Source: Polyangiales bacterium
GTDB taxonomy: Bacteria > Myxococcota_A > Polyangia > Polyangiales > JADJQN01
Direction: 5' to 3'
Assembly: GCA_964202905.1 (NCBI GenBank)
Contig: CAXNJO010000002.1
Location: 640,001 to 704,000 of the forward strand
DNA length: 64,000 nt
Shown: positions 1 to 64,000 of the stretch, piece after piece
Layout of the letters: the number at the start of each line of letters is the position of its first letter
Position numbering within the stretch: position 1 is the stretch's first letter
The notes under the pieces: generated by a model
Seen by the model: only the letters and a program-made list of their open reading frames with translations
Told to the model about the DNA's origin: nothing
Databases searched by the model: none
Translations under genes and position numbers: made by a program

Positions 1-924
1 GGCATCCAGGGCCTCGCGATCGCGTCGAGCGCGTACCTCAACGCGCTCGAGTACGCGCGCGAGCGCAAGCAGGGCTCGTCGATCAAGAACTTCAAGGATC
101 CCTCGGCCCCGCGTGTGGCGATCCTCGAGCACGCGGACGTGCGCCGCATGCTCCTCGACATGAAGGCCCGCGTGGAGGGCATCCGCGCGCTCATCCTGAA
201 GCTCGCGATCCACCAGGACCGCGCCGAGTCGCTCCAGGGCAAGGACGACGCGGGCGCCGCGTACCACGCCTCGCAGATCGACCTCCTGACGCCGCTCGTG
301 AAGGCGTACAGCTCCGACCAGTCGTTCCGCGTCTGCGAGACGGCCATCCAGGTCTTCGGCGGCTCGGGCTACACGCGCGACTACCCGGTCGAGCAGTACG
401 CCCGCGACTCGAAGGTCTTCTCGATCTACGAGGGCACGAACCACATCCAGTCGCTCGACCTCGTCGCGCGCAAGCTCGGCCAGAACGGCGGCGCGGGCAC
501 GCAGGCCTTCCTCGGCGACATCGCGAAGTTCTGCGCGGCCCACAAGGACCACGCGGCGCTCGGCCCGGCGGTCGCCGACCTCTCGGCCGCACACGAGGCG
601 GTCGCGAGCACCGCGATGCAGTTCCTCATGTGGTTCCAGAGCGGGCAGATGCAGCGCGTGCCGCTCGTCGCCAACCGCTTCCTCGAGATGATGAGCGAGC
701 TCGCGATCGGCTGGCTCCTCCTCGAGGGCGCGTCCATCGCGTGCGAGAAGACGGAGACGCTCCCGGCCGGCCACCCCGACGTCGCGTTCTACGCCGGCAA
801 GAAGGCCGCCGCGATCTACTTCGCGCGCAACGTCCTGCCTGGCGTCGTGAACAACGCGCGCGTGATCGACGCCGGCGACACGAGCCCGATCGACATCCCC
901 AACGCCGCGTTCGCGTCGATCTGA
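1..924 (+). CDS. Acyl-CoA dehydrogenase, C-terminal part (5' end outside window)
   Basis: The frame is open from base 1. It contains ALEYARERKQG, LLTPLVKAYSSD, AIQVFGGSGY and IYEGTNHIQ motifs typical of ACADs. Confidence 0.92.
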   Translation, partial: GIQGLAIASSAYLNALEYARERKQGSSIKNFKDPSAPRVAILEHADVRRMLLDMKARVEGIRALILKLAIHQDRAESLQGKDDAGAAYHASQIDLLTPLVKAYSSDQSFRVCETAIQVFGGSGYTRDYPVEQYARDSKVFSIYEGTNHIQSLDLVARKLGQNGGAGTQAFLGDIAKFCAAHKDHAALGPAVADLSAAHEAVASTAMQFLMWFQSGQMQRVPLVANRFLEMMSELAIGWLLLEGASIACEKTETLPAGHPDVAFYAGKKAAAIYFARNVLPGVVNNARVIDAGDTSPIDIPNAAFASI

Positions 925-1135
925 GCGCAGCACCTCCCCCCGAGCGCGCGGCCCGACGTCACCGTCGGCGCCGCGCGTTTCGCGTTGGGGCGCGCTGCGT
1001 CGCATCGGGCGGCGCAGCCGCGACGGCGCGCGCTCCGCCTCGCCCGCGCGGCAGGGCCCGTCGCACGAGGCGGCGTGTCGCCGCGCCGCGATCGTGCTGG
1101 ACCCCGCGGCCGCGCTCCGGTACGCCTCGCGCACC

Positions 1136-2857
1136 ATGCGGCTCGAACGATTCCTCGACGATCTCGGCAGGCAGGCCCTCCACGACGCGCTCGGCGTCGA
1201 CGCGCCACCGGTCGTCCGCCCGACCTCCGACGCGAAGCACGGCGACTTCCAGCTCAACGGCGTGTTGCCGCTCGCCAAGCAACGCAAGCAGCCGCCGCGT
1301 GACCTCGCCGGGCCCGTCGCCGAGGCCCTCGCGCGGAGCGAGGCGGTGCTCGCCGCGGAGGTCGCGGGGCCGGGCTTCGTGAACCTCACGCTGCGCCCCG
1401 CGTGGCTCGCGGCGCGCCTCGACGAGGACCTGCGTGACCTCGCGCGCGACGGCGTGCCCGCGGTCGCGCAGGCGCAGCGCATCGTGGTCGACTACTCGAG
1501 CCCCAACATCGCCAAGCAGATGCACGTCGGGCACCTGCGCTCGACCATCCTCGGCGCGGCGATCGTCGCGCTCGCGCGCTACGTCGGGCACGACGTCCTC
1601 GGCGACAACCACCTCGGCGATTGGGGCACGCAGTTCGGCATGCTCATCGCGGGCATGCGCCACTTCGGCGACGAGGCCGCGCTCGCCGTCGACGCGATCA
1701 GCGAGCTCGAGCGCATCTACAAGCTCGCGACCGAGCGCGCGAAGTCGGACGAAGCCTTCGCCGACGAGGCGCGCGCCGAGCTCGCGAAATTGCAGGCGGG
1801 CGATCCGGTCAACCGCGCGCTCTGGGAGCGCTTCGTCGCCGCGACGCGCGTCGCGCTCGATCGCGTCTACGCGCGGCTCGGCGTGACGTTCGACGAGTGG
1901 CTCGGCGAGAGCGCGTACGACGCGATGCTGCCCGGCGTCGTCGACGACCTGCTCGCCCGCGGGCTCGCGCGCGAGGATGGCGGCGCGGTGTGCGTCTTCT
2001 TCGAGGACGTGCCGGAGCTCGCGAAGATCGAGACGCCGTTCATCGTGCGCAAGAAGGACGGCGCCTTCCTCTACGCGACGACCGACCTCGCGACGATCCT
2101 GCACCGGCGCGATCACTTCCACGCCGAGCGCAGCATCTACGTCGTCGACATGCGGCAGTCGTTGCACTTCAAACAATTGTTCGCGCTCGCGCGGAAGCTC
2201 GGCGTGTCGATGCGTCTCGAGCACGTCGGCTTCGGCACCGTGCTCGGCGAGGACGGCAAGCCGCTGAAGGCGCGCGAGGGCAAGGCCGTGACGCTCGCCT
2301 CGCTGCTCGACGAGGCCGAGTCGCGCGCGGCCGCGCGCATCCGCGAAGAGGGCCTCGACGTGCCCGAGGAGGAGCTCGCCGCGGTGGCGCGGGCCGTCGG
2401 CATCGGGGCCGTCAAGTACTCGGATCTACGACAGAATCGGCTGAGCGACTACCAGTTCGACTGGGACAAGATGATCTCGTTCAAGGGCAACGCGGGGCCG
2501 TACCTGCAGTACGCCTACGCGCGCATCGGCAGCCTCTTCCGCAAGGGCGCGATCGACCCGGCGGCGGCGAGCGGGCCGCTCGTGCTCGACGCGCCCGAAG
2601 AGCTCGCGCTCGCGCGGCAGCTCGCGCGCTTCGGCGACGTGGTGCACGACGCGGCGGAGAGCTGCGAGCCGCACCGCGTGTGCGATCACCTCTTCGCGAT
2701 CGCGCGGCTCTTCAGTGGCTTCTACGAGGCGTGCCCCGTGCTCCGCGCCGACGACGCGGCGACGCGGGCCTCGCGCGTCGCGCTCTGCTGGCTCACGCAG
2801 CGCCAGCTCGCGCGCGGTCTCGCGCTGCTCGGCCTCGCGACGATCGAACGGATGTAG
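1136..2857 (+). CDS. argS: Arginine--tRNA ligase
   Basis: Motifs VVDYSSPNIAKQMHVGHLRSTILG (HIGH-like), NHLGDWGTQFGMLI, RKKDGAFLYATTDLA and GNAGPYLQYAYARI; the C-terminus is ERM. Confidence 0.97.
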   Translation: MRLERFLDDLGRQALHDALGVDAPPVVRPTSDAKHGDFQLNGVLPLAKQRKQPPRDLAGPVAEALARSEAVLAAEVAGPGFVNLTLRPAWLAARLDEDLRDLARDGVPAVAQAQRIVVDYSSPNIAKQMHVGHLRSTILGAAIVALARYVGHDVLGDNHLGDWGTQFGMLIAGMRHFGDEAALAVDAISELERIYKLATERAKSDEAFADEARAELAKLQAGDPVNRALWERFVAATRVALDRVYARLGVTFDEWLGESAYDAMLPGVVDDLLARGLAREDGGAVCVFFEDVPELAKIETPFIVRKKDGAFLYATTDLATILHRRDHFHAERSIYVVDMRQSLHFKQLFALARKLGVSMRLEHVGFGTVLGEDGKPLKAREGKAVTLASLLDEAESRAAARIREEGLDVPEEELAAVARAVGIGAVKYSDLRQNRLSDYQFDWDKMISFKGNAGPYLQYAYARIGSLFRKGAIDPAAASGPLVLDAPEELALARQLARFGDVVHDAAESCEPHRVCDHLFAIARLFSGFYEACPVLRADDAATRASRVALCWLTQRQLARGLALLGLATIERM

Positions 2858-2946
2858 GGCGAACGGATGTAGGGCGAGCGCTCGTCGGCGCGCGACGGGC
2901 TCGCGCGGCGCACCGGTCGCGGCGAGATGACGTCGCGGCGCGCGGG

Positions 2947-3536
2947 TCAGGGCGCGCGCGGGGTCGTCTCGCTCTCGATGCGGTCCCCCGCGGGGGCGCC
3001 GGCGATCGCCGCCGCGGCGACCGCGGGGATCGGAAGCACGAGCTCGACGTTCTGGTTCTCCGGCGCGGTCGCGGAGGAAGCCGTCCACCGTCGCCGAGAG
3101 CACGAGGCCGGGCGAGCCGCCCGTCTCGTCGCTCGTGTCGAGCGCGATCACGCGAAGCCGGCCGGGAATGGCGTCGTACGCGCAGTTCGCGCCAAGCGCG
3201 GTGTCGGGCGTGCCCGTGTAGCCGTGCCCCGGCGGGCCGGGCTCCGCGCGTGTCGGCGAGGAGCGTCGCGACGAGCTGGTCGCGAGCGACGAGCGCACGC
3301 TCCGGACCGCAGGGGACGGCGCCGCGCGCGACGGGCGCGTGCCAGCGCTCGCAATCGCGGGTTCCGCTGCTCGCGCGCGTGCCGGTCGTCGCCGCACGCT
3401 TCGTGTCGGCGTCGGGGGCGGCCGCGTCAGGCGGCCCGGCATCAGGGGCCGGCGCGTCCTCGCCGCACGCGGGACCCAGCGCGACGCGGAGCACGGCAGC
3501 GGCGGACGCGGACACGAGCACGCGACGCAGGGCCAT
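2947..3536 (-). CDS. Putative lipoprotein/hypothetical protein, apparently split by frameshifts
   Basis: The N-terminus is hydrophobic with PAC followed by a PDAG/PDAA linker. Plausible coding sequence continues in other frames (GYTGTPDTALGANCAYDAIPG, then ...ENQNVELVLPIPAV...RAP-stop at 2947). Confidence 0.4.
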
Positions 3537-3652
3537 GCGGCGACGGTGTCGTGCGCTTGTCTCGCGCGTGACGACATTCGCCCGCCACGTCCGTGCGGCG
3601 CCGGTGCTATCCTGCGCGCTCCCGTTTGAAAGCCCGCCGCGGAAGGACGCTC

Positions 3653-4477
3653 ATGCCCCGGAAAGTCGCCCCCAAGACCGCGTCGAAAGCGCCCGGCAAG
3701 CAGCCGAGCCCCGACGACGCGCGCGCGACGGAGGCCCCGGTGCGCGCCGAGGTCGACACGCCCGCCAGCGCGGCACCCCTTGCCAGCGCCACCCCGGCCG
3801 ACAGCGCGGTCCAATCCGACAACACTGCACAGGCCGACGAAACGGCACAGGCCGGCGGCACGACACCGCCCGCGGCGCGGCCCACCTCCGGCGCGAGCGC
3901 CGTGGCCGAGGCGCTCGTGGCCGAGCCGCAGCCCACACAGATCGCGGCCCTCGGTGTGCAGCTCGTCGATGAGCGCGCGGCGACCTCGACGCAGGCGGCG
4001 CGCGTGCTCGAAGAGGTCCTCGCCCGCAAGCCCGAGCTGCTCGTGCCGCTGATCGATCGCTTCGTGGTCGGCGTCCTCGGGCAAAACGCGCGCGTCGTGC
4101 AGACGTGCGCGGCCGCGCTCCCCCCGATGGCCCGCCTCGCACCCGCACGCGTCGCGCGGCACCTGCAATCGCTGACCGACTCCTTCCTCGCGGCGACGCC
4201 CGCGGGGCGCGATGGGCTCGTGCGCACGTTCGCGGCGCTCTGCTCGGCCTCGGTCGCGTACCAGAAGCGCCTCGAGCCCGTGCTCGATCTCGCGCTCGGG
4301 CAGGCGGACGCACGCACGCTGGTCCGCTGGACGGAGATCGTGCTCCCCGCGCTGAAGGGCGAGCCGCATGCGCGCGCCCGCGCGGTGGTCGAAGGTCGCA
4401 TCGGCGAGCTGCCGCGCCCGGTCGCCCAAAAACTCGCTGATTTTCTCGGGATCAAGCTGCGTCGCCTCGCCACCTGA
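3653..4477 (+). CDS. Hypothetical protein with low-complexity N-terminus and helical (HEAT-like) C-terminal region
   Basis: GGAAGGA RBS precedes ATG 3653. Codon usage is coding-like and the sequence has amphipathic helical repeats. Confidence 0.7.
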   Translation: MPRKVAPKTASKAPGKQPSPDDARATEAPVRAEVDTPASAAPLASATPADSAVQSDNTAQADETAQAGGTTPPAARPTSGASAVAEALVAEPQPTQIAALGVQLVDERAATSTQAARVLEEVLARKPELLVPLIDRFVVGVLGQNARVVQTCAAALPPMARLAPARVARHLQSLTDSFLAATPAGRDGLVRTFAALCSASVAYQKRLEPVLDLALGQADARTLVRWTEIVLPALKGEPHARARAVVEGRIGELPRPVAQKLADFLGIKLRRLAT

Positions 4478-4539
4478 GCGCGCCGACCGCGCGCCGGGGC
4501 CCTCGCCTGCATCGCCGCGAGCGGTTACACCCGCGGGGC

Positions 4540-5718
4540 ATGCACGCGTCGCTTTCTTCCCCGCGTTCGTCGGCGCCACGTCTCCGCCACGCGGCGCACG
4601 GCGCACTCGCGGCGCTGCTCGCCCTCACCGTCGCGGGTTGCGGCGCCGGTGCGGGGCGCGCGCGCGGGGGGGCGCGAGAGCCGCTGCCCGAGGGCTGGCC
4701 CGACACGCTGCTCGTCGCCGACGGGCGCGGCCCCGCGCTTTTTCTCGGCCCAGCGGAGGGCGCGGCCGCGATCGGCTACGTGGCCGCCGGCGTGCGCGTC
4801 CGGCTCGCGGGGGCGATCACGGGGGCGCGCGTCCCCGTTCGCATCGACGGGCCCTTCGAGGTGCGCGCGTGGCTCGCCGTGTCGCGGCTCGCGGGCCGTG
4901 TGCAGCAGCGCGGACGGCTGCGCGGGGCGCCGCTCACGCTCGGCGTGAACGAGCTCGTCGGCGTGCGCGGCGCGGACGACGAGGGCCGCATGCGCCTCGA
5001 AGCGAGTCCGCGCTTCGGCCGGACGCCCGACCCGGAGATCGGCCCATTTTCCGGCACTTTTCCGCCCTCGGCCGTGGGGCCGGACCGGATCACGGAAGCG
5101 GACGCTGACGCGGGACGTCGCGCGGACGAGGCCTCGCCGGGCGCGACCGAGGCGCGGGGGGGCAGGCGCGCACGGCTCCCCGCGGGACGCGCCGTCGAGC
5201 TCTACGATCGCCCGCGCGGCCGCGTGGTGGCGACCCTCCCGCCGCTCGCGCGCGGCCTCGGGGTCGAGGTCGCACGGCGGCGCGGCGAGTGGTCGGCGGT
5301 GCGCGTCGGCACGGGGCCCCGGCTCGTCGGCTGGTTCCACGGCGCGCTCGAGGCGCCCGACCCGAACGACGTCCCTGCGGCGCCCGCCGCAGCGCCCGTG
5401 GCGGAACGGCGAACGGGCCTCCCCCGCGCGCTCGCGCACGACGCGACGCTCCCGCTCTGGCGCGTGCGGGCACGGACGCGCGTGCGCTTCGACGGCCGCG
5501 TCGTCGCGCGCCTCGCCGATCGCGGGTGGGCGCGCGAGCTGCGGCGCACGCCCGACGGGATGGTCGACGTCTTCCTCGCGGTCGACGACGACGTGGCGCT
5601 GCGCGGGCTCGTCCGGGCGCGCGATCTCGAGCCCGTCGAGCCGGGCGCGCTGCCCTCCGAGACGGAGTCCGGCGCGACGGCGCAGCCGCCCGCCGACGCA
5701 CCGCTCGGCACACGCTGA
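4540..5718 (+). CDS. Putative lipoprotein with SH3-like beta repeats
   Basis: Lipobox-like LTVAGC. The repeated pattern 'VELYDRPRGRVVATL...GEWSAVRV...LVGW' resembles bacterial SH3. Confidence 0.55.
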   Translation: MHASLSSPRSSAPRLRHAAHGALAALLALTVAGCGAGAGRARGGAREPLPEGWPDTLLVADGRGPALFLGPAEGAAAIGYVAAGVRVRLAGAITGARVPVRIDGPFEVRAWLAVSRLAGRVQQRGRLRGAPLTLGVNELVGVRGADDEGRMRLEASPRFGRTPDPEIGPFSGTFPPSAVGPDRITEADADAGRRADEASPGATEARGGRRARLPAGRAVELYDRPRGRVVATLPPLARGLGVEVARRRGEWSAVRVGTGPRLVGWFHGALEAPDPNDVPAAPAAAPVAERRTGLPRALAHDATLPLWRVRARTRVRFDGRVVARLADRGWARELRRTPDGMVDVFLAVDDDVALRGLVRARDLEPVEPGALPSETESGATAQPPADAPLGTR

Positions 5719-5791
5719 CGGCGCACGTCCCGCCCGCCCGGCGCGCTCCGCCGACCGACAGCGGAGACGTCGCCGTCACGGCGCCACGCGC

Positions 5792-7417
5792 TCAGCGGAA
5801 GAGCTCGGCCACCGGCACGACGCGGATGCGCTCGGCCGGGATGCCGATGCGGTACGGCACGATCTCGCGGTCTTCGGCGAGCACCGCCTCCGACGGCGGC
5901 GCCTGGTAGGTGATCGGCGAGGGCCGCTCGCTCGCGAGGGCCTCGCGCAACGCCGCGCCATCGCGCGTGACGACCGCGATCTCGAGGTGTGCGGGGTCGA
6001 GGTGCCGCGCGAGCGCGGCGTTCACGTCCGCGACGGTGAGCCGCGACCAGGCCGCCCGAATGCGTGCGAGCCACGCGTCCTCCTGCGCGTAGAAGCGGTC
6101 GTCGATCGCGAAGCCGAGGCGGCGCGAGTCGGTCTGCTCGTAGAGCCCGAGGTACTGCGACGCGAACTCGCGGATGCGCGCGAAGTCCTCGTCAGTGAGG
6201 CCGCGCGCGACGAGGTCGCGCAGCTCGCGCACGGCCATGCGGATCGCGAAGTGCGCCTTCTCGTGAGGCACCGGGCGCAGCCACATCGAGAAGTACTGCT
6301 GGCGTCGCGCGATGTTCGGGCGCGGGTACCGCGACCAGCCGTCCTGCGCGAAGTGCTCGACGTACGCGTAGTCGCCATAGTTGAGGCCGCGATCGCCGCG
6401 CATCTTCTGCATCAGGCGCCCAGCGAACTGGCGATGTTGGCCGAAGTACACGGACGCGAGCAGCAGCGCTGGGTAGTCGGGGTGCGCGCGCGTGACACCG
6501 AGCGGCATCCCCATCGACACGGCGGTCGAGGCCGCCTCGGGCTTCTCGACGATCCACACGCGCGCCTCGCGGGCCGCCGGCTCGGGCAACACCGTGCGTC
6601 CCTCGCACATCCCCTCGCCGATCGCCGCGAGACGCCCCGCGAATCCGCCGCCCGCGGTGGACGCCTGCGTGAACGGCGCACCTCCGAACCCGACCGTCGC
6701 GCGCGCCCCGCAGAAGACGCGCGCGCGTTGCGCGACGATGTCATCACGCGTGATGGCAGAGAGCCCGCGCTCGGTGCCGAGCTCCGGGTGCCCGTACGGG
6801 TGCGCCTCGTAGATCATCGCGGCGAGCGCTTCCTTGCCGAGCGCCTCGTCGTCGCTGCCGCGCAGGCCGACCGTGAGCGCGCTCTGCTGCTGCGCACGGA
6901 CGCGCGCGAGATCGGCGTCACGCAGCTGCGGGCGCGCGAGAACATCGAGCAGGAGCTCGAGGTAGCGCGCGGCGTGATCGCGGTGAACGCGCCCGACGAA
7001 GGCCGTCTGATCGCGATCGACCTGCACGTCGATCGCGGCCGCCATCGGGAAGAGCGCGGCCTCGCGCTCGGCGTAGCTGAGGTCGCCCGCTGCGCCCTCG
7101 GCCATCAGCTGCGCGGTGAGGCGCGTGAGCCCTTCGCGGCCCGGCGGATCGTCGGCGGAGCCCGCGTCGAACACGACGCGCACTTCCACGATCGGCGAGC
7201 CGGAGCGCATCTCCACCGCGCGCAGCCCCGGCAGCGCCTCGCGCTGCACCGGCGCCGACGCAGCCGACGCAGGCGCGACCGCGGGTGTCGCGACGACGCC
7301 CTGCGACGCGGCGCCACCGCATCCCGTCGCGGCGAAGAAGAGCGCGAGCGCGCAGGCCCCCGCGCCGCCCGCGCGCGACGACGAGCGCCGCGCGTCGACC
7401 ACTGAATGGCGGTTCAT
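5792..7417 (-). CDS. M16 family peptidase, non-catalytic partner subunit (lipoprotein)
   Basis: Motifs FDAGSADDPPGREGLTRLTAQLM, HPYGHPELGT, HPDYPALLLA and RLMQKMRGDRGLNYG. It lacks HXXEH and overlaps the upstream M16 gene. Confidence 0.88.
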   Translation of the reverse strand: MNRHSVVDARRSSSRAGGAGACALALFFAATGCGGAASQGVVATPAVAPASAASAPVQREALPGLRAVEMRSGSPIVEVRVVFDAGSADDPPGREGLTRLTAQLMAEGAAGDLSYAEREAALFPMAAAIDVQVDRDQTAFVGRVHRDHAARYLELLLDVLARPQLRDADLARVRAQQQSALTVGLRGSDDEALGKEALAAMIYEAHPYGHPELGTERGLSAITRDDIVAQRARVFCGARATVGFGGAPFTQASTAGGGFAGRLAAIGEGMCEGRTVLPEPAAREARVWIVEKPEAASTAVSMGMPLGVTRAHPDYPALLLASVYFGQHRQFAGRLMQKMRGDRGLNYGDYAYVEHFAQDGWSRYPRPNIARRQQYFSMWLRPVPHEKAHFAIRMAVRELRDLVARGLTDEDFARIREFASQYLGLYEQTDSRRLGFAIDDRFYAQEDAWLARIRAAWSRLTVADVNAALARHLDPAHLEIAVVTRDGAALREALASERPSPITYQAPPSEAVLAEDREIVPYRIGIPAERIRVVPVAELFR

Positions 7418-9018
7418 CGCGCACCTCCCACGGCAGCCCCGGCGGGTGCGGCCGCGCCCCGCGGTGTGAGGACCGCGACGAAGCGTCGCCCCTCGGTGAG
7501 ATAGCGGCCAGCGACCCGCGCGACGTCTTCGGGCGTCACGGCCGAGAGCGCCGCGAGGTAGTCGTCGAGGCGCGCGAGGTCGCCGCCGACCGCGATCGTG
7601 CTCGCGACGAGGTTGGCCACGTCGTCCGGCGTCTCGAGCTCGAGGATGCGTGCGTAGCGGAGGCGCGACTGCACGTCGCGGATGCGCTCGGCCGGGGTGC
7701 GCCCCGCGGCGATCCCGGCGAGCTCGGTCTGGATCGCGCCGACCAGCGCGCCGAGCGGGCTACCCGCGAGCGCGTCCCCCCCCGCCGCGACGGTCGCGGG
7801 CGCGCTCGTCTCGGGCGCGGTCGCGTCGATCACGAAGAGGCCGGGATCGCGGCTCCACGTGCTGCTCGGGTAGCTCTTCAGCTCGAGGAGTCGGCGCTCG
7901 TCGACGACCAGCCGCTGGTAGAGCGGCGACGAGGTGCTGAACGCGAGCGCGTGCACGATTTGCAACGCCGCCGCCTCACGCAGCGCCGCGGCGCGGCCCG
8001 CGACGTCGCGCGGCGCCGTGCCCGCGAGGCCGCCGTCGAACGCGGGGGTGCGGTAGCCGATCATCACACGCGGCGGGGAGGCACCGTCCCAGGGCACGGC
8101 CCGCGAGGCGCCCGCGCGCGGCTCGGGCTCGACCGGGATGCGCGGCTGATCGCGGCGCCCCCGCCATCCACCGTACTGCGCGGTGACGAGCGCGACGGCC
8201 TGGGCGTGATCGACGTCGCCCGCGACGACGATCGTCGAGGCGTCGGGCGTGTAGAAGCGACGAAAGAAGGCCTGCGAATACTCGAAATAGCCCGGCATCG
8301 CCTGCACGTCGCGGAGGTAACCGAGCGTGGTGTGTCCGTACGTGTGCCGCGTGAAGGCGAGCTCCATGAGCGTCTCTTCGAGCCGCAGATCCGGGCTCGA
8401 CGCGCTCTTGTTGTACTCGCCGAGCACGGCGCCCGTCTCGGTGCGGAACTGCGCCTCGTCGTAGCGCAGGTGCTGGAAGCGGTCGGCCTCGAGCTCGACG
8501 ACGCGCGCGAGCGCCGACGCGGGCGCGGTCACCGTGTAACAGGTGTAGTCGTTGGTCGTGTACGCGTTGTTGTCCGCGCCGAGCGACTGGATCGTGCGCT
8601 CGTAGACGTCCTCCGGGAAGCGCTCGGTCCCGCGGAACATCATGTGCTCGAACAGGTGCGCGAAACCCGAGTGACCGGGCTCGACCTCGTCGCGCGAGCC
8701 GACGCGCACGAGGGTGTAGTAGGCGAGGATCCCGGGCGTGTCGCGGCGCACGGTGACGACCGTGAGGCCGTTCGGCAGGCGCGTGATCGCGGGCGGTGCG
8801 GCGCCCCACACGGGGTGCGCGGGCTCGGGCTGCTCGTCCACGGCGCGCCCGCTCTGGGCGTGCGTGGGCGACGGCGCGAGGAGCAGCGGCGCGAGGAAGA
8901 GCGGCGCAGCGCAGAGTGGCGCAGCGAGCCGCGCGCAGACGCGGGACCACGCGCGCTGCGCGGCGCGTCGGCGGGCGTCTCGAGAAGAACACGCGGAAGG
9001 CATCGGGGTCGGGCGCAT
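7414..9018 (-). CDS. M16 family zinc metallopeptidase (pitrilysin-like); start codon uncertain
   Basis: LPNGLTVV, VGSRDEVEPGHSGFAHLFEHMMFRGT (HXXEH) and NAYTTNDYTCY. Confidence 0.93.
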   Translation of the reverse strand: MRPTPMPSACSSRDARRRAAQRAWSRVCARLAAPLCAAPLFLAPLLLAPSPTHAQSGRAVDEQPEPAHPVWGAAPPAITRLPNGLTVVTVRRDTPGILAYYTLVRVGSRDEVEPGHSGFAHLFEHMMFRGTERFPEDVYERTIQSLGADNNAYTTNDYTCYTVTAPASALARVVELEADRFQHLRYDEAQFRTETGAVLGEYNKSASSPDLRLEETLMELAFTRHTYGHTTLGYLRDVQAMPGYFEYSQAFFRRFYTPDASTIVVAGDVDHAQAVALVTAQYGGWRGRRDQPRIPVEPEPRAGASRAVPWDGASPPRVMIGYRTPAFDGGLAGTAPRDVAGRAAALREAAALQIVHALAFSTSSPLYQRLVVDERRLLELKSYPSSTWSRDPGLFVIDATAPETSAPATVAAGGDALAGSPLGALVGAIQTELAGIAAGRTPAERIRDVQSRLRYARILELETPDDVANLVASTIAVGGDLARLDDYLAALSAVTPEDVARVAGRYLTEGRRFVAVLTPRGAAAPAGAAVGGAR

Positions 9019-9065
9019 CGGCGCCGACCGTACCAGAGCCGCGGCCGCGGCGGCGCGCAGCGCGG

Positions 9066-10735
9066 CTAGAGCGCGAGCAGCGAGGGCGCGTAGTCGTCGG
9101 GCGCCTCGAAGCCGAGCAGCGCGAGCGTGGTCGCCGCGACGTTCGCGAGGCCGGGCGCGGGCACGTCGTCGCGCAGCGCGAGCCCGGGCACGCCGGGCGC
9201 GTAGACGTGCAGCGGCACGGCGTTCAGCGAGTGCGAGGTCTTCGGCTTCGGGCGGCCCTGCGCGTCGCGCTGCGGCGCGCCGGTCTTCTTCTCGAGCTCG
9301 AACATCTCGTCGGCGTTGCCGTGATCGGCCGTGACGACGAGCGCGCCGCCGAGCCGGGCGACGACGGGGAGCAGCCGCGAGAGCTGCAGGTCCACCGCCT
9401 CGACGGCGAGGATGGACGATTCGAGCACGCCCGTGTGTCCGACCATGTCGCCGTTGGCGATAGTTGATGCGCGCCCGCGCGAAAGCGACCGGTCGACGAG
9501 CGCGTCGATCGTCGCGTCGCAGACCTCGGCCGCCTTCATCCAGGGGCGCTCGCTCGAAGGGCCGCAGTGTCGCTCGGCACCTCGACGTACGTCTCGCGCG
9601 CGGGGTCGAACGCGCCCGAGCGGTTGCCGTTCCAGAAGTACGTGACGTGCCCGAATTTCTGCGTCTCGCTGCACGGCGAACTGGGGGACGCCGGCGTGCG
9701 CGAGGTACTCGCCCGAGGTCCGCGCGATGGCCGGCGGCGAGACGAGGAAATGCCGTGGCAGCCCGAGATCGCCGTCGTACTGCATCATCCCCGCGTAGGC
9801 GACGTCGGGGCGCGCGCCCCGATCGAAATGGGGGAAATCCGCGTCCTCGAAGGCGCGCGTGATCTCGATCGCGCGATCACCGCGGAAGTTGCAGAAGACC
9901 ACCGATGAACCGTCGCGGATCGGGCCGACGGGATGACCATCTTCCATGATGACGAAGCCGGAGAGGTTCTGGTCGCCGATGCCCGGGCTCTCGTCGCGCA
10001 GCGCAGCGACGGCCTCGCCGCGCGCTCGAGAAGCCCACGCCCGCGGCCCTCGCACGTGCGTCGCGCCAGCCGCGCTCGACCATCGCCCAGTCGGCGCCGT
10101 AGCGGTCCATCGTGAGGTGCATGCGGCCGCCGCCCGACGCGATCCGGTAGTCGCGGTCGCCGCGCGCGTTCTGTTCGGCGAGCACCGCCTCGAGCGCGTC
10201 GAGGTAGCGCGGCTCGCTGATCGCGGGCACGTCGCGCCCGTCGAGCAGCGCGTGCACGCGGACGCGGCGCACGCCCTCGGCGCTCGCGCGGCGGACCATC
10301 GCGTGCAGGTGCGCGTCGTGGCTGTGCACGTTGCCGTCCGAGAGGAGGCCGAGGAAGTGCAGCGGCTCGCCGCTCTGCCGCACGCGGTCGACGAGGCGAC
10401 GCCACGCGGGGCCCTCGAAGAGCGCGCCCGTCGCGATCGCCTCGGTTGACGAGCTTCGCGCCCTGATCGAAGATGCGCCCCGCGCCGAGCGCGTTGTGCC
10501 CGACCTCGCTGTTGCCCATGTCGTCGTCGCTCGGCAGGCCGACCGCCGTGCCATGCGCGCGCAGGCGCGCCGTCGGCGCGTGCGCGGCGAGGAAGTCGAG
10601 CGTCGGCTTGCGCGCGAGCCACACGGCGTCGCCGGCGTCGCGGCGCCCGAGGCCCACCCCATCCATCACGACGACGAGCACGGGCCCGGGCACGCCCGGA
10701 AAACGCGGATGACGACGCAGGGAGAGCGGGGACAT
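9066..10735 (-). CDS. gpmI: 2,3-bisphosphoglycerate-independent phosphoglycerate mutase, with several frameshifts
   Basis: Motifs are spread over three frames: [66 protein letters not shown] and KTSHSLN. Confidence 0.93.
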
Positions 10736-10893
10736 CCCGGCGTTCTAGCAGGGCGCCGAACACGCGCCGTGCCCGCATGCCTCACGCCCCGTGTGCCGTG
10801 CCCGTGACGAAGCTCACGGGGATCGCCCCGCGCGCCACGCCCCGAGCGAAGCGTCGCTTGTGACGCGCGCGTTGCGCGTAAGACACTGCACCG

Positions 10894-12864
10894 ATGTCCG
10901 CACCCGCTGTCGAACCTGCCCTCCGCTTCTCGGGACGCATCCTCTACCTCACGGAGGACGTGGACCTGCTGCGGCGCCAGCTCGGTGGCGAGGACCTCCC
11001 GTTCGACCCGGCGCGCAAGCTCATCGACAACATCTCCACCGACGAGATCACGCCCGGCTGGGTCTGTTTCTACTACGACGAGACGCTCGGCCGCTTCTCG
11101 CTGGTGGGCCTGCGCGGTGGGCTCTTCGGGAAGGACACGCTGAAGGCCGGCGGCTTCGACGTCATCGTGAGCGGCCTCTCGAAAGGCTGCGGCTCCTCGC
11201 GCGAGACCGCGCCGTACAGCGAGCTGGTCGCGGGCGCGAAGCTCGTGATCGCGCAGAGCATCGAGAAGATCTACGGGCAGAACTCGCAGAACATCGGCCT
11301 GCTGACGAGCACGGACTTCGGCCTGATCCCGCGGATCGTGCGCGGCGAGGCCATCCCGATGCGCGAGTTCACCGAGGGGCTCGACCGCATCAGCGCCGAC
11401 ATCGTCCGCGCGGGCGGGCTCTTCGAGTACAACAAGCTCCGGCTGCGCGGCGAGGTCGCGCCGCCCGCGATCGAGACCGGCGCGCGGCCCATGACGATGG
11501 TCGAGAAGATCATCGCCGCGCACGCGATCGTCGACGCCCGCGAGGGCCGCGTGGGCGTGCCCTTCGTGAAGCCCGGCGACGCGCTCTTCGTGCGGACGGA
11601 TGTGCGCTTCTCGCACGAGTACGTGACGCCGATGGCCGACTCGCTCTTCCGCGCGGGCTTCGGCGAGGGCGCGACGGTGAGCGAGCCCGAGTCGGTGTTC
11701 ACCTTCCGCGATCACCTCACCTACCTCGCGGACGTGATGCCCGAGGAGAAGCGGAAGATGGGCCTCCTCGAGAACGCGAACGGCCTCGCGACGACGCAGC
11801 GCGCCTTCTCCGAGCGGCACCAGCTGAAGCTCTATGGCGAGAACGAGCGCGGCGGCTCGGAGGCGATCTGCCACAACGCCGTCATCGAGGACCTCGCCCT
11901 GCCCGGCCAGGTCGTCGCCGGCACCGACTCGCACACCTGCATGGCGGGCGCGCTCGGCTGCTTCGCCTTCGGCGTGGGCAGCACGGACATGGCGAACGCG
12001 TGGTTCACGCGCGACGTGCGCGTCCGCGTGCCGGAGTCCGTGCGCTTCGTGCTCGGTGGGCGGATGCGCCCGGGCGTCGCGGCCAAGGACGTCATGCTGC
12101 ACCTGCTCGCGCAGCCGTTCTTCCGCACCAGCAAGGGCATCGGGCGCGTCCTCGAGTTCGTCGGCGAGGGCGTCCGCGCGATGCCGCTCGACGAGCGCGC
12201 GACGTTGACGAACATGGCCGTCGAGGCCGGCGGTTTCACGGGGATCCTCGAGGCGGACGACCTCGTGCTCGACTACCTCATGTCGATGCGCAGCGGCCTC
12301 GACCGCGCGCAGCTCGCCGAGCGCCTCGTGCGCAGCGACGCGGGCGCGGAATACCTCGAGACCTTCGAGGTCGATCTCGGCGCCGTCGCCCCGATGGTCG
12401 CGACGCCGGGCGACCCGCGCAATGGAGTGCCGCTCGCCGAGATCCCCGGCGACGTCGCCATCGACATCGCCTACGGCGGCTCGTGCACCGGCGGCAAGAA
12501 GGCCGACATGGACATGTACGCGGAGGTCCTCGCCGCTGCGACCGCGCGCGGCCTGCGCGTCGCGCCAGGCGTGAGCGCGTTCATCCAGTTCGGCTCGCAG
12601 GAGATCCGTCGCTACGCGGAGAAGCGCGGTTACGTCGAGATGTTCACGAAGGCGGGCGTGGAACTCATCAACCCCTCGTGCGGCGCGTGCATCAACGCCG
12701 GGCCGGGCGCATCGACGGTGAAGGAGCAGGTCACCGTCAGCGCGATCAACCGCAATTTCCCGGGGCGGAGTGGCCCGGGCAAGGTCTACCTCGCGTCGCC
12801 CTACACCGTCGCGGCGAGCGCGATCGCGGGCCGCGTCGTCGGCCCCGAGCAACTGCTCGGCTGA
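10894..12864 (+). CDS. Aconitase-family dehydratase; LeuD-like swivel domain fused N-terminal to LeuC-like [4Fe-4S] domain
   Basis: N-terminal DNISTDEITP and GCGSSRETA; then GTDSHTCMAGA, GGSCTGG, CGACI and NRNFPGRSG. Confidence 0.88.
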   Translation: MSAPAVEPALRFSGRILYLTEDVDLLRRQLGGEDLPFDPARKLIDNISTDEITPGWVCFYYDETLGRFSLVGLRGGLFGKDTLKAGGFDVIVSGLSKGCGSSRETAPYSELVAGAKLVIAQSIEKIYGQNSQNIGLLTSTDFGLIPRIVRGEAIPMREFTEGLDRISADIVRAGGLFEYNKLRLRGEVAPPAIETGARPMTMVEKIIAAHAIVDAREGRVGVPFVKPGDALFVRTDVRFSHEYVTPMADSLFRAGFGEGATVSEPESVFTFRDHLTYLADVMPEEKRKMGLLENANGLATTQRAFSERHQLKLYGENERGGSEAICHNAVIEDLALPGQVVAGTDSHTCMAGALGCFAFGVGSTDMANAWFTRDVRVRVPESVRFVLGGRMRPGVAAKDVMLHLLAQPFFRTSKGIGRVLEFVGEGVRAMPLDERATLTNMAVEAGGFTGILEADDLVLDYLMSMRSGLDRAQLAERLVRSDAGAEYLETFEVDLGAVAPMVATPGDPRNGVPLAEIPGDVAIDIAYGGSCTGGKKADMDMYAEVLAAATARGLRVAPGVSAFIQFGSQEIRRYAEKRGYVEMFTKAGVELINPSCGACINAGPGASTVKEQVTVSAINRNFPGRSGPGKVYLASPYTVAASAIAGRVVGPEQLLG

Positions 12865-12923
12865 GCGCGGCGCGCGCGCACTCACGCGTTGCATTCACCG
12901 CGCGGCTCTGCTGTTCTCTCCGC

Positions 12924-13199
12924 ATGCCCCAACAGAAGGTCCTTCGTGCGGTCGTGGAGCGGCTGGAGAAGAGCGCCGTGGTGCTCGAGGTCGGCGGCCG
13001 CGAGGTGACGTTCCCGCGTGCGTCGCTGCCGACGCCACTCACCGAGGGCGACACGCTCGCCATCACCATCACGCTCGATGGTGACAGCGCCGCGCGCGAA
13101 GAAGTGGCGGCGAGCCTCGACAGCGCGACGGGCAAGGCCGGCCCGGGGCGCAAGCGCGGCAACCCGCGCACCGCGTCCGCCCGCACCAACAGGAAGTGA
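12924..13199 (+). CDS. Small DUF3006-like protein
   Basis: The pattern AVVERLEKSAVVLEV...FPRASLPTPLTEGDTLAI resembles DUF3006. It fills the gap between two co-oriented genes. Confidence 0.6.
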   Translation: MPQQKVLRAVVERLEKSAVVLEVGGREVTFPRASLPTPLTEGDTLAITITLDGDSAAREEVAASLDSATGKAGPGRKRGNPRTASARTNRK

Positions 13200-13216
13200 T
13201 CCCCGGAGTGTCCGCC

Positions 13217-14743
13217 ATGTTCACGAAGGTGCTGGTCGCGAACCGCGGCGAGATCGCGGTGCGCATCCTGCGGACGCTCCGCGAGCTCGGCCTGCGGACG
13301 GTGGCCGTCTACAGCGACGCCGATCGCAGCGCGCCGCACGTGCGCCTCGCCGACGAGGCGGTGCACATCGGCCCCGCGCCGAGCGCGCAGAGCTATCTGC
13401 TCACCGAGCGCATCCTCGACGCCTGCCGCCGCACGGGCGCGCAGGCGGTGCACCCGGGCTACGGCTTCCTCAGCGAAAAGCCACAGTTCGCGCAGGCGTG
13501 CAAGGACGCGGGGATCGTCTTCATCGGACCCGATCCGAGCGCCATGATCGCCATGGGCAGCAAGACGGCCGCGCGCGAGCGGATGATCGCCGCGGGCGTG
13601 CCCGTCGTGCCGGGCGTGCAATCGGCGGGTTCGGTCGAAGAGCTCGCACGCGAGGCCGAGCGCGTCGGATACCCGGTGATGCTCAAGGCCGCGAACGGCG
13701 GCGGCGGCAAGGGCATGCGCCTCGTCGAGCACGCGGGCGATTTCGCGGCGGCGTACGAGCGCGCGCGCAGCGAGGCGAAGAGCGCCTTCGGCGACGAGGC
13801 CGTCTACCTCGAAAAGGCCGTGATCCGGCCGCGCCACGTCGAGATCCAGGTGCTCGGCGACCAGCACGGCCACACCGTCCACTACTTCGAGCGCGACTGC
13901 TCGATCCAGCGCCGCCACCAGAAGGTCGTCGAGGAGACGCCGACGCCCGCAGGCATCGCGACGCCCGAGCTCATCGCGCGCATGGGCGAGGTCGCGGTGC
14001 GCGCGGCGAAGGCCGTGAACTACCACTCGGCGGGCACGTGCGAGTTCCTGCTCTCGGAGACGGGCGACTTCTACTTCCTCGAGATGAACACGCGCCTGCA
14101 GGTCGAGCACCCGGTGACGGAGCTCATCACGCAGACCGATCTCGTCGCCGAGATGGTGCGCATCGCGCAGGGCGAGCCGCTCGGCTACGGGCAGGCCGAC
14201 GTGCGCCGGCACGGACACGCCATCCAGTGCCGCGTCTACGCGGAAGACCCGGCCGCGAACTTCATGCCGAGCCCCGGCCGCATCGAGACGCTGCGCGTGC
14301 CCGCGGGCCCGGGCGTGCGCGACGACTCCGGCGCGTACGAGGGCTACGAGGTCTCGAGCTTCTACGACCCGCTCATCAGCAAGCTCTGCGTGTGGGCGCC
14401 CGATCGGCCGCGCGCGCTCGCGAAGATGCGCCGCGCGCTCTCGGAGTACGTCGTCACCGGCATCAAGACCAACCTGCCCTTCCACCTCGCGCTCTTCGAG
14501 CAGCCGGACTTCGTGCGCGGCGCGTACGACACCGGCTTCATCGATCGCCACAAAGAGGCCCTGCTCGTCGGCGGACACGTGGACGGCGACGCCGAGGACG
14601 CGCTCACGATCGGCGCGGCGGTCGCGCAGGCGCTCCGCGATCACCACGCCGCGCGGGGCGCGGGGCCGGCCGGTGCGCCCGTCTCGGGCCCACCGCAGGG
14701 GCCGAGCCCCTGGCGCATCGGCGCGCTCGCGCAGCTCCGCTGA
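13217..14743 (+). CDS. accC: Acetyl/propionyl-CoA carboxylase biotin carboxylase subunit
   Basis: MFTKVLVANRGEIA, HPGYGFLSE, GGGGKGMR, ERDCSIQRRHQK and FLEMNTRLQVEHPVTE; no biotinyl domain. Confidence 0.92.
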   Translation: MFTKVLVANRGEIAVRILRTLRELGLRTVAVYSDADRSAPHVRLADEAVHIGPAPSAQSYLLTERILDACRRTGAQAVHPGYGFLSEKPQFAQACKDAGIVFIGPDPSAMIAMGSKTAARERMIAAGVPVVPGVQSAGSVEELAREAERVGYPVMLKAANGGGGKGMRLVEHAGDFAAAYERARSEAKSAFGDEAVYLEKAVIRPRHVEIQVLGDQHGHTVHYFERDCSIQRRHQKVVEETPTPAGIATPELIARMGEVAVRAAKAVNYHSAGTCEFLLSETGDFYFLEMNTRLQVEHPVTELITQTDLVAEMVRIAQGEPLGYGQADVRRHGHAIQCRVYAEDPAANFMPSPGRIETLRVPAGPGVRDDSGAYEGYEVSSFYDPLISKLCVWAPDRPRALAKMRRALSEYVVTGIKTNLPFHLALFEQPDFVRGAYDTGFIDRHKEALLVGGHVDGDAEDALTIGAAVAQALRDHHAARGAGPAGAPVSGPPQGPSPWRIGALAQLR

Positions 14744-14875
14744 ATCGCGCGTCGGCGGCGCCCCGCGCGGCGCCACTGAATCGCCATTCAGCGCGCGCAA
14801 GGGCGGGAGCGTCACGGTGCGCCGCGTCCCTCGGCTGCGCGTCGCGCCGCGTCCTCGGCGCGCGCAGCACGCGCT

Positions 14876-15388
14876 TCAGGGCGTCGCGCCCATGGCCTCG
14901 AGGCGGGCCCGAGCGTGGGCGCGGCACGACGACGAACAACCGCGCTGACCGGGTCGCGGTCGCTCCGAATAGGTGTACGCGAGGGCATCGTCGGAGATGG
15001 CACCGCGCAGACGCTGATCGGTCGTCCAGACGCAGCCGTCCGAGAAATCGAACTCGGTGTTCAGCGCGAGGTCGACCTGCCCGCTCTCGATACGCCCGAG
15101 AAACAACGCGTTTCCGAAGCTCGCCTTCGCCCAGCCGTTCCCCGTGCACGGATAGCGCAGCGCGCCGGGCACCCGCGTCACGCGTTCGTCGATGAAGCAG
15201 CCCGCGGCGCCCTCGGTGCGCGCGACGACGAGCCGCTTCGTGCAGATGGGCTCGGCGCCCGTCGGCGGCGGGCGCTCCGGCAGCCGCACGCGGAGCTCAC
15301 GGATCTCGGCGCGCGCGACCGCGGCCACCGCGAGCGACGCGGTGATCGCAGCGACGAGCGCCCCCCGCCTCGCGTCGCGCCCGATCAT
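14876..15388 (-). CDS. Secreted Cys-containing hypothetical protein
   Basis: Signal-peptide-like start (ALVAAITASLAVAAVARA). Its ATG overlaps the stop of the upstream vWA gene (ATGA). Confidence 0.65.
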   Translation of the reverse strand: MIGRDARRGALVAAITASLAVAAVARAEIRELRVRLPERPPPTGAEPICTKRLVVARTEGAAGCFIDERVTRVPGALRYPCTGNGWAKASFGNALFLGRIESGQVDLALNTEFDFSDGCVWTTDQRLRGAISDDALAYTYSERPRPGQRGCSSSCRAHARARLEAMGATP

Positions 15389-17712
15389 GCACCGCGACGC
15401 GGAACGACGATGATGACGGGCTTCTCGTCGAGCACCGTCACGCCGTCGCCGATCACCTGGAGGCGCACGGTGAAGACCTGATCGACGTCGGTCTGCGCGA
15501 CGCTGTCGTTGTAGGCCGTGACGGTGAAGGTCACGACGGTGCCCGGCGTCACGTTGACGAACGAGTCGAACACGGTGTCGCCGTCGAGGTCCGCGACGGT
15601 CGGCGAAGGCGCGCCCGCGGGGGGACGCGCGCTGCGCGGGATGGTGGCCTTCACGAAGCCGTTGGGGTCGTCGAGCACGCGGATGGAGACCGTGTCGAGC
15701 TCGATGCCGGTGACGAGCGTGTTGACCGCGTCGACGAGCGTCGCGGAGAGACCCGAGCCGTTCGACCGCGCGTCGAAGACGAGCGGGCACGTCGGCATTC
15801 CGTCGGAGCCCGTGATGGGCCGCACGTCACGACCGTCGACGCCCGTCGTGCAGAAGCCGCGCGCGTCCGGCGGCGTCACGGCCCCCGTCGCGACCGCGAG
15901 GTCCTCGAGCGGCGCGCGCGCGACCGTGCGCGAGGCGACACCGATGAGGCGCGCACGGATGCCCGTGAGCGCGGTGACGACGTCGTCGCGCGAGTGCGCC
16001 CCCGTGATGCGCCCGGCCTCGTACTCGGCCGGCGCGTGCGGCACGTCGTCGGTCACGAAGATCACGATGGGCAGCGCGCCGTCGCGGAAACCGACACCGC
16101 CGATCGTGCCGGCGCCGGGCGTGGAGGCGTCGGAGGTGAAGGCGGGCACGGAACCGCCCGGCCACGTCACGCCATCGCCCGCCGCGATCTGGAAGAGCGC
16201 CTCGAAGATCGACTCGGGGAGGTCGCCGCCGCAGCCGAGCGGCATGTCGAGGCGGTTGAGCGCGGTCTGCACGCGCGCGTCGGCCGTCGTGATCTGCTGC
16301 AGGAGGCGGAAGGGCCGGTCGGGTGTGCCGCCGCAGTCGTTGTTGCCGAAGGGCGCGATCGGGAAGTCCTCGAACTCGTTGACGCCGAAGGCGCTGTCGG
16401 CGATGACGGCGCGGACGCCGGGGATGATCGTCGAGCCGAGCGAGGCTTGGAGGTTGTTGATCTCCTCGCCCATCGAGCCCGTCGTGTCGACGCTGATCAT
16501 CACGTCGGCGACACGGATGTTGGTGTCGAAGGTGAGCGTGTTCGCGGCCTCGCCGCCCGGGTCGTCGGTCGGGAGCACGAAGTAGAACTCGGGGATCCGC
16601 GAGGCGGGGTCACAGGGGTTGGTGCCCGCGGTCGTCTCGGCGAGGTCGCTCTGGCCGTCCCCGTCGGTGTCCGCGCGCGTGCGGTCGAGGCAGGCGCGCA
16701 TCGCCTCGTCGCGGTCCGAGAGGCCGTCGTTGTCGGAGTCGAGGTCGCGGAAGTCCGCGCGCCCGTCGCGGTCGCTGTCGACCGGCGTCGTGCCCGCGTC
16801 GGTGTCGCCGGCCTCGAGGCGATCGAGCACGCCGTCGCCGTCCGCGTCGTCGTCGCGGAAGTCGGGGCGCCCGTCGCCATCGGTGTCGGGCGCACCGCCC
16901 GGGGCGTCGCGTCCCTCGTCGAGGTCCGCGATGCCGTCGCCGTCCGCGTCGGTCAGGTCACGTACGGGGATGCACGCCGAGGCGCGGCACACGCTGCCCG
17001 CCGCGCACGCTGCGCCGCAGGTGCCGCAGTTCTCGGTGTTGGTCGTGGTGTCGACGCACGCCGACGAGCAGTTGGTCGTGCCGGGCGGACACTCGAGCGC
17101 GCAACGCCCTGCGGCGCAGACCTCGCCCGCCTCGCAGGAGACGCCGCAGCCGCCGCAGTTCCGCGGGTCGACGCCCGTGTCGAAGCAGGCGTCGCCGCAG
17201 CGCGCGAGCGGCGACGGGCAGGTGTCCGTGCACACGCCGCCGCTGCAGAAGCCCGTGGCCCCGCACGCGCTGTCGCAGGCGCCGCACGCGACCGGGCTGC
17301 TCGCGAGGTCGACGCAGAGCTCGCCGCACACCGCGAGCGGACACGTCGGCGTGCACGCGCCCTCGCTGCAGAACTCGCGGTCACCGCAGCGCGTCCCGCA
17401 CACGCCGCAGTTCTCGCGGTCGCTGCGACGATCGACACAGGCGCCGCCGCACTCGGTGAGCGCGCCCGCGCAGTTCACGCTCCCGTCCGGCGCCGGACCG
17501 CCGTCGCGCGGCACGTCGCCGTCGGCGGGGACGTCGCCGTCCACCGGCGCGTCGCCATCGGCCGGCACGTCGCCGTCGGTGCGCGGCCGGACCGACGCGT
17601 CGAAGTCGAAGTCTTCGCGGGTCGGACCGCGGGCGCCGAAGCAGCCGGCGAGGCACAGCGCTGCGAGCGCGGGCGCGAAGAACAGACGCGAGAGCGGGAC
17701 GCGTGACGACAT
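15385..17712 (-). CDS. Lipoprotein with Cys-rich repeats, Ca-binding DxDxDG (TSP3-like) repeats and a vWA domain (CglD-like architecture)
   Basis: Lipobox LAGC, four CGxCxxxC repeats, DADGDG/DTDGDG/DSDNDG repeats, a MIDAS-like VDTTGSMGEE motif and GGDLPES. Confidence 0.8.
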   Translation of the reverse strand: MSSRVPLSRLFFAPALAALCLAGCFGARGPTREDFDFDASVRPRTDGDVPADGDAPVDGDVPADGDVPRDGGPAPDGSVNCAGALTECGGACVDRRSDRENCGVCGTRCGDREFCSEGACTPTCPLAVCGELCVDLASSPVACGACDSACGATGFCSGGVCTDTCPSPLARCGDACFDTGVDPRNCGGCGVSCEAGEVCAAGRCALECPPGTTNCSSACVDTTTNTENCGTCGAACAAGSVCRASACIPVRDLTDADGDGIADLDEGRDAPGGAPDTDGDGRPDFRDDDADGDGVLDRLEAGDTDAGTTPVDSDRDGRADFRDLDSDNDGLSDRDEAMRACLDRTRADTDGDGQSDLAETTAGTNPCDPASRIPEFYFVLPTDDPGGEAANTLTFDTNIRVADVMISVDTTGSMGEEINNLQASLGSTIIPGVRAVIADSAFGVNEFEDFPIAPFGNNDCGGTPDRPFRLLQQITTADARVQTALNRLDMPLGCGGDLPESIFEALFQIAAGDGVTWPGGSVPAFTSDASTPGAGTIGGVGFRDGALPIVIFVTDDVPHAPAEYEAGRITGAHSRDDVVTALTGIRARLIGVASRTVARAPLEDLAVATGAVTPPDARGFCTTGVDGRDVRPITGSDGMPTCPLVFDARSNGSGLSATLVDAVNTLVTGIELDTVSIRVLDDPNGFVKATIPRSARPPAGAPSPTVADLDGDTVFDSFVNVTPGTVVTFTVTAYNDSVAQTDVDQVFTVRLQVIGDGVTVLDEKPVIIVVPRRGA

Positions 17713-17796
17713 GCGCGCAGCCTACACGAATCGCCCCCCGCGCCGCACGCAGAGGTGGCTTGTGCCGCGGCTCTCCGCCGCGCAGCGCGGGCCGCT

Positions 17797-18129
17797 TCAG
17801 CGCGGCGCGCGCCAGCGGAGGATGCGCGCGGGCCAGGGCGCGCACGCCTCGCCGCGGCAGTCCTTCGCGAGGGCGACGAGGAAGCGCCGCGCCTGCGCGA
17901 GGAGCCAGGCCGACGGCGCGCCGGGCACCTCGAGCGCGACGGCCGCCTCCGGGCCGAGCGACGGATCGAGCGCGATCGCGGCGCGCGCGCGGCACACCGC
18001 GTGGGGTTCGGCGAGCGCGACCTCGTAGTGCGCGTGCGACCCGTCGACGTCTCGCAGCACGAGCAACACGCGGCCGCCGTGCGCCGGACGCAACGCGGCG
18101 TCGTCGTCCGAGGCGCCGCCGTAGCTCAC
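17797..18129 (-). CDS. Small hypothetical protein
   Basis: GTG start just after the upstream gene, coding-like composition, C-terminal WPARILRWR. Confidence 0.5.
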   Translation of the reverse strand: MSYGGASDDDAALRPAHGGRVLLVLRDVDGSHAHYEVALAEPHAVCRARAAIALDPSLGPEAAVALEVPGAPSAWLLAQARRFLVALAKDCRGEACAPWPARILRWRAPR

Positions 18130-18154
18130 GCTGCCCCCGCGACTGAATGGTCGT

Positions 18155-20309
18155 TCATCGCGTCGTCCCCCACGCGCCCGCGTCGACGACGGGCAGCGGC
18201 ACGCCGCCATCGCCCGCGAACGCGCCACCGTCGTCGGGCACGCCGCCATCGGGCGGCGCGAGCGTCGTCGGCACGAGCTGGTCGCCGCGGACGAGCACCG
18301 CGCCGCCATCGGGCAGCACATAGCCCCCGCGCACCTCGTCGAATTTCGGGATCGGGAAGGTGATCGGCGATCGCGACGCTGCCGCGCACGCGCCCCTCGA
18401 GCACCTCGACACGCACCGGGCGCTCAAGCGCGAACACGTAGCCGCCCTCGTTCACCTCGAGGCGGTACGTCTCGCCCTCGTGCTCCATGTCGCGCGAGAA
18501 GTTGACGCGCTGCATGCCGACGCGGCGGTGGTGCCGGTGCGCGAGCACGAAGCTCATGAGCCGCACGGCGATGTGGTTGTGGAGGCGGTGACACCCGTGG
18601 GAGTGGCGCCGCATGATGCTCATGTAGTCGACCGAGCCGTGCGAGCGGATGCCCTCGTCGCCGTAGATGCGGAGCGCGCCGTCGCCCGTCTCGCGGAAGG
18701 TGTGGTGATAGGCGGCGACGAGCCCGTACGCCGACGCGTAGCTCGGCCCCGTCTCGTGCACGTCGACGACGAAGGGCTTCTCGCTCGTGCTTCGGCGGTG
18801 CGGGTTGCGGTCGAGCAGATCGCGGGGCGGCGTCGTCTCCGGCGGGAGCCACACGGGCGCCGCGACGATCTCCGTCCAGACGACGGGACCGAAGGGAGAA
18901 CCCTTGTATTTCCACCACACCTGGCCATCGATGAACTCGCTGCGCCAACCGCCGATCGTCGTGCCGAAGCGCGCGAGCGGGATGCGCTCGTCGCGGTACG
19001 TCGTGAAGATCGTCGTGTGCGGGCGGCGCTCGATCGACTGCGCGCGCTCGGCGCCGAGGTCGTCGTAGGGGAACTCGTACCAGACGTCGCCGCGGTCGAT
19101 CTCGACCGAGAGCTCCATGTCGCCGTCGTAGTACTCGGGCAGCGGCGGCCGCGCGAAGGCGACGAGCTTCTCGCCGTCGGCCGGGAGATCACCGAGCCCC
19201 TCGACGAAGGCGAGCGCCCGCTCGGGCGTCTCGAGACCGAAGGCCGCGACGAGCGCGTCGCGCAGGGCCGCCTCGAGGTTGGGCACCGGGTGCTGCGCCC
19301 CATCGCGACCGCGGAAGGTGCGCGGCGTCCCGTCCGGCTTCGTCGAGGTGCTGCCGTCCTCGATGACGCCCGCGGCGTGCATCGCGCGCTCGCTCAGCAC
19401 GCGGACGAGATCGTCGCGCTCCGTCTCGAGCGGGCTGCGGCGCGCCGCCGCGAGCGTCAGCGGGCCGAGGAAGCCCCAACCGTAGACGCGGTGCCGCTTC
19501 TCGAACTTCGCGAGGGCCTCGTGCGTCGGCAGATCGAGCGCGCCCGGTACGTGTCGGCCGAGCCCGCGGTAGAAGCCCTCGCATTGCAGGCGCTGCTGCA
19601 GCGCGCGGATCGCCCGCGCCCGCGGGAGGCGCTCCACGAACTGGTCGAGCGCGCCGCGCTCGCGATCGGAGAGCGGCGCGCGATCGAGCAGCGCGGGCTC
19701 CGCGACGCGCTGCCGCTCGAGCAGGCGGCGCACCTCGCGCTCGAGCGCGTCGAAGCGCGACGCGTCACGGCGGCTCTCCTCGTTGCCGCGGAAGGGGATC
19801 GTCCCCTCGAACGCCTCGAGGCCGGCGAGATCGACGTCCCGCGCGCACGCGAGGCCGCTCGTCGTGCGCATGCGGGCGCGGAGCAGCGAGACCGAGGGCG
19901 CGATGCCGTAGAGCTCGAGGTACTCGTCGGTGCGGGCGCGCTCGCCGTGGAGGTCGTCGCCGAAGTCGCCGCGCGCAAGCGCGAGGTAGGTGCGGCGGTA
20001 GGAGTTCGGGACGACGGGCTCGGCCTCGTTGCCCCGCTCTCCGAAGAGGTAGGGTGCCCAGCCGTCCCCGAGATCGAGGACCACGAAGCCCTCCTCGCGG
20101 GCACGCGCGGCGTCGACCTGACGCACGACGCGGCCGGCCTCCCAGAGCGGCACCGGGCGCGCGAGCGGGGGCGGGCGGCTGTCGGTGTCGTGCGGGGGCG
20201 CGGGGGCCTCGGGCGCAGGCGGCGTCGGCGCGACGGGTGCGGGCGGCGCGGTCGCGGGCGGCGCGTCGCCTCCGCTGCAGGCGACGAGCGCGGCGGCCGT
20301 GAGGAACAT
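18155..20309 (-). CDS. L,D-transpeptidase family lipoprotein with peptidoglycan-binding-like domain; frameshift near 18370, start uncertain
   Basis: Lipobox LVAC, IRALQQRL...THEALAKFEKRH (PG-binding-like) and PVWLPP. The catalytic IRSHGS...SHGCHRL motif is present. Confidence 0.8.
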
Positions 20310-20549
20310 CGGGGCGCAGCGGGAGAGACGCACGGCGGGCGACCTTTCGACGAATGGGACGGCCGCGCAAGCGCTGCGGCCGACGGGCGCGCAGGGCCCC
20401 GGTGCGCGGCCTCGATGCGCGCGGCGTGCCACGGGCCGACCCCGCGGATCTCCCTGCAACATGGGCGTCCCGGGACGCGCAGGCGTGGCTCCCGGGACGC
20501 ACGCGCGCGGCCCCCCGGCCACGGCGCGGCGCCCCGCGGGAGCGCCCGG

Positions 20550-21314
20550 TCAGAGCCCGCCGCCGCCGTCCACGTCGATCGTGCGCGCGTTGAAGTAGTC
20601 GCACTCGAGCACGAACTTCACGGCGACCCAGAGATCCTCGGGCAGGCCGATGCGGCCGACGGGGATCGTCGCCACGATCGCGTCGCGCGCCTTCTGGTTC
20701 ATGCCCTGCGTCATCGGCGTCTCGACCATGCCCGGGGCGACCGCGCCGACGCGGATACCGAAGGACGCGAACTCCTTGGCCCAGGTGACGGTGTTCGCGG
20801 CGAGCGCGGCCTTGGCCGCAGCGTAGTTGGACTGGCCGCGGTTCCCGTGGCGCGCGATGGAGGACATGTTGACGATGACGCCGGGCTTCGCGCCCGTCTC
20901 GACCATCTTCGCGGCGACCTCGCGCACCATCATCACGGCGCCGGTGAGGTTCACGTCGAGGACGGCGAGGAACTGTTCGCGCGACATCTTCTTGATCTCG
21001 CCGGTCTCGCGGTCCTTCTTCACGAGGAGACCATCACGAAGGATGCCAGCGTTGTTGATGAGCCCGTTGAGCCCGCCCATCGCCTCGTGCGCCCAGGCGA
21101 CGAAGGCGATGCAGTCCGCCTCGCTCGCGACATCGAGCTTGCGCGCGTGGATGCGGCCGGGGCCGCTGACGCTCTGCGCGACCTCGGCGAGCAGGTCCTC
21201 CTTCACGTCGCCGATCGCGACCTGCGCGCCGGCCTCGGCGAGCCGCCGGGCGAAGTGCGCGCCCATGCCCTGGGCGCCGCCGGTGACGATGATCTTCAGG
21301 TCCTCGAGCTTCAT
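20550..21314 (-). CDS. SDR family oxidoreductase (FabG-like)
   Basis: TGGAQGMG, LINNAGILRD, NYAAAKAA (YxxxK) and VAPGMVETPMT. Confidence 0.93.
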   Translation of the reverse strand: MKLEDLKIIVTGGAQGMGAHFARRLAEAGAQVAIGDVKEDLLAEVAQSVSGPGRIHARKLDVASEADCIAFVAWAHEAMGGLNGLINNAGILRDGLLVKKDRETGEIKKMSREQFLAVLDVNLTGAVMMVREVAAKMVETGAKPGVIVNMSSIARHGNRGQSNYAAAKAALAANTVTWAKEFASFGIRVGAVAPGMVETPMTQGMNQKARDAIVATIPVGRIGLPEDLWVAVKFVLECDYFNARTIDVDGGGGL

Positions 21315-21483
21315 GTCGTTGGCCTCCGCGCGCCGCACCCGTCCAACCCGGACGGCGGGCGCGGGCAGCGGATACCACGAACGGCCGCGTGCGTCAGCCG
21401 CGTCCCACGCGCCGCGACGCGGACCGCGCCCGGCACCGCGGCGCTCTTGCGACGCGGGCGCGACTGCGCTTTGCTGCGCGCCG

Positions 21484-23908
21484 ATGACGCTTCCGCCGCA
21501 GCGCGCCCCCGAGGGCGCCGCGCCCGCCCCAGACACCGCGACCGCCCGCGGCGGGGACACGCGCGCGGCGGCCTCGCGCAGCGGCGCGTCGCCCCGCGGC
21601 ACGATGCAGATGTGGGCCGCGCTCGGCGACTCGATCGGGCGCGGGAGCGGGAGCGGCGGCGCCGGGCTCGACGAGACGGTCGCGTCGGTGCTGCACGCGC
21701 GCGCATTTCGCCACTTCGCGGAAGGGGCGCGGCAATATCTCGCGCTGCGACTCGGGAGCGCGGAGGCCGCGGACGTCGCGCTCCGCCGGCTGCGGATCAT
21801 CGCGGGGGAGTGGCCCGCGACCGAGCTCATCGCGCCCCCGGGCCCGCGCGCGCGTCTCTATCGCAAGGCGCGCGAGCTCGCGGCGGCGCAGCGCGGCGCA
21901 GGCGGCGGGCCTGGCGCGAGTTCGGGGGCGGCGCTCCCCTGGCGTCCCCCGGCGCACGACACCCCGGCGGCGTATCGGCGCGCGCTTGGCGAGGTGCGGG
22001 CGCTGCCGACACACCTCGCGGAGGTGCTCGAACTCCGTTTCGCGCGGGAGCTCGGCGAGGCGGAGATCGCCTTCGTGCTCGCGGCGGACGGCGCGCAGGT
22101 CGAGGCGATGCTCGGCGAGGCGACGCGGCGTGCGGAGGCCCTGCTCGGACCGAGCCCGCCGAGCGTGATCCCGGGCCTCGCGGGCGCGCTCATCGAGGCG
22201 TTTTCCCTCGAGCCGCCCGGCACCGCGACGGCCAGCGTGCGCGCGTCCGAGGAGCCCGGCGGCATCGAGCTCGGCACCGTGCTCGGCGGGCGCTACCGGC
22301 TCGAGAAGCGCGTCGGCGCGGGCGCTTTCGGCGAGGTGTACAAGGCCGCCGACACCGAGGTGCCCGGTCACGTCGTCGCGCTGAAGCTGCTGCACCAGCC
22401 GGCGCTCAGCGAGAACGCGCGCGCGAACGCGCTGCGCGAGCTGAACCTCATCGCGTCCGTGTTCCATCCGTCGATCGTGCAGTTCAAGGATCACGGCTGG
22501 TTCGCGGGCCGGCTGTGGTTCGTGATGCCCTGGTACGACGGCGAGCCGCTCGAGAAGCGCATCGCGCGCGAGCCGCTCACGCGTGCCGAGGCGCGCACGT
22601 TCTTCGAACCCATCGCGCGGGCGCTCGCGACGATGCACGCGTCGGGGCTGCGCCATCAGGACATCAAGCCCGACAACATCTTCCTCGCGCGCCTGAAGAC
22701 GAGCGCGCACACGACCGCGGGCGACGTGCTCCCGGTGCTGCTCGATCTCGGCGTCGCCGCGAAGGACACGGAGGCGATGCTCGGCGGCACGCCGCTCTAC
22801 TTCCCGCCCGAGATCGCCGCGCAGTTCGCGGACGTCGCGAGCCCCTACCCCGTCACGCTGGCCGCGGATGTGTTCTCGCTCGCGCTCACGCTGCGCAACG
22901 CGCTCGAGCCCTCGACGCAGGAAGACGTGCCCGGCGGCGCGGTCGAGGCGTTCATCGCGCACCGCGCAGCGCACGTGCCGCGGGCCCCGGTCGGCACCGA
23001 CCTGCGCTACCTCGCGCCGCACTTCGAGCGCTGGCTGAACCCGGACCCGGCGCGCCGTCCGACCGCCGACGCCTTCGCCGACGAGCTCGCCGCGCTCACC
23101 GCGCCCGAAGAGCGCCGCGCCCGCCGCGCGCGCACGCTGCGCTGGCTCGCGCCGCTCCTCGCCGCGCTCGGGGTCGATCAGCGGCGCCTCGTTCTACGCG
23201 CTCCGCAAGGACGCGCAGCTGAGCGCGCTGCTGGCCTCGCAGGCGCAGGCCGACGCCTCGAACGCCCGCGCGGAAACCACGGAAATCAAGGCGGATCTGG
23301 CGATCACGCAGGCGCGGGAGCAGGCCCTCAGCGACGACAACGGCTCGCTGCAGGACGCCATCCGCCGCAACCACCTGTCGCAGGAGCAGCTCGTGCGCGA
23401 GCTCGCGACGACGCAGGCGCAGGTGCAGCGCCTCGGCGAGGCCGTCGAGCGCAACAGCGAGCGCGCCGCGTCCCTGGCGGGTGCGCTCGAAGCCGCCGAA
23501 ACACGGGGCGCGCAGCTCACGACCGAGCTCGCGCAGATGCGCAGCACGCGCGAGGCCGCGGAGCAGCGCGGCGCGCAGCTCACCACGGAACTCAGCGGCG
23601 CGCGGCAATCGCTCGCAGCACGCGAAGGTGAGCTCGCGACGGCGCGTCAGTCGCTCGCGGCGCGCGAGGGCGAACTCGCACAGGTGCGCGCGGACGAAGA
23701 GCGCCTCACGCGCGAGCTGACGCAGGCCCGCGCCGACGCCGAACGACTCACGCGCGAGCTCGCGGAAGCGCGCAGCGACGCGGCGGGCGCGGCCGCGCAG
23801 ATCGCCGCCGCCGACGCGCGCCGCGCCGAGGCCGAGCGCGACGTGAGCGAGCTGCGCCGCGAGCTCGAGCGGCTGCGCAACGCCGAGCCTGCGCCCGCGG
23901 GGCCCTGA
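21484..23908 (+). CDS. Ser/Thr protein kinase with N-terminal sigma-factor-like region, TM segment and C-terminal coiled-coil repeats; frameshift near 23180
   Basis: GAGAFGEVY, VALKLL, HQDIKPDNI, DLG and GTPLYFPPE. The coiled-coil tail (ELATARQSLAAREG repeats) continues in ORF 23393..23908. Confidence 0.85.
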
Positions 23909-24125
23909 GCCGCGCGGCGCGCTCGCTCGCGCGTCAATAGCCCCGATACGCGGGCCCGGCTTCCTTGCGGAGCGACATCACCGCGATCGAGATCCGCGCG
24001 AGTCCTTCGCGAGGTAGTGACGCGGAATCATCGGTTGGTGCAGCAACTTGCCGAGCCGCGTGAGGGAGAAGGTGCCGAGCACGGGATTCGACGCACCGAG
24101 CCCGAGCGATTCCCAGCGCGCGAGC
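23644..24125. repeat. Host junction copy A: 3' end of kinase gene plus diverged 3' end of the HemN-like gene (also at 27584-27999, 40341-40756, 43010-43425)
   Basis: The sequence matches across four places, e.g. GAGCTCGAGCGGCTGCGCAACGCCGAGCCT...TCAATAGCCCCGATACGCGGGCCCGGCTTCCTTGCGGAGCGACATCACCG. Confidence 0.93.
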
Positions 24126-24947
24126 CGCAAGAGCACGCTCGGGCGCGTGGTGCTGCGGCTCATCGAGCCGACGAGCGGCACCATCCGCTTCGATGGTCAG
24201 GACATCACGCACGTGCCGCAGCGCGCGCTCCGCCCGCTGCGCCGCTCGATGCAGATCATCTTCCAGGACCCGTACAGCTCGCTGAACCCGCGCATGACCG
24301 TGCGGCAGACGGTGGGCGAGGCGATGCGCATCCACGGGCTCGTCACTTCGGGCAAGGACGAAGAGGAGAAGGTCGCGCAGCTCCTCGTGCGCGTCGGCCT
24401 GCGCGCCGATCAGATGACGCGCTATCCGCACGAGTTCTCGGGCGGGCAGAGGCAGCGCATCGGCAGCGCGCGCGCGCTCGCCGTACAGCCCCGCTTCATC
24501 GTCGCTGACGAGCCGATCAGCGCGCTCGACGTCTCGATTCAGGCGCAGATCGTCAATCTGCTCAAAGACCTTCAAGAAGAACTCGGGCTCTCGTATCTGT
24601 TCATCGCCTGCGAGCTGAAGGTCGTCGAATACATGAGTCACCGCGTCGCGGTCATGTATCTCGGGCGCGTCGTCGAAATCGCGCCCTCCGCGCGGATCTA
24701 CGACGTCCCCAAACACCCGTATACGCCCGCGCTGCTCTCGGCGATTCCCGTCCCCGATCCGACGAAGAAGCGCGTGCGCATCCTGCTCGAGGGCGATGTG
24801 CCGAGCCCGCTCGACCCGCCGTCCGGCTGCACCTTCTACCCGCGCTGCCCGATCGTCGAGCGCGGCCTCTGCGACGTGAAACCCCCGCCGCTCCGCACCG
24901 TCGCCCCCGGCCACGAAATCGCGTGTCACAAGGCCGAAGAGGGGTGA
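24126..24947 (+). pseudogene. Oligopeptide/dipeptide ABC transporter ATP-binding protein (OppF-like), 5'-truncated at Walker A
   Basis: It begins abruptly at KSTLGR and contains [23 protein letters not shown] and [15 protein letters not shown]. The H-loop is degenerate (ACEL). Confidence 0.88.
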
Positions 24948-25142
24948 AGCGCGGCAGGCGCCGCGTGCCGTGTCGACACGAAGGGGGGGTCGCATGGCCC
25001 GAGTGCGTCAAGGGCAATCGCGTCCACGTCGCGCGTGAAACAGGTATTTCCCGTTTCCATGTGCGGATGGGGAATGCCTCGACGGGTGGCTGGCGAGGTT
25101 GGGAGAATGGGATTCTCCGCCACCCGATGATTGCCCCCGAAT

Positions 25143-26708
25143 TCAGCGCGCAGCCGCGCTCGGGGAGAATGGCGGAGACATCGCGACACCGAACCACGGG
25201 ATGGGCGGGCGGTCCTGCGGCGGGATGCGGCGCAGGAGCGGCTGTGTGCTGACGATGGCGCGGAGCGGCCCGAGCCGAGACCAGGGGCCTTCGAAACAGG
25301 CCAGCGAGTTGGCCGCGTTCGTCCAGAACCCACTTCGTTCTTCGCCAGGCACGGTCCAGCCGGTCGGCGTGTCAGGCGCGTCGGCGACGACGCAGACGAG
25401 CCGTCCGCGCGCGTCGACGAGGTAGACCGAGAACGTGTCGAGCGGCATCGGTGCCTCGCCCCGGCGCAATGCGACTTCGAGGACGCCCGACGCGCTCACG
25501 GAGGCCTCCACGGTGACCGAGTGCGTCGGCACGAAGCGGCCGCGTGTCGTGTAGAGGCCGTCGTCGGCGAGCGTCACCGGCTCACCCACGAGCTCGGCGA
25601 TCGCCAACGTGATCACATCGACCGCGCCCGCGCGCGCGAAGGCCGCGTGCAGTGACGTGTCGAGCGCGCGGAACGGCAGTGGCTCACCGCTCTCTCCGAG
25701 CGGCAGCGCCAGCGTGGTCTCGTCGCGGGTGAGCGCGTCGAGCAGCGCCACGGCGCCGCGCCCCGCCCGTCGAGCGAGCGTGAGCGGCGCGCCGGTCTGC
25801 ACGACGTGCTGCGCGCCAAGGCCGCCCTCGAGGACGAGATCGGGGCGGAGCGTCGCGCCGCTGCGAAGGTCGAACTCACGGAGCACCGTCCGGACGTTGG
25901 AGCCCGTGAGGACCACGAGGCGTTCGTCGCTCACCTCGGCGCGGAGGAGGCCATCCTCGCGATCGCTCTCGCGGGAGGGTGCGCGCCAGAGCGACGCACC
26001 CGTGGTGCCCGCGTGGAGGGCGAGGGCGCCGTCCTCGCTCGATTGCACGAGGATGCCGGCGTCGGTGGCGAGCGCGACGCCGCCCTGATGCTGCGCACGG
26101 ACGGACCAGCGCCGCGCGCATGTCGCAGGGTCGTGGACGTCATGGCGGGTCACGCCGTCCGTCGCGCTCTCGCCCTCGTGGACGGTGATGACCAGGGCGT
26201 CGCCGGCGAGCGCGACGTTCGCCGCCCTGCCGCCGGCCACGGGGATCGTGCAGCGCTGGGTGCCCGTGGCGAGATCCGCAACGAATACGGACTCGCCGTA
26301 AGGTCCGCCCCCGTCCGATGTCTGCCCGGCGACCCACGCCACCCGCCCTGCCGCGCTCGTGGGGCAGTGGCGGTCGGCGGGCGCCTCCCAGAGCACGGCG
26401 CCATCGCTGCGTCGTCGGACCGAGAGCGGAACCGCGAGCCCATCCCAGGGATCGACGCCGCCGGGCAGGAGGACGACGCCGCCCTCGACGTGCGGGGCGC
26501 AGAGATCGTCGGCGCGTGCGGCCGTCCATGAGGACTCGACGCCGCGGACGAACATCGCCTCCACCGCCGACGGGGCGTTCGCCACGGCTGCGGAGTGCAC
26601 GGCCGCGCGGGGCGGCCCGCCGCATGCGCTCAGCACGAGGGCGACGAGCGCGATGCGCGCGCTCGGGGCTGGCGCGTGGCAAGGCCGAAGGGTGCGGGCA
26701 GCGTGCAT
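25143..26708 (-). CDS. Lipoprotein with PQQ-like beta-propeller repeats
   Basis: Lipobox VLSAC and repeated DxxTG/DGxxxW blades (SDGAVLW, DLATGTQRC, HAGTTGASLW, FDLRSG). Confidence 0.7.
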   Translation of the reverse strand: MHAARTLRPCHAPAPSARIALVALVLSACGGPPRAAVHSAAVANAPSAVEAMFVRGVESSWTAARADDLCAPHVEGGVVLLPGGVDPWDGLAVPLSVRRRSDGAVLWEAPADRHCPTSAAGRVAWVAGQTSDGGGPYGESVFVADLATGTQRCTIPVAGGRAANVALAGDALVITVHEGESATDGVTRHDVHDPATCARRWSVRAQHQGGVALATDAGILVQSSEDGALALHAGTTGASLWRAPSRESDREDGLLRAEVSDERLVVLTGSNVRTVLREFDLRSGATLRPDLVLEGGLGAQHVVQTGAPLTLARRAGRGAVALLDALTRDETTLALPLGESGEPLPFRALDTSLHAAFARAGAVDVITLAIAELVGEPVTLADDGLYTTRGRFVPTHSVTVEASVSASGVLEVALRRGEAPMPLDTFSVYLVDARGRLVCVVADAPDTPTGWTVPGEERSGFWTNAANSLACFEGPWSRLGPLRAIVSTQPLLRRIPPQDRPPIPWFGVAMSPPFSPSAAAR

Positions 26709-26852
26709 GGCGTCGGCTCCTCGAGAGAGCGCCCGTATAGCTCCCCGCCATTGCGGCGCCATGGGAAGCGTCGTGCGTGGGTGCGCGCATGGTCGAGCTC
26801 GGCAACGAGGAGCGCGCGCGCCTGTACGAGCGGTTCGGGCGCTCGTACGCCG

Positions 26853-27583
26853 GCGCGTCGGACATTCGAACCCCTGATCTGCGCCCGCTCCATGCACGGA
26901 GGAACGCTACGCGGCTCAGTTGCCCCCCACCGGAGCCCGCGCCCGTTTGCCCGCCGGCGCCGATCTGCCCGCCCGAGCGACCGACCGCACCCGTCTTTCG
27001 CGAATGCGACCACCTTCAGCATTGCGTCGAGACGATCCGCCACGGACACCCCGTCGGCGAAGGCTGACCCATGCCGCTCGACGACAACTACGCCCGCTGC
27101 GGTATCGCCACCGCACGCGTCGAAACGCCTGTCGAATGCGCCAACCTCGGAAGCTGCATCTTGTCCGTCCGCGGCGGCCTCAAGCCCGGACTCGGTTGCC
27201 CACACGAAGGCTCCGCCCTCTACGAAGAGTGCGGCCGCTGGCAGCCGCCTCGACCTCGCGCCGCACGACGCGGGAGACGAGCGGCGTCGCGCCAGACGAC
27301 TCCGCCTACGGACGCGCGCTAGAGCCTCAACCGTTCAAGCCCGTAGTCTTCGCGCCGCGGGCTTTCGGCATTCGTGCCGCGCCGGCACCTCGGGGAGCAC
27401 GTCGTCGAACAGGTGCGCGGCCAGTGCGCGCGCAACACGCGATGCAGCACAGTGTCCTCCGGACGCCGCCGCGCATAGCCGTCCGCACGAGGTGCGTGAG
27501 CAAGAGCAGAACAAGCAGCGGCAACGGCAGACACCGCCGCTCATCGGCGCATCATCTGGCGCAGTGCTCAGCGTGCTCGGCGG
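26853..27583 (-). mobile_element. Non-autonomous IS91/ISCR-like element, copy 1
   Basis: Near-identical to 39610-40340 and 42279-43009. The minus strand encodes IS91-type transposase remnants YARRRPEDTVLHRVLRAHWP and AAHLFDDVLPEVPAR. The left end is oriIS-like. Confidence 0.75.
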
Positions 27584-28015
27584 CGTCAGTCGCTCGCGGC
27601 GCGCGAGGGCGAGCTCGGACGGGTGCGCGCGGACGAAGAGCGCCTCACGCGCGAGCTCGCGGAAGCGCGCAGCGACGCGGCGAGTGCGGCCGCGCAGATC
27701 GCCGCCGCCGACGCGCGCCGCGCCGACGCCGAGCGCGACGTGAGCGAGCTGCGCCGCGAGCTCGAGCGGCTGCGCAACGCCGAGCCTGCGCCCGCGCCCG
27801 CGGGGCCCTGAGCCGCGCGGCGCGCTCGCTCGCGCGTCAATAGCCCCGATACGCGGGCCCGGCTTCCTTGCGGAGCGACATCACCGAAATCAGCTCCGCG
27901 CGGTCCTGCGCGAGGTAGTGACGCGGAATCATCTGTTGGTGCAGCAACTTGCCGAGCCGCGTGAGGGAGAAGGTGCCGAGCACGGGATTCGACGTGCCGG
28001 CAAAAGACAAACGCG

Positions 28016-28448
28016 CTAACGGCGGCCCCACCACCACGATGCGTGCACGACCGCCTGATGGCGCGGCTCGGGGAGAAAGTCGACCGTGCCGATGGCGCCC
28101 AAACCGAAGCTCCCGGACGACGTTTCGAGGAGCGGCAAGTCGACGCCCATCGCGAACTGCACGACGAAGGTATCGGCGAATGTCGTCGGGCGATCTTCGT
28201 ACGACGAGCAGCCGGTGCGACGTGAACATGACGTCATACGCACTTCATCGAGACCTGAAAAACGCGCGTTGACCGCTCGGTAGCCGACGAGCGTCGAGAG
28301 ATGCAGGACGATCGGGCCGATCTCCACAGCAGCGCTCGGCCCCGCCGCGATCTGAGAGGCGAGTCGGCCTTCGGGCCCGGCTTCGACGAAGTTCGGTGCG
28401 ACCGCCCCATCGCGCTCAAACCAACCGACTCCAAACGAAAAACGCCCG
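28016..28448 (-). pseudogene. 3' fragment of the hypothetical gene found intact at 40773-41525
   Basis: It has the same C-terminus (...HASWWWGRR) and is cut at 28448. Confidence 0.8.
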
Positions 28449-29168
28449 GAGGCGCGCGCCTACGTGTCCGAGGCGCGCGCGGACGTGCTCGGCGTGCAGG
28501 GCGAGCTCGTCGACGCGCAGGTCGAGCTCGGCGCCGCGCTCGGCAGCGCGGACGTCGAGCGGCTCGCGACGAGCGGCGCGCTCCCGGTGCCGTCACTCCC
28601 CGCTGCAGAGGAGATCGAGCGCGCGCTGCGGGACGTCGCGGGCGTGCCGGAGATCGTCGCCGCGCGGCTGCGGGTCACGGCGAGCCGTGCGCGCGAGGCG
28701 GAGGTCGCGGCGGCCCGCGGGACGCGCTTCGACGCGGACGCGATCGTCTATCGCGAGTCGCCCGCGGGGCTGCTGCTCTTCGGGCAGGTCGGCGTGTCGA
28801 TGCCGCTCGCGGACCTCGCGGCGCGCGAGCGGGCGCTGGTGCGCGAGGAGACGGAGCTGCGCGAGGGTCAGGCGGAAGAGGCGGCCCTCGCCTGGCAGCG
28901 CGAAGCGCACCGCGTCGCGCACGAGGTCGAGCACACGGCGGCCGTCGCCGGGAGCTTTCGGCAGGAGCGCGTGCCGGCGCTCGAGGCGCTGCTTACCGCG
29001 CGGGAACGGCAGCTCGTGACGGGGGAGTCGACGGTGCTCCCGGTGCTCGAGGCGACGCGGCGCCTCGTCGAGGCGCGGGCCGCGCTGACGCGGGCCGACA
29101 CCGAGCACGCCTGGGCCGCGGTGCGCGCGTGGCTGTTGCTCGCGCTGAGGGAGTCGCATGCGGAGTGA
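28449..29168 (+). pseudogene. TolC/CzcC-like outer membrane efflux protein, 5'-truncated
   Basis: GQVGVSMPL and GESTVLPVLEATRRL (OEP C-terminal pattern). It starts abruptly at the repeat boundary and lies upstream of the adaptor and RND pump. Confidence 0.7.
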
Positions 29169-30246
29169 GCGTCGTGGTGCCGCGCGGTGCTGCGCAGGCC
29201 TATGTTTGGTGATCTTTTCACTGATCGGCTGCGGCAGCCCCACGGCGCCCGGCGCGGCGCAAGCCGAGGCGGCCGAGCGCGACACCCGCGAGCCGCGCTG
29301 GTCGGTCGTGTCCGCGCCCTCCGACCTCGCGCTCCTCGAGGCGCCCGCGCGGGTCGTTCCGGCGCCGGGCTCCGAGGCCCACGTCGCGCCCTCCCACGCG
29401 GCGCGCGTGCTGCGCGTGCACGTGCGCGCGGGGGACCGCGTCGAGGCGGGCGCGCCCATCGCCGACGTCGTCTGTCGAGTGCTCGAGGCCGCGGCGCGCT
29501 GGGCGTCGGTCGCGCCGCGTCGCAGCCTGCGCGCGCAGCGCCGCACCGAGCTCGAGGCGCTGCAGCAGGAGGGCCTCGTCGATCGCGCGCGCGTGCTCGA
29601 GCAGGACACCGAGCTCGCTTCGCTCGACGCGGAGCAGGCGCAGGCGCTCGCGACGCTGCGCGCGGCCTCGCTCTCGACCGCGGATGGCGCGCGGGTGCTG
29701 CGTCAGGGCCAAGTGACGCTCGCGGCGCCGATCGCGGGCACGGTGCGCGAGGTCTCGGCGAAGATCGGCGAGGTGCGTGAGCCGCAGGGCGAGCCGCTCG
29801 CGACGGTCGTGGCGCTCGCGCCGGCACGCGTCGAGGCCCGGCTCGCGCAGCCGCTGCCGGACGGCGCGGCGCTCGCCTTCGTGGGGCTCGACGGCTCGCA
29901 GACGGCGCTCGATGCGCGCGCGCTCACCGACACCATCGACCCGCACGACGGCCTGCGCGTGGTGTGGCTCGCCGCGGCGGAGGGCGCGGCGCCGCTCGTC
30001 GGCGGGCTGCACGGGCGCGTGCGGGCGACCGTGGCCGGCGCGGGCGTCGTCGAGGTCGACGCGCAGGCGCTCGCGCTCGAGGGCGGGCGCGTCTTCGTCG
30101 AGAAGCGCAGTCGCGAAGGCGCCCCGGAGCGCGTCGAGGTCGCCGTGCTGACGTCGTCGGCGACGCGCGCCATCGTGCGCGGGCCGCTCGCGCAGGGGGA
30201 TCGCGTCTCGCTCGATCCGGCGCGCGTGATGGGGGAAGAGGAGTGA
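29158..30246 (+). CDS. RND efflux periplasmic adaptor (CzcB/CusB-like)
   Basis: Lipobox LIGC, VHVRAGDRVEAGAPI, LAAPIAGTV and GPLAQGDRV. Confidence 0.82.
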   Translation: MRSERRGAARCCAGLCLVIFSLIGCGSPTAPGAAQAEAAERDTREPRWSVVSAPSDLALLEAPARVVPAPGSEAHVAPSHAARVLRVHVRAGDRVEAGAPIADVVCRVLEAAARWASVAPRRSLRAQRRTELEALQQEGLVDRARVLEQDTELASLDAEQAQALATLRAASLSTADGARVLRQGQVTLAAPIAGTVREVSAKIGEVREPQGEPLATVVALAPARVEARLAQPLPDGAALAFVGLDGSQTALDARALTDTIDPHDGLRVVWLAAAEGAAPLVGGLHGRVRATVAGAGVVEVDAQALALEGGRVFVEKRSREGAPERVEVAVLTSSATRAIVRGPLAQGDRVSLDPARVMGEEE

Positions 30247-33200
30247 TCGAGCGCCTCGCGCGGGCCTCGGTCGAGCATCGCGTCGCCGTGCTCGTCACGA
30301 CGCTCGTACTCGCCGTCGCTGCGGCCATCGTGGGTCGCGCGCTGCGCTTCGACGCGCTCCCCGACGTCACGGGCGCGCAGGTCGTCGTGCTCACGCGCGC
30401 GCCGGGCCTCACGCCCGAGGAGGTCGAGCAGCGCGTCACGCGGCCGGTCGAGGTCGGGCTCGGTGGCCTGCCGGGCGCGACCTCGCAGCGCAGCCTCTCG
30501 CGCTACGGCATCTCGGCCGTGACGGTGGTGTTCGAGCGCGACACGGATCTCGTGCGCGCGCGGCAGCTCGTCGGCGAGCGGCTCGCGACCGTCGGCGAGC
30601 AGCTCCCGCCCGGCGTCGACGCGCCGGAGCTCGGCCCGATGAGCGGCGGTCTCGGCGAGATCTTCCAGTTCGTCGTCGCCTCGCCCACGCGCCCGCCCAC
30701 CGAGCTGCTCGAGCTCGTCGAGCAGCGCCTCACCCCGGCTGCGCGCGGTCGGCGGCGTCGTCGAGGTCAACCCGTGGGGTGGCGCGCGGCGCACGCTCGA
30801 CGTGGTCGGCGACCCGCACGCGATGGCCCGCCGCGGCGTCACCCTCGCCGCGCTCGCCACCGCGACCGAGCGCGCCGTCGGGACCGCGCCGGGCGCGAGC
30901 CTCCCCGCCGGGCCGAGCCACGTGCTGCTCCGCGGCCGCGCGCAGCCCGTCCGCCCCGCCGAGCTCGGCGCCGCGCTCGTGCGTGGTCGCGACGGCGCGT
31001 GGCTGCGCCTGTCGGAGGTCGCGCGCGTCGAGGAGGGCGCCCTGCCGCGCATCGGCGCGGGCACCTCGAACGCGCGCGGCGAGGTCGTCTACGTGATGTG
31101 CCAGATGCTCACCGGCGCGAACGCGCTCGAGGTGATGGAGGGCATCCACGCCGCGCTCCCCGCGGTGCGTCGCCTGCTCCCCGCGGACGTCACGCTCGAC
31201 GCCACCTACGACCGCAGCGACCTCGTCCACGCGACGCTGCGCACCGTGGGCATGAGCCTGCTCGAGGGCGGCGTCCTCGTGGCGCTCGTGCTCTTCGCGA
31301 TGCTCGGCAGCGTCCGCGCGGGCAGCCTCGTCGCGAGCGTCATCCCGCTCTCGATGCTCGGCGCGGTCGTGTGGATGGTCGCGTTCGACGTGCCCGGCAA
31401 CCTGATGAGCCTCGGCGCGCTCGACTTCGGCCTGCTCGTCGATGGCGCGGTCGTCGTCGTCGAGACGACCTTCCACGCGCTCGCGCACCGCCGCGCGCAC
31501 GGCGAGCGGCCGGGTCCGGCGGACGTGCGCGACATCCTCGCGCGCACCACGGCGCAGGTCGCGCGGCCCGTGTTCTACGCGGTCGCGATCATCGGGCTCG
31601 TGTACGTGCCCGTCGTCACGCTCGGCGGCGTCGAGGGCGTGATGTTCCGCCCGATGGCGCTCACCGTGCTCTTCGCGCTGTCGACGGCGCTGCTCCTCAG
31701 CCTCACTTTCGTGCCCGCGGCGCTCGCCGTCTTCGTGCGCTTCGAGGACGTGCCCGAGCGCGATCCGCTCCCCGTGCGCCTCTCCGACGCGCTCTACCTC
31801 CGCGTCCTGCCGCGCACGCAGCGCCACCCGTGGGTGCTGATCGCGCTCGTGCTCGCGGGGCTCGCGGGCGGCGCGCTGCTCTACGTGCGCGCCGGCACCG
31901 AGTTCATCCCCACCCTCGATGAGGGTGATCTCGTCGTGCAAACGACCAGCCACGCCGACGTCTCGCTCGACGCCCAGATCGCGCGCGCCGAGGGCATCGA
32001 GCGCGCGCTGCTGCGCGTGCCCGAGGTCATCCGCGCGAGCCACCGCATCGGCAGCCCCAACGTCGCCACCGACATCATGGGCATCGAGCAGTGCGACCTC
32101 TTCCTCTCGATGCGGCCGCGCGCTGCGTGGCGCCCCGGTCTCACCCGCGACGCGCTGATCGAGGAGCTCGACGCGGCGATCGCGAGCGTCGATCCCGCGC
32201 TCGATACGAGCTTCACGCACCCCATCCAGATGCGCTTCAACGAGCTGCTCGGCGGCACGACGAGCGACGTCAGCCTCGCGATCGAGGGCCCGGATCTCGA
32301 GCCGCTGCAGCGGCTCGGCGAGTCCTCGGCGGCGGTCCTGCAGCGCGTCGCGGGCGCCGTCGACGTGCGCGTCACCTCGCCGCCCGCGGTGCCCGTGCTC
32401 GACGTCGTGCCGCGCGCCTTCGACGCCGCGCAGCTCGGCCTCGACGATCGCGACGTGCTCGACGTCGTCGCCGCGCAGCGCGTCGGGCTCACCGTCGGCA
32501 CCACGAGCGACGGCCCCGTGCGCATCCCCGTGCGTGTGCGGCTCTCGGGCACCACGACGGCCTTCGACCTCGCGCGCGCGCCCATCGCGACGGAGTCGGG
32601 TGACGTCGTCCCGCTCTCGCGCGTCGCCGACGTGAACACCGTGCAGACGCCGGCGATGGTCGACCACGCGCAGGGCGAGCGCCGCATCGTCATCGCCTTC
32701 AACGTGCGCGGTCGTGATCTCGGCTCCGTCGTCGCCGAGTCACAGCGGCGCTTCGAGCGCGAGGTGCGACTGCCGCCCGGCTATCTCCCGCGCTGGGGCG
32801 GCCAGTACGAGAACCTCGAGGCCGCGCGTCTCCGCCTCCTCGTCGTCGTGCCCGGCGTGCTGCTCGGTGTGCTCGTGCTGCTGTACCGTGCGCTCGGCCG
32901 CTGGCGCAGCGCGCTGCTCGTCTTCGCAAACGTGCCCTTCGCGGCGGTCGGCGGGCTCGCGCTCCTCACGCTGCGCGGCCTGCCGATCTCGATCTCCGCG
33001 GCGATCGGCTTCATCGCGCTCTCCGGCATCGCGGTGATGAACGGCGTCGTGCTCGTCTCGCGCGTGCACGCCGAAGAAGAAGAGGGCGCGACCCCCGCCG
33101 AGGCCGCCGTACGCGCCGCGCAGAGCCGCCTGCGCCCCGTGCTGATGACGGCGCTCGTCGCCGGGCTCGGCTTCGTGCCGATGATGCTCGCGCGCGGCGT

Positions 33201-33351
33201 CGGCGCCGAGGTGCAGGCGCCGCTCGCGACGGTCGTCGTGGGTGGTCTCGTGACCTCGACGCTGCTCACGCTCGTCGTGCTGCCGGCCGTCTACGCGCGC
33301 TTCGCCGGCACCCGCCGCGCCGCGCCTCCCGCTGAGCCTGCGGCGCACTGA
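30243..33351 (+). CDS. CusA/CzcA family heavy-metal RND permease; frameshift near 30740
   Basis: FDALPDVTGAQV, APGLTPEEVEQRVTRPVE, NLMSLGALDFGLLVDGAVVVVE and RLRPVLMTALVAGLGFVPM. Confidence 0.92.
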
Positions 33352-33358
33352 GCGCGCG

Positions 33359-33724
33359 TCAGCGGGGCACGCAGATCACGCCGGGATCGCACTCCGGCTC
33401 GAACTCGCCGCGTACCTCGCAGCGAAATCCCTCGCTGCAGAAGCAGTGATTGCCGAACACGCATTGGGAAGCAGAGTCCCCGCGCGCCGTGCAATCGACG
33501 GGCACGAGCCTCTGATCGGGCGCGCCGCAGCTCGTCGGGACGGTCCCGACGAGCGCTGGGTCGATGGCCGCGTCGCGCATCGCCGCGTCGTGCGCCGCTG
33601 CATCGCGCATCGCCGCGTCGGCGACGGCGGCATCGTCGGACGGCTCCGTGCGCCGGGACTCCGGGCAGCCCGCGAGCAGCGAGACGGCGAGGAGCGAGAC
33701 GGCGACGGGGACGACTCTGCGCAT
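33359..33724 (-). CDS. Small Cys-rich lipoprotein
   Basis: Lipobox LLAGC, a DAA-repeat linker and an 8-Cys C-terminal domain. Confidence 0.7.
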   Translation of the reverse strand: MRRVVPVAVSLLAVSLLAGCPESRRTEPSDDAAVADAAMRDAAAHDAAMRDAAIDPALVGTVPTSCGAPDQRLVPVDCTARGDSASQCVFGNHCFCSEGFRCEVRGEFEPECDPGVICVPR

Positions 33725-33880
33725 CGCGCGGGACGCTATCACGGGGAGTGAACGCGGCCGTGGAGGTCGTGCCTCTCCCGCGTCGCAGCGCCCATCCACC
33801 TCGCCTCGTACGGGCTCACGCCGGTTGCGCAGCTCCGTCGGCGTCGACGGGAGAACGATCGATTCTGGTAGCCTCGCGCG

Positions 33881-36198
33881 ATGGCATCGCTGCAGGCCGG
33901 CCAGATCATCGCCGGAAAATATCAGCTCCTCTCGCCGATCGGCGAGGGCGGCATGGGCGTCGTGTGGCGGGCGCGGCATCTCGCGCTCGGTCGCGACGTG
34001 GCGATCAAGCTGATTCACGAAGCCAGCGTCGATGGGACCCTCCGCGAGCGTTTCCTCCGCGAGGCGCGCCACGCCGCGTCGGTGCGCCATCCGAACGTCG
34101 TCGACGTGATCGACATCGGCTCGACGGAGGCGGGCCTCCCCTTCTTCGTCATGGAGCTGCTCGAGGGCCGGACTCTCGGTGCGCGTCTCGCTCTCGGACG
34201 CCTCCCGCTCGAGGAGGTGCTCTGGATCGCGGTCGGGACGCTGCGCGGACTCGCTGCCGTGCACGCCGCGGGGCTGCTTCATCGCGATCTCAAGCCGGAG
34301 AACATCTTTCTCGCCGTGGAAGGCGGGGAGACGGTCGTGAAGCTCCTCGATTTCGGCGTCGCCCGCAGCCAGCGCGAGCCCGCTGCGGCGGCGCTCCTGA
34401 CGCAGCCCGGGACGATGCTCGGCACCCCCGCGTACATGTCCATCGAACAGCTCCGCGGCGCCGAGGATCTCGACGCGCGCAGCGATCTCTACGCCGTGGG
34501 CGCGATTCTCTACGAGGCGCTCGCCGGACAGCGACCGCACGGCGGCGCGACGGTCGCGCTGCTGATCGCCGCCAAGCTCGAGCGCGACCCCGAGGCGCTC
34601 CTCGCCGTGCGGCCGGACCTCCCCGGCGCGCTCTGCGGAATCGTGCATCGGGCCCTCCATCGTCAACGGGCCGAGCGGTTCACGTCGGCCACGGAGATGT
34701 TGCAGGCGCTGCTCGGCGAACCCGACCTGGCCGCGCTCCTCCAGCGCGACGGGGCGTCGTTCCCGCGGACGCCGACGCCGGTCGCCGCGGCTGCAGCGCG
34801 TGAGTTTCCGACTTCTCCGCCGTCGCCCGTGGCGCGCACGGAGGCATGGAGCGTGACGCCTGCCGCGGGCGCGCCTCCGAGCGGCGTGGCCGTGACCGCG
34901 CCCTGGACGCCCCCCGATGCGGGGATGCCTGCCCCGCTGCCTCCTTCCGCGGTCGCCTCGCCGACCACGTCGAAGACACCGATGTTCCTCGCGGCCGCGT
35001 TGGCGCTCGGCGTGCTCGGGGTGTGCGGGCTCGGCGCCCTGCTGTTCTGGATGCGTGGCGACGCGGGCGACGAGGCGTCACGCGTCGCGGAGGCCGCGGC
35101 TCCGGCAGCGGGTCATTCCGCGAGCTGGATCCTCGGGGAGGCCGCCGCGCTGTCGATGCTCGCCGCGCAGTGGCGGGCGATCCAGTCCGATTCGGCGCGC
35201 GACGCCATCCGTCTCGTGCGGCAATCGGACGATGGGAGATATCTACCCATCATGGTCGAGGGTAGTGATGCGGAGTGGGCGACTCTCGCGGCGCGTCGCT
35301 TCGGGGGCACGCCCGTGCGTGCCGAGGTGCCCGCGGGCGAGCAGGTGTCTCTCACGCTGTTACGAACAGGAAGCGTGACCCTGCGCGCGGGGCCGACGAA
35401 ACGCACGGAGCGTGTCGATGCGCTCCAGTCGGGTGTCCTCGTTGCCGGCGTCCGGGGCGCGTCGGCGGGACGGAGTCGCCGACCGAAGGTCCGAATCCTT
35501 GGGCGTTCGTCGTCTCGGACGGCGAGCGGTTGGGGTGGGTGTCCGTCCCGGAAGGCCGCCGCAATCGACAACAACCCGCTCCCCTCGAGGCCTACGGAGG
35601 TTGTGCACCGGAGTTCGATGCGTTCCTGAACGAGCTGCCGAGCGAATACCGTGCTTCTGCGCTCGCGGAAACCTCCATCCGCACGACCTCCGACATCGCG
35701 AGTGCCCCGGGACAGCAAAGCGGGTTCGTCATGCGCTTCAACCTCCCGGGCGACGACGGCGCCTACGTCGGTCTGTTCGCGTCGTCGGCGGATTGTCGTC
35801 TGTCGCTCCTCGGTCTTCATCGCGTCGATCATCCCGTTCACCTGACCTACCTCTGCGACGCCATCCCCAACATCGGCCCCAAACTGCTGATCGTGCGAGG
35901 CCCCGCCCTCACGCAGGGTTACGAACACTGGCAGGCGTTCGTGGTCGGCGAGCCCGGCACGGTGTGGAGTACGTCGTTGCTTTCGGACGAGAGTCTCGGT
36001 CGGCGGAGCGTGCGAGTCCGAATTGCCGCGACCACGACTCAAGGTCTGTACGCGCCGGTCTCCGTGCAACGGCCCGAGGCGCCCTATCCAGAGCTGTTCG
36101 TGTGGGATGGCTCCCAACTCCGCTCTTCGGACATGGCCGCTGGGGGCAACTACTTTGGCGACGAGGGCTCGGGCGACGAGTTCGGCGAATTCGAATAG
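33881..36198 (+). CDS. Membrane Ser/Thr protein kinase with extracytoplasmic C-terminal region; probable frameshift near 35450
   Basis: GEGGMGVV, HRDLKPENI, DFG, GTPAYM and a TM segment. A coherent protein continues in ORF 35275..36198. Confidence 0.85.
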
Positions 36199-36264
36199 AC
36201 CTCATTCCATCACCCCTCCATCGTCACCGGAAGTCGGTATTCCCGCGTCGAGAGCCTCCAATTC

Positions 36265-38937
36265 ATGACGCCACGCCTCTCTCGCTCGACACTCCCTTGC
36301 GAGCCGCCGCACCTCATCGTCGTCGGCCGCGACCCGGCGCGCGTGCACGTGGTCGTCGAGCACCCGAACGTCAGCGGCGCGCACCTGCGCCTGGACCTCG
36401 CCGCGGGGACGATCACCGACCTGCAGAGCTCGGCGGGAACGTACGACTCCAGCACACGTCGACTCCCGCCCGGACAGCCCGTTCCGCTCGATGCGGCCGG
36501 CAGCGTCGCGCTCGGTCCCGTCCGGCTGACCGTCGCGGACATCGTGGCCGTCGTACGGGGGGCGATACCATCCAATCCCCCGGAAGCCTCCCGTACGCCT
36601 GCGCGCGCGACGACGGCGGCGGGATCTGCGGCGCAGGTGTCTCCGTCCGCGGCCCACGTTTCTCCGCCTGCGGCGGCGGGGCCGACGGTGCTCGGCCGCT
36701 CGCGGCTCGGCGCGCATTCGGGGGCCGCCGTCGTCCTCGGCCGAAGCCCGGACAACGACATCGTGTTGCCCTATCCGCAGGTGTCGGCGCGCCACGCCCA
36801 GGTGACGCGCGGCGCGGATGGGCAACTCCGCATCGTCGACCTCGGGAGCTCCAATGGGACCTACGTGGAGGGGCGGCGATTGCGCTCGGGAGAGAGCGCT
36901 GCCCTCGCACCCCAAATGCGCGTCTGGCTGGGGCCCTATGCGCTCGTCATCGACGACGACGACGGCTCCATCGTCACCTCCGTCCAGCGCAGGAACGATT
37001 TCGAGAATGCCAACGTCGTCGAGATCGAGGCGCTTGGCCTGGGCCTGCAAGTTCCTGATCGCACGCGCAAAGGCACGCAGAAGGTGCTGCTGAACGACGT
37101 CACCTTCAAAGCGCTGCCCGGCGATCTGATCGCGCTGATGGGCCCGTCCGGCGCGGGGAAATCGACCCTCCTGACCGTGCTCAACGGCTCACTCCGGCCC
37201 ACTTCGGGTGAAGTGCGCGTCAACGGCGAGAACCTCCACGCGATCTACGACGCGCTGCGCGGCAGCATCGGTTACGTCCCGCAGGACGATCTGCTGCACG
37301 CGGAGTTGACGGTGCGCGAGGCCGTCTCGTTCAGTGCGCGCGCGCGTCTGCCCCCGGATTTCTCCCGAGAAGAGGTCGACCGTCGGGTCACGAAGACGCT
37401 CACCGATCTCGGACTCGAGCACGTGGCGGACACGGTGATTGGCTCGCCGACGCACAAGATCCTGTCGGGAGGGCAGCGCAAACGCGTGAACATCGCGCTC
37501 GAGCTGGTCACGGATCCGGCGCTGCTGTTCCTCGACGAGCCGACCTCCGGGCTCGCCGCCGACGACACGGTGGCACTGATCGACCTCCTCGCCGGCCTCG
37601 CGAATCGCGATGGCAAGACGGTGGTCGTCACGATTCACCAGCCCGCCCGGGAGGAGTTCGAGAAGTTCAATCTGGCGCTCGTGCTCGGGTTCGGCGGTGA
37701 GCCGGTGTATTTCGGCCCGACCGGCCGCGCTGCGTACGAGTTCTTCGCCGGATATCGGGGGCGACCGACGGAGAACCCCCGCGACATGTTCTTCCAGCTC
37801 AAGAGCCGGGAGGACGACGCCGTCGCGCGCGGTCAGCTCTCGAGTCGCTCGGAGGCCCGTCTCGCTGCGGCGCGCGAGTGGCGGGGCGAGTTCTTCCGAC
37901 CGGACAATCCGATCTACCGAAGCATGTATTCGGGCCGTCGCGAGCCCGGCACACCGGGGACGGTGCGTCCGTCGACGCGCTCCCGACCGTCGCGTGCAGG
38001 GCAGTTTCTCCTCCTGCTCACCCGCTACGCCACCATCAAGGTTCGTGACGTGTCGGGATTGATGGTGATGTTGCTCCAGGCACCGTTGATCGGAGGGATT
38101 CTGTCGGCCGTCTTCTCGGAGACGCCCGCGGTCCCGCAGCTCTGGTGCCAGAACGAAGTCCTCACGATCGAGCGCAATGCGCGTTGTGCGGCGTCGTTGA
38201 CCGAGCGATTCCTGCCCGTGCGGGATATGAAGGCAGCGCTCTTCATTCTCACGATCAGCGCGCTCTGGTTCGGTGTGAGCAACGCGGCCCGGGAGATCGT
38301 CTCCGAGACGGCGATCTACCGCCGTGAGCGGATGGTCAACCTCTCGGTTCTCAGCTACGTCGGGTCCAAGTTCGTCCTGCTGGCTGCGTTCTCTCTCGTG
38401 CAGTGTCTGGTCTTGCTCGGTTTCGTCTACGTACCTTTGGAGCTCGGGTCCGGGACGTTTGCAGCGTTTCTACCGATGTTCGTCTCGATGGGTTTGACGT
38501 CGACGTGCGGGGTCGCGCTCGGCCTGTTGATCTCGACGGTCGTCCGTTCCGCCGAAGCCGCCATGGCGCTGACGCCGATCGCCTTGATTCCACAGATCGT
38601 CATGGGTGGCCTGCTCGTGCCGATGACGAACAAGGCGTGGCTGGAGTGGCCGATGGCGGCGATGCCCTCGCGCTGGGGATTCGAGAGCATGGTCGCCGCC
38701 GAGCGCGAGACGCTCCGCGAGGGCTGGGACGTCGCGACCTGCGCCACCGGGGCCGAGTTCGTCGACCTGCGCGGCCAATTCGACTGCGCCGTGGCGGAGA
38801 TCGCCGGCGGTCACAGGGGTGCGCTTGGATTCGCGAGCTGGGATTCCGCGCTCACGCACCACGGCGCGCTCGTCGCGATGTGCGTCGTGTGTCTCGTCGC
38901 GGTCGTGGTGTTGCTGCGCCGACGCGACGCGATCTGA
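36265..38937 (+). CDS. FHA-domain ABC transporter (FHA-FHA-NBD-TMD, Rv1747-like architecture)
   Basis: Two FHA motifs (VGRD...VSGAH...SSAGT and LGRSPDNDI...VSARHA...GSSNGTY), GPSGAGKST, LSGGQRKR, LDEPTSG and an ABC2 membrane domain. Confidence 0.92.
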   Translation: MTPRLSRSTLPCEPPHLIVVGRDPARVHVVVEHPNVSGAHLRLDLAAGTITDLQSSAGTYDSSTRRLPPGQPVPLDAAGSVALGPVRLTVADIVAVVRGAIPSNPPEASRTPARATTAAGSAAQVSPSAAHVSPPAAAGPTVLGRSRLGAHSGAAVVLGRSPDNDIVLPYPQVSARHAQVTRGADGQLRIVDLGSSNGTYVEGRRLRSGESAALAPQMRVWLGPYALVIDDDDGSIVTSVQRRNDFENANVVEIEALGLGLQVPDRTRKGTQKVLLNDVTFKALPGDLIALMGPSGAGKSTLLTVLNGSLRPTSGEVRVNGENLHAIYDALRGSIGYVPQDDLLHAELTVREAVSFSARARLPPDFSREEVDRRVTKTLTDLGLEHVADTVIGSPTHKILSGGQRKRVNIALELVTDPALLFLDEPTSGLAADDTVALIDLLAGLANRDGKTVVVTIHQPAREEFEKFNLALVLGFGGEPVYFGPTGRAAYEFFAGYRGRPTENPRDMFFQLKSREDDAVARGQLSSRSEARLAAAREWRGEFFRPDNPIYRSMYSGRREPGTPGTVRPSTRSRPSRAGQFLLLLTRYATIKVRDVSGLMVMLLQAPLIGGILSAVFSETPAVPQLWCQNEVLTIERNARCAASLTERFLPVRDMKAALFILTISALWFGVSNAAREIVSETAIYRRERMVNLSVLSYVGSKFVLLAAFSLVQCLVLLGFVYVPLELGSGTFAAFLPMFVSMGLTSTCGVALGLLISTVVRSAEAAMALTPIALIPQIVMGGLLVPMTNKAWLEWPMAAMPSRWGFESMVAAERETLREGWDVATCATGAEFVDLRGQFDCAVAEIAGGHRGALGFASWDSALTHHGALVAMCVVCLVAVVVLLRRRDAI

Positions 38938-38966
38938 GCGGAGTTCCGAGAGGGGAGCCCGGCCCC

Positions 38967-39609
38967 TCAACGCCGCCGCGGCGCGCGGAGCTGGAGGCGC
39001 AGCGGGACTTCGTCGCGGATGAGGTCGTCGGGCATGCCCGGGTAGACGATCCCGAAGTCGCGGCGGTTGATCGTGAGTTGCGCGTCGGCCTCGACGGCGT
39101 CGGGCGTGACGCGGATCGTCGCGGGGAAGCTGAGCGGCTTCGTGACGCCGTGCAGCGTGAGATCACCGCTGATGACGTGCGTCGCGCCGGGCGTCGTCGC
39201 GGTCGCGATCGTCCGCGAGACGAACTTCGCGCGTGGGAACTGCGGCGCGTCGAAGAGATCGGCGCTCAAGAGGTGCGTGCGCAGCCGCTCCGGCTCGATC
39301 ACGACGGAGTCCATCTCGATGTCGATCGAGACCTTGCTGCGCTCGGGGGCGCCGTCGACGAGCTCCACGGTGCCGGTGAAGCGCGAGAACGTGCCGTCGT
39401 GGCTGCCGGTGATCTTGCTGCCGGTGAAGCCGATCGACGACGTCGCGAGGTCGGCCTGGAGTGTTTCGGTGCCGGTCGCGGGCGCGGCTGCGGGCGGGGC
39501 GGCTGCGGCTGGCGGGGGCGCTGCAGGCGGCGTCGGTGTCACCGTCGCAGGGCTGCTCGACGCGGCGGGAGCACTCGATTCGCTGCCGCAAGCGCCGAGG
39601 AGGGCGGCG
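38967..39609 (-). pseudogene. YceI family lipoprotein whose extreme 5' end is removed by element copy 2
   Basis: SSIGFTGSK, HLLSADLFDAPQFP, GDLTLHGVTKP and INRRDFGI. The signal peptide is cut just before AAALLGAC. Confidence 0.85.
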
Positions 39610-40340
39610 GCGCGTAGGACATTCGAACCCCTGATCTGCGCCCGCTCCATGCACGGAGGAACGCTACGCGGCTCAGTTGCCCCCCACCGGAGCCCGCGCC
39701 CGTTTGCCCGCCGGCGCCGATCTGCCCGCCCGAGCGACCGACCGCACCCGTCTTTCGCGAATGCGACCACCTTCAGCATTGCGTCGAGACGATCCGCCAC
39801 GGACACCCCGTCGGCGAAGGCTGACCCATGCCGCTCGACGACAACTACGCCCGCTGCGGTATCGCCACCGCACGCGTCGAAACGCCTGTCGAATGCGCCA
39901 ACCTCGGAAGCTGCATCTTGTCCGTCCGCGGCGGCCTCAAGCCCGGACTCGGTTGCCCACACGAAGGCTCCGCCCTCTACGAAGAGTGCGGCCGCTGGCA
40001 GCCGCCTCGACCTCGCGCCGCACGACGCGGGAGACGAGCGGCGTCGCGCCAGACGACTCCGCCTACGGACGCGCGCTAGAGCCTCAACCGTTCAAGCCCG
40101 TAGTCTTCGCGCCGCGGGCTTTCGGCATTCGTGCCGCGCCGGCACCTCGGGGAGCACGTCGTCGAACAGGTGCGCGGCCAGTGCGCGCGCAACACGCGAT
40201 GCAGCACAGTGTCCTCCGGACGCCGCCGCGCATAGCCGTCCGCACGAGGTGCGTGAGCAAGAGCAGAACAAGCAGCGGCAACGGCAGACACCGCCGCTCA
40301 TCGGCGCATCATCTGGCGCAGTGCTCAGCGTGCTCGGCGG
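39610..40340 (-). mobile_element. Non-autonomous IS91/ISCR-like element, copy 2
   Basis: Same sequence as copy 1; abuts the truncated yceI-like gene. Confidence 0.75.
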
Positions 40341-40772
40341 CGTCAGTCGCTCGCGGCGCGCGAGGGCGAGCTCGGACGGGTGCGCGCGGACGAAGAGCGC
40401 CTCACGCGCGAGCTCGCGGAAGCGCGCAGCGACGCGGCGAGTGCGGCCGCGCAGATCGCCGCCGCCGACGCGCGCCGCGCCGACGCCGAGCGCGACGTGA
40501 GCGAGCTGCGCCGCGAGCTCGAGCGGCTGCGCAACGCCGAGCCTGCGCCCGCGCCCGCGGGGCCCTGAGCCGCGCGGCGCGCTCGCTCGCGCGTCAATAG
40601 CCCCGATACGCGGGCCCGGCTTCCTTGCGGAGCGACATCACCGAAATCAGCTCCGCGCGGTCCTGCGCGAGGTAGTGACGCGGGATCATCTGTTGGTGCA
40701 GCACCTTCCCGAGTCGCGTGAGGGAGAAGGTGCCGAGCACGGGATTCGACGTGCCGGCAAAAGACAAACGCG

Positions 40773-41525
40773 CTAACGGCGGCCCCACCACCACGATGCG
40801 TGCACGACCGCCTGATGGCGCGGCTCGGGGAGAAAGTCGACCGTGCCGATGGCGCCCAAACCGAAGCTCCCGGACGACGTTTCGAGGAGCGGCAAGTCGA
40901 CGCCCATCGCGAACTGCACGACGAAGGTATCGGCGAATGTCGTCGGGCGATCTTCGTACGACGAGCAGCCGGTGCGACGTGAACATGACGTCATACGCAC
41001 TTCATCGAGACCTGAAAAACGCGCGTCGACCGCTCGGTAGCCGACGAGCGTCGAGAGATGCAGGACGATCGGGCCGATCTCCACAGCAGCGCTCGGCCCC
41101 GCCGCGATCTGAGAGGCGAGTCGGCCTTCGGGCCCGGCTTCGACGAAGTTCGGTGCGACCGCCCCATCGCGCTCAAACCAACCGACTCCAAACGAAAAAC
41201 GCCCGCCGAACCAATGGTTCGGCAAGTACACAGCGGCGTCGATCGCCACGCCGTTTGACGACGGTGAGAGAAAGCCGAGCTCGCGCCCGGTTGCGTCTGG
41301 ACCTGCTCCTTCAACGACAGTGCGAAAGCGCGAATCGGCCACCCCCAGCGCCGCGTGCCACCAGCCGACACGAAGCGCGAGCGTGACGGGCTGTCCCTCT
41401 GCGGCGGCGATCCCGACGAGAGGCGTGGGCGCCGTGGTCTGCGCGAAGCTCGACGTCGGCGCGACGAACGAGATCGCGGCGAAGAGAACGAAGACGAAAC
41501 ATGCGGCGTTGCGATGGTTCCTCAT
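40773..41525 (-). CDS. Secreted/outer-membrane hypothetical protein
   Basis: Signal peptide (CFVFVLFAAISFVAPTSSFAQ), alternating aromatic beta-strand pattern and a Trp-rich end. Confidence 0.65.
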   Translation of the reverse strand: MRNHRNAACFVFVLFAAISFVAPTSSFAQTTAPTPLVGIAAAEGQPVTLALRVGWWHAALGVADSRFRTVVEGAGPDATGRELGFLSPSSNGVAIDAAVYLPNHWFGGRFSFGVGWFERDGAVAPNFVEAGPEGRLASQIAAGPSAAVEIGPIVLHLSTLVGYRAVDARFSGLDEVRMTSCSRRTGCSSYEDRPTTFADTFVVQFAMGVDLPLLETSSGSFGLGAIGTVDFLPEPRHQAVVHASWWWGRR

Positions 41526-41752
41526 CGATGCGTATAGCCCATCCGATCGCCCCTTCGGTCGTGCTCCGTGACGCTGCATCTTCTCCGAACGCTACGCGAG
41601 CGCGCCGCGGAGCACAATCTCGACGTCAATGCTGCTCTGCCGGAGGCGCGTCGACGTGCCTCGAGCGCCCACTTTCAGCGCATGTTCGCGCAGCGAACGC
41701 ACGTCTCCCTGACCGCGCTGTGCGCAGCCGCTCGACTCACGGTGCTCTCCGC

Positions 41753-42278
41753 TCAACCGAACACGAGCCGCAGCTGCCCGTGCGCGGACGCTCGCGGCTC
41801 GGCGTCGGGCGGCGCTCTCGGCGGCGCTCTTGCATAGCCGCGCTCGCTGAGCACGCGCGCTATCTCGCCGGGCTTCTTCGCGATCTCGACGATGCGCAGC
41901 CGGCCGCCGCACTTCTCGCACTTCAAGATATCGACCGCGAACACCCGCTGCAGTAGCCAGCTCCACGGATGTCGCGACGGCTCGGCCGTCTTCTTCTTCG
42001 TGGCGCTCTTCGCTGACATCGTCGGCTCGTCCGTCTCATCGAACAGCGAGAGCTGCTTTGGCGGCGCGGCCGGCTTCTTCGGCACGACCTCGGCACGCAG
42101 CGACGAGTGCCCGGCGAGCACGCCGAGGTAGCGCATCAAATGAAAGCGCGGAGGCGGTACCAGCGCGCAAAGCCGCGCGATGAAGTCCGCGGGCGAGAGC
42201 ACGACGGCGTGCGTCCCGTCCCTCCACGCCTTCTTGAAGCGATAGACGACCTGTCCGTCATCGCGCAGCGACAGCCGA
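41753..42278 (-). pseudogene. IS91-family (Y2) rolling-circle transposase, C-terminal fragment
   Basis: RLSLRDDGQVVYRFKKAWRDGT, FIARLCALVPPPRFHLMRYLGVLA and WSWLLQRVFAVDILKCEKCGGRLRIV. Confidence 0.88.
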
Positions 42279-43009
42279 GCGCGTAGGACATTCGAACCCC
42301 TGATCTGCGCCCGCTCCATGCACGGAGGAACGCTACGCGGCTCAGTTGCCCCCCACCGGAGCCCGCGCCCGTTTGCCCGCCGGCGCCGATCTGCCCGCCT
42401 GAGCGACCGACCGCACCCGTCTTTCGCGAATGCGACCACCTTCAGCATTGCGTCGAGACGATCCGCCACGGACACCCCGTCGGCGAAGGCTGACCCATGC
42501 CGCTCGACGACAACTACGCCCGCTGCGGTATCGCCACCGCACGCGTCGAAACGCCTGTCGAATGCGCCAACCTCGGAAGCTGCATCTTGTCCGTCCGCGG
42601 CGGCCTCAAGCCCGGACTCGGTTGCCCACACGAAGGCTCCGCCCTCTACGAAGAGTGCGGCCGCTGGCAGCCGCCTCGACCTCGCGCCGCACGACGCGGG
42701 AGACGAGCGGCGTCGCGCCAGACGACTCCGCCTACGGACGCGCGCTAGAGCCTCAACCGTTCAAGCCCGTAGTCTTCGCGCCGCGGGCTTTCGGCATTCG
42801 TGCCGCGCCGGCACCTCGGGGAGCACGTCGTCGAACAGGTGCGCGGCCAGTGCGCGCGCAACACGCGATGCAGCACAGTGTCCTCCGGACGCCGCCGCGC
42901 ATAGCCGTCCGCACGAGGTGCGTGAGCAAGAGCAGAACAAGCAGCGGCAACGGCAGACACCGCCGCTCATCGGCGCATCATCTGGCGCAGTGCTCAGCGT
43001 GCTCGGCGG
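42279..43009 (-). mobile_element. Non-autonomous IS91/ISCR-like element, copy 3
   Basis: Offset 2669 from copy 2; homology continues through the host junction to 43425. Confidence 0.75.
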
Positions 43010-43262
43010 CGTCAGTCGCTCGCGGCGCGCGAGGGCGAGCTCGGACGGGTGCGCGCGGACGAAGAGCGCCTCACGCGCGAGCTCGCGGAAGCGCGCAGCG
43101 ACGCGGCGAGTGCGGCCGCGCAGATCGCCGCCGCCGACGCGCGCCGCGCCGACGCCGAGCGCGACGTGAGCGAGCTGCGCCGCGAGCTCGAGCGGCTGCG
43201 CAACGCCGAGCCTGCGCCCGCGCCCGCGGGGCCCTGAGCCGCGCGGCGCGCTCGCTCGCGCG

Positions 43263-44683
43263 TCAATAGCCCCGATACGCGGGCCCGGCTTCCTTGCGGA
43301 GCGACATCACCGACACGAGCGCGGAACGATCCTTCGCGAGGTAGTGACGCGGGATCATCTGTTGGTGCAGCACCTTCCCGAGTCGCGTGAGGGAGAAGGT
43401 GCCGAGCACGGGATTCGACGTGCCGAGCCCGAGCGATTCCCAACGTGCGAGCAGCGTTCGGTGCGCGGTCATCGTCTCGGCGCCGTACTTCTTCGCGCGT
43501 GAGCGCACGCGCGTCATCGGCGAATACAGCAGATCGAACGTGACGTCGCGCGTCGCGCGCTGGTGCGCGTCGAGCCGCGCGAAGCGAGAGATGGGCAGAT
43601 TCCCCGCCTCGACCGCGTCGCAATAGGCGTGGATATCACGGTGATTGAGGTAGGTCGCGCGGTCTCCGATCGAGAAGCTCGAGTGTCCGAAGCCGTGATA
43701 GAGCACCTCGCCGTACGCGGGATTCACGCGCGAGGTCGCGAGCTCCCACAGCTCGCGGCGCACGTGGCGCGGCGACCGATAGAAGCGCGCCCCGAGCTCG
43801 CTCCAGCCGAGCTCGTCGGCGAAGACCTCGCGGGCGAGGGCGTCGCTGTGCGCCGTCTCGAGAAAGGGCGGCACACGCCGCGCGTCGCGGAAGGTGCGTG
43901 AGCGCGGGTCGTCGTGAAAGGGATACAGAAACACGCTGTCAACCGCTCCCGTGCGCGCGAGCTCGCGCGCCGCGGCGAGCGAGGCGGCGAAGGACGCGGG
44001 CGTCTGCCCTTCGAGCCCGGTCATCAGATCGATGTTGATGAAGTCGAATCCCGCGCTGCGGGCACGCGCGATGGCCTCGAAGACCTCGCGCAGCGGCTCG
44101 CCGTGGTGGTGAAAGGCGTAGAGCTCCGGGTCGAGCGTCTGCACGCCGAGGCTGATGCGGCGGAAGCCCGCGGCGACGAGCGCGTCGAGCTTGTCGCGCT
44201 CGGCGGTGATGGGCTTGGCCTCCGCGGTGCTCATCGTGCGGGGCGGGCCAAGCGCAGGAGCAGCGCGCCGAGGAAGCGCTCGAGCAGCCGCCGCGGGAGC
44301 GCGGTCGGCGTGCCGCCACCGAGGAAATACAACGCCGGGCGAAGATGCGGCGCGATCGCACGGACGCGCGCCATCTCGGTGTCGAGCGCATCGACGTAGC
44401 GCGCCATCAGCGCCTCGTTGTCCTTCGTCGTCAATTCGTAGTGGAAGCAGTAGCGGCAGCGATAGCGGCAGAAGCCGAAGTGGAAGTAGAAACCTGCGTT
44501 GCGAAAGTCGCCGACCGCCTCGGCGAGAAAGGCGCCATCCGTCGGCGCACCGCTCGCCGTGCGCTCGAGCGTCACGGCGGGCGGGTATGTGAGCTGATAA
44601 TCGTGCATGTCCGGTGCAGGCACGAGCGCGGGATCGGCCGCGAAGACCGCGCGCAGATCCGATTCGAGCTTCATCCGATTCAT
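43263..44683 (-). CDS. HemN-like (class C-type) radical SAM protein; frameshift near 44240
   Basis: FYFHFGFCRYRCRYC, YFLGGGTPT, RISLGVQT and INIDLMTGLEGQT; ATGA overlap with the upstream gene. Confidence 0.88.
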
Positions 44684-45459
44684 AGGAACCGCCTCGCTCT
44701 CGACATCGCGTCGAGCTCCGTCTGCATGGCCTCGCGCACGCGCGCGTCGACGTCTTCCACGCGGCCGTCGTGAGGATCGATCGGCGGCAGCACGCGCGTC
44801 ACGATCTTCGTCGGCAGCGGGAGATAGCCGGGGAGCGGGCCCACCCAGAAGCCCCACGGCACGCTCCACGTGAGCGGCAGCACCTTGATCCGGCGGGCGC
44901 TCGCCACCCCCAGCCGGCGCGCGAGGGCGCGCCCCTCTGCGAAGATGACGAGCGCCTCGTGTCCGCCGACGCTGACGACGGGTACGATCGGCACACCCGC
45001 CTCGCGCGCGAGTTCGACGTAGCCCGTGCGCCCCGCGAACTCGATGCGGCCGCGGCGCCAGAAGCTGCGGCACGCGTCGTGATCGCCGCCCGGATAGACG
45101 GTGACGGCACAGCCCGCGCGCAGCGCCGCGAGGCCGCGCGCGTGGCTTGCGCGCAGCGCCCCCATCTTCGCGACGAAGCGCGCGACGCGCGCGGGATACA
45201 CCGAAAACATCGCGTCGTGCGCGAGCGTGCACAGGGGCGTCGTGCGGCCCGCGGTGTGGTACGCGGCGACCCACACGAGCGTGTCGGGGATCATCGCGGC
45301 CCCCGAGTGGTTGCCGACGAAGAGCACGGGGCGATCGGGCACCGCCGCGAGACCGTGCACCTCCGCGCGAAACCAACATCGCAACCAGCGCGCGGTGCGC
45401 GGCGCGTGCCGCGCGACGTACGCGGGATCGTAGGCGCCGACCTCCCCGAACTCCGTCAT
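44680..45459 (-). CDS. Lysophospholipid acyltransferase family protein (PlsC/DGAT-like)
   Basis: VLFVGNHSG, VYPGGD, GRTGYVELAREAGVPIVPV and PLPTKI. Confidence 0.88.
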   Translation of the reverse strand: MTEFGEVGAYDPAYVARHAPRTARWLRCWFRAEVHGLAAVPDRPVLFVGNHSGAAMIPDTLVWVAAYHTAGRTTPLCTLAHDAMFSVYPARVARFVAKMGALRASHARGLAALRAGCAVTVYPGGDHDACRSFWRRGRIEFAGRTGYVELAREAGVPIVPVVSVGGHEALVIFAEGRALARRLGVASARRIKVLPLTWSVPWGFWVGPLPGYLPLPTKIVTRVLPPIDPHDGRVEDVDARVREAMQTELDAMSRARRFL

Positions 45460-45779
45460 CGGTAGAAGTCCAGCGGCGGCCAGTCGGGCAGCGTCGCGCA
45501 CCAGGCGGCGAAGCCGACGAGGGTGACGAAGCGCGGGTCGAGATCGAGCGGATCGGGATAGCGGAACTGCTCGGCGTCACCCGCGAGCTCGACGAGCCGC
45601 GCGTGGTAGCCGGGCCAGCTCGTGAGCGAGACGAGATAAGGCGCCCAGCGCGTCTCGCCGTCGACGACCCGGCGCGCCTCGTCGCGCAGCAGCGCCAGCC
45701 CGCCGGGGTGCGATTGCAGGAGTTGCAGGTCGTAACCGAGGAAGGCGTCCTCGTGATAGACGCTGAGCAGGTGCCGCAC
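45456..45779 (-). CDS. Hypothetical protein (a coupled ATG at 45815 is separated from it by an in-frame TAG)
   Basis: It fills the gap in a translationally coupled operon and has coding-like composition. Confidence 0.6.
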   Translation of the reverse strand: MRHLLSVYHEDAFLGYDLQLLQSHPGGLALLRDEARRVVDGETRWAPYLVSLTSWPGYHARLVELAGDAEQFRYPDPLDLDPRFVTLVGFAAWCATLPDWPPLDFYR

Positions 45780-45811
45780 GATCTACGCGGGCCGCTCCTC
45801 GCGACCGCCGC

Positions 45812-46834
45812 TCATCGCATCCCTCCCGCGTCATGGGCCAGGCCGCGCCGGACGACGCCCACGAGATCCGGCCCGAGCAGCGACGAGAACGGCACGCCGC
45901 ACGCCTCGACGAAGACCTGCACGACGCGCGGCGCGAAGCGCGTGAAGCTCGCGAACGCACGCGGCTCCCACGTACCCGGCAGCGTGGATTTGAGCGCATC
46001 CAGGCGGCGCAAGTAATCCACGTGCGAGAGGCGCCGTTCCATCCAGTCGAACCGCATCGCGAGCGCACGCGACGCGCCCTCCGGGTGCGCGAGCCGATGC
46101 AGCGGCGCGAAGCCCACCGCGAGCGACGTGCCCTCCGCAGCGAGCGTCGCGGAGAGCGTATGCACGACGCTCCACCACACGCCCCACTGTTTCGTCCTGC
46201 GAAAGCGCAGCACGTCCATTAGCCCCCCGCATACGACACCCTCTTTCCAGATGGCGTTGATGACCGCGAAGCCAAGGATCGATTCGCCCTGCGCGAGGAG
46301 GAACATGCGCCGCGTTCCGTCGTCGACACTCGACCAGGGTCGATTGAGAAACACGATCTCGCGACCGACATCCGTCCGATCGATGGACTCGCGCGAGATG
46401 GCATCGAGTTGCTCACGCAGGCCTGCATCGAGTCCCGCGAGCGACACTTCGCGCAGCGCGAAGTCGTGCCGCGTCGCGTGGCGGAGGGCGCCGCGCACCG
46501 CCTTCGGCGGCTCGCGGAGCAACGCATCCGCGTCGAGCACGCGATCCTGCCCCATCGCTGCGGTGTGCAACCCTTCCCGCGCGCACGCCTCGGCGAACGG
46601 CGCACGCAGATAGAAGAGCATTGGTTTCCGCGCGACGCGCAGGAAGCGCCGCAACATCTCCGCGCGATCTCCGGGCGCGCACCAGGGCCCGCCGAGCGTC
46701 GCGTGCACGTCGCCGACGCGCCGATACGCCCAGCAGCCGAACGACGTCTCGAAGTGCGCGAGCCCCGGCGCGAGCGTCGCGCAGGCGATCAGATCGCCGT
46801 CGCCGAAGCGCTCGACGAACGCGCGTGCGCCCAT
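45812..46834 (-). CDS. DUF2156 / MprF C-terminal-like aminoacyl-tRNA-dependent transferase domain protein
   Basis: WAYRRVGDVHATLGGPWCAP, VRGALRHATR, ILGFAVINAI and MDVLRFR resemble the LPG-synthase C-terminal GNAT-like domain. Confidence 0.6.
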   Translation of the reverse strand: MGARAFVERFGDGDLIACATLAPGLAHFETSFGCWAYRRVGDVHATLGGPWCAPGDRAEMLRRFLRVARKPMLFYLRAPFAEACAREGLHTAAMGQDRVLDADALLREPPKAVRGALRHATRHDFALREVSLAGLDAGLREQLDAISRESIDRTDVGREIVFLNRPWSSVDDGTRRMFLLAQGESILGFAVINAIWKEGVVCGGLMDVLRFRRTKQWGVWWSVVHTLSATLAAEGTSLAVGFAPLHRLAHPEGASRALAMRFDWMERRLSHVDYLRRLDALKSTLPGTWEPRAFASFTRFAPRVVQVFVEACGVPFSSLLGPDLVGVVRRGLAHDAGGMR

Positions 46835-47769
46835 CAATCCGGCTCCGCGAGCACCTTCCGCACGATGTCGTCCTTCGAGACGAAGACGGGATGGAGCTCG
46901 CCGAGGTCGTAGTGATCGCCGAGCTCGAAGAGGCCGCCGCACACATCGTTGAGCGTGCACGCACCGCAGACATCCGCCTTCGGGTGCGTGAAGTCGGTCT
47001 GCCGGATCGTCCCCTTGTCGTCGAGGAAGTGCACGATGCGCTCCTCGCCCTTCACGATCTTGCGCGTCTCCGTGGAGCAGTGCGCGAACTCGGTCATGTA
47101 ACAGAGCGGCACGCGCTCGACGCGGAAAGAGCGGCCCGTGCGGTGCAGGTGGCGCATCGCGCGCGCGAGCGAGAGCTCGAAGTCGGCGAGGCGGTGCGCG
47201 GTGTCGCGGTTCGTCTCGGCGCGGCCCATCGACGGGTCGAGATTGTTCCACACGAAGTGGCGCAGGAAGGGGAAGCGCGCCGTCCAGCGCTTCACGTTCT
47301 CGTCGAGGTGATCGGCGTTGAACTTGTTGATGACGGTGTTGATGTTCACCGTCGCGCCGACGCGGCCGAGGTTCTCGAGCGCGTCCATCGCGAGCGCGTG
47401 GCTGCCTTTGACGCCCGTGAGGAAGTCCTCGAGGTCGGGGCGGCACGAGTGGATGCTCACGTGGAAGTGGCGCAGCCCCGCGTCGAGGTACGACTCGGCG
47501 ACGCCCGGCTTCGCGAGTCGCGAGCCGTTCGTGATCATGCGGACGTGCAGCCCCTTGGCGCAGGCGTAGCGCGTGATCTCGGGGATCAGCTCCGAGAGCG
47601 AGGGCTCACCGCCGGTGAGGATGATCCCGAAATAGCCGCGCGCGACGAAGTCGTCGACCTGTCGCTGCGCCGTCTCGAGGTCGAGCATGTAGCCCGACGA
47701 GGGATTCGAGCAGAAGCGGCAGTACTGGTTGCAGTGCCGCACGATCTGCATGTAACCGAGGTTCGCCAT
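46834..47769 (-). CDS. Radical SAM protein, HxsC-like
   Basis: CNQYCRFC, LTGGEP and ITNG; C-terminal VPLCY...CGACTLNDVCGG. Confidence 0.9.
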   Translation of the reverse strand: MANLGYMQIVRHCNQYCRFCSNPSSGYMLDLETAQRQVDDFVARGYFGIILTGGEPSLSELIPEITRYACAKGLHVRMITNGSRLAKPGVAESYLDAGLRHFHVSIHSCRPDLEDFLTGVKGSHALAMDALENLGRVGATVNINTVINKFNADHLDENVKRWTARFPFLRHFVWNNLDPSMGRAETNRDTAHRLADFELSLARAMRHLHRTGRSFRVERVPLCYMTEFAHCSTETRKIVKGEERIVHFLDDKGTIRQTDFTHPKADVCGACTLNDVCGGLFELGDHYDLGELHPVFVSKDDIVRKVLAEPD

Positions 47770-47787
47770 GCTGCTCCGCGGACGGTA

Positions 47788-48930
47788 TCACCCGCGCTCG
47801 TCGTCGTCGCCGCGAACGTCGTCGCTCTGCGCGGGCGCGTCGCCCTCGAAGAGCGCCGGAAAGAGCGAGCGCAACGCCTCGCCGCTGAGCCGCTCACCGC
47901 GACCGACCTCGGCGACGGCCGGCACGCTGCGCCCGAGCATCGGCAACGCACGCCGCACCTTCGCGGGGGAAGGCTCGCTCGCCTCCGCACGGCGCGGCGC
48001 CCGCTCACCCGGCCCGACGAAGGCCGACGCGAGCGGATGCGCGCGCGTCTCCGCGGCCGGCGCGACGGCGGTGTCGCGCGGCGCGAGCTCGTCGCCGTCG
48101 AAGCGCGCGAGGTAGGCCACGTCGACGCCGGGGCACAGAGGCCGTAGCGCGCACGCGTCGCAAGCAGGCGCGAAGGCGCGCACGCCGTCGCCGAGCGCGT
48201 CGCCGGGGATCGCGTGGGCGCCATAGGGCCCGAGCAGGCACAGCGGCGCGCCTGCGACGAAGGCCGTCAGCCCGCGCGCGCGCGCCGCAGCGAGGGCGCG
48301 CACGGCGAAGGGCAGCGCGAGGCCGAGGCGCGGGTACACGCGATCGAAGCGCTCCTCCGCGCGCCCGGCGACGACGGGCACGGCGATGCACCAGGCCGCG
48401 ACGCCGCGGGCCACGACGAGCGCCGCGAGCGCGTCGAGCGCGCGGTAGTTCGAACGGGTGAGCACGGTCGCGACGACGACCTCGAGTCCGGCGGCGCGCG
48501 CCGCGGCGAGCGCGCGCAGCACGTCGTCGAAGCTGCCTGCGCGCCCCGTGTGGTAGTCGTGCACGGCCGCCTCGGCGCCCAGCAACGTCAGGTGCACGTC
48601 GGTGAGCCCTTGCTGCGCCAGCCGCTGCCAGCGCGATGCATCCATGAGATTCGACGCATTGCTCTGCACGCCGATCCGCGTGAAACCGAGCGTGCGCGCG
48701 GCGTCGACGCGCCCCTCGAGCGACGCGTCGAGCCCCGGCTCACCGCCGACGAAGCTCACCTCGTCGTGGGTCGCGCGGAGCGACGCGAGGGCCGCGCGCG
48801 CACCGTCCGCGTCGAGCGACTCGCGCGGCGCGAGTCCGTCCTGATCGCAGAACACGCACGCGTTCGTGCACGCCTGCGTGAGCGTGACGAGCCCGCGAGA
48901 CCGCGGCGCCGGAGGTGAGGAACTCGACAC
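47788..48930 (-). CDS. Radical SAM protein, HxsC-like; start uncertain
   Basis: CTNACVFC, FVGGEP and VQSN; APLCLL...CDACALRPLCPG. Confidence 0.88.
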   Translation of the reverse strand: MSSSSPPAPRSRGLVTLTQACTNACVFCDQDGLAPRESLDADGARAALASLRATHDEVSFVGGEPGLDASLEGRVDAARTLGFTRIGVQSNASNLMDASRWQRLAQQGLTDVHLTLLGAEAAVHDYHTGRAGSFDDVLRALAAARAAGLEVVVATVLTRSNYRALDALAALVVARGVAAWCIAVPVVAGRAEERFDRVYPRLGLALPFAVRALAAARARGLTAFVAGAPLCLLGPYGAHAIPGDALGDGVRAFAPACDACALRPLCPGVDVAYLARFDGDELAPRDTAVAPAAETRAHPLASAFVGPGERAPRRAEASEPSPAKVRRALPMLGRSVPAVAEVGRGERLSGEALRSLFPALFEGDAPAQSDDVRGDDDERG

Positions 48931-48997
48931 GCACCGCGACTCTACGGGGGCGCGACGCGCACGGTCAACGCGACGCGCTGCTACGCTGCGCCTCCGC

Positions 48998-49924
48998 GTG
49001 GCGCTGCTCGACGTCATCCTCGGCTACGACTGCAACCTCGCTTGCGACTACTGCACGATCACGCCCGCGATGCGCGCGCGGGCGCTGACGACGGAGCAGG
49101 TCGTGCGCGAGCTCCGCGCGGGGCGGGACGCGGGCTTCGACGCCGTCTCGCTGACGGGCGGAGAGCCGACCATCCGCCGCGATCTGCTCGGCCTCGTGCG
49201 GGCCGCGCGGCAGCTCGGCTATGCGTCGATCAAGGTGCAATCGAACGGCCTGCTCTTCGCGCACGCGCCCAACGTGCAGCGCCTCGTCGAGGCGGGCGCG
49301 ACGCTGCTGCACGTCTCCATCCACACGCACGAGGCCACGCGCTACGACGCGCTCGTGCGCCGCGAGGGCAGCCATCCGCAGATGGTCGCGGGGCTGCGAA
49401 ACGCCGTCGCGACGGGCGCCGAGGTCGTCGCCGACCTCATCCTGAAGGCCGACACCCACGCCGCGCTGCCCGACGCGCTGCGGTGGGTGCACGCGCAGGG
49501 CGTGCGCGCCGCGCACCTCTGGTTCGTCTCCCTCACGGACGGAAACCGCGACAACGTCGCGTCGCTGCCCCGCATGGGCGAGACGCTGCCGGCGGTGCAC
49601 GAGGCGCTCGCGTACGCGCGCGAGTCCGGCATGGACGTGCGCTCGCTGCACATCCCGCGTTGCCTCCTCGGCGCCGATCACGGACACGCGTGGGACCCGG
49701 GCAGCGTGCGCGTGCGCGTCGTGACGCCGGAGGCGACCTTCGACCTCGCCGACAGCAAGCTCGCGGGCAGCGTGCACGTCGCGGCGTGCGAGGGCTGCAC
49801 GTTCCGCGCGGTGTGCCCCGGGATCCGCCGCGACTACCTCGAACACGTGGGCGACGCCGAGTTCGCCGCTGCGCGCGGACAGCCGGCGACCCATGCCGGA
49901 CGCGTGCGTCTGCCCGTGGCGTGA
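48998..49924 (+). CDS. Radical SAM protein, HxsC-like
   Basis: CNLACDYC, LTGGEPT and VQSNG; IPRCLL...CEGCTFRAVCPG. Confidence 0.9.
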   Translation: MALLDVILGYDCNLACDYCTITPAMRARALTTEQVVRELRAGRDAGFDAVSLTGGEPTIRRDLLGLVRAARQLGYASIKVQSNGLLFAHAPNVQRLVEAGATLLHVSIHTHEATRYDALVRREGSHPQMVAGLRNAVATGAEVVADLILKADTHAALPDALRWVHAQGVRAAHLWFVSLTDGNRDNVASLPRMGETLPAVHEALAYARESGMDVRSLHIPRCLLGADHGHAWDPGSVRVRVVTPEATFDLADSKLAGSVHVAACEGCTFRAVCPGIRRDYLEHVGDAEFAAARGQPATHAGRVRLPVA

Positions 49925-50001
49925 CGCGCGGCGCTGCGCTGCGATCGGCGACCGCGAGCGGTGACCGAGATCGGCGACCGCGAGCGGCGATGAATGGCGG
50001 T

Positions 50002-52369
50002 TCAGCGCGCGAGCGGCAGGCGGAACGGCACGGGCCGCACGCGGTCTCCCTCGTCGACGAGCCAGGGCGGCTCGGGTACGTCCTCGAGCTCGTAGAAGCC
50101 CCCGCAGAAGACGCGGTGCGGGCACGGGCCGCATTCTTCTTTGTGCACGCGCCGCTCCGCGAGGTAACCCGCGAGGTTCACGTCCTCGTTGTTCACGAAG
50201 ATCATGTGGCGGGAGAGCTTCGCGATGTCCCCGGCGAGGTAGCGCTCGTAGCCGGGCATGAAGCAGAACGGGAGGTTGATGACCTGGAAGCGGATGCGGT
50301 CCTTCCACGCGTCGATCACGCGCATCGCGATCTCCGCGGCCTCGCGCGTGTCGGGGTTCACCCAGCGCGTCGCGCGGCCGAAGGGCGTGAGGAACTGGAG
50401 GTTCAACCACCGCAGCCCGAGGTCGAAACAGAGCTGCGCGAGCGCCTCGAGCTTGCGGTGGTTCCCCTTCGTGAGGGTCACGTTCATCCCGAGCTCGAGC
50501 GTGTCTGGCGCGTGGCGCAGGCAGTTGCGGATGCCCGCGATCGTCTGGTCGAAGGCCTCGGCGACGCCGACCTGCTGCGCGTGCGTCTGCGCGTCGGGGC
50601 CATGCACGCTGAAGAGCAGCGTGGTCACGCCGCTCGTCGCGAGCTTCCGCGCGAAGTCGTCGTACGCGCAGAGCCGGCCGTTGGTCGTGACGTTGACGCG
50701 CTCGTAGCCGATCGCGCGCGCGTAGCGGACGAGCGGCACCAGCTCGGGGTTGAGCGTCGGCTCGCCACCGTCGAAGTCGACCATGGCGCACGCCCGGCGC
50801 GGCGGTACTTCGCGAGGTGCTCGCGCTGGCGCGTCGGGTGACCGTCGACCTGCGTGCGCGTGCCGACCGCACAGAACGTGCAGTGGTTGTTGCACACGTA
50901 GGTGACGTTCATGATCACCTTCTGCGGGCCCTCGCGTGGCGCGCAGCCGCTGGTCGAACGTCCACCGGAAGCGGCGCGAGCGCCTCGGGCGTGACGGCTC
51001 ATGTCGGGCTGGCGCGGGCACGCGTCTGGAAGCGCCGGCCCCCAGTCGTCGCACGACGGGGAGCGCGCGGCCGTGCGCGAGCTGCCGTGCCCGGCAGCGG
51101 CGTCGCGAACTGCACCGCGGGGAACGCGCCGTAGCGCTCGTAGAGATCGATGCGCGACGCGCGAGCGTCGCGTTGATCTCCTCGGCGCTCTCGCCGGGCA
51201 GCCCGATGATCCAGTGGATCAGCAGCGGCGACGCCCGCGGCCTGTGCGCGTTCTGCGCGGCGGCGTACGATGGCACGCGAGGTCGAGCCGCTTCTTCACG
51301 ACCTCCGTCACGACGCGCTGCGACGCCGCTCTCGGCGCTCACGCTCACCGTCGTCGACGCGGCCCGCGCATGCGCCCGAAGTGGCGCGGGCTCGAGGTAG
51401 TCGGCGCGCATGCCGTTCGGCACGTCGAAGCGCACGTCGAGCGCGTCGACGGCGTCGAGCACGGCTTCGAAGTGGCGCTCGCTCACGTTGACGAGCTCGT
51501 CGAGGACCTCGAGGCGCGTCGCCCCGTGCTACGCGACCACGAGCTGCTCGAGGTACGCGCGCAGGCGCGCCTCCGGAGTAGCGGCGCTGCGTCTTCGGGG
51601 CGCCGCGGCAGCGCGCTCCGGGTTCGAGCGAGCAGTGGACGCACGTGAACGGACAGCCGCGCGAGGTGACGAGCGGCAGCGTGCGACCGTCGATCGGGAA
51701 GGCCCAGCGCGCGCGTCCGAGGTTCTGGACCGTGCGCGCGCAGAAGGCGCTCGTACGCGGCCGAGATCGACGAGATCCCACGCGGGGAACGGCAGCGTGT
51801 CGAGCGAGGGGCGACGCGCCGCGGTGCGCGCCACAACGGACGCTCGCCGCGCGCGACGAAGGCCTCGAGCGAGCGCGGGCACCGTCACCTCCGCCTCGTA
51901 CTTCACCCACGCGGAGGCCTCCGGATAGGCCGCAAACAGCGCCTCTGCGGCGGCACTCGACGTAGTGCTGCCCGGACTGGTAGCAGTCCGCGAGCAGGCG
52001 CGGCGCCTCCGGCCACGCGTCGCGCAGGGCGGCGAGCACGTCGCCGAGCACGTCGTCCCGCGCGGGCGGGCGGTGGAACGGCGTCAGCGCGACGACGACG
52101 AGCGCGGGTGCCTCCGCGCCGAGCGCGGCGCGACACGCGGCGATCGTGTCGACCACGGGCGCGCCGAGGTGAAAGCGGCCGTCGTCCCGCGGCGCGAGCG
52201 TCGAGGAGGGCAAGGCGAAGGCATCGACGAGCGCGACGGGATGCCCCGCCTCGCGGAGCACCGCCGCGAGCTGCACGGCGCCGAGGTCGGAAAAATAAGG
52301 GTAATCGATGAAGTCGCGCGCGATGCTGGTGGGCGGGTGCACCACGAGGACGCGAGCATGGGGCGACAT
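50002..52369 (-). CDS. Cobalamin-binding radical SAM protein apparently fused to a second HxsC-like radical SAM domain; multiple frameshifts
   Basis: B12-domain-like start VLVVHPP...LGAVQLAAVLREAGHPVALVDA, then TSRGCPFTCVHC, VPNGMRAD and IIGLPGE. These are followed by VCNNHCTFC, FDGGEPT, TTNG and LPFCFM...CGPCPHRVFCGG. Confidence 0.8.
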
Positions 52370-52404
52370 CACCGACAGTCTATCGGATTGCCCGCGCCGC
52401 GAAT

Positions 52405-54282
52405 ATGATGACGGCAATGCTCACCGAAGAAGCGCACGCCGCAGGGGTCGCGGACAAAGTCCGCGGGCACGAAGAGGCCGCGCACGAGAAGCGCAACTGG
52501 GTGAGGCTCACCTACGACTGCAACAACCGCTGCGTGTTCTGCCTCGACTCCGACACGCACGATGGCGAGATGCGCGACCGCGAGGACGTGAAGCGCCAGA
52601 TCCTCGAGGGCCGCCGCAACGGGGCCGAGCGCCTGATCCTCTCGGGCGGCGAGCCGACGATGCACCCGGACTACGTCGCGTTCATCAAGCTCGGCGCGCT
52701 CGCCGGCTACAAGAAGGTCCAGACCGTCACGAACGGCCGGATGTTCATGTACGAGCCGTTCCTCAAGCGCTGCCTCGACGCGGGCCTCTCGGAGATCACG
52801 TTCAGCCTCCACGGCCCGAACGCGCGCATCCACGACGCGCTCGTCGGCGTGAAGGGCGCGTTCGACGAGGAGATGCGCGGCCTCGAGAACGTCTTCGCGG
52901 ACGGTCGCCCGATCGTCAACGTCGACATCGTCATCAACCGCGGGAACGTGAAGCAGCTCCCCGAGATGCTCCGCACCTTCTACGACAAGGGCGTGCGCGA
53001 GTTCGACCTGTTGCAGGTCGTGCCGTTCGGCCGCGCGTTCACCGAGGGACGCGACACGCTCTTCTACGACCTCGAGGCGATGCAGCCGTACCTGCGCGAG
53101 GCGCTCGAATTCTCACGACGCCCCGACGTGCACATCTGGATGAACCGCTTCCCGCCGAAGCACCTCGAGGGCTTCGAGCACCTCATCCAGGACCCGTACA
53201 AGCTCAACGACGAGGTGCGCGGCCGCAAAGAGGAGTTCGCGCGGCTGCTCGACGAGGGCGTCGCGCTCGATTGCCGCGACCCCGGACGCTGCCGCTACTG
53301 CTACCTCGAGCAGCTCTGCGACACGCTCGATCAGGTCCGCGCGACGGTCGCGGCCCAGCGCTTCGACGTCGTGCGCGTCGACACGGCGTGGGAGGCGCAG
53401 CAGGGCCCCGTCTTCGGCGGCGATCCCGCGAGCGCGCGGCGGGCACGCCACATGACGGACGATGCGGAGAGCCCCTCCGCAGGCACGAGCATCGCGGGCG
53501 ACGCGGAGGGCTCCCGGCGCGCGCTGCCCGAGCGCCGTCCCGATGGGCGCGTGGGTCTTCCACTCGCCGCGGGCCCGGCGCCGCGCACCGCCCCGACGCC
53601 GACCGAGCTCGTCGCCGCCGCGGGCGCCTCGACACTGCGCCTCGCCGCGCCGGACCTCGCGCGCGCGCTCGCGGAGCTGCCGCGCGTCCCGACGCCCGCA
53701 ACGCTCGAGCTCGAGCTCGACGACTACACGGGGCTCGCCGAGTCGCTCGCGGCGGACGGCACGCTCGAGGGCCGCAGCCTCGTCCGCGCGCGCGTGCACC
53801 GCAGCGCCGACGCGCGGGCGCTGCTCGCGCTGCCCTTCGACTTCGAGGTGCAGGTCGCGCTCACCGTCGAGACGACCGCGTGGCTGCGCACGCTCGCGGA
53901 CGCGCCGGCGCGCGTGTCGCTCGTGCAGCCGACGTACGAGCGCCTCACCGAGAGCCGCGAGAACGACGTCGATCTGCGCGCGTTCTTCGCGGAGTTCCCG
54001 TACGCCGTGCCCGTCGAGGGCGTGCCGGCGTGCGTCACCGGACGGGCCCCGCGCGACGAGCGCGCGACGCTGGACACCGCGATGATGGACGCCGCCGGGC
54101 GGCTCGAGATCTTCCGCTACACGCGGCGCTACATCCTCGCGCACTACCGCACGAAGTCGCTCCGCTGCGGCCCCTGCGCGCACTTCGCCCGCTGCGCGGG
54201 CATGCACGTCAACTACGTCCGCGCGCACGGCTACGAGCTGATGCAACCCATCACGACGACGACGGCCACCGACGCGGCGTGA
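52405..54282 (+). CDS. Radical SAM protein, long HxsC-like form
   Basis: CNNRCVFC, LSGGEPT, VTNG, an internal CxxxxxCxxCxxxxxC and C-terminal VPACV...CGPCAHFARCAG. Confidence 0.9.
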   Translation: MMTAMLTEEAHAAGVADKVRGHEEAAHEKRNWVRLTYDCNNRCVFCLDSDTHDGEMRDREDVKRQILEGRRNGAERLILSGGEPTMHPDYVAFIKLGALAGYKKVQTVTNGRMFMYEPFLKRCLDAGLSEITFSLHGPNARIHDALVGVKGAFDEEMRGLENVFADGRPIVNVDIVINRGNVKQLPEMLRTFYDKGVREFDLLQVVPFGRAFTEGRDTLFYDLEAMQPYLREALEFSRRPDVHIWMNRFPPKHLEGFEHLIQDPYKLNDEVRGRKEEFARLLDEGVALDCRDPGRCRYCYLEQLCDTLDQVRATVAAQRFDVVRVDTAWEAQQGPVFGGDPASARRARHMTDDAESPSAGTSIAGDAEGSRRALPERRPDGRVGLPLAAGPAPRTAPTPTELVAAAGASTLRLAAPDLARALAELPRVPTPATLELELDDYTGLAESLAADGTLEGRSLVRARVHRSADARALLALPFDFEVQVALTVETTAWLRTLADAPARVSLVQPTYERLTESRENDVDLRAFFAEFPYAVPVEGVPACVTGRAPRDERATLDTAMMDAAGRLEIFRYTRRYILAHYRTKSLRCGPCAHFARCAGMHVNYVRAHGYELMQPITTTTATDAA

Positions 54283-54391
54283 TCACGGCGCCGCGCCCGG
54301 CCCGCGTGCGGTCGCTGCGGATCGGCCGCGCACCGCGTCGCTGGCCGCGGCCGCGCGCCGCGCGATCCGCGACGCAGTTCGGCCACCGCGG

Positions 54392-55480
54392 TCAATACAC
54401 GCCGTTGGAGAGCTCGACGATGTAGCCCGCACACGCGAGCGGCGCGGACGGCTTGCGACGCACGCGCACGAAGTAGTCGGCGCTCTGATCGCCGCAGACG
54501 TTCGCCCCCGGGACCGGCGACGGCGCGCACGGGCACTCGCCCGTCGAGCCCGGGCCAGTGCCGGAGAGGAAATCCGTGAAGAACGAGAAGTCCTGATAGC
54601 CCGTGTCCGCGCAGCCCATCGGGAGCACGCCGCACCCGCCGCGGAACACGGTGAACTCGAACGCTGAATCGGGATTCATCAGGAACTGCACGCGCACGTG
54701 GAGCGCGTCGCAGCTCGTGTCTGCGGTGTCCACCCCGCGGAAGCGGTACCAGACCTCGCGCGCCGCCGGGAGGGCGTTGCCCGTGACCAGCTGCATCTGC
54801 CCCGTGTCGGCGAGCTCGCCGAGGTCCTGCGCACCGGCGCAATCCGCCGCGACTCCGTCGGCCGGGACCGCGGCGCACTCGCAGCCCGTGTCGGCGCGCG
54901 CGTCGAGATCGAACTGCCCCGGCGGACAACCGCACGCGCCCGAGAGGCAGATCCCCTCACCGGGCGCGCAGAGCACGGAGGGCGCGGCGTCGTCGGTGCC
55001 GCCGCTGCAGTCGTCGTCGAGCGCGTTGCAGACCTCCGGTCGCCCGGGCGCGATCGCGGGGTTCGTCTCGTCGCAGTCCGTCGCCGCGGTCACGCCGTCG
55101 CCGTCGATGTCGCGGTCCCGCGGCACGCAGTAGCGCGCGCGGCAGAGGTCGGCGGGGTCCGGGCAGCCGCCCGCCGGCGTGCAGGCGTCGTACGGCACGC
55201 ACGTCCCGCGCTCGCAGACCTCGAACCCCATGCAGACGACCCCGCGGCACGGATCCGCGGGTCCCATGTCCACCGGCGAGGCCGCGTCGTCTGCGGCGTC
55301 CCGCGACGCGTCGCGCGGCCCCCCTTCGGCCAACGCCATGTCGCGTGGCGCACCGCCCGCATCGCCGCCGTCCCCGGCGCCGCTCGCGCACGCCGCCAGG
55401 CCGGTGAGGGCCGCGACGAGCAGACCGAGGGCCCCTCGACGTGGGGACGAAGCCGCGGGGTGCAGTGCGCGTGTCCTCAT
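54392..55480 (-). CDS. Cys-rich lipoprotein with DxDGDG...DCD...EVCN-DDDC (MopE-like putative metal-binding) motif
   Basis: Lipobox GLAAC and [37 protein letters not shown]. Confidence 0.8.
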
Positions 55481-55562
55481 GCTGCCGACGATACCCCGCT
55501 GCGCGGAGCGCCGGCAAACATGTCACGTGGGAGTCGGAAGCCGTGCCCCGCTCCCGGACGGA

Positions 55563-55853
55563 TCACCAGCTGCCGTGCGAACCGTGCGAGCCGTGCGAGC
55601 CGTGCGAGCCGTGCGAGCCGTGCGAGCCGTGCGAGCCGTGCGAGCCGTGCGAGCCGTGCGAGCAGTGCTGCCCGCTTCGCTGCGCGTCGCCGGGATCACC
55701 CTTGCCCCCCTCGTCCGCCGCAGCGAGCGCGCGCGCCGAGACCTCGTGCTGGGTGTCGGAGAGGGTTCCCGTCACGTCGGCGCGGAAAGAAGGGAGGGAC
55801 TCGCCGTCCTCCGCCGAATCGTCGTCGTTGCCGTTGCGTCCGGGTCCTGCCAT
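55563..55853 (-). CDS. hxsA: His-Xaa-Ser repeat precursor peptide
   Basis: 96 aa with an acidic leader followed by HCS(HGS)10W. A GGAG RBS lies 7 nt before the ATG, and the gene sits directly downstream of the HxsB-like rSAM. Confidence 0.9.
55569..55667. repeat. 9-bp tandem repeat (CGAGCCGTG) x11 encoding the His-Xaa-Ser core on the minus strand
   Basis: Counted directly: 8 perfect units and 3 variant units. Confidence 0.97.
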
Positions 55854-55928
55854 GTCGATGCTCCGCGAAGGTGGGGGGGCAATTGTAGGTCGAGCGAGGC
55901 CGCGCTGTCACGCGGTCGCGAAAATAAC

Positions 55929-57443
55929 TCAGGGCGCGGTGGCGGCGCCCTGCAGGAAGTGGTCGCGGCTGCGAACGGTCGTCCACCGCTGCAGCACCGC
56001 CATCGTCGCCGGGTCGCCCTCCGCGAGCTTGCCGAAGAGGTAGTCCTGGATGCCCTTGTGCACCGCGCACAAGGAGCTGAGGCGCATCGATCCCCAGATG
56101 TGGCCGAGCGCTTTGTGGCTGTGCACGGGCGCGACGCCGCAGTACGGGTTGTACGTGCAATCCACGCAGTCCGGCTGGCTGTCGCGCTGCGACGCGATCA
56201 CGAGGGCGCGCACCGTCGCGTGGCCCGTGATGTCGCGGTAACGGCTCGTGCGGACGTCGCCGAGGAGGAAGGTGTCGTCCCCGGTCTCGTGCAGCATGCG
56301 GCCCTCGTCGCACGTGAAGATGCGGCCGTCGTAGCTGTAGGCGAGCTGACCGATGCCCGCGCCGCCCGGGCTGCGGATGTCGAGGAAGTTCGGGTCCTCG
56401 CCCGCGAGGATCTTGGTGAGGAAGATCGCGGCGTAACGCTCGAGAATCTGCACGCCCTGCTGGTTCAGCTGGAGCATGTAGTCGGTCGCCTGCCGGTAGA
56501 AGTCGAGGTACTCGCTGCGCGGGTACTCGACGCGCGCGCCGGTCTTCTCGACGAAGCCGAACGGGTCGATCGGGCGCAGGAAGAGGGCCTTGCAGCCGAG
56601 GGCGACGTAGGTGTCGACGACCTCCTTCCAGCGGGGGAGCGTTTCGCGCGTCGTCGTGAGCAGCGCCTCGACGTGGTAGAGCGTCGGGTCGAGGCCCATC
56701 TCGGCGTAGGCCTCGTTGATCCGGGCGATCCAGCGCGTCGCGGCCTTGTGCGACGAGAGCCCCGGCAGCTTTCGCTGCTTGTCGTGCAGGTGCTCGGGGC
56801 CGTCGATGCTCGTGCAGATCTGCACCTTGTGCGCGAGCAGGAAGGCGAGCTTCTCCTCGTCCATCAGGGAGAGGTTCGAGACCATCGTGAACTCGAGCTG
56901 CTTGCCGACGTCTTCGTTCTTCTGCTTCGCGTAGGTGATCGCGTGCTTGACGACCTCGAAGTTCACGAGGGGCTCGCCGCCTTGGAACTCGATCGTGATC
57001 GACGGGCTGGTCGAGCGGAGGATGAAGTCGATCGCGCGCTCGGCCGTCTCGCGCGACATGTCCGTGTGCACGGCCTCCATGTCGGCACGCGACGCGTGGC
57101 AGTACACGCACGTCTCGTTGCAGCGGAGCGTGACGACGAGGATGTGGAGGTTCGGGCCGAGGTGGAGGAAGGACTTCCGCGCGCGCACGCGGGCGATGGC
57201 CTTCTGCACGTCGTACTCGGCGCGGACGAAGTTCGCGTCGCGGAGGCGCGCGTGAAGCGGCTCGTCCGCCTTCACCTCGCCGCGCGCGAAGCGGCCGAAC
57301 TCGTCGTCCGAGAGGAGCAGCCAGTTCCCCTCGAGGTTCGTGATCAGGATCTTCTCGCCGATGCGCCGATGCCGGAAAAACGCCGGATAGCGCGTGTCGA
57401 GGCGGGCGCCGGGGCCGACGAGCGCGCGGAGATCGACCGTCAC
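55929..57443 (-). CDS. hxsB: His-Xaa-Ser system radical SAM/SPASM maturase HxsB
   Basis: [51 protein letters not shown] and [15 protein letters not shown] overlap with the upstream gene; lies between hxsD-like genes and the HxS peptide. Confidence 0.9.
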
Positions 57444-57661
57444 GACCGCCCCCCACGCTCGCGGATCGTCGTGCCGAGCGCGTAGTTGGCGAGCTCGCGC
57501 GCGATCTGCGTCGCGCGGGCCTCCGACTTCGCCGTCACGCGCACCACCCAGTGGGTCGGCTCCTCGCGCAGCTCGAACTCCGCGAAGCGCGCGTAGGTCT
57601 TCACGGCCGCGTCGACGGCCGTCCCCGCGTAGAGCTCGCGGTGCAGGCGCAGCTCGGTCAC
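57440..57661 (-). CDS. Small HxsD-like protein
   Basis: LHRELYAGTAVDAAVKTY...ELANYAL parallels the neighbouring HxsD; GTGA-coupled on both sides. Confidence 0.72.
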   Translation of the reverse strand: MTELRLHRELYAGTAVDAAVKTYARFAEFELREEPTHWVVRVTAKSEARATQIARELANYALGTTIRERGGRS

Positions 57662-58167
57662 GGCTCGCCCCCGGGCTCATCGCCGGACGGTGCGGCGGCG
57701 CCCTCGGCGGGCGCGACCTTCTTTTTGTACTTCTCTTCCCAGCTCATCGCGATGCCGAGCGGATCCTCGAAGGACTCGTCGCCGAAGTCGAACCCGGCGA
57801 GGTCGTCGAGCGAGGGCGCGCCCATGGCCGCGGAGATCGCCTGCGACGTGACCATCTCGATGACGGCGCGGTTGTCCTGCGCGATCTGCTGGCGCCACGC
57901 CGCCGAGAGGAGCTCGTTCGAGAACTCGCCCACGAACGCGCGCAGCACGGCTTCGTCCGCGCCCGCTTTGCGGGGCGCGAGCGTCACGCGGACCGTGTGC
58001 GCATCGGGCTTGTCGAGCAGCACGAAGCAGCGGTCGAGGAAGACGTACGCGGACGCGTAGACCGCTGACAGCGGGTAGAGCGTGAGGTCGACGCGGAGGT
58101 GCACCGCGCCGGACACGAGGTCGGCGGTGACGAGCTCCGAAGGGAGGGCTTCGAGGGGAGAGGACAT
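57658..58167 (-). CDS. hxsD: His-Xaa-Ser system protein HxsD with acidic C-terminal extension
   Basis: VDLTLYPLSAVYASAYVFLDRCFVLL...FVGEFSNELL...DDLAGFDFGDESFEDPLGIAMSWEEKY; located upstream of hxsB. Confidence 0.82.
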   Translation of the reverse strand: MSSPLEALPSELVTADLVSGAVHLRVDLTLYPLSAVYASAYVFLDRCFVLLDKPDAHTVRVTLAPRKAGADEAVLRAFVGEFSNELLSAAWRQQIAQDNRAVIEMVTSQAISAAMGAPSLDDLAGFDFGDESFEDPLGIAMSWEEKYKKKVAPAEGAAAPSGDEPGGEP

Positions 58168-58215
58168 GGGGATGGAACTCCAGGGCCGTGCGGATCGGCC
58201 CGACGACGGGCAGGG

Positions 58216-60534
58216 TCAGCGCGTGAGGGTGAGCTGGTATTGCGCGGCGCTCGTCCCGCTGGTGGTGCGGAAAACACGAACGTAGATGGGGCTAGGCCAG
58301 GTGACGTTGCGGCTCGACCACTGACGGACCCCGGGGATCGACTGGTCGTCGACGAACGCCCACTCTTGCAGGCTCGTGGCGGTGCCGCCGCTGCCGCAGC
58401 CGAGGGGCGCGGCGGGGCAGCCGCTGGTCACCTCGAAGCGGAACGCGGAGCCGTCGTTGCGCGTGAACCGGATGCGCGGCGTGCCGCCGCCGTTGGCGCC
58501 GAGGGGCGGGAAGGATGCGAAGAAGTAGTCGCTGGCGCCCACGCTCGCGATGCTGCCCGCGAGGGTGTTGACCGCGCCGCCGACGCTGATGGAGCCGAGG
58601 GAGGTCGCGGTGCCGCACGACGCGCCGTTGCCCTCGTCGACGACCTCGCAGCCGTTCGCGTAGGTGCCGTCGACGTCGACCGCGTTCGCGCTGCACGCGC
58701 CGATCGAGCACCCCGCGCCGCCGCCACAGACCGTGGACGACACATTCGCCGTGGCCGGACAGAGCGACGCGATGGGCGCGTTGTCCGTGACGCCGTCGCA
58801 GTTGTCGTCGACGCCGTTGCACGCCTCGAAGGCGCTCATGCCCGCCATGCACATCACCGGCACGCCCGCGCTGCACATCGCGACGCTGACGCTGCAGAGG
58901 CCGAGGCCGCAGGTCTGCGTGCCCGCGGGCGCATCGGTGCACGCGCCCGCCGTCATGCCGTTGCAGGTCCCGACCGTCGGGCTCTGACAGACGTCGTTGC
59001 AATCGATTTGCACTTCGGTCCCGGCCGGACGCGAGGGGCACAAGTCCGCGGGCGCGAGGCAGGCGCCGATCCCGTTGCAGGCCGCGAGGTCGCCATCGAC
59101 GGCCGCGCGACGCCGACAGGCGCCGAGGCCATCGAAGCCGCCGTAGTAGTCGGAGCACGAGAAGCCGGGGCACTCTCCGTCCGGATCGCGGCCGAGCGCG
59201 ACGGGCGTGCACGTCCCGCGCGTGTCCGGGAGGTCGCAGCGCTCGCACTGCCCCGAGCAGGCCGACGTGCAGCAGACGCCGTCCACGCAGGAATTGCCGT
59301 CCTGACAGTCCTGCACACGCGCGCATCCGCCGCCCGGCGGCCGGTCGAGCGCGCAGACGCCGAGCTCGCAGTGCGCGGACGCGACGCACTCGGCGTCGGC
59401 CACGCACGCGGTCGGGCACGTCGGCGCGGACTGGGCGACCTCGCCCGTGCAGTAGACGGGCAGGTAGAGCCCGCAATCGCGCGCGAGGACCGAGGGGACG
59501 CACGCCGAGTCGTCGGGGACACCCGCGATCACGACGCAGGAGTTCGACTCGCAGGCCGTGTCACCGCGCGTGCCCTGGCAGGTCGACGCGGAGTCGCACG
59601 CCGCGCCCGTGCCGCCGCCGCAGTCCATCGGCGTGCGGCAGCACTGGCCCGAGTCGCAGCAGTAGCCGTTGTCGCAGTGGCCGGACGCGCAGTCGGAGTC
59701 CTCGTCGCACGTGCCGCCGTTCGACTCGTCGTTGAGGCAGGTCATGCCGTCGCAGTGCGCGGCCGCGATGCAGCGCTCGTCGCCCGTGTTCGGGCCCGTC
59801 GAGGGGCAGTCGAGCGCGCAGCGGCTGCCGAGCCCGCCGCCGAGCTCGCAGCTGAACAGCCCGCACGACGTGAGCGTGCCGCTCGTGCACGCGGCGTCCA
59901 CGCACATCGCGCTGCGGATGTCCTCGTAGGTGCCGGGCATCGCGACGTTGGGCCGACACACGCCCGAGACGCAGTCCGTCATGGTCCCATCGGTCGTCCC
60001 GTCGCAGTCGTCGTCCGTGCCGTTGCAGCGCTCGGGCTCGCCGGGGTTCACGTCGGCGCTCGCGTCGTCGCAGTCGCGACCCATGCAACCGACGCCCTGA
60101 CCGTAGGCGTCACGGTCCTCGTCGACGCAACAGGTCGCGCCGAGCGGCGCGCAGACGTACTCGTCGACCTCGAGGGCCGAGCTCAGCGTGCAGCCGAAGT
60201 TGCCGGGGCAGGAGGGCAGATCGGGGATGCAGCCCGGCAGGCATGCACGACCGCCCGTCGCGAGCGCGGCGCAGAACGAACCGGGGTTGCAGTCACCGTT
60301 CGTCTCGCACGCCTCGCAGGTGCCGGCGCGCGTGGTCGGCCCCATGTCCACCCCGGCATCGGCGCCGAGATCCGCGCCGCCGTCCATCTCGCCGAGGTCG
60401 GCCATGCCACCGTCCGCCCCGCCGTCGCCGGGCCGCACCGGCGGCGCCGCATTGCTGGCGCACGCGCCGAGCGAGAGCAGCGCGGCCGAGAGCAGACCCC
60501 GCACGAGCGGTTTATTGAGGACGGGCATCCGCAT
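58216..60534 (-). CDS. Large Cys-rich lipoprotein with MopE-like and Dickkopf-like Cys repeats
   Basis: Lipobox SLGAC; DEDRDAYG...DCDD...ERCNGTDDDCDG, CDEDSDCASGHC and EACNGVDDNCDG. Confidence 0.82.
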   Translation of the reverse strand: MRMPVLNKPLVRGLLSAALLSLGACASNAAPPVRPGDGGADGGMADLGEMDGGADLGADAGVDMGPTTRAGTCEACETNGDCNPGSFCAALATGGRACLPGCIPDLPSCPGNFGCTLSSALEVDEYVCAPLGATCCVDEDRDAYGQGVGCMGRDCDDASADVNPGEPERCNGTDDDCDGTTDGTMTDCVSGVCRPNVAMPGTYEDIRSAMCVDAACTSGTLTSCGLFSCELGGGLGSRCALDCPSTGPNTGDERCIAAAHCDGMTCLNDESNGGTCDEDSDCASGHCDNGYCCDSGQCCRTPMDCGGGTGAACDSASTCQGTRGDTACESNSCVVIAGVPDDSACVPSVLARDCGLYLPVYCTGEVAQSAPTCPTACVADAECVASAHCELGVCALDRPPGGGCARVQDCQDGNSCVDGVCCTSACSGQCERCDLPDTRGTCTPVALGRDPDGECPGFSCSDYYGGFDGLGACRRRAAVDGDLAACNGIGACLAPADLCPSRPAGTEVQIDCNDVCQSPTVGTCNGMTAGACTDAPAGTQTCGLGLCSVSVAMCSAGVPVMCMAGMSAFEACNGVDDNCDGVTDNAPIASLCPATANVSSTVCGGGAGCSIGACSANAVDVDGTYANGCEVVDEGNGASCGTATSLGSISVGGAVNTLAGSIASVGASDYFFASFPPLGANGGGTPRIRFTRNDGSAFRFEVTSGCPAAPLGCGSGGTATSLQEWAFVDDQSIPGVRQWSSRNVTWPSPIYVRVFRTTSGTSAAQYQLTLTR

Positions 60535-60587
60535 CGGCTCCTCCGCTTTCGAGACTTCGTCGATTAACGTAACAGTCCGCGCGCGCG

Positions 60588-62435
60588 CTAGACAAGGATC
60601 ACGTGCGCGCGCTTCCAGCGGATCAACCACTGATTCGAGGTCGCAGGACCGACCTCGCGCCGCTCGAGGACGTCGAGCGGGATCGCCAGCGCATCGGCCG
60701 CACGCGCGACGTGCGCCGCGGCCGCCCCGGCGTCGTCGTTGCGGTGATGCTCGAAGCCCGCGCGCGACCGCTCGGCGCGGCGGGCGTGGGCGGGCGTACG
60801 CGCGAGACCGAACGCGACGTTGTCGACGACGGTGATCGTGCCACCCGGCCGCAGCGCGGGGAGCAACTGCGAGAGCGCCGCGTCCGGATCGGCGAGGTGG
60901 TTCCAGCTGCGGAGCACGAGGACGTGATCGAACGACGCAGGCTCGAGCGCCGCCGTCTCCGCGGTGCCCTCGCGCACCTCGCCCCAGGGTCGACGGACGC
61001 GGAGCCGGGCGCACGCGGCGGCGTCCGGCTCGAGGCCGACCCACGCGATCCGGCCCTCTCGCGCGAGCGGCGCGAGCACGTCGTCGTAGGGCCCCTCGCC
61101 GCAGCCGACGTCGAGCACGCGCCCGCCGAGGGTCGAGAGCAGCGCGCGCACGAGGGCGTCGTCACGGCCGAACACATCCTCGAGGCGCGGCTCGAAGAGC
61201 CCCGTGCACGCATCCCGCGCGCTGCAACCCGTGCAGAGCGCGCTGCGCGAGAGCTGCACGAGATCCCGCGCGAAATCGTCGGGCGCGGCCTTGCGGGAGA
61301 CGTCCACGTACACCTGTCCGAGCCTGTGCTTGAGGTGCTCGAGCTCGACGTCCGCGAAGTCGCGCGTCTCGGTGCGGTAGCGCGCGACGCGCCCCTGGTG
61401 GCGCACGAAGAGGTGGCGACCGCGATCCCACGGCGTGACGCCCTGCGCGCCGTCGCGCAGCGGACAATGCGCGGGATCGGCCTCCGTCGGCACGAGCGCC
61501 TCGAGCACGTAGTGGAACGAGTTCGAGCGCGCGCGCGGCGCGGGCGGTCGCAGCTCGTCGGCGCCGAAGGCCTCGAGATAGCCGCGAAAGAGGCCCGGAC
61601 ACGGCCCCCGCAGCGGGCAGTCGCTGCAGACCTCTTCGGGCTGGATCTTCGCGACGTCGTCGACGGGGAAGAAGTCCGGCTCGCCGACCTCGACCATCGT
61701 CGCGAAGCGATCGGTGCGGAGATCGTCGTAGTCACCCTCGAGCCCCGGCAACAGGCAGAGCGGGAGCCCGTCGTGCGTGAAATGCGGCCCGGCGGCCCCG
61801 CGCGCGCGCACGCCATCACGACCATGGAAGATGGCATCTCTGACCCGCGAAGCGACGTGCGCGACGCGCGGCACGACGTGCTCGAAGAGCTTCTCGCCGC
61901 CGCCCTTCGGTTGCGTCATCGAGAACTTCAGCGTCAGCCGCTCGAGGGGGAGCAGCAGATCGACGAGCGGGCGGAGGTGATCGACGTTCTGGCGCGTGAC
62001 GACGCAGTTGATCGTCAGCTCGATCCCGGGCCGCGCGTGCACGTTGCGGATCGCGCGGAGCGCCTCGTCGAAGCCGTCCGCGCGCACGAGCGCGTTGTGC
62101 ACGCGCGCGCTCCCCGCGTGCAGCGACATGTACACGTAGCGCAGCCGCGCGGCGATCAGTTGCTCGAGCACGTCGTCGTAGGCGAGCAGCCGCCCGTTCG
62201 TGACGAGGCCGAGGTCCATGTCGAGCGACGCGACGTGCGTGGCCCAGCGCATCAGCTCGGGGCGGATCGTCACCTCGCCGCCCGAGAGCACGACCATCGA
62301 GTGCCCGAGCTCCTTCGCGCGGCGGATCTTGCGGTGGGTCTCGGACTCGTCGCCCTCGATGTGGCGCACGTCGAGCGTGTGGCAGAACGTGCAGTGCTCG
62401 TTGCAGCCGTAGCCGACCTTGATGAGCGCTTTCAT
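60588..62435 (-). CDS. Radical SAM (HxsC-like) protein fused to class I SAM-dependent methyltransferase
   Basis: CNEHCTFC, LSGGE, VTNG and LPLCLL...CSDCPLRGPCPG. The C-terminal part has VLDVGCGEG, SFDHVL and LRPGGTI. Confidence 0.9.
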   Translation of the reverse strand: MKALIKVGYGCNEHCTFCHTLDVRHIEGDESETHRKIRRAKELGHSMVVLSGGEVTIRPELMRWATHVASLDMDLGLVTNGRLLAYDDVLEQLIAARLRYVYMSLHAGSARVHNALVRADGFDEALRAIRNVHARPGIELTINCVVTRQNVDHLRPLVDLLLPLERLTLKFSMTQPKGGGEKLFEHVVPRVAHVASRVRDAIFHGRDGVRARGAAGPHFTHDGLPLCLLPGLEGDYDDLRTDRFATMVEVGEPDFFPVDDVAKIQPEEVCSDCPLRGPCPGLFRGYLEAFGADELRPPAPRARSNSFHYVLEALVPTEADPAHCPLRDGAQGVTPWDRGRHLFVRHQGRVARYRTETRDFADVELEHLKHRLGQVYVDVSRKAAPDDFARDLVQLSRSALCTGCSARDACTGLFEPRLEDVFGRDDALVRALLSTLGGRVLDVGCGEGPYDDVLAPLAREGRIAWVGLEPDAAACARLRVRRPWGEVREGTAETAALEPASFDHVLVLRSWNHLADPDAALSQLLPALRPGGTITVVDNVAFGLARTPAHARRAERSRAGFEHHRNDDAGAAAAHVARAADALAIPLDVLERREVGPATSNQWLIRWKRAHVILV

Positions 62436-62500
62436 GTGGGCCGCGACGCGAGCATAACAGGCGGGTGCGCGCGCGCGCCGCTTCGCGGTAGGGTCGCGGC

Positions 62501-63873
62501 ATGCGACGCCCCCCGACCGACCTCCCCGCCCGCCGCACCGGGCTCCGCCCGCTCGCCGCGACGCTCGTCTGCGCCGCGGCCCTCGTCGGCTGCGGCGACC
62601 ACCCCCCCCCGCGCCCGCCCGCGCTCGACGGCGGCCTCGCCGACCTCGGCGCGCGCGACCTCGGCGACACCGTGGACCTCGGGGGCGCAGGCGACGCCGG
62701 TGCCCCCGATCTCGGCGCAGGCGACGCAGGCCCACCGCCCGCGTGCGACGTCCCCGCGATCCCCGCGCTCGCGACGGAAGCGGTCGGCGATCGCTTCTCC
62801 GCGCCGATCGCGCTGACCTCCGCGCCGGGCGATGAGGGCGCTGTGTACGTCGCCGAGCGCGCGGGCCGCGTCCGCCGCGTCGCCGGCGGCGTCGTCACGA
62901 CCTTCCTCGACATGCGCAGCGCGATCGGCTCGGCCCCGGGCGGCGAGGACGAGCGTGGACTGCTCGGCCTCGCCTTCGCGCCGGATTACGCGACCAGCGG
63001 TCGCTTCTTCGTCGGCTACACGCCGACGACGACCGGCGCCGACGCGAACATCGTCGCGGAGTACCGCCGCTCGGCCGCCGATCCGCTCGTCGCCGATCCC
63101 ATGCAGGTCACGCGCCTCGTCGAGCAGGCAGACCCCGAGGGCAACCACAACGGCGGCTGGATCGGCTTCGGCCCCGACGGCTTCCTCTACGCGGCCATCG
63201 GCGACGGCGGCGGCGCGGGCGACCGACTACGGCGCGTTCGGCAACGGCCTCAACCCGGACACGCTGCTCGGCAAGATGCTGCGCCTCGACGTCGACGCGG
63301 CGGCGACCGGCTACGCGGCCGCCGGGCAACCCCTTCGCGGGCGGCGGCGGGCTCCCGCAGATCTGGGCGCTCGGCCTGCGCAACCCCTGGCGCAACGCGT
63401 TCGACCGCGAGACGGGCGATCTCTACGTCGCGGACGTCGGCCAGAACGAGTGGGAGGAGCTGAACGTGCAGCCGGCGACGAGCACGGGCGGCGAGAACTA
63501 CGGCTGGCGCGCGTACGAGGCGCGCTCGGTCTTCGACGCGGCGAACACGGGCCGCGTGCCGGTCCACACCGAGCCCGTCTACGTGTACCGGCACGGCTCG
63601 GACAGCGTGATGACGGGCGGACGCTCGATCACGGGCGGCCACGTCTACCGCGGCGCGGCCATCCCCGCGCTGCGCGGCGTCTACCTCTTCGGCGATCCCT
63701 ACGCCGACCACGTCGGCGCGCTGCGCTACTGCGAGGGCGCCGTGCAGGGCCCGGTGCGCGTGCCTGCGCTCGGCGGGCTCGCGAGCACGCTCGTCTCCTT
63801 CGGCGAGGACGCAGCCGGCGAGCTCTACCTCCTCTACCTCGACGGCACCGTGCTCAAGGTCGTGCCGGGCTGA
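62501..63873 (+). CDS. PQQ-dependent sugar dehydrogenase (GSDH family) lipoprotein; frameshifts near 63230-63330
   Basis: ERGLLGLAFAPDY, NHNGGWIGFGPDGFLY, LGKMLRLDVD, IWALGLRNPWR and SFGEDAAGELY. Confidence 0.88.
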
Positions 63874-64000
63874 CGCGCGCCGTGGTGCTGCCCCTCGCCT
63901 CGATGCGTGCGCCGGCGCGGACGGTCGGCTTCGCGGCCCTCACGGCGGGCGCGCTCGGGCTCATCCACGCGCGGGAGGCGATGCTCCCCGAGGCGGAGCG

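Follow-up and report, generated by a model that had tools for sequence, protein, structure and literature searches.

Layout of a lake myxobacterial chromosome region points to ISCR-type gene capture by a non-autonomous rolling-circle element

Results

A gene array built around four copies of a host junction

A 19.8-kb array on the chromosome of a free-living lake myxobacterium is best explained as ISCR-type gene capture by a non-autonomous rolling-circle element, a reading to which we give a probability of roughly 0.7. In the window (the whole stretch of 64,000 nucleotides that was analysed), self-BLAST finds the junction between the 3' ends of a Ser/Thr kinase gene and a radical-SAM gene four times, with a 728-bp unit in front of three of these junctions (E-values for the repeats from 1e-159 to 0). 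On the transposase strand the order is junction, element, oriIS, cargo and partial junction, three times over, and in all three unit copies of the genome the oriIS adjoins cargo, while the host junction, the same each time, comes after the ter side (Table 1). The initial annotation of this DNA had proposed a chromosomal, integrase-free, ISCR-like capture that uses a host junction as its landing site, and the order, the polarity, a transposase encoded in trans and the lack of DDE marks all support that proposal. Its four convergent junction copies lie where it placed them, its ~730-bp IS91 remnant in front of copies 2-4 turned out to be the 728-bp unit, whose copies differ at only two sites, and its cargo boundaries hold to within 2 bp.

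Table 1 Features of the array and its flanking genes (positions in the window)
Feature	Position	Strand	Basis and remarks
Ser/Thr kinase with C-terminal coiled coil	21520..23908	+	Pfam Pkinase; resident, full length, frameshift near 23175
Junction copy 1	23640..24127	.	Kinase 3' end and last ~194 bp of radical-SAM gene; no element in front
Cargo 1	24128..26852	.	Resident-locus similarity, Pfam, cut points
Oligopeptide ABC ATPase (oppF), cut inside Walker A motif	24129-24947	+	Pfam
PQQ/BamB-like beta-propeller gene	25143 to about 26710	-	Pfam
CRP-type gene, first ~21 codons	to 26852	+	Pfam, cut points
Mini-IS91/ISCR unit, copy 2	26853..27580	-	oriIS-like end at 26853 (one substitution), ter-side end 27580
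Junction copy 2	27581..27999	.	Kinase 3' fragment and radical-SAM 3' 163 bp
Gene X 3' part, putative relic	28000..28448	-	Identical to 40757-41205 but for 1 SNP
Cargo 2 core	28449..39609	.	Resident-locus similarity, Pfam, cut points
TolC-type gene cut mid-way, HlyD, AcrB-type RND	to 33679		Pfam
Ser/Thr kinase of cargo 2	33881-35629		Pfam
FHA-ABC transporter	36265-38937		Pfam
YceI gene, cut in signal peptide	right end of 28449..39609		Pfam, cut points
Mini-IS91/ISCR unit, copy 3	39610..40337	-	Copy alignment, end comparison
Junction copy 3	40338..40756	.	Mosaic of alleles
Cargo 3 proper: complete gene X (41525-40773)	40757..41529	-	ATG 4 bp beyond an oriIS
IS91-family element 3' half: tnpA codons ~345-519 and oriIS end	41530..42278	-	Y2_Tnp E 9e-12
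Mini-IS91/ISCR unit, copy 4	42279..43006	-	With 41530-42278 reads as one defective 1.48-kb two-origin element
Junction copy 4	43007..43455	.	Self-comparison, copy alignment
HemN-like radical-SAM gene	43263..44683	-	Pfam; resident, full length, frameshift near 44250

The kinase is full length only at the left of the array and the radical-SAM gene only at its right. The initial annotation had called both intact, but each is split by one frameshift in the assembly. Kinase homologues of 798-802 aa align to the kinase gene in two frames, close homologues of both flanking genes are single ORFs, and the assembly has several single-base frameshifts; both breaks are probably, if not provably, assembly errors. 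(“HemN” is merely the label that sources attach to the radical-SAM family here.) The junction repeat, for its part, is present in four copies that do not form a single sequence. Copy 1 differs by two indels, of 42 and 6 bp, in its kinase part, and the radical-SAM ends represent at least three alleles. The C-terminus of copy 2 resembles that of a related protein, P0002, while copy 3 is of the copy-2 type at the extreme C-terminus of the radical-SAM part and of the copy-4 type at four sites further in.

The landing site is lineage-specific, since the adjacency of kinase and radical-SAM gene is missing at all 25 more distant radical-SAM loci, 21 of which extend 2.5 kb or more downstream. Two locus scans gave best matches of 73% and 78% and thus no close strain, no close radical-SAM homologue was found in the genomes G001-G003 (G001 is 80% complete), and no radical-SAM neighbour was found at the kinase loci of G002 and G004. 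The full-length kinase P0126 and the radical-SAM protein P0002 both list a contig of 11,830 bp, from the same sources. Since such a contig is too short for the array, its equal size in the two listings suggests, rather than displays, an empty kinase/radical-SAM site in a related strain.

A transposase-less unit and an intact transposase elsewhere

The 728-bp unit has the features of a non-autonomous, transposase-less IS91/ISCR derivative. It carries remnants of tnpA codons ~19-43 (tblastn) and a 48-bp piece of codons ~113-127, and one of its ends matches the upstream end of the IS91 copies in the genome, the other their oriIS-side end. Three IS91 copies on contig C3 have downstream ends collinear with the ori end of the unit (47-48 of 66 positions). 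This ori end finishes in the same 9 nt as the intact element on C6 and C15, and agrees at 13 of 22 positions with the ISCR1 oriIS 22-mer printed in a passage of PMC13023784, a level of agreement found at 11 of 200,000 random positions on contig C2. The terminal motif of oriIS is common to C3, C6, C15, C17 and C18 with different flanks. On the ter side, the unit has its starting point in common with two differently flanked IS91 copies (C5, C17), giving a putative terIS whose left boundary is shared in three flanks (window, C5, C17) and which ends in CTCG(G) on the transferred strand, like the IS91 cleavage site; this end was read past in 3/3 copies. A preference for cutting after CG at the read-through ends (4 of 6) was considered and dropped, because the boundaries are ambiguous and other ori flanks disagree. 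A tRNA-like T-arm reading of the ori end, which holds GGTTCGAAT, was likewise set aside by eye, the stem being unpaired and the stretch collinear with IS91 ends. Refining the earlier reading, we regard the unit as the probable ter-side half of the defective two-origin element listed under copy 4.

For ~450 bp in the middle of the unit, neither the genome nor any of 40 relatives gave a match; the sole match to the unit among these relatives was 35 bp of the ori end, in G001. An exact 30-nt pattern gave 0 matches in metagenome contigs, a 23-nt pattern with 2 mismatches occurred in two genomes, G001 and G293, among 400 others of the order (the G293 match being tRNA-like by eye), and an 83-aa ORF in the middle showed low recognition, with a best score of 0.79 in Atlas and no useful match.

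The initial annotation had named terminal inverted repeats and target duplications of a DDE element as evidence against its reading. Neither was present in the printed ends and flanks of the unit, the 25 longest of 62 inverted-repeat pairs include none running end to end, and a DDE or MITE reading of the unit was rejected on these grounds. Genomic islands usually leave repeated 3' gene ends behind when they integrate, and the array could in that light be seen as integrase-driven tandem islands at the radical-SAM 3' end, or as DDE composite transposons, the IS91 pieces then being incidental. We consider this very improbable and largely refuted: profile searches for tyrosine and serine recombinases (PF00589, PF00239) found none in the window, against 3 and 5 matches elsewhere in the genome, the duplicated stretch is not equally long in all copies and takes in the element as well, the cargoes end inside genes with no shared att core, and inverted ends and target duplication are lacking.

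The array itself holds only fragments of transposase. The intact IS91 transposase that the initial annotation had proposed to look for lies outside the array, at C6:389370-390932 and on C15, and is an HUH protein of ~500 aa with IS91 zinc-binding and Y2_Tnp domains both above cut-off and a single HxH motif at 198-200. Its motif region has one Tyr, the presumed catalytic Tyr335, which lacks a partner at a distance of four residues. In ISCR transposases there is a single tyrosine. The best plasmid matches of the protein are only 38-40% identical and of ISVsa3 type. Of the marks of IS91 sensu stricto, neither the catalytic pair Y249 and Y253 nor a fixed target tetranucleotide was found; the ori flanks vary. 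Mini-IS91 elements are described as moving with TnpA in trans and as reading through (passages of PMC13181058).

Origin of the cargoes

Five cargo boundaries fall part-way in genes (oppF, crp, gene X/tolC, yceI and tnpA). Cargoes 1 and 2 are at both ends 79-96% like intact resident loci and differ from them in their middle genes: cargo 1 aligns at 95.7% to C3:376573-375742 and at 79% to C3:368575-368467, cargo 2 at 86% to C5:370758-365518 and at 80% to C5:365269-364630. Both are pieces cut out of loci homologous to the resident ones. That the cargoes mirror resident loci with other middle genes, and that the junction alleles differ, one being like that of a 95%-identical relative, points to capture in other strains.

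The cargoes had been described as unrelated, which was not borne out. The first 449 bp after junction copy 2 repeat the 3' part of gene X, and half of cargo 3 is taken up by the remaining part of the IS91 type seen in the unit, a 3' half with oriIS whose tnpA part is 86% identical in amino acids to the intact TnpA and whose end recurs in six other places with different flanks. Gene X matched no Pfam family; its product has a signal-peptide-like N-terminus and is, at a guess, an outer-membrane protein. We take the 449 bp to be the likely relic of an earlier capture, so that, in a further refinement, the captures in the array would be nested.

Bridging of the junctions by metagenome contigs

Bridging was judged from 32 of 3,255 metagenome contig pieces, covering 4 of 20 listed runs of short reads; a joint table of the matches, made up largely of short ones, was set aside. 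Contigs from three lake studies, P2 and P6 among them, bridge the cargo-1 junctions: from junction copy 1 into cargo 1 in runs X1 and X3, at the ori junction of unit copy 2 in X1 and X7, and at its ter junction in X2. The same 32 pieces include no bridge across a cargo-2 or cargo-3 junction and nothing that covers the whole array, so that the misassembly envisaged in the initial annotation is countered for cargo 1 but not for the other two. In run X2, depth is low over most of cargo 2, with cargo 1, gene X and the unit covered; cargo 2 could be polymorphic, although missing cover in contigs is no evidence.

An alternative is that the modules are real and their tandem order is partly an artefact, in which strain-variable cargoes of one slot were chained via the repeated blocks of 1.15-1.6 kb. 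The genome comes from a metagenome-type source with strain variation, its assembly commonly shows single-base frameshifts and junction copy 3 mixes alleles of copies 2 and 4, all of which would fit such chaining, as would the unbridged cargoes. We nevertheless hold it to be rather unlikely, because the copies have SNPs of their own and nested ends that are precise to the base, contigs of three studies bridge the cargo-1 junctions, and cargo 2 holds part of cargo 3, which ties the two historically. The capture mechanism would stand even then.

Discussion

A model for the assembly of the array

From the layout we infer the following steps and their order. In some strain, an IS91-family element would have inserted in the kinase 3' end, oriented so that the kinase tail and the radical-SAM gene lay on its ter side, and would then have lost its transposase middle and gained a second, inner oriIS. 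Transposase supplied in trans would start at oriIS, ignore the ter end and take element and junction to a new site, from which a second read-through would run into neighbouring genes and close as a circle of ori, element, junction and cargo. By homology, the circle would recombine into the junction, or an earlier element-junction copy, of a recipient chromosome. Every such event would add a junction copy and keep an undamaged kinase gene at the left edge and an undamaged radical-SAM gene at the right edge; this cycle would have occurred three times. A cargo-2 circle made from a copy already beside gene X would account for the 449-bp relic. The order and polarity of the array match the published two-step ISCR1/3'-CS model. 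Neither a circle, nor transposition, nor a donor locus that still holds the element was seen, and the SNP mosaic of the junction copies gives no single clean crossover and could also be explained by consensus mixing between repeats.

Local one-ended transposition, in which unit and junction are copied into neighbouring pre-existing DNA and no circle is rescued by homologous recombination, is a decidedly unlikely substitute. Copies 2 and 3 do resemble variable-length read-through products (1,596 and 1,147 bp from the ori end), and one-ended transposition is described as frequent for IS91 (passages of PMC13181058). Removing the inserts, however, joins the crp stub to half of tolC and the cut yceI to gene X, and the source loci lie on different contigs. 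Moreover, copy 1 consists of the whole kinase and a radical-SAM stub with no element, which transposition by itself cannot make, so that homologous recombination is needed.

Within the capture reading, one could further speculate, tentatively and with more doubt than confidence, that the unit is of hybrid origin, its ter end coming from a C5/C17-type IS91 and its oriIS from the C3/C6/C15 type, the only IS91 subfamily in the genome with an intact transposase. With ter and oriIS from different subfamilies it would always read through, as ISCR1 does. The same speculation would make it a standing integrase-free shuttle in lake populations, with its own homing sequence and with array content differing between strains, that lifts variable gene slots (beta-propeller, kinase, FHA-ABC, outer-membrane protein) out of sister strains and gathers them at a single fixed site while leaving the flanking genes unharmed.

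The two-step ISCR model explains much of the movement of clinical resistance genes and has been argued mostly from plasmid layouts; in a passage of PMC13393415, ISCR elements are still said only to “may transpose” by this route. The array shows an independent origin of the ISCR1 layout, built on a host junction rather than the 3'-CS and with an element without transposase, and its nested 449 bp would preserve an intermediate step of capture. It suggests that ISCR-type capture serves environmental strains generally as a means of exchanging genes, and the locus offers a natural substrate of 728 bp, together with an intact transposase to match, for direct assay.

Comparison with known systems

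A literature search, its coverage lying mostly outside subscription journals, found no earlier description of such a layout outside integrons. In the passages cited from PMC5737581, the sdpA cluster of Sphingobium herbicidovorans MH shares the environmental host, the non-resistance cargo and the repeated IS91 pieces, and an IS91-made circle was seen by mobilome sequencing; its repeats, however, consist of IS sequences, located on a megaplasmid and accompanied by full transposases, whereas here host gene ends are included and the element is non-autonomous. The ISCR28 “sandwich” has two sequential oriIS, as does 41530-43006 here, but is an integron-linked resistance module, and the cited passages of PMC12772301 describe no duplicated host junction. 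Since the same passages also cite ISCR28-sul4 in a Myxococcota MAG, ISCR activity in Myxococcota is not new.

With IS91, IS801 and IS1294, as far as described in passages of PMC13181058, the system shares an HUH transposase with Zn_Tnp_IS91 and Y2_Tnp domains, distinct ends, the absence of target duplication, read-through, and mini elements that, in those families, can be moved in trans. They have a fixed target tetranucleotide, which is missing here, and Tyr335 stands without a partner where IS91 has Y249/Y253.

The closest parallel is with complex class 1 integrons, whose order of 3'-CS, ISCR1, oriIS, gene and partial 3'-CS, known also in multi-copy forms, is attributed in the two-step model to read-through capture, a circle and homologous recombination (passages of PMC7707992 and PMC13023784); different cargoes within one array are reported for p388 (PMC7707992, in part). 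By these accounts the two agree in order, polarity, cargo beside oriIS, several rounds, different cargoes in one array, and a co-mobilised upstream segment duplicated once per cargo. They differ in that there is no integron, intI1 or 3'-CS here (no sul1/qacE-type family among 42 + 24 ORFs scanned with Pfam) and the homology is a junction of two host genes; in that the element lacks a transposase, has a ter-like end and one cargo nests part of another; and in that the cargoes are cut chromosomal pieces rather than resistance genes and sit on the chromosome of a free-living lake myxobacterium. The array works like a complex class 1 integron but is not one.

Organisation of the array

The window lies at C2:640001-704000 of the host genome (5.68 Mb in 19 contigs, 94.5% complete). 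Self-BLAST bears out what the initial annotation had reported in it: the junction occurs four times and the unit three times. In each junction, the 3'-terminal ~270 bp of a Ser/Thr kinase gene are separated by 25 bp from the final 163-194 bp of a HemN-like radical-SAM gene that points towards it; the product of the latter has its closest named homologues in Sandaracinaceae and other Myxococcota (73-78%). The three units differ at only 2 variable sites, and the order read on the transposase strand is junction, element, oriIS, cargo and partial junction, three times over. The terminal oriIS motif of copy 2 carries one substitution, at 26859, relative to copies 3 and 4, which may signify a dead origin or an error. 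The flanking kinase and radical-SAM genes, described earlier as intact, both have their full length, although in this assembly each is interrupted by a single frameshift; their close homologues are single ORFs. The cargoes had also been taken to be unrelated, a view that has to be dropped: copies 2 and 3 have a further 449 bp in common beyond the junction, and the cargoes thus cannot be treated as independent.

Positions and strand of the 728-bp unit copies, numbered by the junction they adjoin (copy 1 is a junction without a unit)
Feature	Position	Strand
Unit copy 2	26853-27580	minus
Unit copy 3	39610-40337	minus
Unit copy 4	42279-43006	minus

The region 43263-62735 is rich in radical-SAM genes, with eight such ORFs (Pfam), an acyltransferase, an LPG-synthase-like gene and proteins with MopE motifs. 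Since a block of acyltransferase, 107-aa protein, radical-SAM and LPG-synthase genes is found again in most of 25 homologous loci, it suggests a conserved, uncharacterised lipid pathway.

The unit as an IS91/ISCR derivative

The unit belongs to the IS91/ISCR family as a non-autonomous element, its proposed status as an IS91 remnant being borne out by tnpA pieces, an upstream end and an oriIS-like end. Y2_Tnp matches number 12 in the genome. Two of them, identical to each other and located on contigs C6 and C15, are the intact IS91 transposase that the initial annotation had suggested looking for: the 520-codon frame is unbroken, has one HxH motif and carries both IS91 domains. The best plasmid matches of this transposase are IS91-family/ISVsa3 transposases (38-40% identical). 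On the minus strand, the unit starts at a boundary common to IS91 copies on C5 and C17, where the flanks are different, and carries the beginning of tnpA (codons 19-43 matched at 88%) followed by a 48-bp piece of codons ~113-127. The ~450 bp in mid-unit had no match in the host genome or 40 relatives and no useful match in the Atlas, and the latter is equally true of a Cys-rich 83-aa ORF located there (42497-42748, on the strand opposite to tnpA). Over its final ~65 bp the unit lines up with three IS91 copies on C3 at their downstream ends (47-48 of 66 positions), and 13 of the terminal 22 nt agree with the ISCR1 oriIS (sequence from PMC13023784), a score equalled or bettered by 11 of 200,000 random positions on C2. 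The 35-bp ori end also occurs, with another flank, in the same-genus genome G001 (C37:12821-12855, equivalent to L011:1500-1533). There it stands behind an ATPase-like gene, followed by a toxin-antitoxin-like pair and an IS91 3' remnant (labels assigned by eye).

An origin through an integrase or a DDE element is highly improbable: no recombinase is present in the window, and neither the inverted ends nor the target duplication anticipated for a DDE element were found at the unit.

In copy 4 the unit directly adjoins tnpA codons ~345-519, beyond which lies a second oriIS at 41530. On the simplest reading, this stretch would be a single defective element of 1.48 kb that has two origins, and the 728-bp unit would be the portion of it moved from the inner one. 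Its outer origin and ter side belong to the C5/C17 type; the end of the inner origin is like that of C3 and of the intact C6/C15 element. Several tnpA remnants contain, close to codon 350, a ~35-bp foreign insert that is similar in each (C3:~299555, C17:~26426, and in G001 at L011:~2680-2740).

Cargoes and their resident counterparts

At its left end, cargo 1 has an oligopeptide ABC ATPase truncated within Walker A (residue 81 of 352); next come a beta-propeller gene and a CRP-type gene, of which the initial ~21 codons are present. At a resident locus on C3 both flanking genes are whole (95.7% and 79% identical), with ~7 kb of other genes separating them. Cargo 2 starts with half a TolC, followed by HlyD and AcrB (86% to C5), and ends with a YceI gene (80% to C5) that is truncated within the signal peptide; its extra kinase and FHA-ABC transporter are not present at the C5 locus. 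Relative to the resident copy, the HlyD/AcrB genes (29158-33351) show several 1-2-bp deletions, which reflect either decay or assembly error. Cargo 3 proper consists of a single gene, X, which is complete and has its ATG 4 bp past the outer oriIS. From these comparisons, cargoes 1 and 2 would be slices taken from the corresponding loci in related strains or species. The alleles of the junction copies agree with such an origin: at the radical-SAM C-terminus, copy 2 is the same as a relative with 95% identity (P0002) and copy 4 the same as P0123, while copy 1 is of a third type and copy 3 a mosaic.

Assembly support and a possible empty site

Contigs from four lake-water metagenome runs, of 20 listed, were compared to the window at 88% likeness, with 32 pieces listed of 3,255. 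The junctions, for which the initial annotation had proposed a check by long reads, were thus examined with contigs, and the outcome was in favour of cargo 1. Its junction with the radical-SAM stub is bridged by contigs of X1 (study P1, possibly the window's own source) and again in X3 (study P2), with 67 differences and 8 gaps over 784 bp, the latter contig coming from a diverged strain; its junction with the ori is bridged by contigs of X1 and X7 (study P6). The ter/kinase junction is bridged by a contig of X2. Cargo 1, together with its element, is therefore real and shared among lakes. Among the 32 listed pieces, none crosses a junction of either cargo 2 or cargo 3 and none extends over the whole array, and the tandem order of these two cargoes therefore rests on this assembly; four listed X1 pieces from inside cargo 2 match the window exactly. 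That the array consists of strain variants chained together is unlikely.

An 11,830-bp contig (NCBI, JGI) is listed both for P0126, a full-length kinase, and for P0002, a full-length radical-SAM protein, which suggests that an empty site may exist. Further out the adjacency is not conserved: a kinase orthologue stood beside the radical-SAM gene in 0 of 25 more distant loci.

Proposed mechanism

Two reports (PMC7707992, PMC13023784) describe ISCR1 arrays with the same order, and a model in which two aberrant rolling-circle rounds yield a circle carrying a gene and part of the 3'-CS, which is inserted by homologous recombination, once or repeatedly. Mini-IS91 elements are shown in PMC13181058 to be mobile with a transposase in trans and to miss the terIS stop often. 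Here the junction follows the unit in 3 of 3 copies, and read-through would therefore be the rule. Copy 1, with its whole kinase and no element, could be the product left by a single crossover within the junction. Every one of the 6 SNPs and 2 indels in the kinase part sets copy 1 apart from copies 2-4, and these sites lie to the left of a 93-bp identical stretch. A local one-ended insertion without recombination seems distinctly improbable. The 449-bp relic in cargo 2 might be the trace of an earlier capture round, in which a copy beside gene X would have read through, stopped inside X and landed in tolC, to be picked up again together with the RND-YceI region. We infer this mechanism and its steps from the sequence.

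IS91 arrays elsewhere

A second array, of another IS91 family, lies on C13 (102752-121757; L074, L075). It has four copies of an oriIS plus tnpA 3' piece of ~935 bp and a further piece of 276 bp that comprises the ori alone; in all of them the cut lies near the same codon. The spacers hold two DDE copies of ISAzo13 type as well as varied cargo (TetR, PLD, SPASM, a PIN/Phd pair). IS91 remnant clusters, several cut down to the ori-side part, occur at C3:295000-306500 (L006) and C17:5400-29300, alternating with cargo (SDR/TetR, a beta-lactamase-fold protein). The order-level relative G004 has tandem IS91 copies with intervening DNA at C17:3000-22999 (L072), C15:226000-245999 (L071) and C29:1-14000 (L073), at 58-66% to the C6 transposase. 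In these myxobacterial genomes with long contigs, IS91 arrays seem to be common.

Comparison with known systems

In its workings the array resembles a complex class 1 integron, yet it is not one. ISCR transposases have one catalytic tyrosine, and the unit is nearer to ISCR than to IS91, with neither a fixed target nor the two-tyrosine motif. IS91-built repeats with non-resistance cargo are already known from Sphingobium (PMC5737581), and ISCR28 from a Myxococcota MAG (PMC12772301). Among the titles listed in a literature search that covered a minority of subscription journals, we found no report of a host-gene junction used as the recombination segment, or of a transposase-less version. Because IS91 pieces alternating with varied DNA are also found on C13, C3 and C17 and in G004, arrays as such appear common in the group; the special feature of the array in the window is its duplicated host junction.

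Follow-up and report, generated by a model that had tools for sequence, protein, structure and literature searches.

The closest described relative of the locus analysed here is the canonical HXS system (HxsD-HxsB-HxsC-HxsA; TIGR03976-TIGR03978), recently shown to be an anti-phage system (Li et al. 2026; PMC13128918). In E. coli, HxsA is periplasmic and carries a +8 Da modification that was neither defined nor reconstituted, and the system blocks phage DNA entry, according to the model, through basic repeats that bind DNA (PMC13128918). An initial annotation of our locus had held that the Hxs family lacked a characterised product, a statement that this anti-phage activity and the +8 Da modification overtake. 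The survey in the same study assigned 99.7% of HXS systems to Pseudomonadota and found more than 99.8% to have four genes, with no mention of myxobacteria (PMC13128918). Related chemistry is known from other peptides: His-C2 crosslinks form on Hxx motifs (PMC11499958), and for HExxH enzymes both backbone cleavage and the hydroxylation of His on a cyclophane scaffold are described (PMC12636437).

The stretch of DNA analysed, hereafter the window, comprises 64,000 nucleotides of a Polyangiales genome. We think it probable that the central genes of an ancient Myxococcota branch of the His-Xaa-Ser system lie in the window, and that this branch is a RiPP maturation pathway with a product acting at the cell envelope. 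The myxobacterial system is a much enlarged relative of the recently described anti-phage HXS system. As judged from sequence, about a dozen predicted radical SAM enzymes, a putatively exported helper protein and particular predicted surface lipoproteins are co-inherited with one small HGS-repeat peptide. The window contains the largest piece of the pathway, while further parts lie in at least three other places of the genome. Among them are an aKG-HExxH enzyme, a protein with a twin-arginine signal and another five HxsC-like domains. Our best reading is that the product would be a crosslinked, hydroxylated and probably methylated (HGS)n peptide.

The genes that tie this locus to HXS pass their family models, as the initial annotation had proposed for the precursor, HxsB and two HxsD-like genes. 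HxsB, the radical SAM maturase (55929..57443, minus strand; start codon inferred from the overlap with the upstream stop), scores 551.9 bits against TIGR03978 (cut-off 370) and 43-54 bits against the cyclophane-synthase models GrrM/OscB, FxsB, XyeB, YhhB and AmcB, far below their cut-offs of 310-450. Its relatives in 80 loci are 63-77% identical. HxsD (169 aa; 57658..58167, minus strand) reaches 55.1 against TIGR03976 (cut-off 50) and is present in 71 of the 80 loci; the canonical LLNDYxLRE motif is not conserved in it. A second, HxsD-like small protein (73 aa; 57440..57661, minus strand; present in 65/80 loci) scores 79.3 against NF038315 (cut-off 41). The gene order, hxsD-hxsB-hxsA, is that of canonical HXS.

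The precursor, HxsA4 (96 aa; 55563..55853, minus strand), passes NF038313 with 59.3 bits (cut-off 55) and consists of an acidic 62-aa leader and the core HCS(HGS)10W, which holds eleven His in 34 residues and no Lys or Arg. A chance origin of the repeat is excluded, because a six-frame scan of the genome revealed no other run of at least four HxS units; one other match had three units. Among the 80 loci, 50 precursors with 6-21 units each were found. They share a conserved leader with a common motif and the core pattern H[C/A/G/S]S(HGS)nW; inner units are HGS in 651 of 651 cases and the terminal W is present in 47/50. The precursor of the window has no hydrophobic stretch and none of 23 leaders exceeded KD 1.6, so that no signal peptide is predicted for them. 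In a distant lineage, the same core follows a hydrophobic signal-like leader in five of five precursors. Two genomes, G034 (93% complete) and G047, lack the accessory set but encode an HxsA4 precursor, together with an HxsB that is more distant; an (HGS)n peptide thus does not need all the enzymes.

Besides HxsB, the window encodes six HxsC-like radical SAM domains. One lies in a 311-aa protein (46834..47769, minus strand), the most conserved paralogue, found in 19/20 marker-positive and 0/41 other genomes (see below) and placed nearest to canonical HxsC in a tree, with a warning for long branches. Next to it are a paralogue with a longest ORF of 409 aa, whose true start is probably later (47788..49017, minus strand), and one of about 310 aa, whose start was inferred from orthologues (48998..49924, plus strand). 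These two occur in 22 and 18 of the 80 loci, respectively, and each in 2/3 positive and 0/2 negative genomes when five genomes were profiled; the latter was not found in the complete genome G045. A 625-aa protein with a C-terminal extension (52405..54282, plus strand) and a 615-aa protein fused to a class I methyltransferase, as seen by profile matches (60588..62435, minus strand), complete the intact set. The fusion has an orthologue in 18/20 marker-positive and 0/41 other genomes and lies within 10 kb of hxsB in 48/80 loci. The sixth domain belongs to a double radical SAM gene (50002..52369, minus strand; about 780 aa in relatives), which joins a class-B-like to an HxsC-like domain and is frameshifted here.

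The earlier label of HxsC-like is apt in that HxsC4 and HxsC are among the top models for these six domains, but none is HxsC proper: they score 55-107 bits, far under the HxsC4 and HxsC cut-offs of 500 and 268. Against TIGR03977 HxsC, window domains reach 55-90 bits and those of other loci up to 129.5, so none passes the cut-off of 267.9. Outside the window, an enzyme on contig C1 (G000 C1:32344-33387) passes the HxsC4 model NF038332 with 618.4 bits (cut-off 500). Each genome encodes at least eleven HxsC-like domains, each a separate old lineage retaining both iron-sulfur motifs. All paralogues share the HxsC architecture with its second Cys cluster motif, and one is conserved at 59-86%. In a quick tree the paralogues form separate clades spanning five families; they are ancient, and their phylogenetic signal follows host families.

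Eight radical SAM genes with nine CX3CX2C motifs had been counted initially, and this count holds, with six intact genes, two motifs in the double-domain gene and one in a HemN-like gene. The last two genes are broken in this assembly and have intact orthologues elsewhere. In the double-domain gene, six single bases of the window are absent from contigs of other runs, which points to assembly errors. The description of one of its domains as B12-dependent stands only as a resemblance to class B. On an intact orthologue, PF02310 (B12-binding) gave no match, and weak matches to ApyD, HpnJ, B12-rSAM and AprD4 were all below cut-off; the best PDB sequence match is 6FD2. From its sequence, the domain is possibly cobalamin-binding.

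The proposal of an elaborate myxobacterial Hxs version is borne out by the distribution of its genes, since the extra radical SAM genes co-occur with hxsA, hxsB and hxsD in other genomes. Using the 625-aa enzyme as marker, we detected it in 20 of 61 related genomes, which are not independent samples. Seven further components were found in 18, 19, 17, 17, 17, 20 and 20 of the 20 marker-positive genomes, and each in 0/41 of the others; three radical SAM genes on C1 and C2 besides HxsC4 were left out of these genome-wide counts. Four families contain both positives and negatives, and there all components switch in step. The aKG-HExxH enzyme, the Tat-signal protein and the PPC-domain surface proteins share the distribution of the precursor and the radical SAM set. 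Two of the seven components are extracytoplasmic, the Tat-signal protein and the PPC/collagen-binding-like lipoprotein domain. In new HxsC4-positive genomes these two recurred in 5/5 and 4/5 cases, respectively, and the single new 'negative' genome with both also carries HxsB and the marker.

The initial annotation saw no peptidase or exporter in the cluster, a picture that is incomplete, as an aKG-HExxH enzyme and the Tat-signal protein are encoded elsewhere in the genome. The former (G000 C3:121756-123090) scores 81.6 bits against TIGR04267 (cut-off 40). In the latter family, a twin arginine and a hydrophobic stretch are present in 119 of 130 full-length homologues. The Tat-signal protein belongs to no known family, and its predicted model (pLDDT 79.8) gave no Foldseek match at E<=0.001, a best VIA Z of 6.3 and no Atlas match above 0.75. 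A complex prediction with the precursor scored 0.01 and was counted neither for nor against an interaction. A recurrence of the Tat-protein domain in radical SAM extensions was not accepted, the matches being only at E>=0.07. Among the neighbours of the loci, no family of dedicated transporters or peptidases was shared by four or more genomes.

Two Cys-rich lipoproteins flank the core genes. The larger (772 aa, 80 Cys; 58216..60534, minus strand) combines MopE-type repeats with a C-terminal PPC/collagen-binding-like domain, and the smaller (362 aa; 54392..55480, minus strand) ends in the same PPC-like domain, which is characteristic of the system. This domain is a predicted beta-sandwich with Foldseek matches to the clostridial/bacillus collagenase PPC domains 4HPK and 5SV5 at E 2.6e-4 and 5.7e-4 (best match: prob 1.0, TMq 0.44). 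The resemblance comes at an identity of 12-13% and a TM-score of 0.44-0.48 by query length, and 21 members showed no Pfam PPC match. Weak relatives of the domain were seen in 2/5 negative genomes (E 1e-9 and 6e-6). MopE repeats were rejected as a sign of copper function, being common in this genome (62 ORFs).

Profile searches did find the methyltransferase, acyltransferase (PF01553), LPG_synthase_C (PF09924) and MopE-type repeat (PF11617) domains named earlier. However, the acyl/aminoacyl transferase and HemN-like genes, once listed as members, form a separate four-gene cassette (43263..46834, minus strand) of an LPG_synthase_C protein, a 107-aa ORF, an acyltransferase and the frameshifted HemN-like radical SAM gene. 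The HemN-like gene occurs in 0/60 other genomes, and the cassette is found in metagenome loci without Hxs genes (0/9). HemN-like and acyltransferase genes were also seen in 0/80 loci, a count that is weak alone as the loci extend no further than 10 kb from hxsB. Since the transferases are not members, the suggestion of a possibly lipidated peptide is unsupported.

Altogether, the locus resembles canonical HXS in its HxsB and HxsD above cut-offs, its tandem HxS repeats and the HxsC-type architecture of its enzymes. It differs in lacking any gene above the HxsC cut-off, in having at least eleven HxsC-like domains where canonical HXS has one, and in the addition of a second HxsD-like protein and of HExxH, methyltransferase, Tat and PPC-domain proteins. 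Unlike canonical HxsA, the precursor has pure HGS repeats, no basic residues and no signal peptide or peptidoglycan-binding domain. With the triceptides (HtkB, HaaB, ChlB/ChlH) the system shares tandem His-x-x motifs, a radical SAM maturase and an aKG-HExxH enzyme, and the eleven H-x-S units of the core provide the triceptide-type aromatic-x-x motif. It departs from them in having HxsB/HxsC-type maturases and far more enzymes per precursor, and the crosslink here is a predicted one. The branch cannot be called undescribed, as first thought, because NCBIfam already has HxsA4, HxsC4 and HxsD-like models. The first and last are passed in the window and HxsC4 by the contig C1 enzyme. The other ten HxsC-like domains pass no model, nor do the Tat protein and the domain of the lipoproteins. 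In the literature searched, we found no paper using these three names and no characterised product or paper for the HxsA4/HxsC4 branch.

We propose that HxsB and HxsC-like/HxsD complexes are brought to the peptide by its leader and would oxidatively crosslink the repeats, most likely by bonds of the triceptide type between the ring of His and the third residue. The HExxH enzyme would then hydroxylate the peptide and may also cleave it, and the methyltransferase and class-B-like domains could add carbons. Extra enzymes acting on the HxsA4 peptide may divide steps or positions (the first HCS, the inner units and the terminal HGSW) or form subunits of one complex. Once mature, the rigid, His-rich peptide would be exported, perhaps together with the Tat-signal protein. 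The PPC-domain lipoproteins would then retain it on the cell surface, where it would form a permanent part of the envelope and serve as barrier, in adhesion or in metal binding. A bolder version, which we regard as improbable, is that a dozen non-redundant radical SAM domains make the (Gly-Ser-His)n core a rigid rod of collagen-like or poly-cyclophane type. A Tat carrier of a new family would accompany the export of this rod, and several large surface proteins would capture it through their collagen-binding-like domains. The resulting peptide-built fibre or barrier of the envelope would have been inherited from early Myxococcota onwards, and four-gene HXS would be a simpler relative.

Other explanations deserve consideration. 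It is possible, if somewhat unlikely, that the peptide acts like E. coli HXS, as an effector in the envelope that keeps phage DNA from entering, and depends on the Tat protein and lipoproteins for export and anchoring. This is compatible with the pathway that we favour and differs only in the role named. The true HxsB, HxsD and HxS repeats, the co-occurring extracytoplasmic partners and the patchy presence inside families all fit, and anti-phage activity and a periplasmic location are known for the sole family member tested (PMC13128918). Yet the core has neither Lys nor Arg, whereas DNA binding in the E. coli model depends on basic repeats, and the precursor has neither signal peptide nor peptidoglycan-binding domain. 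Moreover, the genes are mostly single-copy, scattered and track host families, no defence family recurs among the neighbours, and PADLOC matches are generic only (radical SAM, methyltransferase, ATPase). The idea that recent duplicates or pseudogenes without joint function have simply accumulated here can practically be dismissed. In its favour are the frameshifts in two genes and the repeated transposase-like DNA at the borders of the region, but orthologues are intact elsewhere, and this reading is refuted by the co-distribution, by the other-run contigs that lack the extra bases and by the separation of paralogue clades across five families.

A homopolymeric core leaves eleven enzymes with few distinct sites to act on, and minimal HxsA4-HxsB systems exist in G034 and G047. 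The peptide might be modified by no more than HxsB, HxsD and a single HxsC-like enzyme, the other paralogues acting on the Tat protein, PPC-domain proteins, a small molecule or a lipid in a linked envelope pathway. The variable oxygenases, glycosyltransferases, halogenase and aminotransferase of some clusters would suit such a pathway. We consider it unlikely, as every paralogue retains the HxsC architecture, no paralogues without HxsA4 were found among the 61 genomes, and no second precursor family recurs. Quite doubtful, too, is cleavage into small modified units serving as a metallophore or peptide-derived cofactor, not a surface polymer. The eleven His, an invariant terminal W beside a variable repeat number, strong enzyme conservation (that of the 59-86% paralogue) and the ability of HExxH enzymes to cleave backbones (PMC12636437) speak for it, but no TonB-dependent receptor, ABC importer or cofactor-dependent enzyme family recurs near the loci, and the MopE-type repeats are not specific.

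A dozen conserved, non-redundant radical SAM domains per precursor far exceed the one or two of the RiPP systems used for comparison and could be a source of several new reactions. The short, soluble-looking precursor with its separable leader and uniform core makes HxsB/HxsC chemistry directly testable, and the co-inherited Tat protein and surface domain provide a starting point for studying how the peptide is exported and where it acts. Among the named loci, cultured hosts are represented (Enhygromyxa salina DSM 15201, L041).

All parts of the Hxs region described in the initial annotation were located in the window, and its count of eight radical SAM genes with nine CX3CX2C motifs was borne out; seven remain once the HemN-like gene is set aside. 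The precursor (55563-55853, minus strand), an acidic 62-aa leader followed by the core HCS(HGS)10W, passed the NCBIfam cut-off for HxsA4 (59.3 versus 55). HxsB (551.9 versus 370), HxsD (55.1 versus 50) and, under the HxsD-like model, the second small protein (79.3 versus 41) likewise passed theirs. The six HxsC-like domains of the window scored below the cut-offs of both the HxsC model (55-90 bits; cut-off 268) and the HxsC4 model (55-107 bits; cut-off 500), and each carries a CxxC-x5-C motif at its C-terminus besides CX3CX2C. The source genome, G000, comprises 5.68 Mb in 19 contigs at 73% GC; GC content at 43-62 kb (0.69-0.75) is the same as in the remaining window. The system is real, conserved across genomes and larger than initially stated. 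It belongs to the HxsA4 branch and not to canonical HXS. The proposal that it is undescribed fails insofar as NCBIfam already catalogues this branch and holds insofar as the branch is uncharacterised; a literature search that scarcely covered subscription journals found no paper on it.

Co-occurrence of the extra radical SAM genes with hxsA, hxsB and hxsD in other Myxococcota, on which the proposed system had been made to depend, was observed: the tested enzymes were present in 17-19 of 20 genomes carrying a marker, the 625-aa HxsC-like enzyme (52405..54282, plus strand), and in none of 41 others. These 61 genomes are of the same order, many are drafts, and kin among them are not independent. 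The methyltransferase fusion (60588..62435, minus strand) occurred in 18 positives, the 311-aa enzyme (46834..47769, minus strand) in 19, and HxsC4, the HExxH enzyme and the class-B-like domain in 17 each, one miss of the last being the broken G000 copy; all were absent from the 41. HxsB at ≥60% identity was found in 18 positives and no others, with remoter HxsB in G018, G034 and G047. A Tat-signal protein and the lipoprotein C-terminal domain (E≤1e-15, 1-4 copies) were each present in 20/20 positives and 0/41 others; here the zeros carry the weight, because positives themselves contributed rows to the two alignments (at most 10 and 9 of them). At a relaxed E≤0.001, five negative genomes yielded no Tat protein and two weak lipoprotein-domain matches. 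Families f1, f9, f16 and f22 each contain positive and negative genomes. HxsA4 was found in all positives (18 above cut-off) and in five of the 41 others, above cut-off in G034 and G047. These two genomes hold the precursor and HxsB without the accessory set, and a minimal version therefore exists.

Five new HxsC4-positive genomes contained the Tat protein (5/5), the lipoprotein domain (4/5) and the methyltransferase fusion (4/5, two being partial matches). Among five new HxsC4-negative genomes, the Tat protein and lipoprotein domain occurred together in G148 only, which also carries HxsB (63%) and the marker. Across the phylum, HxsC4 exceeded its cut-off in 19 of 301 genomes and fell below it in another 21. 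The 310-aa enzyme (48998..49924, plus strand) was not found in the complete genome G045, and this paralogue is not universal. Together, these data demonstrate a conserved gene set whose members are jointly distributed.

In species-representative genomes, a scan with HxsB confirmed 288 relatives, of which the best 80 were used; the record titles of these 80 are all Myxococcota or deltaproteobacterial. Their loci held 50 precursors of 6-21 units. The first unit is HCS in 39, HAS in 5, HGS in 5 and HSS in 1, whereas every inner unit is HGS (651/651); 47 end in W, two leave the contig and one reads through. The leader motif LP.F...L...QREISD.A is kept, and a hydrophobic stretch was seen in 0 of 23 leaders. 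In a distant Myxococcota lineage (L129-L133), the same HCS(HGS)nW core is preceded by a leader that is related but includes a hydrophobic segment resembling a signal sequence (5/5), which suggests that the product is exported. Genomes of that lineage often have two HxsC4 relatives, below cut-off. One genome (L083:17982-18716) carries two HxsA4 precursor genes in tandem, and six Nannocystis loci (L008-L013) have hxsD, hxsD-like and hxsB genes with neither precursor nor HxsC-like genes within 10 kb. The same order also has, in G018 (L124), an HxsA of canonical type, with a signal peptide, repeats of HRS/HSS/HYS and a C-terminal domain, together with a canonical-type HxsC.

Families adjoining hxsB in the 80 loci and absent from the window were sought across G000. 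HxsC4 proper lies at C1:32344-33387 (618 versus cut-off 500) and an aKG-HExxH enzyme at C3:121756-123090 (81.6 versus 40). A double HxsC-like gene plus one more (C1:20.6-24.5 kb) and another at C2:124867-126180 were assigned by neighbourhood only (13, 7 and 2 loci), giving G000 eleven HxsC-like domains across ten genes. The Tat protein (150-215 aa; C1:22528-23088) is the commonest non-enzyme hxsB neighbour after HxsD (26 genomes or loci). It has 777 representatives at E≤1e-10 and matched nothing in Pfam or NCBIfam; in a pattern test, 119 of 130 full-length homologues showed a twin-arginine motif together with a hydrophobic stretch. The second Hxs locus, on C1, also adjoins, at L101:4428-16495, a MauG-like di-haem peroxidase, a JmjC cupin, an extra radical SAM gene, an uncharacterised protein of 344 aa and a membrane protein of 738 aa weakly matching the Tat-protein domain.

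The double radical SAM gene (50002-52369) is spread over several frames in G000, and its relatives are single ~780-aa ORFs with two motifs. Among the indels listed, six single bases of the window are missing from the contigs of runs X1 and X4, and five of these from X3; X2, possibly the source sample, agrees with the window at the three positions it covers. Assembly error is the likeliest cause. The protein had no B12-binding match in Pfam; it matched the ApyD, HpnJ and AprD4 models, all under cut-off, and its closest PDB sequence is 6FD2. One of its two domains is class-B-like and possibly cobalamin-dependent.

The four-gene cassette at 43263-46834 abuts the last HxsC-like gene and is a separate unit. 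A search for its HemN-like gene gave no match in 60 other genomes, 19 of them with the Hxs system, and nine metagenome loci, where the 107-aa ORF, LPG_synthase_C and the acyltransferase (whole or partial) each accompany it in 7/9 and Hxs genes or an HxS repeat in 0/9 (two loci <4 kb). The HemN-like, acyltransferase and LPG_synthase_C genes were thus ruled out as Hxs members. Since the cassette occurs apart from Hxs genes, the suggested lipidation of the peptide is unsupported; the cassette is possibly an undescribed lipid-modification module. It is kept at 60-84% in other high-GC contigs (L134-L142), sometimes beside genes ferritin-like or desaturase-like in appearance. Three to four repeats of ≤1.6 kb, 92-99.6% identical, lie at 23640-28448 and 39605-43452, include a copy of the HemN-like 3' end, have relatives on six further contigs and contain putative transposase-like remnants.

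A quick tree covering 95 domains gave each multi-row paralogue family a clade of its own (SH-aLRT 97-100%), mostly across several named families; the 311-aa enzyme grouped with the sole canonical-type HxsC (98), a placement subject to a long-branch warning. In 45 loci with both HxsB and the methyltransferase fusion (22 labelled rows), family labels changed 4 and 5 times, respectively (minimum 4, shuffled mean 11.1). The clades and few label changes therefore fit long vertical inheritance with repeated loss rather than recent duplication.

In the E. coli precedent, maturation of HxsA by HxsB, HxsC and HxsD adds 8 Da (+C/-4H) on SHRSS; HxsC binds to HxsD, and the mature product localises to the periplasm (PMC13128918). 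Anti-phage action is the sole function tested in the HXS family, and this branch may have a like role. However, the published model has basic residues in the repeats, which the (HGS)n core lacks; the genes behave as inherited chromosomal genes, and no defence family recurs among their neighbours. Canonical HXS is 99.7% Pseudomonadota and >99.8% four-gene systems (PMC13128918), a source that makes no mention of myxobacteria in its main text. We infer a displayed, modified peptide: the leader would guide HxsB and HxsC-like/HxsD complexes to crosslink the core oxidatively, hydroxylation and methylation would follow as additional steps, and the product would be exported and displayed at the surface. 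As precedents, HtkB and HaaB join His-C2 to the third residue (PMC11499958), and enzymes of the HExxH type either hydroxylate His within a cyclophane scaffold or cut the peptide backbone (PMC12636437).

MopE-type repeats are common in G000 (62 ORFs). Both window lipoproteins share the 155-aa C-terminal domain, borne by open frames of 200 to >3000 aa, whose model (pLDDT 80.2) matched collagenase collagen-binding/PPC domains at E 2.6e-4 to 9.7e-4 and 11-13% identity. The core is readable as Gly-X-Y, slightly below the Pfam Collagen cut-off (26.2 versus 27.2); that the PPC-like domain binds this collagen-like core is speculation. One genome holds a second, divergent expanded cluster (L114-L116, G037 C54) with its own HxsB, HExxH enzyme and HGQW-ending precursor. 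Clusters L088, L107 and L108 add variable tailoring genes, namely a PhyH dioxygenase, B12-binding radical SAM enzymes, a glycosyltransferase, a DegT aminotransferase-methyltransferase and UbiA, and among them a tryptophan halogenase lies near a Trp-ending precursor.

What the first reader, a model, noticed from the sequence alone, without database searches (positions are those of the whole stretch)
55563..55853. Precursor with a perfect HCS-(HGS)10-W core encoded by a 9-bp tandem repeat
Seen: a 62-aa acidic leader, eleven consecutive His-Xaa-Ser triplets and a terminal Trp, with the DNA units almost identical. Established: several rSAM/SPASM enzymes crosslink aromatic-X-X three-residue motifs (triceptide cyclophanes). 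Inference: HxsB may install up to eleven His-to-Ser crosslinks, giving a rigid poly-imidazole rod. The homogeneous repeat should make core length vary by slippage.
Basis: partly seen in the sequence, partly recalled or inferred. Interest (0 to 1): 0.82.

Follow-up and report, generated by a model that had tools for sequence, protein, structure and literature searches.

The report
Myxobacterial His-Gly-Ser repeat peptide precursor
This small gene encodes a peptide of eleven histidine-X-serine triplets, of a catalogued type found in about a third of the myxobacterial genomes searched; it travels with a team of radical SAM enzymes that likely modify it heavily before it is likely exported, and it is an untested relative of a recently described E. 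coli anti-phage system.

Summary
It is not unique. It passes NCBIfam HxsA4 (59.3 vs 55 bits) beside HxsB, HxsD and HxsD-like; HxsC4 lies on another contig. HxsA4 is over cut-off in 97 of 301 phylum genomes. Of 39 complete relatives, 38 start HCS and 39 end in Trp, with 5-64 triplets. Slippage is poorly supported: only 2 of 39 arrays have 8 or more identical units in a row, and counts stay fixed within lineages while codons differ. HxsB alone is unlikely to make the product: five more radical SAM genes and a twin-arginine protein occur in 17-20 of 22 precursor genomes and 0 of 39 others. The only HXS chemistry in print is +8 Da, not the -2 Da of a cyclophane, and HxsB fails the triceptide-maturase models. 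Best reading: a multi-enzyme-modified, likely exported imidazole polymer acting at the envelope. Chemistry and function are untested. The scan has noted this system before on other DNA.

The parts
55563..55853 (-). hxsA4 precursor gene, 96 aa
   Evidence: Translation; NF038313 59.3 bits, cut-off 55
55728..55796 (-). Conserved leader motif, residues 20-42 (LPxF...L...REISxRA type), likely enzyme-recognition sequence
   Evidence: Alignment of 26 precursors: P21 invariant; L20, F23, L31 at 90% or more; no hydrophobic stretch
55566..55667 (-). Core: HCS-(HGS)10-W on a 9-bp tandem array (55569-55667) with eight identical units
   Evidence: family pattern in 39 complete relatives
55882..55911 (-). 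Sigma70-like promoter GTGACA-N18-TACAAT, 28 nt before the ATG; GGAG at 55861-55864
   Evidence: the strict motif occurs before 12 of 46 precursors (own included), 0.012 in shuffles, and at 3 sites in the whole genome; motif defined after seeing these sequences
55929..57443 (-). hxsB, radical SAM/SPASM maturase with an N-terminal three-strand, three-helix domain
   Evidence: TIGR03978 552.7 vs 370; model; best fold match 5WHY/5WGG
57440..57661 (-). HxsD-like protein
   Evidence: NF038315 79.3 vs 41
57658..58167 (-). hxsD with a conserved acidic C-terminal extension
   Evidence: TIGR03976 55.1 vs 50; alignment
60588..62435 (-). HxsC-like radical SAM domain fused to a SAM methyltransferase (F5)
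   Evidence: Pfam; 18 of 22 precursor genomes, 0 of 39 others
52405..54282 (+). HxsC-like radical SAM enzyme (F8)
   Evidence: 20 of 22, 0 of 39
50002..52378 (-). Two-domain radical SAM gene: cobalamin-type domain plus HxsC-like domain (F10); frameshifted in this assembly
   Evidence: tblastn with intact relatives; weak ApyD and B12 hits in the G001 copy; 19 of 22, 0 of 39; short-read contigs lack the extra bases
48998..49924 (+). HxsC-like radical SAM enzyme (F11), accessory
   Evidence: 9 of 22, 0 of 39
47788..48906 (-). HxsC-like radical SAM enzyme (F3)
   Evidence: present in 13 of 24 regions compared; genome-wide co-occurrence not run
46834..47769 (-). HxsC-like radical SAM enzyme (F6)
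   Evidence: 19 of 22, 0 of 39; 99 of 102 precursor genomes in the phylum sample
54392..55480 (-). Cys-rich protein with MopE-type repeat (F9), accessory neighbour
   Evidence: PF11617; 5 of 24 regions
58216..60534 (-). Cys-rich protein with MopE-type repeats (F12), accessory neighbour
   Evidence: PF11617; 4 of 24 regions

Best explanation
The gene encodes an HxsA4-type precursor with a soluble acidic leader and an HCS-(HGS)10-W core, which HxsB likely binds by the leader and, with five or more co-inherited radical SAM enzymes, likely converts into a crosslinked and methylated imidazole polymer that is likely exported with a twin-arginine partner and would act at the cell envelope. Shown: the ORF, its family, leader and end-residue conservation, the promoter-like site, the co-inheritance and the twin-arginine motif. 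Inferred: leader binding by HxsB; oxidative His/Ser chemistry on each triplet; one-carbon additions by the methyltransferase-fused and cobalamin-type enzymes (+C/-4H equals +CH2 with loss of 6H); single-site chemistry at the invariant Cys and Trp; leader removal; export. The most likely role, by homology to E. coli HXS, is a barrier to phage DNA entry. That step is the weakest.
For: HxsA4, HxsB, HxsD, HxsD-like and HxsC4 all pass their cut-offs in this genome. In 39 complete relatives, 601 of 602 triplets after the first are HGS although the codons differ. Among 61 genomes (22 with a sequence-confirmed precursor): HxsB 20 of 22 and 1 of 39; F6 19, F8 20, F5 18, HxsC4 17, F10 19 of 22, each 0 of 39. 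The twin-arginine protein is in 18 of 22 by single query, 20 of 22 with a profile, 0 of 39 by single query, with RR invariant in 17 of 17 aligned. In the 301-genome phylum sample, 99 have both precursor and F6, 3 precursor only, 7 F6 only, 192 neither; 6 of those 7 hold an HGS array on a second look. The HxsB model matches 5WHY/5WGG best (E 6e-17). HxsB-HxsA4 complex prediction: weak support, 0.58 against best control 0.00, 19% contact agreement, partner pLDDT 46; scores of 0.60 or under were reached by 18 of 157 solved pairs and by both mismatches that passed, and like leader-enzyme complexes are solved. In E. coli, HxsB, C and D are all needed for processing, export and defence, and each repeat is essential (PMC13128918).
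Against: No modification, export or activity was measured here. The core has no Lys or Arg, whereas the E. coli model relies on basic repeats binding DNA. There is no signal peptide or peptidoglycan-binding domain. No canonical HxsC passes TIGR03977 (best 91.6 vs 267.9 bits). The neighbourhoods are not defence islands: 11 of 141 neighbours hit PADLOC models, all through generic kinase, radical SAM or cyclase domains. G034 and G047 hold precursor and HxsB but none of the five enzymes, and G033 and G043 lack a detected HxsB. Kin are not independent, so the counts overstate. The enzymes could act on another substrate. One contig in run X3 has a one-base loss in the leader.
Confidence: 0.45

Rival explanations
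1. One reading: HxsB alone installs up to eleven His-to-Ser three-residue crosslinks, and this rigid rod is the product.
For: His-C2 to C-beta links (HaaB, YhhB) and Phe to Ser C-beta links (MscB) are known. Repeated modification by one enzyme is known (TvgB). HxsB is the adjacent SPASM-type enzyme, with weak predicted binding. In E. coli HxsA, residues 23-47 were not seen by MS, which leaves crosslinks open.
Against: HxsB is far below the triceptide-maturase cut-offs. The E. coli shift is +8 Da and needs HxsC and HxsD. Five more enzymes are tightly co-inherited. The crosslink remains plausible as a first step (about 0.4, my estimate).
Confidence: 0.12
2. The modified peptide is a metal-binding polymer or metallophore (Cu, Ni, Zn) for the envelope, not a defence effector.
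For: Eleven His and one Cys, neutral core. Proteins with the MopE-type putative metal-binding repeat flank the gene here and recur at related loci. No defence-island context.
Against: No metal transporter or TonB receptor among Pfam hits of 141 neighbours. No background frequency was taken for MopE repeats. The homologous machinery serves defence in E. coli.
Confidence: 0.2
3. The array is a multi-core precursor: each His-Gly-Ser unit is turned into a small molecule or cofactor, possibly loaded on the twin-arginine protein.
For: Many enzymes for one monotonous substrate; counts range 5-64. Accessory oxygenase, halogenase-like, UbiA and prenyltransferase-like genes at some loci.
Against: Counts are held within lineages (11 and 11; 15 in three; 16 in 7 of 8). 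Unique end residues are conserved. No protease family recurs among the neighbours. E. coli HxsA works as a whole protein.
Confidence: 0.12
4. The repeat is a non-coding tandem repeat, an assembly artefact, or is read in another frame such as (CEP)10 on the plus strand.
For: All six frames run through the array without a stop; the assembly has frameshift errors nearby.
Against: Leader and core are conserved as protein while codons differ. Short-read contigs hold the same 9-bp cycle without mismatch. A conserved promoter-like site precedes it.
Confidence: 0.01

Closest known systems
NCBIfam type-4 His-Xaa-Ser set: HxsA4 (NF038313), HxsC4 (NF038332), HxsD-like (NF038315), with HxsB (TIGR03978) and HxsD (TIGR03976)
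   Same: All five models pass their cut-offs in this genome.
   Different: HxsC4 lies on contig C1, not beside the precursor. The models do not name F3, F5, F6, F8, F10, F11 or the twin-arginine protein. No paper on HxsA4 was found.
HXS anti-phage system HxsD-HxsB-HxsC-HxsA (Li et al., Nat Commun 2026, PMC13128918; read: abstract, introduction, results, discussion, first part of methods; supplements not seen)
   Same: His-x-Ser repeats, HxsB (37% identical to a plasmid copy), HxsD, HxsC-like enzymes with the same C-terminal CxxCxxxxxCxG motif.
   Different: No signal peptide, no peptidoglycan-binding domain, no basic residues in the core, 11 repeats against 5, no canonical HxsC, many extra enzymes. 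The paper does not mention Myxococcota or HxsA4.
Triceptides (HaaB, YhhB, MscB, XncB, OscB; passages of review PMC11002830)
   Same: Aromatic-X-X motif with His at position 1 and a C-beta-bearing residue at position 3; a SPASM-type enzyme next door.
   Different: HxsB scores 43-55 bits on the triceptide-maturase models (cut-offs 310-450). The known HXS mass shift is +8 Da.
TvgA/TvgB poly-cyclopropylglycine peptide (PMC9062424; abstract, outline and passages)
   Same: A precursor of short repeats modified repeatedly by a radical SAM enzyme.
   Different: Different repeat (TVGG), one radical SAM enzyme, different chemistry.

Membership tests
HxsA4 / type-4 His-Xaa-Ser set | Precursor passes NF038313 | tested here: met
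   59.3 vs 55 bits
HxsA4 / type-4 His-Xaa-Ser set | HxsB, HxsD and HxsD-like genes adjacent | tested here: met
   552.7/370, 55.1/50, 79.3/41 bits
HxsA4 / type-4 His-Xaa-Ser set | HxsC4 present | tested here: met
   G000:C1:32344-33387, 618.4 vs 500 bits; on another contig
Canonical HXS anti-phage system | Canonical HxsC (TIGR03977) beside HxsB | tested here: not met
   Best of 17 matches in the genome 91.6 vs 267.9 bits; a plasmid HxsC control scores 390
Canonical HXS anti-phage system | HxsA with signal peptide and peptidoglycan-binding domain | tested here: not met
   Leader hydropathy maximum -0.03; no such Pfam domain. Two plasmid HXS loci also have short precursors without that domain but with hydrophobic N-termini
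Canonical HXS anti-phage system | Repeats enriched in basic residues | tested here: not met
   0 Lys or Arg in the core
Canonical HXS anti-phage system | +8 Da modification, export, block of phage DNA entry | not testable with these tools
   Needs MS, fractionation and phage assays
Triceptides | Aromatic-X-X motif in the core | tested here: met
   Eleven His-x-Ser; precedents
Triceptides | Maturase in a cyclophane-forming family (XyeB, GrrM/OscB, FxsB, YhhB, AmcB) | tested here: not met
   46/450, 47.6/310, 43.2/370, 54.6/445, 47.5/425 bits
Triceptides | Aromatic carbon to C-beta crosslink, -2 Da each | not testable with these tools
   Needs MS/MS and NMR
Slippage-variable repeat locus | Long run of identical units | tested here: met
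   Eight identical 9-mers, 82-nt perfect stretch
Slippage-variable repeat locus | Homogeneous units kept in relatives | tested here: not met
   2 of 39 complete arrays have a run of 8 or more; median longest run 12.5% of units
Slippage-variable repeat locus | Count varies within the population | tested here: inconclusive
   Only contigs were available and none spans the array; depth ratios 6.0, 3.2 and about 4.8 against 5.8 expected

The most novel reading that the evidence does not exclude
About a third of myxobacteria build a length-controlled, end-capped poly-imidazole polymer from a (His-Gly-Ser)n peptide with an assembly line of six to ten radical SAM enzymes, and export it by hitch-hiking on a dedicated twin-arginine protein of no known family, to form an envelope barrier. 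That would be a peptide class with new per-repeat chemistry, and its uniform substrate would be the simplest handle on the unexplained +8 Da HXS reaction.
Probability: 0.3. Interest if true: 0.8.

Novelty: new variant of a known kind. Interest (0 to 1): 0.5.

Why it matters
The E. coli HXS study could not reconstitute the chemistry: HxsA was insoluble alone and the enzymes were below detection (PMC13128918). This precursor is small and hydrophilic, with a conserved leader and identical repeats, so a mass ladder would show the per-triplet chemistry and let each enzyme be assigned. The system is common in Myxococcota (97 of 301 genomes over cut-off), and I found no paper on it. This copy is an ordinary member of the family, with a slightly short and unusually homogeneous array.

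Tried and rejected
Repeat-number variation from reads: only Logan contigs were served, none spans the array, and depth ratios are noisy; inconclusive. Expression: no RNA holder listed, which is no evidence either way. Fold of the twin-arginine protein: best Z 6.5, rmsd 5.3, 105 aligned, none at Z 8 or more among 48,161 chains; Atlas hits 0.75 only; no Pfam or NCBIfam family. HxsD profile against solved structures: best E 0.12. Homology between this leader and the hydrophobic, pilin-like leaders of other phyla: median -1.1 bits against -2.2 shuffled, 4 of 69 above 5 bits against 0 of 1380; not established. A shared promoter for the enzyme genes: the strict motif occurs in neither cluster region except before hxsA4. 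Defence-island context: not found among 141 of 146 candidate neighbours (proteins of 100-900 aa within 9 kb, core families excluded, five long ones left out for size). Haft and Basu 2011 is not held and is cited only through PMC13128918 and PMC9062424. Many database precursors show only 3-4 triplets; I treated these as likely short-read collapse and left them out of the count, and low counts among the 39 may have the same cause. Paper searches for a description of HxsA4 or a myxobacterial HXS system found none; subscription journals and the supplements of PMC13128918 were not seen and may list such loci. F3 was not searched genome-wide.

Full report
Observation. The ORF at 55563-55853 (minus strand) is as described: a 62-residue acidic leader, HCS, ten HGS, Trp, stop. 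The array is the best-scoring of 35 tandem-repeat rows in the window and the only run of more than three His-x-Ser triplets in the genome. Eight of the eleven 9-bp units are identical. A sigma70-like site GTGACA-N18-TACAAT lies 28 nt upstream. The same strict motif precedes 12 of 46 precursors, own included, against 0.012 in shuffles, and occurs only 3 times in the genome. I defined the motif after seeing these sequences.

Family. The peptide passes NCBIfam HxsA4; the three genes upstream pass HxsB, HxsD-like and HxsD; HxsC4 lies on contig C1. No protein passes canonical HxsC. Relatives named are mostly Polyangia and other Myxococcota. HxsA4 is over cut-off in 20 of 61 close genomes and 97 of 301 phylum genomes. 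The scan has noted this system before, in other genomes and in this one; those notes are leads, not support.

Anatomy. Among 39 complete precursors with this leader type (own copy and three congeneric copies included; one truncated copy dropped), counts run from 5 to 64 with median 14; 38 begin HCS, 39 end in Trp, and 601 of 602 later triplets are HGS. The leader keeps an LPxF...L...REISxRA motif about 43 residues before the core and has no hydrophobic stretch. So the 'perfect' core is the family norm.

Slippage. Only 2 of 39 arrays have eight or more identical units in a row; most alternate synonymous codons. Counts are stable within lineages while unit patterns differ: this genome and its congener G001 both have 11, three species of genus g29 have 15, and 7 of 8 loci of family f36 have 16. 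Between lineages and tandem paralogues counts differ, so expansion does happen. The contigs laid do not span the array; the collapsed 39-nt unit has depth ratios of 6.0, 3.2 and about 4.8, against 5.8 expected for 11 triplets. Variation within the population is untested. Short-read collapse may explain the lowest counts.

Partners. In 24 regions compared, the same radical SAM families recur around the precursor in shuffled order. Across 61 genomes, 22 have a sequence-confirmed precursor. F6, F8, F5, HxsC4 and F10 occur in 19, 20, 18, 17 and 19 of them and in 0 of the other 39; two of these matches, in G007, are weak (41% and 34%). HxsB occurs in 20 of 22 and 1 of 39, F11 in 9 of 22. In the phylum sample 99 genomes have both precursor and F6, 3 only the precursor, 7 only F6, 192 neither; 6 of the 7 hold an HGS array, often at a contig end. 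Kin are not independent, but presence is patchy within several families and the genes still match. A 186-residue protein with an invariant twin-arginine motif (17 of 17) follows the same pattern and has no known family. G034 and G047 are exceptions that lack the set. The HxsC-like enzymes share a C-terminal CxxCxxxxxCxG motif with canonical HxsC but are only 20-31% identical to it.

What is known. In E. coli, HxsA has a signal peptide, five basic repeats and a peptidoglycan-binding domain; HxsB, C and D are all needed for N-terminal processing; one repeat gains +8 Da (+C/-4H); HxsC binds HxsD; the mature protein delays phage DNA entry (PMC13128918). The paper mentions neither cyclophanes nor Myxococcota. 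Triceptide enzymes link His C2 or Phe to the C-beta two residues on (passages of PMC11002830), and TvgB modifies many repeats of one peptide (abstract of PMC9062424). HxsB scores far below the triceptide models and better, though still below cut-off, on thioether-forming maturases. Its model has an N-terminal three-strand, three-helix domain, the topology of a leader-binding RRE by recall, and matches 5WHY/5WGG best, then anSME, TigE and ChlB. The HxsB-HxsA4 prediction gave weak support: 0.58 against a best control of 0.00, 19% contact agreement, partner pLDDT 46; such low passes are often wrong, and like complexes are solved.

Mechanism. I infer that HxsB binds the leader and oxidises each triplet, plausibly linking His to Ser, and that the other enzymes add one-carbon units and treat the unique Cys and Trp. 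The E. coli shift equals a methyl group plus loss of six hydrogens, and the locus has a methyltransferase fusion and a cobalamin-type domain. As the precursor lacks an export signal while canonical and other-phylum precursors have hydrophobic N-termini, the twin-arginine protein is the likely carrier. A phage-entry barrier is the most likely role by homology, but the core is not basic and the loci are not defence islands; metal binding is the main rival. None of these steps was measured.

Verdict. A real, ordinary member of a catalogued but, in the papers I could search, undescribed branch of the HXS family. The value lies in the system: a uniform, hydrophilic substrate and a tightly co-inherited enzyme set that make the open HXS chemistry testable. 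Interest 0.5.

Noticed in passing
G000:C1:20651-33387 (L090): A second piece of the system on another contig: HxsC4, a double radical SAM enzyme, two more radical SAM genes, the twin-arginine protein, a WelO5-like halogenase, a JmjC protein, a UbiA protein and a prenyltransferase-like unknown (Atlas lead, PTase_Orf2 on 11% of a cluster at 0.91; in 6 of 22 precursor genomes, 0 of 39 others).
   Followed up: partly
window 50002-52378: The two-domain radical SAM gene is frameshifted several times; contigs of two or three runs lack the same single bases, so these are likely assembly errors.
   Followed up: yes
window 43263-46837: A split HemN-like radical SAM gene, an acyltransferase, a 107-aa unknown and an MprF C-terminal-like gene continue the block on the minus strand; they did not cluster with genes at the other loci.
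   Followed up: partly
window about 23800, 26600-27800, 39200-40600, 41750-43240: Repeated copies of an element of over 1 kb, transposase-like by recall and untested; a short duplicate of the HemN-like gene end sits at 40594-40740.
   Followed up: no
L069:9908-10741, L088:9926-10720, L010: Precursors with 60, 64 and 37 triplets in mixed synonymous codons; tandem precursor pairs of unequal length in L013 (16, 13) and L063 (13, 18).
   Followed up: partly
L004, L015 (G037, G047): A subtype ending HGQW with a different leader and a different radical SAM gene next door; G037 carries both subtypes.
   Followed up: no
P0002-P0121, L081, L089: His-x-Ser precursors of Omnitrophota, Patescibacteria, Elusimicrobia and one archaeon have FLxxEEG leaders; 65 of 69 such leaders have a hydrophobic stretch, against 0 of 31 of the myxobacterial type.
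   Followed up: partly
window 55705, 55825, 55872: Contigs differ from the window: a one-base loss in the leader (X3, one contig), a six-base in-frame insertion in the leader (X2) and one extra base in the 5' C-run (X1).
   Followed up: no
L031, L038, L042, L043, L048, L054, L055: A 4HBT-type thioesterase gene lies at or near the F5 gene in 7 of 24 regions; it is not in this window's cluster.
   Followed up: no
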